DNA from: a virus
Taxonomy: Duplodnaviria; Heunggongvirae; Uroviricota; Caudoviricetes
Length of the DNA stretch: 42,276 nucleotides
Direction: 5' to 3' (one strand)
Virus record (IMG/VR): IMGVR_UViG_3300049215_000070
How positions within the stretch are numbered: the first letter of the stretch is position 1; every line of letters starts with the position of its first letter. The notes below the pieces were generated by a model. The model did no database searches and was not told the origin of the DNA. It saw only the letters and a program-made list of their open reading frames with translations. Of this stretch, positions 1 to 42,276 are shown piece after piece. The position numbers were made by a program, and so were the translations under genes.

Positions 1-2
1 CT

Positions 3-251
3 CGCAAAGTATCTCCTGGCGCCTCGCTGGGCGCATTGGCGAGCGTTCTGGGCGGCGCGGGCGTACCGCATCAGCCGAGCGCACCGGGCATGGGTCCGTC
101 GCCTCCTGGGATGGCACCTGGGATGGGTTCCCCTCCGGGTGGGCAAATGGGTGCAATGCGGCCTCAGGCGCCTGGCCCTGGCGCTCCTGCGATGGCTGGC
201 GGTGGTTCCGTAAAACATGTAATGGTTCACCATATCTCGTACAAGAAGTAA
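3..251 (+). CDS. 5'-truncated Pro/Gly/Met-rich protein, probably a virion-associated protein; ends with an MAGGGSV motif
   Basis: Frame is open from base 3 (RKVSPGASLGALASVLGG...) to TAA at 249-251. Low-complexity PG/M repeats; sits at the head of the structural operon. Confidence 0.6.
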   Translation, partial: RKVSPGASLGALASVLGGAGVPHQPSAPGMGPSPPGMAPGMGSPPGGQMGAMRPQAPGPGAPAMAGGGSVKHVMVHHISYKK

Positions 252-321
252 TTCCGGGATATTCGATATTCGCGAATCGCGAACTCCCTGATTCGCATAA
301 GATTCTAGGAAGTAATCGCTG

Positions 322-1377
322 ATGGCGTCTACCAATCAGGGCACGGTCAACCCGCTACTCACGACCGGCACCTACAACAACATAGCGATTGACAACCGCA
401 CGTTCATTGACCGTGTGTACGGCGCGTTGAAGCTGCGCCCGCAGCAGATCACCGCCGAGATGATTTTGATTGGCCTGGACATGATAAACCTCGTGCAGCT
501 CGACATGCTGAACGACGCCGCGCCGCTTTGGACCCTTCGCAAGTACATCCAGCCCCTGTACCAGGGTCAGCAGCAGTACGTGCTCCCGCCGAGCACAAAC
601 GACGTCACGAAGGCGTTTTACCGGACGATGTCGAACCTGACCAGCTCCGCGACAATCACAAACTCGACCGCGTACTACCAGTGGAGCTTCACGCAGCCTA
701 CGCAGGTCACCACAATCAATCTGAACTGGCCGTCCGCGAGCTTCCCGGTGCAGTACCAGTACAGCCTTGACAACGTCAACTGGAGCACCGCGGCAAACTC
801 AAGCAGCACTCACAACGGCATTGTTGGGTACAGCGCGCAAGACATCGACAACGCCAGCGCGTACCAGTACTGGCGCGTCATCCCGGCCACCAGCCAAAAC
901 GGGGTGCCGATTACGGTGCCCAATACTTTGCCGCTGACGCTGAGCGGGCAGGTGTACAATACCCCTGCGGACATAGAAATGTACCGCATGAACCGGGACG
1001 ATTACTGGAACCTGACCAACAAGACCTTCCAGGGGAGACCGCTGCAGTGGTGGATGGATCGTCAAATATACCCGCAGATGGATCTCTGGCCCGCGCCAGA
1101 CGCCACCGCGGCTCAGAATTTCATGGTGGTCTGGCGGCAGCGCATGATCGCCGACGCAGGCAGCCTGCAGAACACGCTAGAGATCCCGCCGCGCTGGTAC
1201 CTGGCGTTTTTTTATCGTGTCGCCGCCGAGCTGGCTTTTTGCACACCAGAGGTTGACCCCGAGGTCACCGGGCAGATTCAGGCCAAGTCGGATGCTCACT
1301 GGAAACGCGCCTGGGGTGAGGAGCGCGACAAGTCCCCAATCAAGTTCCAGACGCAGATCGGGGTTTATACTCGATGA
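322..1377 (+). CDS. Head-tail adaptor/tail tubular-type structural protein with an inserted discoidin (F5/8 type C)-like domain
   Basis: 351-aa ORF. N- and C-terminal parts resemble phage adaptor proteins (YxLP motif, ..P.RWY.A....A.ELA). Central WSFTQPTQV...QYSLDNVNW...YQYWRV resembles a carbohydrate-binding beta-sandwich. Confidence 0.65.
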   Translation: MASTNQGTVNPLLTTGTYNNIAIDNRTFIDRVYGALKLRPQQITAEMILIGLDMINLVQLDMLNDAAPLWTLRKYIQPLYQGQQQYVLPPSTNDVTKAFYRTMSNLTSSATITNSTAYYQWSFTQPTQVTTINLNWPSASFPVQYQYSLDNVNWSTAANSSSTHNGIVGYSAQDIDNASAYQYWRVIPATSQNGVPITVPNTLPLTLSGQVYNTPADIEMYRMNRDDYWNLTNKTFQGRPLQWWMDRQIYPQMDLWPAPDATAAQNFMVVWRQRMIADAGSLQNTLEIPPRWYLAFFYRVAAELAFCTPEVDPEVTGQIQAKSDAHWKRAWGEERDKSPIKFQTQIGVYTR

Positions 1378-1751
1378 GCTTGTATCTCGACACGCGCGGA
1401 AACGCAAACGTCGCCATCGGTATATGCGGCAGATGCTCGCTGAAGTACCCGCTGGTGGACTTGCATCCTGATCCAAACAGCCCCGGCCTGATGGTGTGCG
1501 GCACCCCGGGGGCGATGACCGGCAAAGGGACATGGGTTGGCGGCTGGGGATGCGCGGACATGCTCGACCCGTACCGTTTGCGGACTCACGAGACCGAGAA
1601 CATCACGCTTGAGTACCCACGCCCTGACGTCAAGCTTCCGGTGCCTGGGTACGTCACGGTCGCTCCCGGGGACGCCAACTGGCCCCCATCACAATTTCCT
1701 GACGACGGCCTTCAAGCCGCGCAGCTTCCTTCAACTGGGAATAGTTCGTAA
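1374..1751 (+). CDS. Conserved phage structural-cluster protein with Cys motif (CGRC...C...C, DPYRL, PRPD)
   Basis: ATGA overlap with upstream stop; CxxC plus further Cys residues. Confidence 0.7.
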   Translation: MSLYLDTRGNANVAIGICGRCSLKYPLVDLHPDPNSPGLMVCGTPGAMTGKGTWVGGWGCADMLDPYRLRTHETENITLEYPRPDVKLPVPGYVTVAPGDANWPPSQFPDDGLQAAQLPSTGNSS

Positions 1752-2089
1752 TGCAGACAGCAACGATCATCGGCATAGAAGCGACATCCGGCCTCACGAC
1801 CAGCCTCGCAAACATCGGCAACTACGTGGTACCGGTATCAACCAGCGCCGTCATCAGCCATCTATTCGTCGCCAACAAGTCTGGCTCTCCAATTACCGCT
1901 AGCGTTTACGTCTACAACGGCAGCACGGGATATTACCTAGCGTACCAGGCCCCGATTGCGGTAAATGACACGCTGAATTTGCTTGGAGAGAACGGCAAGA
2001 TCACGCTCGCGACTGGATGGAGCATCCAAGCCAGCGCAAGCTCTGCGTCTGTTGCTGACGCATCCATGTCAGTCACTCAGTTCGTGTAA
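1751..2089 (+). CDS. Small beta-rich virion protein (112 aa)
   Basis: TAATG coupling; beta-strand pattern typical of small tail-associated proteins. Confidence 0.7.
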   Translation: MQTATIIGIEATSGLTTSLANIGNYVVPVSTSAVISHLFVANKSGSPITASVYVYNGSTGYYLAYQAPIAVNDTLNLLGENGKITLATGWSIQASASSASVADASMSVTQFV

Positions 2090-2092
2090 TCC

Positions 2093-3037
2093 ATGCGCAG
2101 TCTCGGAAACGGCATTAGAAACTTTTACGGTCAGCTGACCATAAACGCGGCCTCAGGTGAGGCTTCCGGCGGACTTATTGTCAATGCAATCGCAGCCTTG
2201 AACGTACCCGCAGTTACGATCAACGGATCAAGTACCGCAGGACAGTCAAATGGTTTATTTGTGCTTGCTGGAGCTAACTCCGCAGACAGATCTTTAGATG
2301 TGCTAAATTCTGCTGGTTCATCGCGATTGTTTGGTATATTTGGCGACGGTCATTTCGCGCTCGGCTACAACGGCACGGCAAACGTAATCACCGGAACGGC
2401 GGCGGGCAACATCACGATCAACGCACCGAGCAGCGGAACAGCACTTGTGACGACTGCCGGGACCGGCGGGTACGCGATTCAAGGTACCGGCGCCACCGGG
2501 GCAATTACCGCGCTATTTACTGGCGCATCAGGAGACGCGGGCAGACTGGCGGTGCAAGACGGCCAGTCCGGAAACCGCGCCTGGGAAATGCGTTCGGGCG
2601 GTGTCTCGGTGGGTGTTTTCGATATCTACGACCTGACGGCGGCAACCTCGCGGTTGCAGATCGACACATCAGGCAATGTCAGCGTGCCGAATGGCACCGG
2701 GTCGCTTAGCCCGGTCTATGCTGGCATCCCGGTTAACACGCAGGCTGGTAGCTACACGACGGTATTGTCTGATGCCAACAAATGCATCAAGTTTACCGGC
2801 GCGTCCGCAGGCACGCTCACTATTGCCGCAAACTCCAGCGTCGCTTACCCGGTAGGCACGGCGATCACGTTCGTCAACAGAACCACCAATACCTTGACCA
2901 TATCAATCAACAGCGACTCCCTTGTGTATTCAAACACGGGCGCTGTCGGATCCAGAACGCTGGGCACTAACGCGATGGCAACGGCAATCAAGACCGACGC
3001 GACCATTTGGCTCATATCTGGTGCGGGTATCTCGTAA
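2093..3037 (+). CDS. Tail fibre/spike-type protein
   Basis: 314 aa, G/T/A/S/N-rich beta repeats; C-terminal YAGIPVNTQ...VAYPVGTAITFVN...WLISG domain typical of phage fibres. Confidence 0.7.
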   Translation: MRSLGNGIRNFYGQLTINAASGEASGGLIVNAIAALNVPAVTINGSSTAGQSNGLFVLAGANSADRSLDVLNSAGSSRLFGIFGDGHFALGYNGTANVITGTAAGNITINAPSSGTALVTTAGTGGYAIQGTGATGAITALFTGASGDAGRLAVQDGQSGNRAWEMRSGGVSVGVFDIYDLTAATSRLQIDTSGNVSVPNGTGSLSPVYAGIPVNTQAGSYTTVLSDANKCIKFTGASAGTLTIAANSSVAYPVGTAITFVNRTTNTLTISINSDSLVYSNTGAVGSRTLGTNAMATAIKTDATIWLISGAGIS

Positions 3038-3612
3038 TGGGCATTCAGCAAATGCTGCTGGCGGCTGGCGGATTCGTCCCGGTCACGCGCACGTACACCA
3101 CCGGAAATTCAGCAACTGAAACCCCTCCGGTCGGCGCAACGCATGTGCAAATTTCAGCGTGGGGTGGTGGCGGAAGCGGAGCGTACAATTCCGGAGCATA
3201 CACGTATGGCGGCGGCGGCGGCGCTTACGTTCAAACCGCAGTTATATCGCTTTCCGGCATATCCACATTTACATACACAGTCGGCGTAGGTAGCACTACC
3301 CCAGGAACTAGTCCGCAAAACGGTACTGCAGGCACGGCTACCAGTTGCACAGCTACTGGTGTTTCGATTTCCGCAGGCGCTGGTAGCGGCGGAAATTACG
3401 CTGGGCCAGGAGGCTCAGGCGGCACAGGCAGCGGCGGAACAATCAACGCATCAGGAAGCGCAGGATCTAACGGTGGTGTTGGCGGCAACAACGGACAAGG
3501 CGTAAACGGCGGCAACCAGTTACCCGGAACCGCGCCTGGTGGCGGCGGCGGAACAAGTACCAGTCAGGGATATGCGGGCGCTGCTGGTCAAATTAGTTTT
3601 GCTTACACTTAA
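3037..3612 (+). CDS. Glycine-rich tail-associated protein
   Basis: Start reassigned to ATG 3037 (TAATG overlap; MGIQQMLLAAGG). WGGGGSG/GGGGAY glycine-rich pattern. Confidence 0.7.
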   Translation: MGIQQMLLAAGGFVPVTRTYTTGNSATETPPVGATHVQISAWGGGGSGAYNSGAYTYGGGGGAYVQTAVISLSGISTFTYTVGVGSTTPGTSPQNGTAGTATSCTATGVSISAGAGSGGNYAGPGGSGGTGSGGTINASGSAGSNGGVGGNNGQGVNGGNQLPGTAPGGGGGTSTSQGYAGAAGQISFAYT

Positions 3613-3629
3613 ACTCACAAGGAAATCAC

Positions 3630-3911
3630 ATGTCAGACTCGAAAGAAAACGTCATCACATTGCTCGATTCAGATTTACTTGAAATCGAGACCGCGCTCAA
3701 AGATCGCCCGCTGCGCATCGCGTTGCCTTTGTTACAAAAAATCGACTCGCAACTAAGGGCTGCGGCGGCTAAAGCTGACTCGGAAGCGGCGAAAATCAAA
3801 GCTGAAGCAGAAAGCGAGCTGGAGACGCTGAGAAAAAAGCTGGAATCTTACGAGGCATCTGCAAAGGCGGGAATAGTTCACGTATGGGAAGAAGTCAAGG
3901 CAGCGGTATGA
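3630..3911 (+). CDS. Small helical protein, possible tail-fibre assembly/chaperone-like
   Basis: AAGGA SD; 93 aa with helical/coiled-coil pattern; position after fibre genes. Confidence 0.6.
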   Translation: MSDSKENVITLLDSDLLEIETALKDRPLRIALPLLQKIDSQLRAAAAKADSEAAKIKAEAESELETLRKKLESYEASAKAGIVHVWEEVKAAV

Positions 3912-4096
3912 ACGAGCAGCACCCGCACCAGGCCTACCTGGCGCTCACAAGTTTTACGGTATCGGTTGGTGGAGCAACAGTGGCCTGGTTATCTCAAGTC
4001 GAGCAATTTTTGCGTATAGGATCAAGCATGATTGCCATTGTTGCGGGTATCACCTCGATCGTCTACTACGGCAAGCAGAACAAATGGTGGAGGTAG
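3908..4096 (+). CDS. Small two-TM holin-like protein
   Basis: ATGA overlap; two hydrophobic segments and a basic C-terminus (KQNKWWR); directly upstream of the endolysin. Confidence 0.6.
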   Translation: MNEQHPHQAYLALTSFTVSVGGATVAWLSQVEQFLRIGSSMIAIVAGITSIVYYGKQNKWWR

Positions 4097-4097
4097 T

Positions 4098-4640
4098 ATG
4101 TCAGCCTTCGACGTTGCATTTGAACAGCTCATCGGCATTGAAGGAAGATACTCCAGCGACGAGTCCGACCCGGGCAACTGGACATCAGGCAAGGTTGGAA
4201 CCGGAGAGTGTCGTGGCACTATGTACGGGATCTCTGCAGCAGCGTACCCAAACCTGGATATTGCGGGGCTTAGTCTCGCCAAAGCCAAGTCAATCTATTT
4301 CACTGACTACTGGAGCAGGCTCCGGTGCTCAAACTTTCCCGATGCCATAGCGATTGCGCTTTTCAAGGAAGGCGTAAATCTTGGGGTTGAGGGCGCAGCG
4401 AAAGCGCTCCAGCGCAGCTTAAAAGCCACCGTCGACGGCAACATCGGGCAGCTGACAATTGGCCTTGCCACGTCCAAGGCACCGAAAGACTGCCTCACCG
4501 ATTTCCTGACGCAGTGCGCTTACGATTACACGCAAATGGAAAATTTCAAGATTGACGGCAAGGGCTGGCTGTCGCGCGTCATCAAGACCGCGGTTGAGTC
4601 TACGCTTACCGGCAACGAGCTTATGGAGCTTAAAGCGTAA
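4098..4640 (+). CDS. Endolysin, glycoside hydrolase family 108 with PG-binding C-terminus
   Basis: GGAGG SD, ATG 4098; EGRYS.D..DPG..T...GT.YGIS motif, GV..A...LQR, C-terminal GKGWLSRV. Confidence 0.9.
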   Translation: MSAFDVAFEQLIGIEGRYSSDESDPGNWTSGKVGTGECRGTMYGISAAAYPNLDIAGLSLAKAKSIYFTDYWSRLRCSNFPDAIAIALFKEGVNLGVEGAAKALQRSLKATVDGNIGQLTIGLATSKAPKDCLTDFLTQCAYDYTQMENFKIDGKGWLSRVIKTAVESTLTGNELMELKA

Positions 4641-5055
4641 ATCTCAGCAAGTACGCCTTCATCGAATCCAGAATCTCTGGTCGATCCCTGGTTGCGCCAA
4701 GAACCAGGCTGCACTGCGAACAAAGCAGCCCACGGATAACACCGCTGGCGTGGAAATGGTCCACATGGGGCGTATCGTCCTCAGTGGTAAAATGGTTGGG
4801 GCAGATGGCGCATTTCCCCCCTTGGGATTGGAGCATGTCATTGTACTGCTCAGGGGTGATGCCCCACTTCCTGCGCCTGTGAGCCGCACTGAAGAACTCG
4901 GGTCCTTTTCTTGCGCGGTAAGCAAAATCCCAGGCTTTCCTGCACTTTTTACATGCGGTCTGAAGCCCGTCTTTCATTTTTTTGGCGCGGTTAAATTCAG
5001 AATGCGGCAGATCACTCTTACACCCAGAGCAGTATTTCATGGGAATTTTCGACAC
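4630..5055 (-). CDS. Endonuclease VII-type HNH (putative homing) endonuclease, antisense within the lysis cassette
   Basis: CxxC...CxxC N-terminus, GIT.EQY..ML..Q.GKCAIC, HVDH.H.SG.IRGLLC..C. GTG start at 5055 with GGAG SD 8 nt upstream; alternative ATG at 5040. Confidence 0.88.
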   Translation of the reverse strand: MSKIPMKYCSGCKSDLPHSEFNRAKKMKDGLQTACKKCRKAWDFAYRARKGPEFFSAAHRRRKWGITPEQYNDMLQSQGGKCAICPNHFTTEDDTPHVDHFHASGVIRGLLCSQCSLVLGATRDRPEILDSMKAYLLRFTL

Positions 5056-5488
5056 AGTTATCGCTCCAATTGCCAGTATAATAAATCGTATTATACCTGA
5101 CAAAGCAGCCGCAGCCGCTGCAATTGCACAACTCAATCAATTGACCCTGCAAGGCCAACTCCAAGAGGAACTGGTCCAGCTGCAGTCTGTCACGGTCAAT
5201 CAAACCGACGTCAACAAAGTAGAGGCTGCTAGTCCTAGCATGTTTGTCGCTGGTCCTCGCCCCGCTATAATGTGGGTGTGCGCACTTGCTCTGTTTTACC
5301 AGTACCTAGTGAGGCCAATAGCCACTGGATTGGCGTTAATTGCATCGCATCCAATTCCCGCGCCAGGGCTCCCAGGAATAGACGACAACCTGTACCAACT
5401 TATGTTCGCGTTGCTTGGCATTGGAGCGATGCGTTCTTACGACAAAACAAAAGGAACAGAAACAAAATCAGTTTCTTTTTTTAAATAG
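5039..5488 (+). CDS. Holin of the 3TM (GTA_holin_3TM-like) family
   Basis: MGIFDTVIAPIASIINRIIPD...N..EA.S.S.FVAG.RPAIMWVC...LLG.G.MRSYDK.KG pattern. Confidence 0.85.
   Translation: MGIFDTVIAPIASIINRIIPDKAAAAAAIAQLNQLTLQGQLQEELVQLQSVTVNQTDVNKVEAASPSMFVAGPRPAIMWVCALALFYQYLVRPIATGLALIASHPIPAPGLPGIDDNLYQLMFALLGIGAMRSYDKTKGTETKSVSFFK
5075..5103 (-). promoter_or_regulatory. Sigma70-like promoter TTGTCA-N17-TATACT inside the holin CDS, driving the endonuclease
   Basis: Minus strand: TTGTCA (5103-5098), 17-nt spacer, TATACT (5080-5075). Confidence 0.6.
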
Positions 5489-5503
5489 GCTAGGTTAAAT
5501 CAA

Positions 5504-6178
5504 ATGCCAACCTCGATGACATTCACCAGCTTGCAGTCAGACGTCCAGACGTACATGGAGCGCGGCACCGTGCTCGATCCAATCGTGTACGCGCAGCTGC
5601 CGGAACTCATCAATTTCGCTGAGCGTCGAATCTCGCGCGAGCTTAAGGTGCTTGGGTTCGTCGTCGCCGCCACATTTACTCTGCAGCCCGGTTTGGCGGT
5701 TTACGCCAAGCCAGACCGATGGAGAAAGCTCATATCCGTAAACGTGGGACAGTCTGCCACCGGCAACAGCGTACGGTCTCAGGTGCTTCCGCGCAGCTAC
5801 GAGTACATTCGCGCTTACTGGCCGGATGACAGCCAAACGCTGACGACCACGTACGGAATTGCCGGACCACCCAAATTCTACGCGGAGTATAATTACCAGA
5901 ACATCATCGTCGCGCCGACGCCAGACGCCGCGTACCCTGCGGAGATCGTGTACTACGAGGAGCCTGCGCTGCTCGACGCCACGAACACCACCAACTGGAT
6001 CACGCAGTACGCCCCGAACCTGCTGCTGTACTCCACCTTGTTGGAGTGCGCCCCGTTTCTGAAGAACGACTCCCGCATAGCGACCTGGCAGGCGCTCTAC
6101 GACCGCGCCGCGGCAACCCTCGACAGCGAATCCAAGGCCGGTATCTTGGATCGTAATCCAACAAGGCAAGAAACGTGA
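5504..6178 (+). CDS. Phage adaptor/head-completion-type structural protein
   Basis: 224 aa; MTF.SL..DV..Y.ER, FI..AE.RI.RELK, P.PD..Y..E..YY, NW....AP..LLY..L.E pattern. Confidence 0.75.
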   Translation: MPTSMTFTSLQSDVQTYMERGTVLDPIVYAQLPELINFAERRISRELKVLGFVVAATFTLQPGLAVYAKPDRWRKLISVNVGQSATGNSVRSQVLPRSYEYIRAYWPDDSQTLTTTYGIAGPPKFYAEYNYQNIIVAPTPDAAYPAEIVYYEEPALLDATNTTNWITQYAPNLLLYSTLLECAPFLKNDSRIATWQALYDRAAATLDSESKAGILDRNPTRQET

Positions 6179-7416
6179 CCACGTACACAAATATATTTAC
6201 AGGCGCTTTGGTTGCGCCCGCTCTTGCTGCGTACAATTCGATTACGCTTACGGCGAACCTGCAGCTGCAATGGCCGCTGGAAACCGCGCCCAACTCCAAC
6301 CTTTGCACGCCGCTAATCGACATCAATAGCTCGACCTCGGGATCGTATGGGCTAATTCTTCCGCCTGCGACTTCCGTAGGAGTCGGCACGTTCATCATCG
6401 TAAACAACCTGAGCGCGTACCCGCAGGCAGTTTACAACAACAGCGGCGCCATTATTGTGGCATCTCAGGCCTCAGGATCTGTTTTCTTTTACTACCTTCA
6501 GAACAACACCACCGCCGCGGGCACATGGTTTGCTTTCCAGTACGGCTCTGCAGTATCGACACCCTCAGTAGCCGCCATCGCTGGCCCAGGATTGGTTGCC
6601 TTAGGGTCGCAGCTGGGGCAGAACATGAGCGTTACGACGCTTTCTTCGCCATACACCATAGGTGTCAACGACCGAGATAAGTTTTTCAACTGGAACGCAG
6701 GCGCTGGAACCGTAACGTTGCCGCAGGCCGCGACCGCTGGTGGCGGGTACTATGTGCAACTGCGCAACTCTGGTAGCTCAATCCTATCCATCGCGCCCGT
6801 AGCGTCTGACACCATTAACGGCGGTTACAACAGCGCGACCCCGCTGCCGCTAAACCCTGGTGACAGTTGTTTCATTGTGACTGACGGCACGGTTTGGTAC
6901 ACCATTGGCCTTGGCCCATCCATTCAGGCGGCGTTCAATTTCGTCACCATCAGCGTGACCGGGTTGTCCGGCACGTACACCCTAAGCGGCACGCAGCTGA
7001 ACCAGGTCGGGTACCGATTCACAGGCACCAAATCTGGCAACCTTGAGATCATCGTACCCTCGACCAAGCAAGAGTACTGGGTCAACAACCAGACCGACAA
7101 CACATACACGCTCACCATAGGAACCGCCAGCCAAACGTCCCCAACGCCGCCGACCATTGCTTACAACGGCAGCTCGATTTTCTATTGTGACGGATCTAAC
7201 GTTTACAACGCCACCCCGTCGAGCGCCATCACCTCGATACCGATTCCGATTGCGCAGGGTGGCACCAACTCGACCACCGCCGCTGGGGCGCTTACCAACC
7301 TTGGCGGAACCTCCATCGGCACCTCGTTGTTTACTGCCGTAAGCAACGCCGCCGCGCAGCAGGCTATCGGCGCACCGTCGACCGCTGACATGTTCCTCTG
7401 GGCTATGGTCCTGTAA
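6175..7416 (+). CDS. Tail structural protein (413 aa, GTG start)
   Basis: GTGA overlap; T/S/G/N-rich beta protein; PIAQGGTN motif seen in fibre proteins. Confidence 0.7.
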   Translation: MTTYTNIFTGALVAPALAAYNSITLTANLQLQWPLETAPNSNLCTPLIDINSSTSGSYGLILPPATSVGVGTFIIVNNLSAYPQAVYNNSGAIIVASQASGSVFFYYLQNNTTAAGTWFAFQYGSAVSTPSVAAIAGPGLVALGSQLGQNMSVTTLSSPYTIGVNDRDKFFNWNAGAGTVTLPQAATAGGGYYVQLRNSGSSILSIAPVASDTINGGYNSATPLPLNPGDSCFIVTDGTVWYTIGLGPSIQAAFNFVTISVTGLSGTYTLSGTQLNQVGYRFTGTKSGNLEIIVPSTKQEYWVNNQTDNTYTLTIGTASQTSPTPPTIAYNGSSIFYCDGSNVYNATPSSAITSIPIPIAQGGTNSTTAAGALTNLGGTSIGTSLFTAVSNAAAQQAIGAPSTADMFLWAMVL

Positions 7417-9281
7417 TGGCGCTGATCCCCCTTGCATCCGCTCCTGGGATACAGCGAGATGGAACATTTTTGGCATCTACCGCGCACACGGACGGGCAGT
7501 GGTGCCGCTGGCAGCGCGGGCTGCCGCGAAAGATCGGCGGGTACAAGGTCATTCAGCCGTACCTGACGGGCATCGAGAGACTGTTTTTTACCCAGGCGCA
7601 AAGCGGTTACCGGTACCTTGCCGCGGGAAATGCGAACGGCATCGATACTTTTACCGTTGACAACTTTGGCGTCTGCTCAAGCGTTCAGAATCCGAAGTTT
7701 CCTGCGACCACCAACCCGACGACCACGGGCCTGCCGACGAACACGGTGAACCTGCAGCCGTACACTCAGATCAACAGCTGGCAGATGGAGTCGCAGTTCG
7801 ACAACGCCACCAACCAAACGCTGCTGTTTCTATTCGCCAATCAGAACCTACTGGACCCCGCAAACGGAGAAAACTTTCCGCTGTACTCGACGCCGATCTA
7901 CAGCCCAAACGGCAACGGTAACTTTGCAACGTTTACTGGCTCCGTGAGCGGGACCACGCTGACCGTATCTGGCGTTACCGGCACAATATCAATAGGACAA
8001 TACCTGACTGGATTTGGCATTCCTTCCGGCACGCTCATTACTGGCGGCAGCGGCACATCGTGGACGCTGGGTGCCAACTTAGGGACAATCGGCGCAGAGG
8101 CCATGTCGTCCGGTTCGATCTTCCAGGTGCAGGGGTACGGCACCGGCAGCGACGGTCACGGCGGGACTCAGCAGGCATTATTTCCCAACGGCATCAGCGG
8201 GGGCATGGTCAGCCTTGCACCGTACATGATCGTCTACGGGAACAACGGTTTTTTCGCGTGGAGCAGCCCCGGTTACCCTACCGACTTTGTGGGCACTTCC
8301 TTGGGATCATTGTACGTTGGCGCTACCGAGATTACCAACCAGAAAATAATAAAAGGTTTCCCGCTTAGGGGTGGTGGAGGCTATTCGCCCGCCGGTATCT
8401 TCTGGAGCGTAGACAGCGTCGTCCGCGCGACCTTTATTGGTGTCACAAATGGCACATGGCAATTCGACCAGCTCACGACGCAGTCGAGTCTGCTCAGCGA
8501 CCGGTGCATTGTTGAGCACGACGGCGCGTTCTACTGGGCCGGTGTGGATCGATTTTTGATGTACAACGGCGTGGTTGGAGAAATACCAAACTCGATGAAC
8601 CTTAACTGGTTTTTTGACGGCATCAATACCACGTACGCCAGCAAGTCTTTCGCGATGAAAGTGCCAAGGTACGGCGAGATCTGGTGGTGCTACCCGCGCG
8701 GTAACAACACCGAGTGCAGCCACGCGGTGATATACAACTACCGAGAAAAGTCTTGGTACGACACACCGCTGCCAAACACCGGGCGCAGCGCGGGATTGCA
8801 CGCCGACAACCTGGTAGGAAACCTGATGGCAGGTATTTTGCCGTACACGTCGAGCGTCAGCGGCACAACGCAAACGTACTACAATATGTGGGATCACGAA
8901 ATCGGCACCGACGAGATTAACGGCGTATTTCAAAATGCCGTAAACTCGTATTTTACGACCGCGCCCATTACGAATTACAACGCGCAGCCTCCGAACGCCG
9001 CGACCACGAGCGTTGAGCTGCTTGAGCCAGATTTTATCCAATCGCAGAACATGACCGTCAGCGTTTTGAAGCAGAACAACGCGAACGCCCCGGTAGTTAC
9101 AGGGTCGGTGGTCACGCTTGAGCCAGATCCCACTAGCACCGGCACATTGAATCAGATAGTGCCGCTCAAAGACACCGCCAAGATCATTCGTATTCAGGTA
9201 CAGAGCAACGTCGTCGGTGGGAACTTTCAGGCCGGTAAGTCGATGCTCACGATCAACGCGGACGGCGAGCGGAGCACGTAA
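7416..9281 (+). CDS. Tail nozzle / DNA-stabilisation protein (P22 gp10-like beta-propeller)
   Basis: 621 aa; PGIQRDGT N-terminus, RW....PRKIGG, FYW.G...F..Y.G, EIWW.YP...YNY.E..WY. Confidence 0.75.
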   Translation: MALIPLASAPGIQRDGTFLASTAHTDGQWCRWQRGLPRKIGGYKVIQPYLTGIERLFFTQAQSGYRYLAAGNANGIDTFTVDNFGVCSSVQNPKFPATTNPTTTGLPTNTVNLQPYTQINSWQMESQFDNATNQTLLFLFANQNLLDPANGENFPLYSTPIYSPNGNGNFATFTGSVSGTTLTVSGVTGTISIGQYLTGFGIPSGTLITGGSGTSWTLGANLGTIGAEAMSSGSIFQVQGYGTGSDGHGGTQQALFPNGISGGMVSLAPYMIVYGNNGFFAWSSPGYPTDFVGTSLGSLYVGATEITNQKIIKGFPLRGGGGYSPAGIFWSVDSVVRATFIGVTNGTWQFDQLTTQSSLLSDRCIVEHDGAFYWAGVDRFLMYNGVVGEIPNSMNLNWFFDGINTTYASKSFAMKVPRYGEIWWCYPRGNNTECSHAVIYNYREKSWYDTPLPNTGRSAGLHADNLVGNLMAGILPYTSSVSGTTQTYYNMWDHEIGTDEINGVFQNAVNSYFTTAPITNYNAQPPNAATTSVELLEPDFIQSQNMTVSVLKQNNANAPVVTGSVVTLEPDPTSTGTLNQIVPLKDTAKIIRIQVQSNVVGGNFQAGKSMLTINADGERST

Positions 9282-9548
9282 ATGCAGATACCAGATCCCA
9301 ACGGCATGGATCTGGATCAGTGGGTATACGGGACACTGTCCGTGCTGACCAATTACCCGAACCCGCGCACCATGGTCAATGACGACTGGCGGCAGTGGGG
9401 TATGATGTTTTTTGACACCCCTTCGCTGTCTACGCTAGGTCCGCCAAACCCGTACGATTACGCGGAATGGCGACCATGGGCAGAGCGACTAGCCGAGAGC
9501 CTTGGCAACGCCCCGGGGTCTCCAACGCCTATCACGAAGACAGCATAA
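9282..9548 (+). CDS. Conserved Trp-rich small protein following the nozzle gene
   Basis: 88 aa; W..W.....P.PY.Y..W..WA.R pattern; abuts upstream stop. Confidence 0.7.
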   Translation: MQIPDPNGMDLDQWVYGTLSVLTNYPNPRTMVNDDWRQWGMMFFDTPSLSTLGPPNPYDYAEWRPWAERLAESLGNAPGSPTPITKTA

Positions 9549-9565
9549 TGCCTATAGGATAAAAA

Positions 9566-10993
9566 ATGAAATTAAACATAGATGGAGACCCAACAACAGG
9601 AAAATCTGCTGCTGCATTGGAAAATTCCAAAGCCAATCAAGAAGCAGCTGCTCAAGCCAAACTTAACGCAGAGCTTCAGCCATATGCTCAGCAAACTATT
9701 GCAGATTTAAATAGCGGAAATTATTCTGGCGCATGGAACGAGGCTTTGCAATCATCGCCGCTGTACAACACGAATTACAGCTCACAGACAACAGATCCTT
9801 TGCTTGCCGATATGGAGTCTGCACAAGGTCTGCAGGAGCTTGATCCAAGCATTCAGTGGAACGCTACAAATACGGCTGCGTATTACAATGCTCTAGGTCA
9901 AAATCCTGTTTACAGCGGGCAAACGGTCAAGGGGGCGAATGGCGGCACAGAAAGCTTAGGTCAAAATCCGTACGGGGACTGGGGAGCTGGGGCTGCCGTT
10001 ACCAATGGAACAGACGCAAAAGCAAATCTAACGCAGGACCCCAATTCATCCCCCAATGTTTCGCAGTTCGCTGGGGCGAGACCTCGCGCTTCATTTCTTG
10101 ATAAATACGGCGCCGATATTGCGGCAATTGTTGCCACGGTGGCAACCGCTGGGGCTGGAGCACCGGCTCTTGGAGCGGCCCTTGCTGGGTCAGCGGCATC
10201 GGACCTAGTCAATGGTGCAGAAGGTAAATTAACCCTGAGCGGCGCCCTTGAGGGAGCCGGGATGGCGGCTCTTGGAGCCGCGGTTCCAGGCGCAAGTAGC
10301 GCTTTAAATTCCGCCACAGGAAACGCGCTAGGCACAGTCGGTTCGAACGCGTTAGTGGGCGCCGGGGTTGGTGCGCTTGGGTCAAAGCTAACCGGAGGCA
10401 ATCCATTGGTTGGAGCCATAGGAGGCGGCGCGGGGGGTGCTATACAAGCATCCGGGATAAACAATACAGTCGGGCAGCAAATTAATAGCGCCACCGGACT
10501 CCCTGTATCTGTTGGGGCTGGTTTATCTGGCGGTGCATTAGGCGCAGGGGTTGGCGCTATCACGGGCAGCTTGAGCGGCCAGGGGGCAGCAAATGGCGCC
10601 TTAATGGGTGGAGTTGGGGGCGCTCTAAGGGCTGGCGTTGGATCGGCAACTGGAAACCAGACCATAGGTAACGTTGCTGGTACAATAGGCAGTGCCCTAG
10701 CGGGCAAATACTTGACGTCTTCCCCGGCGGCTGCTACCGCAGCAGCCGCACCGGCTACTGCTACCGTTGCGGCGGCAAAAACACCTACGCCTGCTGCAAC
10801 AACTGCCGCGCAAACAGCACCTGCGCCGACGCCTCTTTTCCAGCAGCCAACCAATATTGGCACGTACAACTTCAACAGCACCGGATTGGGTTACCAGCCA
10901 ATGAGCCAGGTTAATCCAGGAATTACCAATTACGCGACTTACGGGCAAGGACCAGAAGCAAACTTCTTTGCCCCCACGCCAGGAACAACATGA
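9566..10993 (+). CDS. Putative DNA-ejection (internal virion) protein with glycine-zipper membrane-like region
   Basis: 475 aa, A/G-rich GxxxG repeats, located downstream of the nozzle where ejection genes typically lie. Confidence 0.65.
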   Translation: MKLNIDGDPTTGKSAAALENSKANQEAAAQAKLNAELQPYAQQTIADLNSGNYSGAWNEALQSSPLYNTNYSSQTTDPLLADMESAQGLQELDPSIQWNATNTAAYYNALGQNPVYSGQTVKGANGGTESLGQNPYGDWGAGAAVTNGTDAKANLTQDPNSSPNVSQFAGARPRASFLDKYGADIAAIVATVATAGAGAPALGAALAGSAASDLVNGAEGKLTLSGALEGAGMAALGAAVPGASSALNSATGNALGTVGSNALVGAGVGALGSKLTGGNPLVGAIGGGAGGAIQASGINNTVGQQINSATGLPVSVGAGLSGGALGAGVGAITGSLSGQGAANGALMGGVGGALRAGVGSATGNQTIGNVAGTIGSALAGKYLTSSPAAATAAAAPATATVAAAKTPTPAATTAAQTAPAPTPLFQQPTNIGTYNFNSTGLGYQPMSQVNPGITNYATYGQGPEANFFAPTPGTT

Positions 10994-11091
10994 GAGAAAC
11001 GTCCGGTATAAGGCAACTTGGCGCACTAGGCGACAACATCGAAGGGCTGGAAAAGCTCATTTCTTACCTCCGTCGAGCGGAATCACATTAA
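10990..11091 (+). CDS. 33-aa mini-ORF (MRETSGIRQLGALGDNIEGLEKLISYLRRAESH), not in the ORF track
   Basis: ATGA overlap upstream, TAATG overlap downstream, AGGA upstream. Confidence 0.55.
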   Translation: MRETSGIRQLGALGDNIEGLEKLISYLRRAESH

Positions 11092-12548
11092 TGTCGAAAC
11101 TCAGAGAAATCTACAAGGGCTCATTCAAAGGGCGTCGTAACAAGCACGACGTGGTAACGGCGTACGACGGCGGATACATGGATTTTTCCACGTCCTCTTT
11201 CGATCCGAGCACGGTTGTTCCCACGGCGGTTGACACCGGGTACGGCAGCGGCTACAACCCCAGCACCGACCCCAATGTCGCCGGTTACACGGGATCACAA
11301 GACAGCAGCCTTGCGGCGCCCGCGGCCACGGGGCTGGATCAAAATTACCTGTCGACAATCAACGCCGAGCTTGCCGCCGACCCTACCGGAGAAAACGCCG
11401 CCGCCAGTTTTGATAGCAGCAAATCAAAATCTGGCTCATCTTCTGGCTCATCTGCCGCGTCAAGCGCCGCAGGTGGTGCGCTTGGTACGCTACTCAAGGC
11501 GCTGGGTCTTGGGAGCGGAAACACCAGCGCGCAAGGTATCACCGCGCTGGCCGGGCTGCTCTCTGCCGCTGGGCAGTACAAGCAAAACTCCGCGTACGCG
11601 CCGACGTTTGCGCCGCCCGCGTTATTTGGCGGGACCTCAGGGACCACATCCGGCAACACCGCAGGCATCGCGTCGACCGGGTACGGACCCGCTGGCGGCT
11701 ACAACTACGCCAACTACAAAGGCCTGGTAGCGGGCGCCCCCGGGCTGGGTTACGCGCCGCAGACCGCGACCACGCCCACGATCCCAAATTACTACACCTA
11801 CGGTCAGGGTCCGCAGCAGAGCTTTTTCACCACGACGCCGTCGAGCGCCACGCAGCCCACCGCAATGAAAAAAGGCGGCAAGGTCAGCACGCCGCAGCGT
11901 TTTGCCATGGGCGGGTTCAACACCGGCATGATGCCGCCCGTCCACCCCAACATGGGCACGATCACCCCCAGTATGGGGGTGCCTAGCGCCAATCCAATGG
12001 CGGGCGGTATTACGACCAGCGGCCCGTCAAACCCGACCGGCACGCCATCCTTTGGCGCAATGCCCGCGCAACGCGGCGCGCAAGTGCGCCCGGCGGTCCC
12101 GGCCACAATGCCTCCGCAGCAGACCCACACGCAGCCCATGCCGGGTCGAGCCTTTGCGAATGGCGGCAGCGCCGCGCCTCAAGCGTCGTCCTCGTCGTTT
12201 ACCAGCCAGGTGCCTCAAAACCTGTCTGGGGTGCTCTCAGGGATGCGCAAAGCCTCTACCCCTAGTCACGCACCCCCGCTGGCTACGGGCGGCGCCTTGG
12301 CCTCCGTAAGCCGTCACGTCAAGGGTCCGGGGGATGGTACTAATGACAAAATTCCGGCACGCCTATCGCCCGGAGAATTCGTAATTTCTGCGGATGTTGT
12401 AAGCGGCATCGGTAATGGTGACAATGGTGCAGGCGCCAGAAAACTCGATGCGTTTATGAAAAACGTCAGGAAGCACAAAGCAGAAAATGGATCTAAGGGT
12501 AAATTGCCAGCCAATGCTAGGCCAGTGGCAAGTTATCTAGGGAAGTAG
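11091..12548 (+). CDS. Putative internal virion protein with five xxxGG motifs and a C-terminal GPG.G..D.IPA.LS.GEFV domain
   Basis: Start reassigned to ATG 11091; low-complexity S/T/P/A/G body; conserved C-terminal domain. Confidence 0.75.
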   Translation: MSKLREIYKGSFKGRRNKHDVVTAYDGGYMDFSTSSFDPSTVVPTAVDTGYGSGYNPSTDPNVAGYTGSQDSSLAAPAATGLDQNYLSTINAELAADPTGENAAASFDSSKSKSGSSSGSSAASSAAGGALGTLLKALGLGSGNTSAQGITALAGLLSAAGQYKQNSAYAPTFAPPALFGGTSGTTSGNTAGIASTGYGPAGGYNYANYKGLVAGAPGLGYAPQTATTPTIPNYYTYGQGPQQSFFTTTPSSATQPTAMKKGGKVSTPQRFAMGGFNTGMMPPVHPNMGTITPSMGVPSANPMAGGITTSGPSNPTGTPSFGAMPAQRGAQVRPAVPATMPPQQTHTQPMPGRAFANGGSAAPQASSSSFTSQVPQNLSGVLSGMRKASTPSHAPPLATGGALASVSRHVKGPGDGTNDKIPARLSPGEFVISADVVSGIGNGDNGAGARKLDAFMKNVRKHKAENGSKGKLPANARPVASYLGK

Positions 12549-12550
12549 CT

Positions 12551-12658
12551 ATGTATCGCGTTTACCAAATTATCAATGCTGAGTCTAAAAAAAGATACAT
12601 CGGAATGACCAGAATGTCAGGACGCGAGCACTTCGGACACGCGTCAGTGGTGGCGTAA
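12551..12658 (+). pseudogene. 35-aa GIY-YIG endonuclease N-terminal remnant
   Basis: Translates MYRVYQIINAESKKRYIGMTRMSG..., matching VY.I.N....K.YIG.T; stops at TAATG of the next gene. Confidence 0.65.
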
Positions 12659-13755
12659 TGGGCGCACTCAGCTTTCTCAATCAGGGCACGGCGCCGAGCG
12701 CCAGCTCAAACTACAGCCAAAGCTCGACCCAGCTTCCCAGCTGGTACACGGACTACACGCAGCAAATCCTGAACACCGCGGCGCAGTTTGCCGCGCAACC
12801 GTATCAAACGTATCAGGGTCCGCGCATAGCCGCTCAAGACCAGAACACGGAAAACGCTTATTCCGCGGCCCCCGGCATCGCGAACACCGCGAGCGGCACG
12901 AACACCACCGCGCAGAATTTGATTCAGCAGGGCGCGAATCAGAACAACCCCTTAGGGGCGGCGCAGCCGTACCTCAATCAGGGCACAGACCCGACGTACA
13001 ACACGGTTCAGAATTACATGAACCCGTACAACACGGATGTCACGAATGCCATCGCGACCGCGGGCAACACAAATTTCAATCAGAACACGCTCCCGGCGCT
13101 GCAGTCGTCTATCATTGGTGCGGGCAACATCACCGGCAGCTCGACGGAGGGAACAAACCTCATCGAGAACGCGGAACAACAAAACAACCAGAACATCACA
13201 AACGCGCAAGCCGCGGCGCTGCAGTCTGGGTACACGGGATCTTTGAACGCCGCGCAACAAGGCAACGCAAACGCGCTCACCGCCGGTCAAACCGCCGCCA
13301 ACGCAAACACCGCGCAAGCCAACACCTCAATCAACGCCGGGACCGCGGCGTCGAACGCAGGCACTCAAGCCACCGCGAACGAGCTTGCCGCGTCGAACAA
13401 TGAAAACACTCTGGGTCAGCAAAATCAGGGGTATAATCAATCCAATTTGAACCTGGCGTACCAGGACTACCTGAACCAGCTCAATTACCCGCTCACTCGG
13501 GTCAGCGAGATGCAGGGCGCGCTATCAGGGATTCAGGTGCCGTCCGCCACCGTGAACTACAACTACGGTACCGGCGTCGGCGGCGGCAACGGCAGCGCGC
13601 AGGGCAGCACAACGTCGCCGCTTGCGAGCTTGTTCGGCACCGGAGTTGGCGCCGCGGCAGGCGCGGCTGGCAGCACGACCCCAACCACAACCAACACCGC
13701 AGCCGGGCCGTCAAATGTCGGCGGGTTTGTCAACGGCGTCTGGCAAGGGAGTTAG
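12658..13755 (+). CDS. Putative DNA-ejection/pilot protein
   Basis: 365 aa Q/N/A-rich; LP.W......A.....PYQ.Y.GPRIA, YMNPY, AYQDY..Q..YP motifs typical of podophage ejection proteins. Confidence 0.75.
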   Translation: MGALSFLNQGTAPSASSNYSQSSTQLPSWYTDYTQQILNTAAQFAAQPYQTYQGPRIAAQDQNTENAYSAAPGIANTASGTNTTAQNLIQQGANQNNPLGAAQPYLNQGTDPTYNTVQNYMNPYNTDVTNAIATAGNTNFNQNTLPALQSSIIGAGNITGSSTEGTNLIENAEQQNNQNITNAQAAALQSGYTGSLNAAQQGNANALTAGQTAANANTAQANTSINAGTAASNAGTQATANELAASNNENTLGQQNQGYNQSNLNLAYQDYLNQLNYPLTRVSEMQGALSGIQVPSATVNYNYGTGVGGGNGSAQGSTTSPLASLFGTGVGAAAGAAGSTTPTTTNTAAGPSNVGGFVNGVWQGS

Positions 13756-13756
13756 C

Positions 13757-15574
13757 ATGGCTGAGCAAGTCAACAGCATGGGCATTCCACTTGAAGATGC
13801 CGAGCTGGACGATCCAAGTAGCAACATAGACGCCCCTGACCCGTTGCTTGACGAGTCCCCTCGAAGCGGCGCGCTTGCGGCTGTCACTCAAGGTGGCGCA
13901 CGCCGAGCGGCCAAAGATCGCTACGACGAGAACAACGCCGAGATGGACGATTTGCGTCAGCAGTACGCAAGCACCGCCAAACAGCAAGCGGACGCGTACG
14001 CTCAGCAGAAAGCGCAAATTGACGCAGCGACCGCGCGCCTCCAGGGCATGCAGGTTGGCCCCAGCGACCAGGAGAAGCTGTACCGTATCGCGGCGGCTGG
14101 CGCCACACCAAACCACAACGGCGTCGACATCGCCGGGATCAACGCCACGCAGGCCGACGTACTCAAAGAACGGCGCGAAGCGGAGCTGCAAAAGCAAAAC
14201 CTTCTCGCTCAGTACGGATTTCAGGGTCCGCAGGCCACCATTGGCGCAACCAATGCAAAGTTGAATCAGCTCACGCAGCAGCAGCGCATCGTCGCCGGTC
14301 AGCTCAACAGCGCAGGCAACCAGCAATTCCGTGGGCAAGCCAACATGCCGTTTGGGTTAACCCAGAACGCCGACGGCTCCGTTTCTGTCGCCCCTGGCAT
14401 GGAGCAGTACTGGAACGAAAAATCACTGGCTGCCATGTACGGCAAAGGCTACATGAAGCCGAACCCGGACGGATCTAAGTCCTGGATATCGCTCGCGCCT
14501 TTGGCCGCATCTTTGCAGCGCGGGCAGCAACCGCCTCAGCAAGCGCCGCAACAGGCACCGCAACAGGCACCGCAAACGCCGCCACAGCAAGGTGGGGGAG
14601 CAATAACTCCTCAAGCACCTCGTCCAGTCGCGGCTGCGGCACCTTCTGCGGCACCGGCAGCAACAGCCCCGCAAATCCCATCCGCACCTACGGCACTCCA
14701 AGCGCCAGCAAAGCCTCTGCCCAGCCCGTATGACGATTTGTTCATACCGTCCACGGTGCTAGACCCGAAATACGGCGCGCTTACGCCTGCAACCAAGCCC
14801 GCGTACGTTGCCACCGCGGCGCAGGCTTTCGATCCCGCGTACTTCAAAGAGTACCAGTTTCAGGCGAACAATTTTGGCGACATGGATGTTCGCAAAAAAA
14901 ACCTGGAGAAAGAAGCCGCCGAGCTTGCGGAAGCGGGCAACAGCGCAAAAAGCGTCATCTACAATTACGGTCAGGCGCTGCATCAAATGGACCAATTGAA
15001 CGACCCGCAGCTTCTCAGCGGACCCGCGGGCGCAAAAATTGGCGCGTTCGAGAACACGCTTCGCGGCGTGCTGCCAGATACCGTAACGCAGCAGCTTTTT
15101 AGCGACCCAAACCTGAAAAAACTCGCCACTCAACAGGACACAGACAAGTACTTTTTGAACGCGGCGACAACCGGCCTAAAAGCTATTTACGGTGGCCGCA
15201 TCACGAACATGGAAGTGCAGCAACGACTCAAGAGCCTGCCCAGCAATAACCTGCTCCCGGCGGTGACGCGCATGCTAGCCGCGGCGCAGGCCGAGGTCGC
15301 TCAAGATACGGTCAACAAGGGCAAGCTATTTGGCGCTTACGTGCGCAAAGGTGGAGATCCCGCACCGGGAACTTTCAACACCTGGTACGAGGCAAACTTT
15401 GACCCGTTTGGTGAAAGCCGTCTCAAGCAAAATTTGAATCAGCTGCAAACCGTTGCCCCTGCAAAAACCGCCGCACCCGCTGCGCAAAACCCGCTGGTTG
15501 CTTACTACAGCGGCCCGTACGCCGCCTGGGTTGCTGGCGGTAAAAAAGGCCCGCAACCCCCGAGACCTCGGTAA
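13757..15574 (+). CDS. Putative internal virion/ejection protein (~605 aa)
   Basis: Start reassigned to ATG 13757 (GGGAG SD); coiled-coil segments and a PQQA-repeat linker. Confidence 0.7.
   Translation: MAEQVNSMGIPLEDAELDDPSSNIDAPDPLLDESPRSGALAAVTQGGARRAAKDRYDENNAEMDDLRQQYASTAKQQADAYAQQKAQIDAATARLQGMQVGPSDQEKLYRIAAAGATPNHNGVDIAGINATQADVLKERREAELQKQNLLAQYGFQGPQATIGATNAKLNQLTQQQRIVAGQLNSAGNQQFRGQANMPFGLTQNADGSVSVAPGMEQYWNEKSLAAMYGKGYMKPNPDGSKSWISLAPLAASLQRGQQPPQQAPQQAPQQAPQTPPQQGGGAITPQAPRPVAAAAPSAAPAATAPQIPSAPTALQAPAKPLPSPYDDLFIPSTVLDPKYGALTPATKPAYVATAAQAFDPAYFKEYQFQANNFGDMDVRKKNLEKEAAELAEAGNSAKSVIYNYGQALHQMDQLNDPQLLSGPAGAKIGAFENTLRGVLPDTVTQQLFSDPNLKKLATQQDTDKYFLNAATTGLKAIYGGRITNMEVQQRLKSLPSNNLLPAVTRMLAAAQAEVAQDTVNKGKLFGAYVRKGGDPAPGTFNTWYEANFDPFGESRLKQNLNQLQTVAPAKTAAPAAQNPLVAYYSGPYAAWVAGGKKGPQPPRPR
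14534..14590 (+). repeat. Imperfect 12-bp coding tandem repeat (PQQA)n
   Basis: cctcagcaagcg ccgcaacaggca ccgcaacaggca ccgcaaacg... Confidence 0.7.
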
Positions 15575-17538
15575 TGGCAAACGATACGGACTTACTTGCG
15601 GCCTTAAAGGCCGCGCATGACGCCGGGGATGACGAGGCGGCGGCGGCTATTGCCGCGCAAATGTCGGCGCAACCGGTGACGCATGAACCGGTCAAACAAC
15701 CGGACACGTTGACCATTACTCCATCAGATCCATCAGAGCAACCAGGTGGCGAGCACTGGATGGAAAAATACGGCCCGACGTCAGGTATGAGCGGGCTGGA
15801 TAAATTTCGTGCGGGAATTGGTCAATCTTTTGTTGACACCGGGCGAGGAATATCGCAATTATTTGGTGGTCAATCCAAGTCGGACACCGACGAGCAGCGC
15901 CGATTAGACGCGCCCCTCGACAGGACCGGCGCTGGATTGGCCGGTAACATCCTGGGAGGCGTGGCGCAATCCGCGTTGCCCGGGTTGGGCGCCGAGGCAG
16001 CAGGCGCAAAGATCGCCTCAGGGCTTGCGACAAGTCCCGGCGCGCTGCAGGCCGCGCAGGCCATTTACCGCATCGCGCGTCCCGCCGCAACCGGCGCCGC
16101 GTACGGAGCGTTAGCACCAGTCGGAAGCAATGAGACGCGCGCAGGGAACGCCGGTCTGGGCGCCGCTGCGGGTGAGGTCGGTCAGGTGCTGGGTAACGCG
16201 GGCGCGAATGTGCTGCGCTCCGGTGAGGATGCGCTTACAGCTGGCGCTCGCAAAGGCGCCGACATCGCCCGCAAGTACGGCATTCCGTTAAGTATGCCGC
16301 AGCTCGCAGGCAAATTTACCGGTTTCGTTGGGGACACGCTTGATAAACTGCCGTTCAGCGGTGCGAGCGACCGACGAGACGCGCAGCGAAGCGCATTCAA
16401 TGACGCGCTGGGTCGTACCGCCGGAATACCAAACGCGCAAGGCGCGATCAACACCGACATGGTTGACCACGCGCGAGACACCGTAGGCAGCGCCATTGGC
16501 AACATGGCGAGCAACCGTGTCGCGCTTGTTACCCCGAAACAAGTTCAAGGTGTCACGCAGCTTCTGCAGGACGTGAATGACGTCTCGACGCCTGAGACGG
16601 CGCGCGTAGTCAACAACTACGCCAACAAAATGTTCGGTATGGGCGCGTCCGGTCCTTCCAAAGTCATCCCCATCAACAATGCGCTTCCCGGCGGACCCAT
16701 CGCGCAAATACCTGGCGACGCTTGGCGCGAACAGAACACACAAATCGGGAACCACATCCGCAGGCTTGGGCCAAACGACGGCGACCTGAAGTACTACCTG
16801 GGCGAGCTGCAAGACCATTACATGGATACTATGCAGAACGCGATGTCGCCCGAAGAATTCAATCAATTCCAAAGTTTGCGCGGGCAATACCGCAACAATC
16901 GAACCATCGCCCCGCTTGCTGAAAAAGCAGGCGACGAAGGTATCAACCCGTTGCTGGTGCAAGCGAGAGCTATTTCGGCCAAAAACAACCGCGGCGACGT
17001 TGGAGAGCTTGGGGATTTTGCCAAGTCAATGCTCGCCAAAAAATACCCGGACAGCGGCACCGCGCAACGCGCGCTGATGTACTCCGCGATTACCGGCGGA
17101 TTGGGCGCTGGGGCTGGCGCGTTACTAGACGACGAAAATCACGGCACGGGCGCGGCATATGGAGCGCTCCCTGGCGCGGCGATGATCGCTGGCGGGTTGG
17201 CCGGTCGAGGTCTGAATTCTCAGGCGCTCAGTCGGTTGTATCAGGCGCGCATGCCGGAGCCTGTTGCGGGCACGATTCGAGACCTGGCGGCTCGTAGCCC
17301 GGTTGCGGCGCAGCGCGCGGAGCAAGTAATCGCGCCACAGGAAGGATACGCAGACGGCGGCGAAGTCAAAAAATCAACCTTCTGGGATCTTGTGCAGCAA
17401 GCTGTCAAAGAGCTAGCTTCACCCAGCACCAATGCACCGCCCACGCCGACACCAGCACCCGGCACAGTAGCATCAGGCAGTGTAGGCCAAGACTTTGACA
17501 ATAAGGTGAACCAAGCCGTGCAAGGCGCCGGTGGTTAG
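15574..17538 (+). CDS. Large putative ejection protein (654 aa) with a C-terminal YADGGEV motif
   Basis: TAATG coupling; A/G-rich helical protein; PDSGTAQR motif seen in podophage ejection proteins. Confidence 0.7.
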   Translation: MANDTDLLAALKAAHDAGDDEAAAAIAAQMSAQPVTHEPVKQPDTLTITPSDPSEQPGGEHWMEKYGPTSGMSGLDKFRAGIGQSFVDTGRGISQLFGGQSKSDTDEQRRLDAPLDRTGAGLAGNILGGVAQSALPGLGAEAAGAKIASGLATSPGALQAAQAIYRIARPAATGAAYGALAPVGSNETRAGNAGLGAAAGEVGQVLGNAGANVLRSGEDALTAGARKGADIARKYGIPLSMPQLAGKFTGFVGDTLDKLPFSGASDRRDAQRSAFNDALGRTAGIPNAQGAINTDMVDHARDTVGSAIGNMASNRVALVTPKQVQGVTQLLQDVNDVSTPETARVVNNYANKMFGMGASGPSKVIPINNALPGGPIAQIPGDAWREQNTQIGNHIRRLGPNDGDLKYYLGELQDHYMDTMQNAMSPEEFNQFQSLRGQYRNNRTIAPLAEKAGDEGINPLLVQARAISAKNNRGDVGELGDFAKSMLAKKYPDSGTAQRALMYSAITGGLGAGAGALLDDENHGTGAAYGALPGAAMIAGGLAGRGLNSQALSRLYQARMPEPVAGTIRDLAARSPVAAQRAEQVIAPQEGYADGGEVKKSTFWDLVQQAVKELASPSTNAPPTPTPAPGTVASGSVGQDFDNKVNQAVQGAGG

Positions 17539-17617
17539 CGGCGGCTTGATCCCAGGCGTCTGAGAGCGCGTACGCAGCCAGGCACCCAAAAAACCCAATC
17601 AGCATCAAAATTAGCAT
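17405..17617 (-). CDS. Small antisense membrane protein
   Basis: AGGAG SD 6 nt before ATG 17617; hydrophobic N-terminus (MLILMLIGFFGCLAAYAL); own promoter; overlaps the 3' end of the 654-aa gene. Confidence 0.45.
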   Translation of the reverse strand: MLILMLIGFFGCLAAYALSDAWDQAAANHRRLARLGSPYCQSLGLHCLMLLCRVLVSAWAVHWCWVKLAL

Positions 17618-17641
17618 GGTCATCTCCTGTTAAGATGACCC

Positions 17642-17670
17642 AATCTACTGCGTCTTGAAGGTAAAGTCAA
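17642..17670 (-). promoter_or_regulatory. Sigma70-like promoter TTGACT-N17-TAGATT
   Basis: Minus strand: -35 at 17670-17665, -10 at 17647-17642, upstream of an AGGAG SD. Confidence 0.6.
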
Positions 17671-18191
17671 TGTTTGACCGCATAATCGACTTCTTCTTCC
17701 AGTTCGCAAGTTTGTTTCAATTTTGGGTGATTTTGGAGCCGTATGACGAAGGCGTGCGCCTGAGGCTAGGAAAGCAGCACGGTGGCCCGCTGAGATGCGG
17801 GTTGCACTGGAAAATACCGTTCAAGGTCGACCAAATCCTGACGCTGCAGGTGGTCCCTTCGACGCACAGCCTGGGCGACGAAAGCGTGATGACAAAAGAT
17901 GGGAAGTCCATCACGTTTCACGCGATTATAACTTTTCAGATCAGCGACATCGAGAAAGCTCTTCTCAAAGTTCATGACGTAGATCACGCTGTGAGAGATA
18001 GCTGCTCCGGTGAGGTGGGTCGCGTATTGCGCGAAAGCACATGGGATGAGATATTGAAAGATGACATTCTCGATAAGCTGACCGCGGCCTGCCGAAAAAA
18101 GGGCTGGCGCTGGGGGTTGGAGATCATGTCGGTGCAGCTTGCCGGGTTGTCTATCGCGCGCAATATTCGTCTCATGAACAGTAGCAGGTAA
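17670..18191 (+). CDS. SPFH/band-7 (prohibitin/stomatin-like) domain protein
   Basis: V.PY.EGVRLRLGK......GLHWKIPF, TKDGKSI, WG..I..V.L motifs; start probably ATG 17670. Confidence 0.85.
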   Translation: MFDRIIDFFFQFASLFQFWVILEPYDEGVRLRLGKQHGGPLRCGLHWKIPFKVDQILTLQVVPSTHSLGDESVMTKDGKSITFHAIITFQISDIEKALLKVHDVDHAVRDSCSGEVGRVLRESTWDEILKDDILDKLTAACRKKGWRWGLEIMSVQLAGLSIARNIRLMNSSR

Positions 18192-18192
18192 A

Positions 18193-19323
18193 ATGTCAAA
18201 CACACCCGATGAACGTTCAGTCAAGATCGCTAAACTCCACGCCAAGGGCCTTTCCCAAAGGGAAATAGCCAAAAAACTCGGCATCGCGCAAAGCACCGTC
18301 TCGGAGCGCCTCAAAAAAGTAGGCGGCTCATTCCCCGCACCAGACGGGCATTACGTCAAAGCAACCTCCACCCTTTACAGCCCAGACGGCGAGATCAAGC
18401 TTCAGTGGGTGAAATCTAGCCTAGATGAAGAGGCGCGTCAAGCAGCAGAGAAGGCCGCATTTGCGGCACTGTGCGAGACGCTGCCACGGTATGTGCCGAC
18501 CAACGGCCCCGGGCACACCGACGCGGAGCTTGCGAACCTGTACGTGTTTACAGATTGTCACGTAGGCATGCTGGCATGGGGCAAGGAAACCGGGGACGAC
18601 TGGGACACGGGAATCGCTGAGCGCACGCTGATTCGAACTTTCGAGGCAATGATCGCGGGCAGCCCCAAGGCGCGGGTTGCTATAATTGGGCAGATGGGGG
18701 ATTTTTTGCATTTTGACGGTTTACTGGCCGTTACCCCCACATCCAAGCACGTACTTGACGCCGACAGCCGATTCTCAAAAATTGTCAAGATCGCGATACG
18801 GGTGCTGCGGTACATCATCGACATGGCGCTTCTCAATCACGAGGAGGTCCACGTCGTCATGGCGGACGCGAATCACGACCCGGCGAGCCAGGTTTGGCTG
18901 CGGCACATGTTCACCGCGCTGTACGAGAACGAGCCGCGCGTCAAGGTCAACGACAGCGAAAAGCCTTTCTATGCGTACCAGCACGGCGAAACCATGATCG
19001 GGTTTCACCACGGGCACACGCTGAAAAAAGAAAAGCTCCCGCTGCTGCTTGCCACGCTGTACCCCAAGATGTGGGGCAACACGCTCAAGCGATACTGCCA
19101 CACCGGTCATCTGCACACGGTGGACGAGGTCGAGGCCAACGGCATGAAGATCGTGCAGCATCCCACTATTGCCGCCAAGGACGCGTACGCGGTTCGTAAC
19201 GGCTGGGTAAGTCAGCGACAAGCATCATGCATTACCTATCACCAGTCTTATGGCGAAGTCGGTCGCACCGTCGTCTGCCCCGAGATGTTCGAGACAATTA
19301 ATGGACCCACAAACCCTCATTGA
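18193..19323 (+). CDS. Calcineurin-like metallophosphoesterase with N-terminal HTH
   Basis: HTH (GLSQREIAKKLGIAQSTVSERL); DCHVG, GDFLH, ANHD, HHGH, GHLH metal motifs. Confidence 0.85.
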   Translation: MSNTPDERSVKIAKLHAKGLSQREIAKKLGIAQSTVSERLKKVGGSFPAPDGHYVKATSTLYSPDGEIKLQWVKSSLDEEARQAAEKAAFAALCETLPRYVPTNGPGHTDAELANLYVFTDCHVGMLAWGKETGDDWDTGIAERTLIRTFEAMIAGSPKARVAIIGQMGDFLHFDGLLAVTPTSKHVLDADSRFSKIVKIAIRVLRYIIDMALLNHEEVHVVMADANHDPASQVWLRHMFTALYENEPRVKVNDSEKPFYAYQHGETMIGFHHGHTLKKEKLPLLLATLYPKMWGNTLKRYCHTGHLHTVDEVEANGMKIVQHPTIAAKDAYAVRNGWVSQRQASCITYHQSYGEVGRTVVCPEMFETINGPTNPH

Positions 19324-22300
19324 CAAATACCGCGGCGTTCTTGGGCTTACCGGGCACGCCGCTCAGTCCACCGCAGCGAACATCGCGGGCGGACTTGTGG
19401 GCCTTGGAAACCTTCCCAGAGGCATAGACGCCGCTGAGTCTGCCCGTCAGCTGATTACCGACAAGCTTTCCCCAGGAGAACCCGACTCGCAAACCATTGG
19501 CCTGATACGGGACATCGCCCCGGCCTACCTGGCCGCGGCGCGCAGCCCGGTCGCCAAGGCGGCGCACGCCGTCGGGGACGCGTACGACAAAAGCGTCGAC
19601 ACCTACGCCGACTTAGCGTCGCGCTACCTGGGCGCCCCGGCTGGGGGTGAGGTGGCCGCATTGGGCGCCGCGCTGCCAAACGCCGCCTTTCCTGAATCAA
19701 AAGCCGCCAAAGCCACCGAGTACGCCGCCCCCGCCGCCGAATTGCTGAGCAAGTACCCGGCGACCCCGGTGCTGCCAGACGGCTCGACCCTGCGCACGCT
19801 GGCCCGTGAGGGCGCCGCAAACGCCCGCAGAGCCGACGAAGGCTTACCCCCTCCCGATGTGCTCGCAAGCGATTTCGCAGGCAGGCAGGCCGCGCACGAG
19901 GGCGCCGTGGCGCAACGTAACGCGGACCCGGCGTACATCAAGGCCAAGGTACCGGCCACGAGCGTAGACCCGTCATTGTACCCATCTAGTTTTAGCCCGC
20001 CGGACAACGCGGAGGCGTACGTCGCCATGGATCCGCAAACCGGGCAGCACATCGGGCATGTGACGTTCGTCAAGCGCGGTGACGGCGTATCCAGCTTGCG
20101 CATGGACGTCGCCCCCACTTATCAGGGGCAGGGCATCGGCAGCGACTTGCTGAATGACGCCATTGCAAACGCGCACGACCAGGGCCTGCCGTACCGGTCA
20201 GACACTCAGGTAAGTGTTCCGGCAGCCAAAACTTACAGCAAGCTTCCCGGGGCGATCCGCAACGAGGACGTGGATCACATGATTGACCCGAATGACGGTC
20301 ACGTCGGGGTATCCAGCAACGGTCGCGCGGTGTTTGAGATTCCGCCGAGTGCGGATGCGGACGACGCGACACCGGACGAGATGCCGCACTTCAACCCGAA
20401 CAGCTACATCGGCAGCCAGGCGTACGCCGAGGGCGGTGAGGTTGCGCCTGCATTGGGGGACATTGGCGACCTGATTGCGCGCTACGCAACCAAACCGCTG
20501 CCCGGGTTACCTGCCAAGGTGCAGGTGCCGGGAGTTGGCGGACTAGAGGTTGGTCCAAACCCCAAAATCCGCCAGGTAGCGCAAAATTACATGGACGAGG
20601 TCGGAATCAAAAACCCGCCTCAGCCCATTTACGCCAAGGCCGACCCGGTGCGCGGTAAAGCGATTGCCGCCGCCTACGACGCCGCGCAGCACAACCCCAG
20701 CGACCCGGACGTCAAGGCCTCGTACGACGCGCTTATCAAGGAAACCTTGGCGCAGTATCAGCACATCAAAAACGCAGGACTTAAGGTAGATCTTATTCAG
20801 CCCGGTCAGGCTGACCCGTACGCCGCCTCGCCGCGACTCGCGGTAGAGGATATCAACCGCAACAACCACATGTGGGTATTCCCGACGTCAAGCGGATTCG
20901 GTACCGAGGGCGCGGCGCCGATGGATCACCCACTGCTGGCGGATAGCGGCGAAACAATTAGCGGGCAACCCGCAACCGCGAACGACATTTTTCGGGTAGT
21001 TCACGATTATTTTGGGCACGCCAAGGAAGGAGTCGGATTTCGCGCCGATGGCGAAGAGAACGCCTGGAATCAGCACGCGCGCATGTACTCGGATCTAGCC
21101 AAACCGGCGATGACCGCAGAGACGCGCGGGCAGAACAGCTGGGTGAACTTTGGTCCTCACGCCGACGCGAACAAAGGCGCGAGCGCCGCCAGCACCGTGT
21201 ACGCACCGCAGAAGGCTGTCATTTTGCCGGATGTTTACAATGATCCCGACGCCGGACGGACGATGGATTTTTTGCACATGTCCAACCTGACAGACCCGCA
21301 GGTTACGCTTGACCCTGCGGCGTACGGCACAGGCATGAAAGGCGCTGAGGCGCGCAGGGGCGGAACCAAAACCATCAGCCTGTACCCTGCGAACATAGAC
21401 CCCAAGGATATCGAGCTGCCGCTGCAAGGAAAAACACCGTACCGTGTCTCGGTTCCCGCGAGCCAGATGTACGACATGTCGAACGATCCGCTAGGATACC
21501 GCTCGATAACGCCCAGCTACAGCGACGCCGAGGACGCCATCAGGGGTGCGGGATGGGCCGGGTATTACACACCGGATCACGAAGACCCAAGACAGCGCGG
21601 GCAGGCGCGGCTGTTTGTGCCGACGACCGCGACACGCCTTGACCCCATTGACGCGCCCGGGCCAACGAAAGCCGCCGCAGCGAAAAGCAGCGGCTTGTAC
21701 GACGACACACTGGACACCTCAGATTTCTCTACCGGTGGCCTGGTTCAAAAATACGCCGACGGAGGTGAGGCAGCGGTCGCGCTCGATGATGTCGCAAACC
21801 TTATCGCCAAGTACGGCAAAGATGCCGCCCCAGCGCAAGCGGAGCATCTCGCGAATGCGGTCTCCGAGAACGGCTCCGCTACCTACAACCCAACCACCGG
21901 AGACGTCCACAGCAGCGGCTACGCCGTTCCGCACGATATTAGCCGCAGTGTCGCCCTAGACGCGCCGCCTACCGCGGGCGACATCCATGACTTCATGCTG
22001 CAAAACCAGGACGCATTCGACAACCCGAAGGCGGCAGTTCACGTCGAGAGCGACGGTAACGGCAATCACTTCATCCACGTCGCTCACGTCGAGCCAGATT
22101 TTGATAGCGCAATGGCTGCCGCCAAGGCATTCGACGCGCCGGGAGTACGCGAGCTTCATACTGGCAACAATTTTCCTGCTGATGGTCCCGCCGGGATCAG
22201 CGATGATGCGGATACGGGGATAGAGGATTACTTGGCGGGATCAAAGATACCAGAGACAAACCTACCGGCGGAACTGGACACAGAGCGCAATCAGAGACCA

Positions 22301-23410
22301 AGGACGGCGTGGAAATATGGGAAGCCAACGGTTGATCCTGCGCAACGGGTGGCTTTTCCGGGGATCTACAATGATCCTCGTCAGGTGATTCAGGATGCGA
22401 ATTCAATGGTTGGTCCAGAAGAACCTCTGCTTGAGAGATTATTCGGCGTAAATCGTCAAGATCTATCCGACATCGCATTAGGTCGGCAAGGAAACGAAAT
22501 CGGGACTCTTCCTGGGGCAAAGCCTGGATCGACTGGAGCCGCCTCAGCGCGAGCAGTAATGACTCCGCAGAACGAGCAGCGTCTGATAGACGTTCTGAAC
22601 GAAGCTCGTGGAACGCCGTTACACACGGGTATGACTGGTTGGTATTCAATGGACCCTCTCTATGAAAGATTTAGGCAAATATTTGGTGACGAGGACGCGC
22701 CAGCTAAGTACCAGCAATTCAATACTCTTTCTGGAATGGCGTCTCCGGGGTCAGACGTGGGAACTGAGATTGCGCGGGGGACATCTGCAAATTGGCTGCA
22801 AAACCAGGGACGCTTTGCTGATTTCCTAAAGTACTCTGGGGTTGCAAACGATGAGCGGGCAGGGATTCGCGATTACCCTCAGGATATTCTCGATGTTCCT
22901 GGGCATGCGTACCACAAGACGGCGCATGCTCTGCCAATGAGCCAGTACCTGTCTTCTGGTGAGATCCAGATGAAGTCCCCGAAGGTTCCAATGTACATTG
23001 GGGCATCAGGGGTACCAGAGACTGGATTTCAATCAGATATGCCAGTAGGCGACGCCCACTGGGCGCGCGGAGTAGGTCTAGCCGATACCCGGAACCCTCG
23101 CACTTTGAAAGGAGAAAGCATCGTCCCGGGTTCGTCGGCATCGACTCCAGAAATGCAGACACTTGGTCCTTGGTGGCGAGATCGGGTGGCAGCTCAAGCC
23201 GGATATGGAGCCGTTCCAGCTCAGGCGACCGCTTGGGGGGTTTTCGCGCCGTATACAGGCGTAACATCCAACATAGGGGCGCCGAAACTAGAGATACTAT
23301 CGACTCAGATAGGAAAACTAGCCCAACGGCTAGGGGTATCACCAGAAACAGCCAGGGATCTTGTGATCCAGGGTAAAGCAGGGGCGTACTCATCAGGAGG
23401 CTCCGTCTAG
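19301..23410 (+). CDS. Large polyvalent protein (~1369 aa): GNAT + HDxxxH zincin-like + ART-like + SAM-lyase-like + HhH-glycosylase-like modules
   Basis: Start reassigned to ATG 19301. GNAT motif A (DVAPTYQGQGIGSDLL), HDYFGH..GEE, H.S..YGTG..GAE, GYAV, VGDAHWAR..QATAW. Confidence 0.75.
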   Translation: MDPQTLIDKYRGVLGLTGHAAQSTAANIAGGLVGLGNLPRGIDAAESARQLITDKLSPGEPDSQTIGLIRDIAPAYLAAARSPVAKAAHAVGDAYDKSVDTYADLASRYLGAPAGGEVAALGAALPNAAFPESKAAKATEYAAPAAELLSKYPATPVLPDGSTLRTLAREGAANARRADEGLPPPDVLASDFAGRQAAHEGAVAQRNADPAYIKAKVPATSVDPSLYPSSFSPPDNAEAYVAMDPQTGQHIGHVTFVKRGDGVSSLRMDVAPTYQGQGIGSDLLNDAIANAHDQGLPYRSDTQVSVPAAKTYSKLPGAIRNEDVDHMIDPNDGHVGVSSNGRAVFEIPPSADADDATPDEMPHFNPNSYIGSQAYAEGGEVAPALGDIGDLIARYATKPLPGLPAKVQVPGVGGLEVGPNPKIRQVAQNYMDEVGIKNPPQPIYAKADPVRGKAIAAAYDAAQHNPSDPDVKASYDALIKETLAQYQHIKNAGLKVDLIQPGQADPYAASPRLAVEDINRNNHMWVFPTSSGFGTEGAAPMDHPLLADSGETISGQPATANDIFRVVHDYFGHAKEGVGFRADGEENAWNQHARMYSDLAKPAMTAETRGQNSWVNFGPHADANKGASAASTVYAPQKAVILPDVYNDPDAGRTMDFLHMSNLTDPQVTLDPAAYGTGMKGAEARRGGTKTISLYPANIDPKDIELPLQGKTPYRVSVPASQMYDMSNDPLGYRSITPSYSDAEDAIRGAGWAGYYTPDHEDPRQRGQARLFVPTTATRLDPIDAPGPTKAAAAKSSGLYDDTLDTSDFSTGGLVQKYADGGEAAVALDDVANLIAKYGKDAAPAQAEHLANAVSENGSATYNPTTGDVHSSGYAVPHDISRSVALDAPPTAGDIHDFMLQNQDAFDNPKAAVHVESDGNGNHFIHVAHVEPDFDSAMAAAKAFDAPGVRELHTGNNFPADGPAGISDDADTGIEDYLAGSKIPETNLPAELDTERNQRPRTAWKYGKPTVDPAQRVAFPGIYNDPRQVIQDANSMVGPEEPLLERLFGVNRQDLSDIALGRQGNEIGTLPGAKPGSTGAASARAVMTPQNEQRLIDVLNEARGTPLHTGMTGWYSMDPLYERFRQIFGDEDAPAKYQQFNTLSGMASPGSDVGTEIARGTSANWLQNQGRFADFLKYSGVANDERAGIRDYPQDILDVPGHAYHKTAHALPMSQYLSSGEIQMKSPKVPMYIGASGVPETGFQSDMPVGDAHWARGVGLADTRNPRTLKGESIVPGSSASTPEMQTLGPWWRDRVAAQAGYGAVPAQATAWGVFAPYTGVTSNIGAPKLEILSTQIGKLAQRLGVSPETARDLVIQGKAGAYSSGGSV

Positions 23411-23619
23411 CTTATCTGTGGTATCAGACTGTGATCGCAATTTAAGCGAAGCCGATTTGACTTTCTCTTTCGTGACCCCGGCACCGTCATGCCAAACATC
23501 AATGCAGACCGGCAAGTCAACCCGCTAAACATTAATCGACACCGAGATACCGGACCTGGCGTGTCGCACACGTCACATACTGGCGACTGATACAAGCCAG
23601 CCCATACTGCCTCTCTCAT
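23407..23619 (-). CDS. Hypothetical protein with CxxC
   Basis: Starts 4 nt after the upstream stop; its TAG shares the CTAG palindrome with the TAG of the polyvalent gene. Confidence 0.4.
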   Translation of the reverse strand: MREAVWAGLYQSPVCDVCDTPGPVSRCRLMFSGLTCRSALMFGMTVPGSRKRKSNRLRLNCDHSLIPQIS

Positions 23620-23623
23620 GGCT

Positions 23624-23836
23624 TCACTTCTCCGCTCCGGGGTTGGCCTTAGAGCGCGACTGAACCGCATCTGCAGCCGCGTCATTAATCATATCTAGCA
23701 TCATGTCGTCAGACTGATTTACAAGCTTCGACCAGCGTCGGTATTGACACATACAAAAAAAAGAAAACGCCACAAAATACGCGGCGTGAAAAGCCACTAC
23801 GCCGCACCAAAAACCGACCCAAAACAAATCATGCAT
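23624..23836 (-). CDS. Hypothetical membrane protein
   Basis: AGGAG SD 6 nt before ATG 23836; N-terminal TM segment. Confidence 0.6.
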   Translation of the reverse strand: MHDLFWVGFWCGVVAFHAAYFVAFSFFCMCQYRRWSKLVNQSDDMMLDMINDAAADAVQSRSKANPGAEK

Positions 23837-23837
23837 A

Positions 23838-24095
23838 TCAATCTCCTGTTGACTCATCCCTCACCGCAATTGGATTTATGTATCGAAACTCGTACTCTTG
23901 CGTGGCCCGGTTAAAGCTGAAATCTACGCTTGCGCCTCTGATTTGCTCGATAACCGCCACGGGTACGGAGAATAACCGATCCGGCTGGGTAAAAGCAATA
24001 GCGGCCATGATTGACATCATGTCGCGAAGGCGCACCTCCATCTCGACCACGCTCTGCGTCAGCTCGCCCGCGGTCGGGAATTTTGTTTTTTCCAT
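23838..24095 (-). CDS. Hypothetical protein (85 aa)
   Basis: Natural composition, tightly packed with neighbours. Confidence 0.65.
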   Translation of the reverse strand: MEKTKFPTAGELTQSVVEMEVRLRDMMSIMAAIAFTQPDRLFSVPVAVIEQIRGASVDFSFNRATQEYEFRYINPIAVRDESTGD

Positions 24096-24162
24096 TACGG
24101 GGTACCTACCGCAGGGTCGGTGTCATCTACGGTGGGATCTTCATCAATAAACCACATGTCGC

Positions 24163-24184
24163 AAAAAAGGCACGGAATCATGCC
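24163..24184 (-). terminator. Possible intrinsic terminator (GGCATG-attc-CGTGCC-TTTTTT)
   Basis: 6-bp stem with one G-U pair followed by T6 on the minus strand. Overlaps an alternative 51-aa Cys-rich ORF (24250-24095). Confidence 0.4.
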
Positions 24185-24264
24185 GTTTTCATTTGGCTTA
24201 CCGGCTAAAAATCGAGGGCACGGGCTGGCGCACACGTTATCCGCGAACACGATAAATACCCCAA

Positions 24265-24507
24265 TTATTCATACCTTGCCCCTTTGAATTTGCATGCTTT
24301 GCATTTTACGCGCAGTTTTGTAGGGCTGACGGACTCAACCTGCCCCGTATCATAAAGCATCCCGCCGCACTCTGGGCACAGCAGCCCGTTTGTGTAGGCC
24401 TCTGGTCTTGACACCCTGTCGCGCACATCGTGCCAGTAAGCTTCTCTGCGCGCGTTCCAGTGGTTGAGGTTGGTCTTTGTGTCTACGACGGCAAATCTCC
24501 AGTTCAT
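24265..24507 (-). CDS. Zinc-ribbon protein
   Basis: CPECGG...CKAC; ATGA overlap with upstream mini-gene. Confidence 0.65.
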   Translation of the reverse strand: MNWRFAVVDTKTNLNHWNARREAYWHDVRDRVSRPEAYTNGLLCPECGGMLYDTGQVESVSPTKLRVKCKACKFKGARYE

Positions 24508-24602
24508 TTGGCCGCACCAATCGCCAATCCCATTACCAGACCGCACGCGACCGCGGCAATGTAAAACAGCCACAGCAGCGTCGTCTTCATGAATGGCGTC
24601 AT
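24504..24602 (-). CDS. 32-aa single-TM peptide
   Basis: AGGAGG SD; MTPFMKTTLLWLFYIAAVACGLVMGLAIGAAK. Confidence 0.6.
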   Translation of the reverse strand: MTPFMKTTLLWLFYIAAVACGLVMGLAIGAAK

Positions 24603-24610
24603 ATTTCCTC

Positions 24611-25036
24611 CTAAAATTTGAAGCGTAGACCCACCGACAAGTTGTGAGCGACGTATCCGGTCTCGACCCCGATGCTTATTGCCTCCCATCCGGTAATGAC
24701 CGCAGAGGGCACGTCGTTTGATACCATTTCATAAGTAATCGCGGCATGAAGCCCCGCCACCGCCAACCCGTAGGCGGCAATCGTACCGGCGCTGGGGCGC
24801 GACCCTAGCAGCGGATTGTACTCGACAAACTGCGTCGCCGGACGGTACCTGATGTCGTTCGTGGTCAACATGTCCGCCAGAAGCGCGGCGTCGAAAGCGT
24901 ACTCCAGCTTGGGCTGCGTCTCAAAAAAATTCCCGTAGTGATCGTCGGCCTTAGCCTGACCGCAAAGAAACACAAGCAGCAAAATCATCGCACCCATGGC
25001 GATCACGTTTTCGATAAAAGTATCACGGCTATTCAT
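24611..25036 (-). CDS. Exported/membrane protein with signal peptide
   Basis: AAGGAG SD; hydrophobic signal ending A-K-A; AD..TT...E.NP.LG.RPS motif; ends ...GLRFKF. Confidence 0.75.
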   Translation of the reverse strand: MNSRDTFIENVIAMGAMILLLVFLCGQAKADDHYGNFFETQPKLEYAFDAALLADMLTTNDIRYRPATQFVEYNPLLGSRPSAGTIAAYGLAVAGLHAAITYEMVSNDVPSAVITGWEAISIGVETGYVAHNLSVGLRFKF

Positions 25037-25217
25037 GTCATCTCTCCTTGGTTATTACGCACATATATCCTAACACAGTGGCTGGAGAAGGCCTTAAACG
25101 AGCACAAGCTACCCCAGACCCATACCGGCATCGCCTGGGATGCCAGGGCTGAGAAAAGGCCTGCAGCAAGCGGCCTAAGGGTACCGGCGGTGAAATGTTA
25201 TGAGCGCTCAACGCCGA

Positions 25218-25688
25218 CTATCCAATCAAGCCCTTGGGCCGGTCATCACCTTCAGTGTACGTTTTCGAGTATAGCTGCAGCATTCGCACGTTACAGGCGA
25301 CATGCGCCAGGTGAGGCAAACCAGACTCAGGGTCCAGTTCTTCGCCGCGCTGCCACGCCGCCAAATGCCGCTGGATGCACGCAAAAGGAATCGACCAGGC
25401 CATACCTTTTGTCCAGTTCCAGGCGGCGTATTTTTTCTTTCCGTACTCCCACACCCGGGCTTCATCTTCGAGCGTCACCAAAGGGATCAGGCTAAAATCA
25501 GGCTTGCCAGCGTTGTAGCGGGCGCCGCTTCCTTTCTCTTTGCTGTTGACGTCACCGACACCCGCAACCTGCGACTGAGAAATCAATGTAGGCGATAGCG
25601 CCTCAATCGCAATCACACCGGGAATTACCGTGGTTGATTTCAGCGCCTCTTTGTAGGCGTCGTATCCGGCGTCTCCTGCTATGCTCAT
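25218..25688 (-). CDS. dATP/dGTP diphosphohydrolase-domain protein (DUF5664-type)
   Basis: G.RYN.GKPD.SLIP, YG..KY..WNW.KG, RHL.AW..GE..DPESGL.HLAH..CN. Confidence 0.9.
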   Translation of the reverse strand: MSIAGDAGYDAYKEALKSTTVIPGVIAIEALSPTLISQSQVAGVGDVNSKEKGSGARYNAGKPDFSLIPLVTLEDEARVWEYGKKKYAAWNWTKGMAWSIPFACIQRHLAAWQRGEELDPESGLPHLAHVACNVRMLQLYSKTYTEGDDRPKGLIG

Positions 25689-25912
25689 TTTGCCTCGAAT
25701 ATTTTGAGTTTGTTGAAAGCACGCCGGATCACGTACTGCCGCGCCACGCTAACCAGGGTGAATAATACCCCAATCTCGGCATTTTTTGTGAGCGACAGCG
25801 TGTTGAATCCGAACAGCGGGAGGATGCACAGGTTGGCAATGAAGTTCACCGTGTAGCCTATAGCCAGGTTGACTGCCACTTCAGTAACGCTGCCTCTTTT
25901 GGTCTGGCTCAT
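25685..25912 (-). CDS. Conserved two-TM phage protein
   Basis: MSQTK..S..E...N..IG...N...LP.FG.......IG..FT..S..R.Y..RR.FN pattern. Confidence 0.8.
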   Translation of the reverse strand: MSQTKRGSVTEVAVNLAIGYTVNFIANLCILPLFGFNTLSLTKNAEIGVLFTLVSVARQYVIRRAFNKLKIFEAK

Positions 25913-26247
25913 GCGGTTTCCCGTTTGCGGGTGCCGCGGCGCGTCTCGATCTTAGCGATGTTGGCGCGCATAATGTCCCCTAGTTCAATCTGGTACGTGC
26001 GAGCGATGCGGCACAGGTAGTGCAAAACGTCCCCAAGTTCCAGGGTCAGCGCGGCCCGATCAACCGGCCCGTCGCCGCGAATGTTTTTCTTGATATGCTC
26101 GCTCACTTCGCCAGCCTCACCCACAAGCCCCAGCGTCATGATTGCTAGCTCGCGCAGCGAATCTTCAGCGGTCGCGACCTTACGAGTCCATCCCGCTTCG
26201 ACCCAGTCGCAGAAGTTTTCAACAGTTATGTCCTGATAGGGTTGCAT
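25909..26247 (-). CDS. mazG: MazG-like NTP pyrophosphohydrolase
   Basis: LGLVGEAGEV.E.IKK...ELGDVL.Y....A......L......N..K. Confidence 0.88.
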   Translation of the reverse strand: MQPYQDITVENFCDWVEAGWTRKVATAEDSLRELAIMTLGLVGEAGEVSEHIKKNIRGDGPVDRAALTLELGDVLHYLCRIARTYQIELGDIMRANIAKIETRRGTRKRETA

Positions 26248-26667
26248 TCAAATCTCCGTATTGAGCAGCTCTCGGTCGAGATCCACGCCAGCGAACTGCG
26301 GCAACAACCGTGGAATTGCGGCAAGCGCCGCATTGTAGAATTCGTTGAATTCGTTCTGGTCCATCTTGGCCCAGCTTATTGACACCGGCTTGAAAGCTAC
26401 CTTGTCACCTTCAAGCTGTATGCTGTCGACGTACCCGGCCTGCACCATTACCGCAAACCTCAGCGCCTCTTGACTGAGATACTTGTCCTGGTTGGAAAAC
26501 ACCAACCGAAGGAGACCAAAAAACTTGCGATGATGGCCGGGGTTGCGATCCTTCTTGCACGTGGCACGAACCACCTCCCCGGTCCCCAGCGCCGCTATGT
26601 ACTCCTCGCCAACGCCGTCAATCGGCTTCAATGTGCCGCCGAGCGTTTTTGTCAGGTAGATGTCGAT
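26248..26667 (-). CDS. DUF1367-family protein, apparently with a non-canonical ATC start
   Basis: RNPGHHRKFF.LL, P.SIS.AKMDQ.EF...Y motifs; GAGGTG SD 5 nt before in-frame ATC at 26667. Confidence 0.75.
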   Translation of the reverse strand: MDIYLTKTLGGTLKPIDGVGEEYIAALGTGEVVRATCKKDRNPGHHRKFFGLLRLVFSNQDKYLSQEALRFAVMVQAGYVDSIQLEGDKVAFKPVSISWAKMDQNEFNEFYNAALAAIPRLLPQFAGVDLDRELLNTEI

Positions 26668-26870
26668 GGCGTCACCTCGTACGTGCCAATTTCAGTGACG
26701 CGCACCTCGCGATTTCGGTTGTCGATAAACGCGTCGCATTCTTGCGCGCCATCAAACTCATACGGTGGCTCGTGAAAATAAATCTGCAATACTCCTGGTT
26801 TCGCGGTATGCCGGTAGCAATCCAGCTTGCGCGGGCACATTCCACCAAAGCACATCGAGATGTCAGGCAT
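26652..26870 (-). CDS. Small Cys-motif phage protein
   Basis: DISMC....CP....CYR.TA...Q.YF...P motif. Confidence 0.7.
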   Translation of the reverse strand: MPDISMCFGGMCPRKLDCYRHTAKPGVLQIYFHEPPYEFDGAQECDAFIDNRNREVRVTEIGTYEVTPSTST

Positions 26871-27040
26871 TACAGCACCAAACCTGAGGCCACGCCTTCC
26901 GCTTCTAAGACGCGAAGGTCATTTGCGGCATCAGACACACCGTGCCAGTCGGCCACCTCGGTCTTGTGCTTAAGGTATTCGATCAAAGCGTCTCGGGCGG
27001 CAAAGTACTTGTCGACGTTGGTAAACACGTTAGATGCCAT
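26870..27040 (-). CDS. Small conserved phage protein (56 aa)
   Basis: GGAGG SD; DWHGVSDAANDLR motif; TAATG coupling. Confidence 0.7.
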   Translation of the reverse strand: MASNVFTNVDKYFAARDALIEYLKHKTEVADWHGVSDAANDLRVLEAEGVASGLVL

Positions 27041-27317
27041 CGGTGGCCTCCGTTTGCTTTTGGAGTGCGGCCCAGGCTGCTGCCTCTTTTCGCTGCTCTG
27101 CGCCACGTTGCTGTCGCTCGCGCAGTCGGATATACCAAAAAGCTCCCCAGGAGTTTCGACCTTTGGCGCGTGCCTTAGGGGTTGGTCGGCGATAGGTGTG
27201 CCCTTCGCGGTCGACCACGTAATCGAACTGGCCCTCGGCAGGAGTTGGTTTGCCGTCGGTCCCGAGAGCCATTCTTGGCACCACAACGAGTTCTTTGGAG
27301 ACATGCAGATAATTCAC
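27030..27317 (-). CDS. Hypothetical protein (95 aa, GTG start)
   Basis: GAGG SD; tightly packed. Confidence 0.55.
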   Translation of the reverse strand: MNYLHVSKELVVVPRMALGTDGKPTPAEGQFDYVVDREGHTYRRPTPKARAKGRNSWGAFWYIRLRERQQRGAEQRKEAAAWAALQKQTEATDGI

Positions 27318-27399
27318 AAACGCGCCTCGATAAATTTAGCAATTTGCGCAAAAGACAAGCCGCTGTCGTTTTTTATTGCCAGCGGTACAGGACGCTATA

Positions 27400-28101
27400 T
27401 CAAAACGGTATACTGGGATGACCAAACGCCGGGTCATCATCGCCAAAATCGTCATCGCTTCCCGGCTCCCGAGCGCCAGGCTTTTTCGCGTCGAGCGGCT
27501 TGCCGTTTTTCTTTGTCGTGATCCGGTTGTCGATCTTTTCGCGAAGAAACTTGGGCAGCTTCTGGTAGACGCTGTCGTCCGGCTCGTCCGCGTTGAACGT
27601 CAGCAACGGGTTGTGAGGCTCAGCGGATATCGTTCCCGCAACGATTCCATCCTGCTGAATCTTCAGGATCTTGCCAGCGCTGGAGATGTTGGCGTAGGTT
27701 TTGTCGCCCTTCGTCTTGTGGATCACGCCAAGGTTGCACACCTTGCCCAGCAGCGAGGTAACGTCAAACTCCTCGCCCTCTTCCTTGGTAAATTCCTTGC
27801 CGCGCCAATTCGATATAAACGGCCCCAGGTTCGACTTATCGCCAATGTTGAGCGTAAACTCGCGCCCAATAATGGCAGGTCCCTTGACCTTCTCGCCGTT
27901 CTTTTCGTACTCGATCTGAATGTCGGGTATCTCAAAGCGTAAGTAAACCTTTGGCTGCTCCTTGGTCTCGCCGTCGAATGTCACGGCCTGAATGCCGAGG
28001 TAGTAAACGCCCACGCAGATCGCGAAGTGCGTGCCAGCGGGGACCAGTTCGAAATCTTTCCCGCTGCTTTTTGAAGATGCTTTGATCGGTGCGTGTGCCA
28101 C
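27400..28101 (-). CDS. Putative ssDNA-binding / replication protein (NGO0469-like family)
   Basis: FELVPAG.H.A.C..V..LG.Q, FE......I..E.T..., LLGK.C...V......YAN, LP.F....I; acidic tail ending in IPF; GTG start with GAGGA SD. Confidence 0.75.
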   Translation of the reverse strand: MAHAPIKASSKSSGKDFELVPAGTHFAICVGVYYLGIQAVTFDGETKEQPKVYLRFEIPDIQIEYEKNGEKVKGPAIIGREFTLNIGDKSNLGPFISNWRGKEFTKEEGEEFDVTSLLGKVCNLGVIHKTKGDKTYANISSAGKILKIQQDGIVAGTISAEPHNPLLTFNADEPDDSVYQKLPKFLREKIDNRITTKKNGKPLDAKKPGAREPGSDDDFGDDDPAFGHPSIPF

Positions 28102-28223
28102 TATGGTTGTTCCTCGTATGTTCGTAGCCATGTAAAATATTCGGGATCATCTGCGAGCATGCGCTGCTCGTCTTTTTCTGCCTGATGCCAGGTCGCGTCG
28201 TTGTAATCATCCATCGGGTCCAT
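28101..28223 (-). CDS. 40-aa acidic mini-protein (MDPMDDYNDATWHQAEKDEQRMLADDPEYFTWLRTYEEQP), not in the ORF track
   Basis: GGAG upstream; its TAG overlaps the next GTG. Confidence 0.55.
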   Translation of the reverse strand: MDPMDDYNDATWHQAEKDEQRMLADDPEYFTWLRTYEEQP

Positions 28224-28473
28224 TGCCTTTCACTCCTGCCCATCGGCGTGTTACGCCATCGTACTTACTAGCAGTCTCAGATATAGGACCAAACTGCAAC
28301 TCCATTTCTGTGATGAGTTTCGCTTTTTTTGCTGACTCCTTTTCTTTGGAGTGAGATTTACGCTGGCTGGTTATGGTCGTCGGTATCAAGCTGGTGCCGT
28401 CCGGTACCCATAGTGACGCAAAATGGCCGCGGCACTGACTGACGGTTTTCTTGTGAAAGTCTGTGCGTGCCAT
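28207..28473 (-). CDS. Hypothetical basic protein
   Basis: ATG 28473 in TAATG overlap with the upstream stop. Confidence 0.55.
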   Translation of the reverse strand: MARTDFHKKTVSQCRGHFASLWVPDGTSLIPTTITSQRKSHSKEKESAKKAKLITEMELQFGPISETASKYDGVTRRWAGVKGNGPDG

Positions 28474-28961
28474 TAGATTTCCGTCATGTGCGCGTAAAGT
28501 TTGGCGGCGTGCTGCCGAGGGAATTTCTTGTTGCGGGCCGCAAATATTGTCACACCGGCCTCCTTGCACATGTTGACTTTCGCGAGCAGACTGAACTGAC
28601 CCCAAGAGTAATGGATTGACTTCCTGTCCACCTTGACCTCGTTTTCGGGGTCTAGGCTGCCTTTCGCCGCAATTCGCTTGGCAAACATGTCAGCCATTCG
28701 CAGCGACCTATCAGCTTCGCGATGAACCATTACGTAGTACCTAAATCCCATAACCTCATCGCTAAAAGTCGGCGTAATTACCACTTTTTCGTTAACGATA
28801 ACGCTGTCTAGCAGGTGCTCTCGGATGTACTCGTGATTTGATTTTTCGACAGGAGAGCACCTGAAAAATCTCCATGATGCGACGTAGTACTCAGAAAAAT
28901 CTTCCCCGGTGTAATTGATTTGCTCAATCCAGGGTTTGATGTGCGTTGGTGTGTATGCCAA
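28473..28961 (-). CDS. Hypothetical protein, first gene of the leftward operon
   Basis: TTG 28961 with GAGGT SD 7 nt upstream; natural globular composition. Confidence 0.65.
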   Translation of the reverse strand: MAYTPTHIKPWIEQINYTGEDFSEYYVASWRFFRCSPVEKSNHEYIREHLLDSVIVNEKVVITPTFSDEVMGFRYYVMVHREADRSLRMADMFAKRIAAKGSLDPENEVKVDRKSIHYSWGQFSLLAKVNMCKEAGVTIFAARNKKFPRQHAAKLYAHMTEI

Positions 28962-29181
28962 TTCGTTTACCTCATGTGGTCCATAATCAGCCTCGCACAG
29001 CAACGTGCAAAGTCAAGCCTCGCGCGCACGCGCGTAATACCAATATTTGATATAATTTTGTTATTCAGCTGATTGCAGGGTACGCTCACTTCGTTCGCTG
29101 CTTTAAGAGGAGATCAAGAATTTGACAAGAGTTCACAAGGCAGTAAGAGATTGAACCGGAATTCAGAATCGCTCCGCTAGG

Positions 29182-29245
29182 ATTATAACAATAAATCGAG
29201 TCAAAAAGTCAACACTTGCATTTATGAAAGTTTTGGTGTTAGCGT
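29182..29245. promoter_or_regulatory. Back-to-back divergent sigma70-like promoters
   Basis: Minus: TTGACT (29212-29207)-N19-TATAAT (29187-29182) with extended TG. Plus: TTGCAT (29216-29221)-N18-TAGCGT (29240-29245) with extended TG. Confidence 0.55.
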
Positions 29246-29260
29246 GATTGAGGAGGGCAA

Positions 29261-29551
29261 ATGACACGAAAACCGATTTTAACCGTTGAGGCAGCCAATG
29301 AAATGGCAAAGAACACGACCGGCCTCGATTTTGAGGCTTTTACCGACTGGGTTGATTACCGAAAGGCAACCGGAAAGCCAATCAAACCGGCAATGTACCC
29401 TTGGCTGATATCGCGCATGGTCAAGATGGGAAATCGTCAAAAAGAAGCAGTAGATCACAGTTCTGGCAACGGGTACCAGGGATTGTTTTTGCCATCTGGT
29501 CGAGCGCCTAAGCACTCTGGCCTCAAGGCAACACTGGAGGATTTCAAATGA
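29261..29551 (+). CDS. Replication-initiator C-terminal-like domain protein
   Basis: GAGGAGG SD; W..YR....KP....., S..NGYQGLF resembles lambdoid replisome-organiser C-termini; no N-terminal HTH. Confidence 0.6.
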   Translation: MTRKPILTVEAANEMAKNTTGLDFEAFTDWVDYRKATGKPIKPAMYPWLISRMVKMGNRQKEAVDHSSGNGYQGLFLPSGRAPKHSGLKATLEDFK

Positions 29552-29796
29552 GCAAACCAGAGCTGAAAGAAGCAGACAAGCAGGCGTTTATTGATGCGCT
29601 GAATGATTTTGGTGTAATTTTTGGCCGCGACATCACGCCCGAGCTGCTGAATGTTTACTGGCGACACCTGTCCAAGAAAATGGACCGCATGGGATTTGAT
29701 TTTGCGGTTGGCTGGATACACGACCACGAGAGGTATTTTCCTGCTCCGAGCGCCTTTATTCGTGGTGAGCGGGCGCGCTGGGGCGTTGCGGGTTGA
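29548..29796 (+). CDS. Putative helicase loader/inhibitor-like protein
   Basis: F...L......FG.......YW..L.......A........FPAP pattern; sits between initiator and helicase genes. Confidence 0.55.
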   Translation: MSKPELKEADKQAFIDALNDFGVIFGRDITPELLNVYWRHLSKKMDRMGFDFAVGWIHDHERYFPAPSAFIRGERARWGVAG

Positions 29797-30227
29797 GCGT
29801 CGAAAACCTACTCAACAACCTGCAGAAGGTCAAAAAGGTAGGCCCCGACAAGTGGATCGCGCGCTGCCCTGCGCACGACGACAAGAACCCCAGCCTGTCC
29901 ATCAAGGACAGCGGCGGCACGGTACTGCTCAAGTGCTGGTCCGCCGGGTGCGGCGCGATGGACATCGTAGGCGCGCTGGGGCTGGACCCGTCAGAGCTGT
30001 TCCCTCCCAATGACGGCAGCTGGCAGCCTGACGAGAAACGTCACGCCGGTTTTGCAAAGTTTACCGCTATGGACGGGCTGAGGTGCCTGTCCCACGAGGG
30101 CGGGTTGATTTCTATCATGGCCGCGGACATGGCCGAGGGCAAAGTATTGAGCATCAAAGAACGCGAGCGGCTAGAGGTGGCGTGCGGCAGAATCGCCGCC
30201 GCGCTGGAGTATCTCGATGGCAATTAA
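29793..30227 (+). CDS. Primase zinc-binding-domain protein (no TOPRIM domain)
   Basis: W.ARCPAHDDKNPSLSI...LKCWSAGC; TTG start. Confidence 0.8.
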   Translation: MSVENLLNNLQKVKKVGPDKWIARCPAHDDKNPSLSIKDSGGTVLLKCWSAGCGAMDIVGALGLDPSELFPPNDGSWQPDEKRHAGFAKFTAMDGLRCLSHEGGLISIMAADMAEGKVLSIKERERLEVACGRIAAALEYLDGN

Positions 30228-31296
30228 CCTGAAGCGCAACATCGAGGATATTGACGAGAGTCTGCGCCGCGCCGACGCGGTAAGCGCCGCCCGAAAGATC
30301 GGCAAGATGCTGGTCACCGAGGAATCCGAGGGCGCGGACGACCCTCCAGAAAAGATCCTGCTCGACGTGGCCTCCATGTCACCCCTTGAGATGCTGGCAA
30401 AGTACAAGGCGTACATGGCCGACTTTGACACGCTTCCCATAGACCCCGCCGGGGATCATGTCCGCATATTCCGGGGCGAATGGAGCATATGGTCCGGGTA
30501 CCCGGGCAACGGCAAGACCACGTTCTTGAGGCAGATGTGCCTGCATTTTCTTAAGTGCATGAAGAATGGCGAGTGCGTTTTTGTGGCGACCTTGGAACAA
30601 GACCCTACCTGGTACATCATCGAGATGGCCGGTACCGCGGCGGGCGTGGAGACGCCTACTGAGGAGCATGTGACCGCGTTCTTGGATACCTATGGCGACA
30701 AGCTCAAGGTTTGGGGTATGATCGGCGTCGCGGAGCATCGCAAGATATTCGCAACGGTACGAGAACTGGCTGAGAAACACGGTTGCAAGCATGCCATCAT
30801 TGATTCACTCATGGCCCTGGATATCGACAGCGGCGACTACGAAGCGCAGCGCAAGTTCGCTAACATGGTGTCTGCCACTGCGAGAGCAAAAGGCGTCCAC
30901 ATCCATCTTGTCGCGCATCCCCGGAAGCCGATTGCTGCGGATCAGGCTCCAAACACCTGGGACGTGGCGGGTTCCTCTGATCTTGGGCGTCTGGCTTTTA
31001 ACGTGTTTTTTGTTCGCCGTGGGCCTCAGGTCGCTGGCTTTGAGGATATCAGCGCTATGTTATTTTATACACTTAAGCAACGTACGCGCGGCACGGTTGG
31101 CGAGCAGACGGCTTACTTTTACCGGAAGCACCGGCAGTTCCACATCGATCAATTTGCGACGGAGCCGACGCATTACCTGCCGGATTCGTCGTACCCTCCG
31201 ACTGGTATGAGCGAAGAGATACCGGCGCACCTGATGAATCCTGGCGCGTTTAAAGTCGAGCCGCAGCCATACGGATCAAACCCCTGGGATGTCTAG
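30217..31296 (+). CDS. SF4 (DnaB/T7 gp4-like) replicative helicase
   Basis: Walker A GYPGNGKT, IIDSL, HLVAHPRK, GSS, K.R. Confidence 0.9.
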   Translation: MAINLKRNIEDIDESLRRADAVSAARKIGKMLVTEESEGADDPPEKILLDVASMSPLEMLAKYKAYMADFDTLPIDPAGDHVRIFRGEWSIWSGYPGNGKTTFLRQMCLHFLKCMKNGECVFVATLEQDPTWYIIEMAGTAAGVETPTEEHVTAFLDTYGDKLKVWGMIGVAEHRKIFATVRELAEKHGCKHAIIDSLMALDIDSGDYEAQRKFANMVSATARAKGVHIHLVAHPRKPIAADQAPNTWDVAGSSDLGRLAFNVFFVRRGPQVAGFEDISAMLFYTLKQRTRGTVGEQTAYFYRKHRQFHIDQFATEPTHYLPDSSYPPTGMSEEIPAHLMNPGAFKVEPQPYGSNPWDV

Positions 31297-31574
31297 TGAG
31301 ACGACGAACACGCACCGAGGGTATACGCAGGCGGCGAACTTTGGCGTATTACGAGCAAAACGGCAAGTGCTATTATTGCGGCTGCCAGATGACGCTTGAG
31401 AGTGTTACGCTCGATCACCGCTACCCGGTAGGAAACGTGCTTAGAACAGCCAACCCTGCTGACATGAAGAGAAACGTTGCCAGCTGCAGATTGTGCAACC
31501 AATGGCTCGGTGTTGCGTGGGCGAAAATCAAACAACTTTGGGGAAATGCTCGTGTCCAAGAAACCGCCAACTAA
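31296..31574 (+). CDS. HNH endonuclease
   Basis: CYYCG...TLDH..P...N...SC..CN. Confidence 0.8.
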   Translation: MRRRTRTEGIRRRRTLAYYEQNGKCYYCGCQMTLESVTLDHRYPVGNVLRTANPADMKRNVASCRLCNQWLGVAWAKIKQLWGNARVQETAN

Positions 31575-31926
31575 AGCTGAATCCGAGCGCATGGAGAAAT
31601 TGTCTCGCATGGGCTGCATCGTGACCCGCTTGTGCTTTGGTGCGTACAAGGACGCTGACGTGCATCACATCACCAGCGGCGGTCGACGCCTGGGGCATAT
31701 GAGCACGATCCCGCTCAGCCCCTGGTATCATAGGGCGGTTCCGGATAGCAACATGACGCCGCAGCTGATGCGCGAGTTTTATGGTCCGTCGCTGGCGGAA
31801 AGTAAGGCAGAGTTTGAGGCGCGGTTTGGCACCGAGGCGTACCTGCTAGAGCAAACCAACAAATGGCTGGGACAAGTTCCCGTCGAGAACACAAGCAAAC
31901 ATGGCGTGGATATCGAAACAACCTAG
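31546..31926 (+). CDS. Ref/DUF968-like HNH-fold nuclease
   Basis: GCIV...HH...G.R.GH..TIPL...H, GPSL....F..RFGTE..LL. Confidence 0.7.
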   Translation: MLVSKKPPTKAESERMEKLSRMGCIVTRLCFGAYKDADVHHITSGGRRLGHMSTIPLSPWYHRAVPDSNMTPQLMREFYGPSLAESKAEFEARFGTEAYLLEQTNKWLGQVPVENTSKHGVDIETT

Positions 31927-32137
31927 GTTGACGCAAACTTATTGCGTCGTCGTTGCGCAACTGAATGACATTGGGATACGCCCCGGCGGCGCGGAGATTA
32001 AACCTTGGATACGACAAGAGATAGCGGACCACGAGATAACGGCAGACCCACAGGAGATCGCGGTGATACTGAGCGGGCTCCTGTCGGAGAAAGCCATATC
32101 GCAGGCGGACATCGGGCGCCTGAAGAAAAATGCCTAA
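31901..32137 (+). CDS. Hypothetical protein (78 aa)
   Basis: Fills the gap between two nuclease genes with short overlaps. Confidence 0.5.
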   Translation: MAWISKQPRLTQTYCVVVAQLNDIGIRPGGAEIKPWIRQEIADHEITADPQEIAVILSGLLSEKAISQADIGRLKKNA

Positions 32138-32513
32138 GTACGCCGAGCACGACGAGCAAGTTGAATTTTTCCGACGCCTTGCGCGCTTTCCGTACCGTGA
32201 CGGAACGCTCACCGACTATTGTTTCGCCGTTCCTAACGGAGGCACAGCTGGAGGGCGCCGCGCAATGCTTGCTGGGGCACGCCGACAAGCAGAGGGTGTT
32301 AAAGCGGGAGTACCTGATGTCGAGTGCGTTCTACCGGCCAAGGGATTCACGGGACTGCATATCGAATTCAAGCGAGCTGATGGCGTGCCGAGTGACGTAT
32401 CAGCCAAGCAACGAGAATGGTTGGAGCGACTGCGAAAATGCGGACGCAAGGCCGAGGTCGCATTTGGCGCTGAGCAGGCGTGGCAGATAATCACCAGCTA
32501 TCTGGGGATATGA
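32130..32513 (+). CDS. VRR-NUC domain nuclease (putative Holliday-junction resolvase)
   Basis: EH.EQ, FAVPNGG, GV..GVPD, IEFKR, S..Q..W. Confidence 0.88.
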   Translation: MPKYAEHDEQVEFFRRLARFPYRDGTLTDYCFAVPNGGTAGGRRAMLAGARRQAEGVKAGVPDVECVLPAKGFTGLHIEFKRADGVPSDVSAKQREWLERLRKCGRKAEVAFGAEQAWQIITSYLGI

Positions 32514-32746
32514 TGCACTCACGGCACCCGGCGCTTGACTGCTACATTGAGGCGATGAGGGTGGTGAACGCGCTGAAGCAGTTTCGCAAGGAGCAGCGAA
32601 TACCGCGCAAGATTTGGGACCGAATATTTAGCCGCCAGGTGCAGCACTTGCTATTGGCGCATTTTTATACGAAGGTAGATGGAGATTACGTTTTTTTGAC
32701 ACATGAAGTTCTAGAGATTCTAGAATTAACACTTGCCGGAGGTTAA
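32510..32746 (+). CDS. Hypothetical protein
   Basis: ATGA overlap at 32510. Confidence 0.55.
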   Translation: MMHSRHPALDCYIEAMRVVNALKQFRKEQRIPRKIWDRIFSRQVQHLLLAHFYTKVDGDYVFLTHEVLEILELTLAGG

Positions 32747-32747
32747 T

Positions 32748-33005
32748 ATGGCAAAAGCAACAGTTATTGAGATTCCCTATGCGCCGGTAAAACCGATCAA
32801 ACAGGTTACGCTGATTCTAACCGATGCCGAGGCGCAGACGCTGGCCGACATTCTGGGAATGATCGGTGGTAATCCGGTAACGACGCGCCGCAAGCACGCC
32901 GACAGCATTGACAACGCACTAAGCAGTGTTGGCTTCGATAGTCAACCCCCGTCCGATGTGTGCGATGAGCTTCGCCGCATCTATTTCACCGAGGCGCAAG
33001 AATGA
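32748..33005 (+). CDS. Hypothetical protein
   Basis: GGAGG SD; ATG 32748. Confidence 0.65.
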   Translation: MAKATVIEIPYAPVKPIKQVTLILTDAEAQTLADILGMIGGNPVTTRRKHADSIDNALSSVGFDSQPPSDVCDELRRIYFTEAQE

Positions 33006-33646
33006 TCGAGTTCCGCGAGTGGCCGAAGATCCCCCGCTATCGTCGCGAGATCGCGGTGACCGAGAAGCTTGACGGCACCAACGCCGCCGTCGTGTGGGTG
33101 TCAGCTGAGAAGAACGAGGATGTTCCCGGCGTCGAGCCTGTGGTCATTGCGACGCGCAACCTGGTCGACCAGCACGGCAACGACAATGGGCCTCATGTGC
33201 TGTTGGCTCAGTCGCGTCAGAGATTCATCACGCCCGCCAGCATCAAACCGAAGAACGACAACTACGGTTTCGCGCAGTGGGTAAGCGATCACGCTGACGA
33301 GTTGACGAAGCTTGGGCCTGGGTACCATTACGGTGAGTGGTGGGGCTATGGCATTCAACGCGGCTACGGTGTGCCCGAGAAGCGCTTCAGTTTGTTCAAC
33401 GTAAAACGTTGGAGTGAAGGCAACCTTCCGCCAGGATGCTGCCGAGTTGTGCCGCTGCTAGGGTATTTCACCCCCGACAAGATAGAGGGTGTGGTCGAAA
33501 GCTTGAGAGCGAACGGCAGCGTCGCCGCGCCGGGGTATCAACGCCCCGAGGGTGTGGTGCTTTGGCACTCGCAGAGCAAGAGATACTACAAGATCCTGCT
33601 CGACGGGGACGACGTGCCGAAAGGCTTACAGAAGGGTGCGGCATGA
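33002..33646 (+). CDS. ATP-dependent RNA ligase family protein (adenylation domain only)
   Basis: Motif I TEKLDGTNA, YGEWWG, FSLFNV, PEGVV, terminal K. Confidence 0.85.
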   Translation: MIEFREWPKIPRYRREIAVTEKLDGTNAAVVWVSAEKNEDVPGVEPVVIATRNLVDQHGNDNGPHVLLAQSRQRFITPASIKPKNDNYGFAQWVSDHADELTKLGPGYHYGEWWGYGIQRGYGVPEKRFSLFNVKRWSEGNLPPGCCRVVPLLGYFTPDKIEGVVESLRANGSVAAPGYQRPEGVVLWHSQSKRYYKILLDGDDVPKGLQKGAA

Positions 33647-34449
33647 CAACGATTATTGCGACTAAGAATGACTTTGCTGATTCTGCTGGACACTGGTATT
33701 GCGCCAAGACAGGCGAGCCTCGATACACCGTCGTTGGCGCTAACGGCAAAGTCAGGAACACCACCCTGGCCGACGCCCGCAAACTGAATTTTTTTCCCAG
33801 CGTGACAACCATCGCCAAGGTTGAGGCCAAGCCAGCCTTGACGAATTGGTTGGTACAACAAGGCATGATGGCGTGCCTGACGCTGCCGCGCCTCGCGGGC
33901 GAGGACGACACGCAGTTCATCAAGCGTGCGCTCGAAGACTCCAAGCAGCAGGTGTACAAGGCCGCAGAGCGCGGCACCTACCTGCACGGGCTGATGGAGA
34001 AGTCCATGGAGATCGGACTGCTGACGTGCGACGCCAGCGCTGAGGGTGCCGAGTACGTGCTGCCGCTGCTGCAGTGGATCTGGGACAACTTCCCGGGCTA
34101 CCGGTGGCACACCGAGAAAAGTTTCGCGCATCCTGAGCTAAAGTTTGGCGGCAAGGTCGACTTGCATGGTACGCATGAGACGCTTCCTCCGGTGGTGCTG
34201 GACTACAAGTTCAAAGATTTCAAGGATGCCGACAAGAAACTGGCCTACCCTGAGCATTGCAGCCAGCTGTGCGCCTATGCTGTGGGGTTGGATTTTCCGG
34301 TCGTTCCGTCGCGGCTCATTAACATCTTCGCGTCCTCGACTAAGCCTGGGATGTTCACCATCAAGGAATGGGACCGCGAAGATAAAGAGTACGCATGGCG
34401 CGCATTCCGTGCGATGCTGGATCTGTGGCAGGCCAGGAGCAAATTTTGA
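33643..34449 (+). CDS. PD-(D/E)xK exonuclease (RecB/Cas4-like)
   Basis: PSVTT, RGT.LH, E.......GG.VD......DYK, Q..AY. Confidence 0.88.
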   Translation: MTTIIATKNDFADSAGHWYCAKTGEPRYTVVGANGKVRNTTLADARKLNFFPSVTTIAKVEAKPALTNWLVQQGMMACLTLPRLAGEDDTQFIKRALEDSKQQVYKAAERGTYLHGLMEKSMEIGLLTCDASAEGAEYVLPLLQWIWDNFPGYRWHTEKSFAHPELKFGGKVDLHGTHETLPPVVLDYKFKDFKDADKKLAYPEHCSQLCAYAVGLDFPVVPSRLINIFASSTKPGMFTIKEWDREDKEYAWRAFRAMLDLWQARSKF

Positions 34450-34694
34450 CCGACGTCATCTATATCGAGAGAAACGGCGGCTGGATGTTCAAGGGAATGA
34501 CCGACAAAGGAAAGCACGAGATGTGCGTCATGCTTGGAGTTCCCGCCGGATTGCAGGCCGAGGTGTTTCTTGAGGCAAAAAACCTGGGCGCAACCGTCGA
34601 GCGGATGACCGGTATGGGTTTGAAGGTTGAGGTTCACGGCGCGAAGCCAAAAGAGAGGCCAAGGATTGATTTGTCAAAATACATGGAGATCTGA
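34446..34694 (+). CDS. Hypothetical protein (TTG start)
   Basis: TTGA overlap; AGGAG upstream. Confidence 0.55.
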   Translation: MTDVIYIERNGGWMFKGMTDKGKHEMCVMLGVPAGLQAEVFLEAKNLGATVERMTGMGLKVEVHGAKPKERPRIDLSKYMEI

Positions 34695-34877
34695 ATGCTA
34701 CAATACGATATGAACGGAGCAATCGACATCCTCAAAGAACAACCCTCGCAAGGTCAGCGGGTGCTCGTGGAGATGCTTGACGGAAAAGTTAGGATCGCTA
34801 CCTACGACAAGTATGATTACCAATTGTGGCCGGTGAAAGAGTGGAAGCCAATTCCTAGTGAGCAACGACAACCATAA
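34695..34877 (+). CDS. Hypothetical protein (60 aa)
   Basis: GGAG SD; abuts upstream stop. Confidence 0.55.
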   Translation: MLQYDMNGAIDILKEQPSQGQRVLVEMLDGKVRIATYDKYDYQLWPVKEWKPIPSEQRQP

Positions 34878-35190
34878 GATTTTCCGAGAGTGCGGAACCG
34901 GCTGGGAGAGACTAATAGCGCCGCTCATCAAGAGATGCACGGAGCTTGGCGGCACGGTCGAGCAGGTGAAGGAAAAGTTTGGTCGCCTGAGGTTCTACTA
35001 CTACCCTGGTGAACCGGGCACAGACGCGCAATGGGAGGCGTTCGAGGATGCCGTCAACCAGGCATGCACCGACAGCGGTCACACCTGTGAGATGTGCGGC
35101 AAACGAGGGCTGCTGATGATAAAAGGGCGCTGGTACAAGACACTTTGCGCTGAGCATTCAAAAGATCTGGGCTACAAGGACAAAGCATAA
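34858..35190 (+). CDS. Conserved phage protein with QxKEKFGxLRFY and CExCG...TLC..H motifs
   Basis: Recognisable motif set widespread in phages; function unknown. Confidence 0.75.
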   Translation: MSNDNHKIFRECGTGWERLIAPLIKRCTELGGTVEQVKEKFGRLRFYYYPGEPGTDAQWEAFEDAVNQACTDSGHTCEMCGKRGLLMIKGRWYKTLCAEHSKDLGYKDKA

Positions 35191-35600
35191 TGATTACGAT
35201 TGAGCAACATATTCAGACGCTGTATGACGGGAAATTTGCGGGCGACGCCCGGCACCCACTGAAAACCGGTGAAAAGGGTTTTCTGCTCGAATTGACTCCA
35301 GTCTCAAACAATCCGAATTTTGCGCCGCGCCGTCGACTGGAGCTGCGCCCTCATCCGGTGCGCAAAGCCGGTACGCTGGAAGAGCTTTTGTTCGGCACCG
35401 TATTCGGTGATAGAACCGACGTAGAGGCTCTAGGCGTGGCGATTGTGACGGACGCCGCCGCCAATGGCCGGGGAAAAATAAAGACGCTCTGGGGCGACGA
35501 GGCGCGGCAGGCGCTCGAAGAATTGGGCTACCCCGAGCTGACCATGGACCTGGAAGGCTCCGACGAGGAATACATCAAGCCGGTATACGAAGGTGCCTGA
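35190..35600 (+). CDS. Hypothetical protein (136 aa)
   Basis: TAATG coupling. Confidence 0.65.
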   Translation: MITIEQHIQTLYDGKFAGDARHPLKTGEKGFLLELTPVSNNPNFAPRRRLELRPHPVRKAGTLEELLFGTVFGDRTDVEALGVAIVTDAAANGRGKIKTLWGDEARQALEELGYPELTMDLEGSDEEYIKPVYEGA

Positions 35601-35715
35601 GTGGCCCCAGGACTCCTGGGAGTGGTGGTGCGTTTCACGATTGGCTTGCATTGCAACCCTGGTCGCGTTAGGGTACGTAGTGTGGTACATCGTGGACGCA
35701 TTCAACGAGGATTAG
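35593..35715 (+). CDS. 40-aa single-TM peptide, not in the ORF track
   Basis: GTG start; MPEWPQDSWEWWCVSRLACIATLVALGYVVWYIVDAFNED. Confidence 0.45.
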   Translation: MPEWPQDSWEWWCVSRLACIATLVALGYVVWYIVDAFNED

Positions 35716-35718
35716 ATC

Positions 35719-35895
35719 ATGAAAAATGAGGTGATATACAGCACATGGAAGATTAGCCGGTTACCGGGTAACATCAAGATGCAAACCCGGCAGCGGTTTA
35801 TTCCGTTGCGCGATCCGTTGCTGATCGAGGAAATTGTGCTCGAATCCATGCCGCTGGAGCTGGAGCAGCCCGAGCGACTGATGCGGCGGCGCTGA
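35719..35895 (+). CDS. 58-aa hypothetical protein, not in the ORF track
   Basis: GAGGA SD 7 nt upstream; MKNEVIYSTWKISRLPG...; followed by a TGATG-coupled 27-aa hydrophobic ORF (35895-35978). Confidence 0.55.
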   Translation: MKNEVIYSTWKISRLPGNIKMQTRQRFIPLRDPLLIEEIVLESMPLELEQPERLMRRR

Positions 35896-36097
35896 TGCTG
35901 CGCGTGATCGCTGTCTGTCTTTGGTTTACGGGCAATCCCCAGGCCGCGCTGTGGTGCTTTTTGTTGCAATGGGTCTGATGGGGATAAAAGAAAACCCGGG
36001 TCCATGGGGAAATGGCCCGGGTTATTCGTACCGCTCGACTGGCGGCGTCTCAGGTGGGATGCTGCAGCGAGTACCATTGTATCACAAGGGGAATTTG

Positions 36098-37750
36098 ATG
36101 ACGATTACAATTGGCGCCGCCGACCTGGCCGCATTGAACGCCGGGCAGCCCGTTACGCTGCAGGGCGCCACGGTTCCGAAGCCAAACCCGCTTACTATAT
36201 CGGGATTTTCACCAAATACGGGCGGCATCGGCACGCAGTTCGTCATTAACGGCACCGGATTTACGGGTGCCACGGGCGTCAAGATCGGCGGATTGACTTT
36301 CCCGCCTACCAAGATCGTCTCGGATTCGCAACTAGTAGCCACCGTCCCCGCGGGCGCGGTAACCGGCAACATCGCGGTTTTGAACGCGACCACCACGGCA
36401 TTCGATAACAGCCTGTTTGCGGTGACCGCAGTGGCTGCGCCGCCGCCGGTCACGACGCCTCCTGTAACAACGCCGCCGGTCATCCCGGGCAGCGGATTGA
36501 CGCCGAGCACCAGCGTCCCGGCGCGCACGATTACGCCGCTGACGCCGCCCGCTGGCATGAAGTCGATTACTGTCAAGGGCAAGGATTTTGTCGACGGCAA
36601 CGGCAACGTCGTGGTGCTGAATGGCGTGAACCTTACGGGCTTAGAGAACACCGCGATCCAGGGCTGGGACGGCTCGAATTATTGGGGTGATTCAGGATTC
36701 CCCGGTCTGCCGCCGGTTGCGCTTTTGAAACTGTGGAACGTCAACTTTGTGCGCGTGCCGTACAACAGCTCAAGCGTGCTTGGAACGGTGTGCGTCGACG
36801 GCACCGGCAAGAAAATCATACCCGCCGACCCTGCAGGCATTTACTTCAGCATCATGGACCAGATGATGATGACGTACACCGCCGCCGGTCTGTACATCGA
36901 GTTGGAGGAGCACTGGAACGCGCCGTTTCTGAAGACCATTCCTGGCTACCCCAATGGGGCGTTTCTTGCTCCCGAGGGGCAGGGGCAGTTTTCCGACGCG
37001 CAAACAAGTGCGCCCGCGGCGGCTCAGCTCGCGCAGCGATACAAGAATTTCAAGAACCTTTTGATGGGCTGCTTCAACGAGCCTGACCTGGACGGCTTTG
37101 GTCCGACGGTTCCGGCGGACGTAGGAGTTTGCCAGCGGGACGGCGGCACCTGCGCGCGGTTCATCAATAACACCGACGCCGGGGCGGATTACACCATCAC
37201 CGAGACCTGGGAGGTGTGCGGGTTCCAGACAAAAATCAACGCGATACGGAACGCCGGGTTCACTGGGCCGATATCGGTATCAGACCGCAACTGGGCGCAA
37301 GACTTGTCCGCGTGGCTTAAGTACAAGCCCACCGACCCATTGAACAACATATTCGCCGACTGGCATTTTTACCCGGACAACGGGCAGCCGTTCAACTCCG
37401 CGGCGTACGCTCTCGGTAACTTTGGCGCGCCAGGGTCACAGAGCGCGACATCCGGCGTCACCGGTACGTGTTACGAGTGGGCGCAAAACATCCTGGCCGC
37501 TGGGTACCCTGTGTTCATCACCGAATACGGTGGTCAGAACAGCGCGGGCAGCCCGCCGGATAACTTCGTGGCCGGGGCGCTGGCGTTTGCCAAGGCAAAC
37601 GGCATCAGCACCGCCGCCTGGGCGTTCTGCGTCACCGGCTCGGCGAACAACAACCTGCTGAAGAACACCAACGGCGACCCGTGCGACGGCTTCCCGCTTC
37701 AGGTAAAGGCCTACCTGACCAGTTTGCCGCCCGTAGCATATAGCAGTTGA
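36098..37750 (+). CDS. IPT/TIG domain + Pro/Thr linker + glycoside hydrolase family 5 (cellulase-type) catalytic domain
   Basis: ATG 36098 with AAGGGG SD; ISGFSP..G..GT...I.GTGF; G..FVD.NG..V.L.GVN, N.VRVP, FNEP (acid/base), WHFY, PVFITEYG (nucleophile). Confidence 0.88.
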   Translation: MTITIGAADLAALNAGQPVTLQGATVPKPNPLTISGFSPNTGGIGTQFVINGTGFTGATGVKIGGLTFPPTKIVSDSQLVATVPAGAVTGNIAVLNATTTAFDNSLFAVTAVAAPPPVTTPPVTTPPVIPGSGLTPSTSVPARTITPLTPPAGMKSITVKGKDFVDGNGNVVVLNGVNLTGLENTAIQGWDGSNYWGDSGFPGLPPVALLKLWNVNFVRVPYNSSSVLGTVCVDGTGKKIIPADPAGIYFSIMDQMMMTYTAAGLYIELEEHWNAPFLKTIPGYPNGAFLAPEGQGQFSDAQTSAPAAAQLAQRYKNFKNLLMGCFNEPDLDGFGPTVPADVGVCQRDGGTCARFINNTDAGADYTITETWEVCGFQTKINAIRNAGFTGPISVSDRNWAQDLSAWLKYKPTDPLNNIFADWHFYPDNGQPFNSAAYALGNFGAPGSQSATSGVTGTCYEWAQNILAAGYPVFITEYGGQNSAGSPPDNFVAGALAFAKANGISTAAWAFCVTGSANNNLLKNTNGDPCDGFPLQVKAYLTSLPPVAYSS

Positions 37751-37797
37751 CCCTGCTACTTGGGCGTGCCATGATCCGTCCCAGGTAACCACTGGAG
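37747..37797 (+). promoter_or_regulatory. Early cassette promoter P1: TTGACC-N17-CATGAT, followed by ACTGGAG SD
   Basis: Exact 17-nt spacer; -35 overlaps the GH5 stop codon. Confidence 0.55.
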
Positions 37798-37803
37798 ACG
37801 GAC

Positions 37804-38187
37804 ATGACAAATCAGGATCAGGTTAATTTTTTCAAAGAAATTTTTAATCATGCGTACGCTGCCGGTGTATCAGCCGCTGACGCCGCCCAAGTCGATACCA
37901 TGCGCGTTATCGAGACAGACGTTCTGGGAAGGACTCTCCCGGGTGCGGTGCCGTCCGCCCCTTTCGAGCCGTGCGGATTTGCCTGGGTGAACATCAAAGG
38001 CACCACCGCCTTCGCTCGCTGGGTCAAAAAGGAAGGCTACTTCCGCAAGGCGTACGGCCCCGGGCTGCAGTACTGGGTGAGCTACGGTGAGCAGTCGATG
38101 GGCCGGAAAGAGGCGTTTGCTGAGGCGTTTGCCAAGATTCTGCGCGATAACGGGATCGAGGCCAGCACGGGCAGCAGGATGGATTGA
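37804..38187 (+). CDS. Conserved phage protein (CGFAWV...QS..RKEA.A.AFA..L...GI...SRMD family)
   Basis: Recognisable motif; function unknown. Confidence 0.8.
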   Translation: MTNQDQVNFFKEIFNHAYAAGVSAADAAQVDTMRVIETDVLGRTLPGAVPSAPFEPCGFAWVNIKGTTAFARWVKKEGYFRKAYGPGLQYWVSYGEQSMGRKEAFAEAFAKILRDNGIEASTGSRMD

Positions 38188-38195
38188 AAAAAAGC

Positions 38196-38250
38196 TTGCA
38201 AGGATCATGGGGGTGTGCAATGATACACCCACTGATCAAACCAACTGGAG
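38196..38250 (+). promoter_or_regulatory. Early cassette promoter P2: TTGCAA-N17-AATGAT, followed by ACTGGAG SD
   Basis: A-tract UP element; GGGTGT/ACACCC inverted repeat flanks the -10. Confidence 0.5.
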
Positions 38251-38256
38251 AATGAG

Positions 38257-38499
38257 ATGAGCGACCAGAACCGAATCGAAGAACTACAGCAAGCCCTTGA
38301 AGCCGAACTTGCCGCCAAAGTTGTGCAGGTGAGCGTCAAGAACGTCTACGGCAACCTGATGGTGTACCCCGCCAACCAGGTCGCGCATGACTTGGCCGAC
38401 CTGCTGGGGGTCAAAACCTTCACCAACAAGGCTCGCGACCAGCTGAAGAAACTGGGCTACGAGTTTGTGAGAGTAAACAACGACGGGGTGAAATTATGA
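38257..38499 (+). CDS. Hypothetical protein (80 aa)
   Basis: GGAG SD; K.VYG....YP.N..A......L.G.KT pattern common in phage early genes. Confidence 0.7.
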   Translation: MSDQNRIEELQQALEAELAAKVVQVSVKNVYGNLMVYPANQVAHDLADLLGVKTFTNKARDQLKKLGYEFVRVNNDGVKL

Positions 38500-38618
38500 A
38501 AAAATACATTTTTTTGCCAACGGTCGCGCCTATAGCCGCGCCGTTTGGATGCCGGGTGTTGAGCGTACTTGCGAGCGCAAACGATAATACATCAAAGGAA
38601 AATGAGACAAACACATGA
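38496..38618 (+). CDS. 40-aa mini-ORF, not in the ORF track
   Basis: ATGA overlaps at both ends. Confidence 0.4.
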   Translation: MKKYIFLPTVAPIAAPFGCRVLSVLASANDNTSKENETNT

Positions 38619-39175
38619 AATACGAATTTACTGGTGAGACGAAAGATTTTAACGGCATCACGCTGAAACGTATTCGCGCGGTAACCGCCTTTGGCGCTAT
38701 CGCGGTGGGTACCGTTGGCGGATGGATTCAAAGCGAAAATAACCTGGAGCAGGTCTGCGGCAATGCGTGGGTCTACGGCGATGCGTGGGTCTACGGCGAT
38801 GCGCGGGTCTACGGCGATGCGCAGGTCTGCGGCGATGCGCAGGTCTACGGCGATGCGCAGGTCTGCGGCGATGCGCAGGTCTACGGCAATGCGTGCGTCT
38901 ACGGCAATGCGCGGGTCTACGGCAATGCGGATTTGCTGCTTATTGGACCTATTGGATCGCGCCGCGCGTACCTTACGGTGCACGCCGATTCAAAGCTGTC
39001 GGTACGCTACTCGACCGGATGCTTTAGCGGCACTAGAGCGCAGCTTGTGGCAGCGGTTAAGAAAACCCACAAGCCGTCGACGCTGTACGCCAAACAATAT
39101 GCGGCGGCGCTGGCAGCGGCCAAGATTTGCGTCAATGGATTGAAAATCCCTAAGCAAGTGAAGGATGAAAAATGA
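38615..39175 (+). CDS. Hexapeptide-repeat (GDAxVY) left-handed beta-helix protein
   Basis: L.RIRA....G.......GG.I..E.NL N-terminus; nine G[DN]A.V[YC] repeats; C-terminal GCF.GT. Confidence 0.85.
   Translation: MKYEFTGETKDFNGITLKRIRAVTAFGAIAVGTVGGWIQSENNLEQVCGNAWVYGDAWVYGDARVYGDAQVCGDAQVYGDAQVCGDAQVYGNACVYGNARVYGNADLLLIGPIGSRRAYLTVHADSKLSVRYSTGCFSGTRAQLVAAVKKTHKPSTLYAKQYAAALAAAKICVNGLKIPKQVKDEK
38750..38929 (+). repeat. 18-bp coding tandem repeat, nine full units plus partial flanks
   Basis: ggc(g/a)atgcg(t/c)(g/a)(g/c)gtct(a/g)c units from 38759 to 38920. Confidence 0.95.
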
Positions 39176-39285
39176 AAAACAAAGACATCATCGATTACAT
39201 GCGCCCTGCAGAATGGGTAGTCGCCTTGTCGGTTTTCGGTATTATTATAATGTGGGTTGTCATAGGGAGCGTGGTGTTGCGATGA
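39172..39285 (+). CDS. 37-aa single-TM peptide, not in the ORF track
   Basis: ATGA overlaps at both ends; MKNKDIIDYMRPAEWVVALSVFGIIIMWVVIGSVVLR. Confidence 0.55.
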   Translation: MKNKDIIDYMRPAEWVVALSVFGIIIMWVVIGSVVLR

Positions 39286-39506
39286 GGTACGCCTACAAGG
39301 CCGGACCAGACGTAATTGCCAAGGTGCAGGCCTGGGACGCGGAGCGCCGCAAGCTAGGTAAAGTGGACGACGCCGTCACCCGTTGGCGAGCCGAGCGCAG
39401 GCGCATCGGTATGCCCAAAAAGGTCGCATCTGAACTTGGCGTGTCATTGACCACGTTATACTCGATACTCAAAAACGGAAGCACGCTGAAAAAGGACAGA
39501 AGGTAA
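39282..39506 (+). CDS. Small HTH DNA-binding protein
   Basis: C-terminal PKKVASELGVSLTTLYSILK HTH; start at ATG 39282. Confidence 0.65.
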   Translation: MRYAYKAGPDVIAKVQAWDAERRKLGKVDDAVTRWRAERRRIGMPKKVASELGVSLTTLYSILKNGSTLKKDRR

Positions 39507-39510
39507 TCCA

Positions 39511-39717
39511 ATGGACCCGGTTCCAGAGATCGACCCCAAAAAGCTATTCGAGCAAGCCGACAAGGTTCTTAACCAGCTGGCTAGGCTTACGGACGCGGTG
39601 CTGCAGTCCATGAAATCCTATCACTGCGACCCGGCGGTTAGGATTCAAGCCGGGAACGCGGTGCAGCTGATAGTGAGCCTGAGAAAAAGTGTTGACACAG
39701 CCAATCAGGGCGCGTAA
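39511..39717 (+). CDS. Hypothetical helical protein (68 aa)
   Basis: AAGG SD. Confidence 0.55.
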   Translation: MDPVPEIDPKKLFEQADKVLNQLARLTDAVLQSMKSYHCDPAVRIQAGNAVQLIVSLRKSVDTANQGA

Positions 39718-39744
39718 GGTACGCACATCGAAAACTGACTGGAG
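39692..39744 (+). promoter_or_regulatory. Early cassette promoter P3: TTGACA-N17-TAAGGT, followed by ACTGGAG SD
   Basis: Consensus -35, 17-nt spacer, short inverted repeat gcgt/acgc around the -10. Confidence 0.65.
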
Positions 39745-39752
39745 ATGAAATC

Positions 39753-39971
39753 ATGAAGTTCCACGGCGACGTTCGTCCCTTGAGTCACGACGACCAATAC
39801 ATGGGCGTGGTCTTCGAGGGCGACATTGACGACGCGATACAGCAGGCGAAGCAATCGCCCAACCACGGCACCATGCCGCTGCACGGTGAAGCTGCCAAAT
39901 TTTTTTGGCTCAACCGCATGAGCCGCGACCGCATCGCGCTGCTGCAGCACCTAAACCTGATGCCGTCATGA
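39753..39971 (+). CDS. Hypothetical protein (72 aa)
   Basis: GGAG SD. Confidence 0.6.
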   Translation: MKFHGDVRPLSHDDQYMGVVFEGDIDDAIQQAKQSPNHGTMPLHGEAAKFFWLNRMSRDRIALLQHLNLMPS

Positions 39972-40243
39972 TAAGCGACCCTGGATTCTGGGGTCTTGAG
40001 TACGCCCAACGCCGGGGCTGGGTACCGGCCAAACCAAAGGAAAATGAAGTGAAATATCAGATCAGAAAAGAAAACAACAGCGTAGACCCATCGATGGTTA
40101 TGTTTAACATTTACAAACTAAGCCCGAAGCCGCTTTACCTGACCGGCTTTGGTACACTTGAAGCGGCCATGAAAAATCTTGAAAAAATCATAAAACCCGC
40201 CAGCGAGGTAGTGTACGAGATCGAGGTGCCAGATGTTACCTAA
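39968..40243 (+). CDS. Hypothetical protein
   Basis: ATGA overlap at 39968; alternative internal GTG start. Confidence 0.55.
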   Translation: MISDPGFWGLEYAQRRGWVPAKPKENEVKYQIRKENNSVDPSMVMFNIYKLSPKPLYLTGFGTLEAAMKNLEKIIKPASEVVYEIEVPDVT

Positions 40244-40478
40244 GGAGTGCGCGGGCGTTCAGCTTTCGGGAAAGCGCCGCGGGGCGCCTTGCCAGGCTCG
40301 ACCGGTGTACCAGGTGAGAAACAAGCATTACTGCGTCCCTCACAGCGCCATAGCCGCCAAGGAGCCGCACAAGTTCCGCGAGGCTATAGAGACCAGCGTC
40401 CGGCGCATCGCCCGCCAGGTAGCCTCTGAGCGCGCCATGGCACGGCAGATCGACGCGTTTGAAGAGGCGTCACCATGA
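40233..40478 (+). CDS. Small putative Zn-binding protein (C...C...C..H)
   Basis: GAGGTG SD; CAG...G.PC......YC..H. Confidence 0.55.
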   Translation: MLPKECAGVQLSGKRRGAPCQARPVYQVRNKHYCVPHSAIAAKEPHKFREAIETSVRRIARQVASERAMARQIDAFEEASP

Positions 40479-40819
40479 GCGCCATCATTTGGCGATATCT
40501 GCCCAGGTTTTTCGCTCGAAAGCGTAGCCTGTCGGGACCGGAGACTATTGAGGTTTGCGCGCAGGCAGACCTAAAGCCCCACGTCGGTATGCCCGCCACG
40601 CACCACATCGGCAGCGACAGCTACGGCGGAGAAATCATCGCGGTCAGCACGACCGGGCACCGCGTGACCTGGCAACGGATCGACGCCAACGGCAACTCCA
40701 ATCGCGTTTTTGTCAAGGAGTACTCACGCCGCCGCGACGGCAGTTACGTGGCTATCGGCAGTAAGTACGGCACCCTGGAACTGGGGATTGCCCGCACCGT
40801 GTTGGACGAGGGGTTTTAA
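40475..40819 (+). CDS. Hypothetical protein (114 aa)
   Basis: GAGG SD; ATGA overlap. Confidence 0.65.
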   Translation: MSAIIWRYLPRFFARKRSLSGPETIEVCAQADLKPHVGMPATHHIGSDSYGGEIIAVSTTGHRVTWQRIDANGNSNRVFVKEYSRRRDGSYVAIGSKYGTLELGIARTVLDEGF

Positions 40820-40912
40820 AATTGTGACAACTATTGTTATGAGGCGACGGCATCGCGTGGATACTACGTGTTCACGCCGCAATGAACAGCAAGATATTGA
40901 GCTGGATCAACG

Positions 40913-40921
40913 TGCTATAAT
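40913..40921 (+). promoter_or_regulatory. Extended -10 promoter TGcTATAAT upstream of the terS-like gene (candidate late promoter)
   Basis: Perfect TGnTATAAT at 40913-40921 without a properly spaced -35. Confidence 0.5.
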
Positions 40922-40953
40922 GGCGCTCCCTCATCAGCATAAGGCTAGCCTTC

Positions 40954-41592
40954 ATGGCAAGCGACAACACCCCTGGCAACGATTCAACCAGTTCAAGCGC
41001 CCCGATCAGTTACGTGGAGGAGCTGAACCAGCGGCATCAGCGGTTCATAGCTCTGGGTGGAAAGCGCGACCTGCAGATGGACATGAAGGGCTGGACCCCG
41101 CTCAAGGATCTGGTCACGGACCTGCACCGCAAAATCGTATTCGACCTGTCAGCGTCCGGCCTCAGCAACGAGGACGTGGCCGCGGTCGTCGGGATATCGA
41201 AGGAGAGGCTTCAGGAGCTGTTCAAGGTCGAGATCGCGACAGCGTACCAGCTGTGCCACGCGAGCCTGTCACGGAGCCTGTACTACCAGGGAATCGCCGG
41301 GGACGAGAAGGCCGCGACAAATTGGCTGAAGTATCACAACCGCTCGAAGTGGGCGGCGAAGCAGCAGGTGTCCGGCGACCCAGACGGCGCGCCAATAAAG
41401 ACCGAGGACGCGTCATCCAAGACGCTGCTGAACGCGCTGCTTCAGGGTATGATGACGGACCCCGATCTTAAGGGCGCAAACAAGGAGGTAAAACGACCAG
41501 AATCTCATGAAAAAACCGCTCCTGTCAAGAGCGCGAAAAAAACTGGCAAGACCAAGATCGTGAAAAAGGTAAGGAAGGAAATTAATGAATAG
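40954..41592 (+). CDS. Terminase small subunit-like protein
   Basis: HTH (LSNEDVAAVVGISKERLQELF), then A.....LY.....GD..A...WLK...R..W and G..G.PI, a typical TerS layout; Lys-rich tail. Confidence 0.65.
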   Translation: MASDNTPGNDSTSSSAPISYVEELNQRHQRFIALGGKRDLQMDMKGWTPLKDLVTDLHRKIVFDLSASGLSNEDVAAVVGISKERLQELFKVEIATAYQLCHASLSRSLYYQGIAGDEKAATNWLKYHNRSKWAAKQQVSGDPDGAPIKTEDASSKTLLNALLQGMMTDPDLKGANKEVKRPESHEKTAPVKSAKKTGKTKIVKKVRKEINE

Positions 41593-41773
41593 CTTGCATC
41601 ATCCGTGGCGCAAAAACTCGCCCAACTTTATTGTCCCGTCGAAGAAATCTAAGTCCGACAAAGTCGGCGTTACGATTCCGATAGAGTCAGTAACCCCTGA
41701 GGAATTTACCTGTATAATCCACGGTGTTCCCGCGCTCGCGGATCACAATTTGAGGAGAATGTCAGATGTTTAA
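41585..41773 (+). CDS. Hypothetical protein (62 aa)
   Basis: AAGGA SD; short overlaps with neighbours. Confidence 0.45.
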   Translation: MNSLHHPWRKNSPNFIVPSKKSKSDKVGVTIPIESVTPEEFTCIIHGVPALADHNLRRMSDV

Positions 41774-42026
41774 TTACACTCAAGATTTTAATTACACGCA
41801 AGATGACCCGCGAGACACCAACGGCGACCCAAAATTAAGCGAGAGCAAGCTCGACGTCCGCACCTCACAGCTTATCAACCAGCTGTATCACGAAATCGCG
41901 CGCCTGGAGCGTGCGGTAGACGATAGCTGTGAGCTGCTCGTGGAAGTTTTAGACGCGGAGGGTGAAGATCTCAACACGCTGCTTGGCAGAGTTCATCAGC
42001 ACCTGGCTATCCATTTCCTGAAATGA
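41766..42026 (+). CDS. Hypothetical protein (86 aa) with an N-terminal FNYTQD duplication
   Basis: GAGGAG SD; 18-bp tandem duplication at 41769-41804 (17/18 identical). Confidence 0.6.
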   Translation: MFNYTQDFNYTQDDPRDTNGDPKLSESKLDVRTSQLINQLYHEIARLERAVDDSCELLVEVLDAEGEDLNTLLGRVHQHLAIHFLK

Positions 42027-42276
42027 CCCAGGTAAAGTGCCATCAGAAGGAGTCCGGCCCATCCTTGCGCATCGAGGAAAGGCCGGACGGCCCTGTCGTT
42101 GAGATCGACCAGAACGGCGGCATCACGCTGCACCGTGCCCCGCCGGATGAGGCCGGACGGTTGTTCTGGGAGGCGGTCAACTTCAACGGGATAACGTACC
42201 GGGAAATCATCGAGAAACTCAACCAAAAAATCGACACGCTGATGCTGGACCCGTTTCGGTCCATAGTTCACGGCCC
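42023..42276 (+). CDS. 3'-truncated hypothetical protein (MTQVKCHQKESGPSLRIEERPDG...)
   Basis: ATGA overlap; frame open to the window end. Confidence 0.55.
   Translation, partial: MTQVKCHQKESGPSLRIEERPDGPVVEIDQNGGITLHRAPPDEAGRLFWEAVNFNGITYREIIEKLNQKIDTLMLDPFRSIVHG

Follow-up and report, generated by a model that had tools for sequence, protein, structure and literature searches.

A conserved Ala-x-Gly-Gly motif at module boundaries in the ejected and internal proteins of a tailed phage: a candidate junction or processing signal

Introduction

The organisation, loading and processing of the proteins that phages eject are poorly understood. In T5, the tape-measure protein pb2 is cut after R1127, directly before A1128 of an AEGG peptide, which frees a module; once opening has taken place, the hub is contacted by the residues on the immediate N-terminal side of the cut (PMC10038345). 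The sequence of pb2 agrees with the published site, with FVPR on one side of the cut and AEGG on the other (PMC10038345). In lambda, gpH is cut within its C-terminal Gly-rich region, with both the site and the catalyst still open (PMC12617516). Both proteins are ejected via the tail. In P22, the record for gp7 states that the host protease OpdA removes 20 N-terminal residues, leaving a protein that begins KGGKGG. A further class, the polyvalent proteins of phages and conjugative elements, has been described by Iyer, Burroughs, Anand, de Souza and Aravind in 2017, and that paper proposes processing by zincin-like metallopeptidase domains (PMC5512222); a term search of its text gave no occurrence of "glycine" or "linker", and the passages returned do not describe the junction reported below.

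Here, we analyzed a stretch of 42,276 nucleotides from a virus of the Caudoviricetes (hereafter, the window), in which a short motif recurs that bears on these questions. Literature searches returned the cleavage facts for T5 and lambda, and no description of the motif or of the cassette that accompanies it.

Results

A narrow motif is enriched and conserved in four ORFs

A sequence-only reading of the window had listed eleven heptamers as copies of the same 7-mer. All eleven were located in frame, at the nucleotide positions given for them, in four ORFs (3-251, cut at its 5' end; 10968/11091-12548; 15574-17538; 19250-23410), although the claim of a shared 7-mer was overstated, GG being the sole element common to all strings. 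The proteins concerned and their neighbors are the following:

3-251, + strand: Lys/Gly-rich internal protein, C-terminal 82 aa (5'-cut), with full-length homologs in relatives
9566-10993, + strand: Gly/Ala-rich ejection-block protein of 475 aa, without the AxGG motif
11091-12548, + strand: ejection-block protein of 485 aa with five GG sites, the ORF being open from TTG 10968
12658-13755 and 13757-15574, + strand: two ejection-block proteins of 365 aa and ~606 aa without the motif, syntenic with GB2A gp064c/gp063c and with Pag-Yong1
15574-17538, + strand: DNA-ejection protein of 654 aa (phrog_26400, Xfas53 ejection protein)
19250-23410, + strand: polyvalent effector protein of 1386 aa, GNAT domain at aa 253-332, start alternatively at 19301

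When Gly content was controlled for with composition-matched shuffles, the GG dipeptide was not enriched, neither in the structural arm (87 observed, 99.8 expected) nor in the four motif ORFs (29 observed, 37 expected), whereas the narrower core [FY][AS]xGG occurred seven times in the four ORFs against 0.45 expected (0/1000 shuffles) and was absent from the 42 non-structural ORFs. The string YA[DE]GGE was found in three copies, with ~0 expected from the shuffles. A definition independent of the window, [FYLMKRH]AxGGx[IV], which was derived from the flanks of tape-measure cassettes, gave three matches in the ejection/internal set against 0.15 expected (1/1000 shuffles), with the other sets at chance level.

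All 11 sites are positionally conserved in homologs, mostly at 35-75% identity, and stand out in the alignments as islands within linkers that align poorly. The sequence-only reading was also borne out in placing the copies at termini and domain junctions and in noting that they are missing from replication, adaptor and nozzle proteins. The data support a genuine, conserved motif that is restricted to the ejected/internal protein set. That the heptamers are all instances of a single short linear motif, hydrophobic (or Lys/Arg)-Ala/Ser-x-Gly-Gly-x-Val/Ile, is a tentative view, to which we give a little less than an even chance.

Proteins of the 5' end and the ejection block

The heptamer MAGGGSV (192-212) lies within the Lys/Gly-rich internal protein, which in relatives is ~435-518 aa long, with [YF]x[KH]GGx[VI] repeated ~11 times. 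Full-length homologs are encoded directly upstream of a 351-aa gene in L002-L006, where all GG sites align, and the counterpart of MAGGGSV in five relatives reads M[SK][HT]GG[GQK]V. A tblastn search with this protein gave no match among deposited phages, it has no PHROG, and a search for phage DNA nearly identical to the window found none. The ORF at 322-1377 was considered as a capsid gene and dropped, as the relatives place the true capsid gene upstream (L004:5122-6039).

The 475-aa protein ends in a companion motif, YGQGPEANFF (10940-10969); the pattern YGxGPExxFF is invariant in the family of the 485-aa protein and is also found in Caulobacter phage GB2A/RW and Planktothrix phage Pag-Yong1, two cultivated relatives. 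A scan for [FYLM][AS]xGG gave zero matches in the 365-aa and ~606-aa proteins. The 654-aa protein is similar to phrog_26400 (E 2.4e-29), and its tblastn matches are to Xfas53 and to a "DNA injection protein"; by this similarity and its location in a block after the tail genes it is a DNA ejection protein of the P22/Xfas53 type, and the window likewise has the gene order of an ejection block in such systems. The heptamer YADGGEV and an amphipathic helix (17347-17412) precede a C-terminal end in ...GAGG. In the closer full-length homologs, [MYHL]A[DE]GG followed by KS[ST]FWDLV is conserved; the A and both Gly residues are invariant in a 12-sequence alignment, and the commonest residue at the first position is Met, rather than F/Y/W. 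The motif is kept in 21 of the 22 best homologs, down to 37% identity. Sequence searches of the PDB with the ejection and polyvalent proteins as queries returned zero matches.

A cassette shared with tape-measure proteins

The 485-aa protein, for which ATG 11091 agrees with the start in homologs, contains the following features:

11160-11180, 11865-11885, 11901-11921, 12153-12173 and 12279-12299, + strand: GG sites AYDGGYM, MKKGGKV, FAMGGFN, FANGGSA and LATGGAL
12324-12479, + strand: tape-measure-type cassette (GPGDGTNDKIPARLSPGEFV ... RKHK), right after LATGGAL, matching PHROG tape-measure families

Across 11 homologs at 35-65% identity, each of the five sites keeps its position, with a conservation of 0.75-1.0 in the GG columns of the family against 0.31-0.59 in the flanks. 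The cassette forms the C-terminus of the protein (aa 412-463) and has the core D-x-I-P-A-x-L-S-x-G-E-[FY]-V, with G-x-G-D/T-G in front of it; LATGGAL lies ~21 residues ahead of the core Asp, that is, a hydrophobic-[AS]xGG is present within ~30 residues. Relatives of the cassette were found in lambda gpH, T5 pb2, GB2A, Pag-Yong1 and the tape-measure chains 8zdo_S and 8rk3_A of the PDB.

A query with the cassette alone, excluding the motif, matched GxGDGTSDSIPAxLSxGE[FY]V in 12,419 protein clusters, and those of the large multi-cassette matches that were examined are siphophage tape-measure proteins. Among the best 150 of the 12,419, the motif co-occurs with the cassette: [AS]xGG is present at most 30 aa upstream in 131 of 161 cassettes, with a single fixed spacing in 75 of these (the spacing classes being 12, 14 and 21), and 22 of the 150 proteins terminate in ...Y[ML]xGGx. 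A motif copy on each side was seen for 48 units. In true tape-measure proteins, the cassettes bracket SLT and NlpC/P60 domains. NCBIfam and Pfam hold no family for the cassette.

T5 pb2/pb2C, lambda gpH/gpHC, JBD30 gp46 and Douge gp16 all share with the window a hydrophobic-AxGG ahead of a core of the GE[FY]V type and a helix. T5 pb2 differs in lacking the GDGTSDSIPA part of the cassette. Compared to siphophage tape measures, the internal and ejection proteins of the window, which are those of a podovirus, are without the tape-measure N-terminal domain, the coiled coil and the tail tube. The 485-aa protein matches no tape-measure domain in Pfam or NCBIfam, and its gene neighborhood is an ejection block of podovirus kind, the adaptor being of SU10 type. 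It has a module in common with tape-measure proteins and is not itself one.

In an AF2 model of the window's cassette, the cassette is predicted with a pLDDT above 80 and the adjoining motif below 50, so that the model leaves the motif disordered next to a confidently folded unit. Foldseek comparison of this model to the PDB gave zero matches. A model of a two-flank tape-measure unit was of low confidence (mean pLDDT 61.6), with no evidence of the AxGG flanks pairing, and a homotrimer prediction for the window's cassette (score 0.15, mark 0.42) counts neither way on binding.

Junction modules of the polyvalent protein

In the 1386-aa protein, the motif occurs as follows:

20423-20485, + strand: junction module with YAEGGEV
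21725-21814, + strand: junction module with a double motif, FSTGGLV and YADGGEA
23387-23407, + strand: truncated junction, YSSGGSV-stop, kept in polyvalent homologs

All four strings are kept in the polyvalent homologs, and hydrophobic-A[DE]GG was observed 63 times in 120 of these against 6.9 expected. In polyvalent proteins, the motif heads a junction module of ~25 residues ahead of each exchangeable enzyme domain. The C-terminus of the window's protein, ...AGAYSSGGSV-stop, has as its counterpart in P0073 and P0070 a junction within the chain, which there runs on into a helix and a further domain, and junction modules bracket ART-PolyVal in P0072. Close homologs terminate in ...GA[YF]xxGGxV. 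That domains are appended or exchanged exactly at the motif upholds the modular role ascribed to it in the sequence-only reading. The two junction copies in the window share 29% identity at third codon positions and 54% as protein, and selection therefore acts on the junction peptide.

A domain of ~245 aa (aa ~425-660) recurs in 850 long proteins of multi-domain build, and ART-PolyVal, MuF, InPase, SAM-lyase and M15 peptidase domains are found within this set. With at least two unrelated effector domains in one polypeptide of the virion module, the 1386-aa protein qualifies as polyvalent. Like the members of that class (PMC5512222), it combines several domains, GNAT among them, in a protein of the virion module; it differs in that no zincin-like metallopeptidase domain was detected, Pfam showing GNAT families only, a peptidase of this kind being a common theme of the class and not a strict requirement.

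Prohead proteases and capsid targeting

The motif had been likened to the substrate sites of the T4 gp21 and phiKZ gp175 prohead proteases and to the T4 capsid-targeting sequence, the common idea being that a short consensus would mark internal proteins for processing. The consensus sites of gp21 and gp175 end in Glu, not AxGG. No peptidase family was found in the scanned ORFs of the window or in the head modules of relatives, including that of L004, the portal-proximal part of the relatives being partly covered; these modules hold only scaffold-like, 183-aa, 218-aa and capsid genes. The T4 capsid-targeting sequence is an N-terminal tag of ~10 residues that is removed after loading, whereas the motifs are internal or C-terminal, and motif and cassette are typical of siphophage tape-measure proteins, which reside in the tail tube and never in the head. 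What stands of the earlier interpretation is a real conserved motif at module boundaries, with one experimentally mapped cut, that of T5 pb2, right beside it; the prohead-protease analogy and capsid targeting as the common function find no support.

Discussion

We tentatively favor the view, though at somewhat less than even confidence, that the motif is a junction or processing signal of proteins that exit the virion through the tail. As the same peptide bounds a tape-measure module, its role is probably that of a joint or cutting signal instead of a tag for loading into the head. It would lie in disordered linkers of proteins leaving via the tail channel, as the boundary element of a modular junction in three settings: on one or both flanks of the ~55-residue cassette (GxGDGTSDSIPAxLSxGE[FY]V plus helices), at the head of the ~25-residue module ([FYH]A[DE]GGEV-G..LG.L..L[IV].KYAP) before successive enzyme domains of polyvalent effectors, and in ~11 iterations in the Lys-rich internal protein. 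By analogy with T5 pb2, it may be recognized where modules are separated or processed, and cutting there would turn one long ejected polypeptide into separately acting pieces. The activity would be a host enzyme or self-processing instead of a prohead protease; P22 gp7 is a precedent, by analogy, for host-enzyme processing beside a GG pair, although its cut lies one residue ahead of GG and involves no Ala, unlike the motif. T5 is the only mapped site, a single case with the cut ahead of Ala. It counts against processing that ~11 sites in the Lys-rich protein would imply shredding into small peptides, that no protease candidate was found, and that the motif is sparse in the P22 ejection proteins, the AxGG matches in gp7, gp20 and gp16 being scattered at most and not convincing.

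A close rival, to which we assign something near one chance in three, is docking or assembly: as a short strand or tail, the motif would bind, without cleavage, one partner common to these proteins, such as the portal or tail-channel lumen, the hub or other ejected proteins, so that cargo is held in the exit path or co-assembled. The motif is at the extreme C-terminus in three families (cassette proteins, close polyvalent homologs, and the ejection protein of the window with its closer homologs), and natural C-termini often fall just past GG(xV), which a binding tail would explain no less well than a scissile site. The many copies in the Lys-rich protein, the disorder predicted for the motif in isolation, which is typical of binding motifs, and the hub contacts of T5 pb2 just before its cut (PMC10038345) also point to docking. 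Against it, the neighbors of tape-measure proteins, in the tail tube, differ from those of the internal proteins of podoviruses, in the head, so that a single common partner is not obvious.

We find it unlikely that the Gly-Gly joints and small helix are a passive hinge, letting bulky domains thread a channel of ~3-4 nm singly, with conservation due to mechanical needs and common linker ancestry and with the linkers doubling as recombination points. The motif is always in low-complexity linkers between modules and domains are exchanged there, as this predicts, but a hinge would require neither that Ala be invariant nor a hydrophobic -1 residue, Val/Ile at +2 or a fixed 14-residue cassette spacing, and the divergence at third codon positions speaks against the conservation being due to recombination at the DNA level. 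Substrates of a T4 gp21/phiKZ gp175-like protease, or a T4-like capsid-targeting sequence, are less probable still. In their favor, the motif recurs at boundaries and is carried by virion proteins of the internal or ejected kind; against them, no protease family was found in the scanned ORFs of the window or in the head modules of relatives, the motif is not an N-terminal tag, and tail-tube proteins outside the head share it. A chance or compositional artefact of Gly-rich proteins, to which the GG counts at or under expectation and the picking of 11 from 29 GG sites in the four ORFs might lend weight, is refuted by the conservation of all 11 picked sites, together with the strong enrichment of the narrower motif, and we give it almost no credence.

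For the junction or processing signal, a broader form is rather doubtful: AxGG could be a universal "polyprotein joint" of ejected proteins in all tail types, processed by the protein itself or by the host into separately acting pieces. It would span tape-measure proteins, podovirus ejection proteins, polyvalent effectors and Lys-rich internal proteins; the pieces could be enzymes, channel formers or small basic peptides, and new cargo could be plugged in at the joints. The conserved joint itself, present in more than 12,000 protein clusters and uncatalogued in Pfam and NCBIfam, gives a rule for splitting giant tape-measure and polyvalent proteins into modules, concrete residues for mutation in T5 and lambda as well as in podoviruses that can be cultivated, and a natural site at which engineered cargo could be inserted into virion proteins.

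Adenovirus protease sites, (M/I/L)XGG-X, occur in core proteins, where basic DNA-associated internal proteins are cut into small peptides. The likeness, a hydrophobic residue and iterated Gly-Gly in basic internal proteins, may serve as a lead only; adenoviruses belong to another virus realm, the spacing is shifted by one residue and a clan-CE protease was not seen in the window.

Lambda gpH also counts in favor of a junction or processing signal: FATGG is found at 733 and a second copy, YATGG, at 779, after the unit, with the GEFV core between them. If the joint is universal, the cleavage site of gpH would fall at FATGG, before A734, and a cut there is computed to give fragments of 79.8 and 12.5 kDa, as compared to the reported ~78 and ~14 kDa.

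Gene layout

The window had no close relative among deposited phages; outside the virion arm it holds early and replication genes.

Features of the window (coordinates on the + strand; strand; description)
1-23410; +; late/virion arm of a podovirus-like phage
3-251; +; gene truncated by the window edge, 3' part only
322-1377; +; 351-aa protein (phrog_12985), after the Lys-rich gene
Between the 351-aa gene and the adaptor; +; fibre-like and lysis genes
5504-6178; +; SU10-type adaptor, 224 aa (SU10 adaptor family PF24175, E 6.7e-30)
After the adaptor, before the ejection block; +; two large virion proteins
9566-10993; +; ejection block, first gene, 475 aa
11091-12548; +; ejection block, second gene, 485 aa
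Ejection block, third and fourth genes; +; 365 aa and ~606 aa
15574-17538; +; ejection block, 654-aa DNA-ejection protein (phrog_26400, Xfas53-like)
17655-19323; SPFH/Band-7 protein and HTH-phosphoesterase (phrog_704), between the ejection and polyvalent proteins
19250-23410; +; 1386-aa polyvalent protein with a GNAT domain
35921-37750; GH5 cellulase-family protein, non-structural arm

Through the adaptor-family membership of its 224-aa protein, this phage is connected at the level of the tail with SU10-like podoviruses. The 351-aa protein was considered as the major capsid protein and rejected: the capsid gene of the related contigs is Mu gpT-like (L004:5122-6039) and lies ~4 kb upstream; the stretch separating it from the 351-aa gene contains inserted HNH genes. 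The 475-aa ORF, the sole long frame in its region, has a GC3 of 0.45, as compared to 0.62-0.81 in most neighboring virion genes, which could reflect recent acquisition or a strong amino-acid bias. Two endonuclease VII genes are present in the window.

A narrow Gly-Gly motif is non-random

All 11 heptamers of the xxxGG-x-V type listed in the sequence-only reading are present at the positions given there, in the frames of four ORFs (3-251, 11091-12548, 15574-17538 and 19250-23410). They had been described as the same 7-mer, but only the Gly-Gly pair is common to all 11, and it is a narrower core that is non-random. With a control for composition, Gly-Gly itself is not enriched, neither in the virion arm (87 observed, 99.8 expected) nor in the four ORFs, where 29 sites were observed against 37 expected, so that the listed heptamers represent 11 of 29. 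The core [FY][AS]xGG, on the other hand, occurs seven times in the four ORFs against an expectation of 0.45 and is absent from 42 non-structural ORFs, and YA[DE]GGE occurs three times (~0 expected). As a control for circularity, we repeated the test with [FYLMKRH]AxGGx[IV], a pattern derived from the cassette flanks of unrelated proteins (see below), and found three copies in the ejection/internal set, as compared to 0.15 expected, with chance levels elsewhere. The recurrence is thus real and non-random.

The strongest evidence for the motif comes from its positional conservation in aligned homologs, where all 11 instances, tested site by site, are kept. In a 12-sequence alignment of the ejection protein, the Ala and both Gly residues never vary and the Asp hardly does; the motif sits within a variable-length linker, followed by a conserved KS[ST]FWDLV helix, and was recovered, usually beginning with Met, in 21 of the 22 best homologs, down to 37% identity. 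In the 485-aa family, all five sites align across 11 homologs of 35-65% identity, with conservation of 0.75-1.0 in the GG columns as compared to 0.31-0.59 in the flanks. ORF 3-251 encodes the C-terminal part of a Lys/Gly-rich protein that is whole (~435-518 aa) in five related contigs and carries ~11 [YF]x[KH]GGx[VI] sites, all of which align, also in the relative that diverges most. In one of these contigs (L004:8677-9984), residues ~70-118 differ from those in L002, L003 and L005 and one GG site is lost, which looks like a compensating frameshift pair or an assembly error.

The motif flanks a tape-measure cassette and polyvalent domains

The C-terminus of the 485-aa protein matches PHROG tape-measure families and contains a cassette that is preceded by hydrophobic-AxGG in all named examples, including Caulobacter phage GB2A gp065c and Planktothrix phage Pag-Yong1, and in some followed by a second GG motif. 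Lambda gpH has FATGG at 733, then GEFVF, then YATGG at 779, and T5 pb2 has the cassette in a reduced form. The cassette is also present in tape-measure chains of PDB entries, for JBD30 outside the resolved residues reported. No model for it was identified in Pfam or NCBIfam, and no description in a literature search.

A cassette-only query lacking the motif matched 12,419 clusters among 1.84 billion representatives (E<=1e-3). The best 150 hits contain 161 cassettes, of which 131 are preceded by [AS]xGG at a distance of up to 30 residues, with a single fixed spacing in 75; the flank logo reads [FKYLRM]-A-x-G-G-x-[IV], and in 48 cassette units the motif is present at either end. Giant matches of 2-7.8 thousand residues contain 4-10 cassettes each, and the ones examined are true tape-measure proteins of siphophages (three as judged by Pfam, one by gene neighborhood), in which cassettes bracket SLT and NlpC/P60 domains. 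Two proteins from this search, P0199 and P0326, have ~7,800 residues and 9-10 cassette matches; similar multi-cassette hits of smaller size are tape-measure proteins of siphophages, in which lysin domains separate the cassettes.

In the 1386-aa protein, the motif opens a longer module of ~25 residues, [FYH]A[DE]GGEV-G..LG.L..L[IV].KYAP, of which proteins contain up to four copies. The junction copies at aa 392 and aa 835 share 54% protein identity over 24 residues but only 29% of third codon positions, so that selection acts on the peptide and not on the DNA. Across 120 polyvalent homologs, hydrophobic-A[DE]GG occurs 63 times (6.9 expected), and in one of them (P0072) an ART-PolyVal domain is flanked on both sides by junction modules. 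The window protein ends in a truncated junction, AGAYSSGGSV-stop; the corresponding junction in longer relatives is internal and continues into the helix and an extra domain.

AF2 folded the cassette confidently and left the motif disordered; the two-flank unit gave a low-confidence model. The motif thus behaves like a short linear motif, dependent on a partner or an enzyme.

Processing, docking or hinge

One published cleavage is firmly established: T5 pb2 is cut after R1127 (PMC10038345), at a bond that in the sequence directly precedes AEGG. Lambda gpH is cut somewhere within its C-terminal Gly-rich region (PMC12617516); a candidate cut before A734 would give products computed at 79.8 and 12.5 kDa, near the published sizes of ~78 and ~14 kDa. 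The first 20 residues of P22 gp7 (L019, 9369-10058) are removed by the host oligopeptidase OpdA (GenBank record), after which the N-terminus would read KGGKGG; a host enzyme thus processes an ejection protein beside a GG pair. No peptidase family was identified among the scanned ORFs of the window, nor in the relatives' head module, and the T4- or phiKZ-like prohead protease invoked in the sequence-only reading is therefore not supported. Nor can head targeting, also proposed there, be the shared function, since the motif is also carried by proteins of the tail tube. What survives is the idea of a boundary signal in ejected cargo that allows modular appending, whereas the specific analogies were wrong.

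The trait common to the carriers is that they leave through the tail channel, as modular chains of great length, and we therefore tentatively favor a junction or processing signal. A docking or assembly tail comes close behind, at a somewhat lower probability, because many natural C-termini stop just after GG; a passive hinge is less likely again, and improbable. The element, an uncatalogued variation on a theme already known from the C-terminal processing regions of tape-measure proteins and from polyvalent proteins, merits testing at the bench, in T5, in lambda or in a carrier that can be cultivated.

Another motif, YGxGP(E/Q)xxFF, is likewise recurrent, being located at the end of the 475-aa protein (10940-10969) and again inside the 485-aa protein (11799-11828). 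Members of the 485-aa family carry it without variation, GB2A gp065c and Pag-Yong1 have it too, and in some proteins SEGG comes directly after it.
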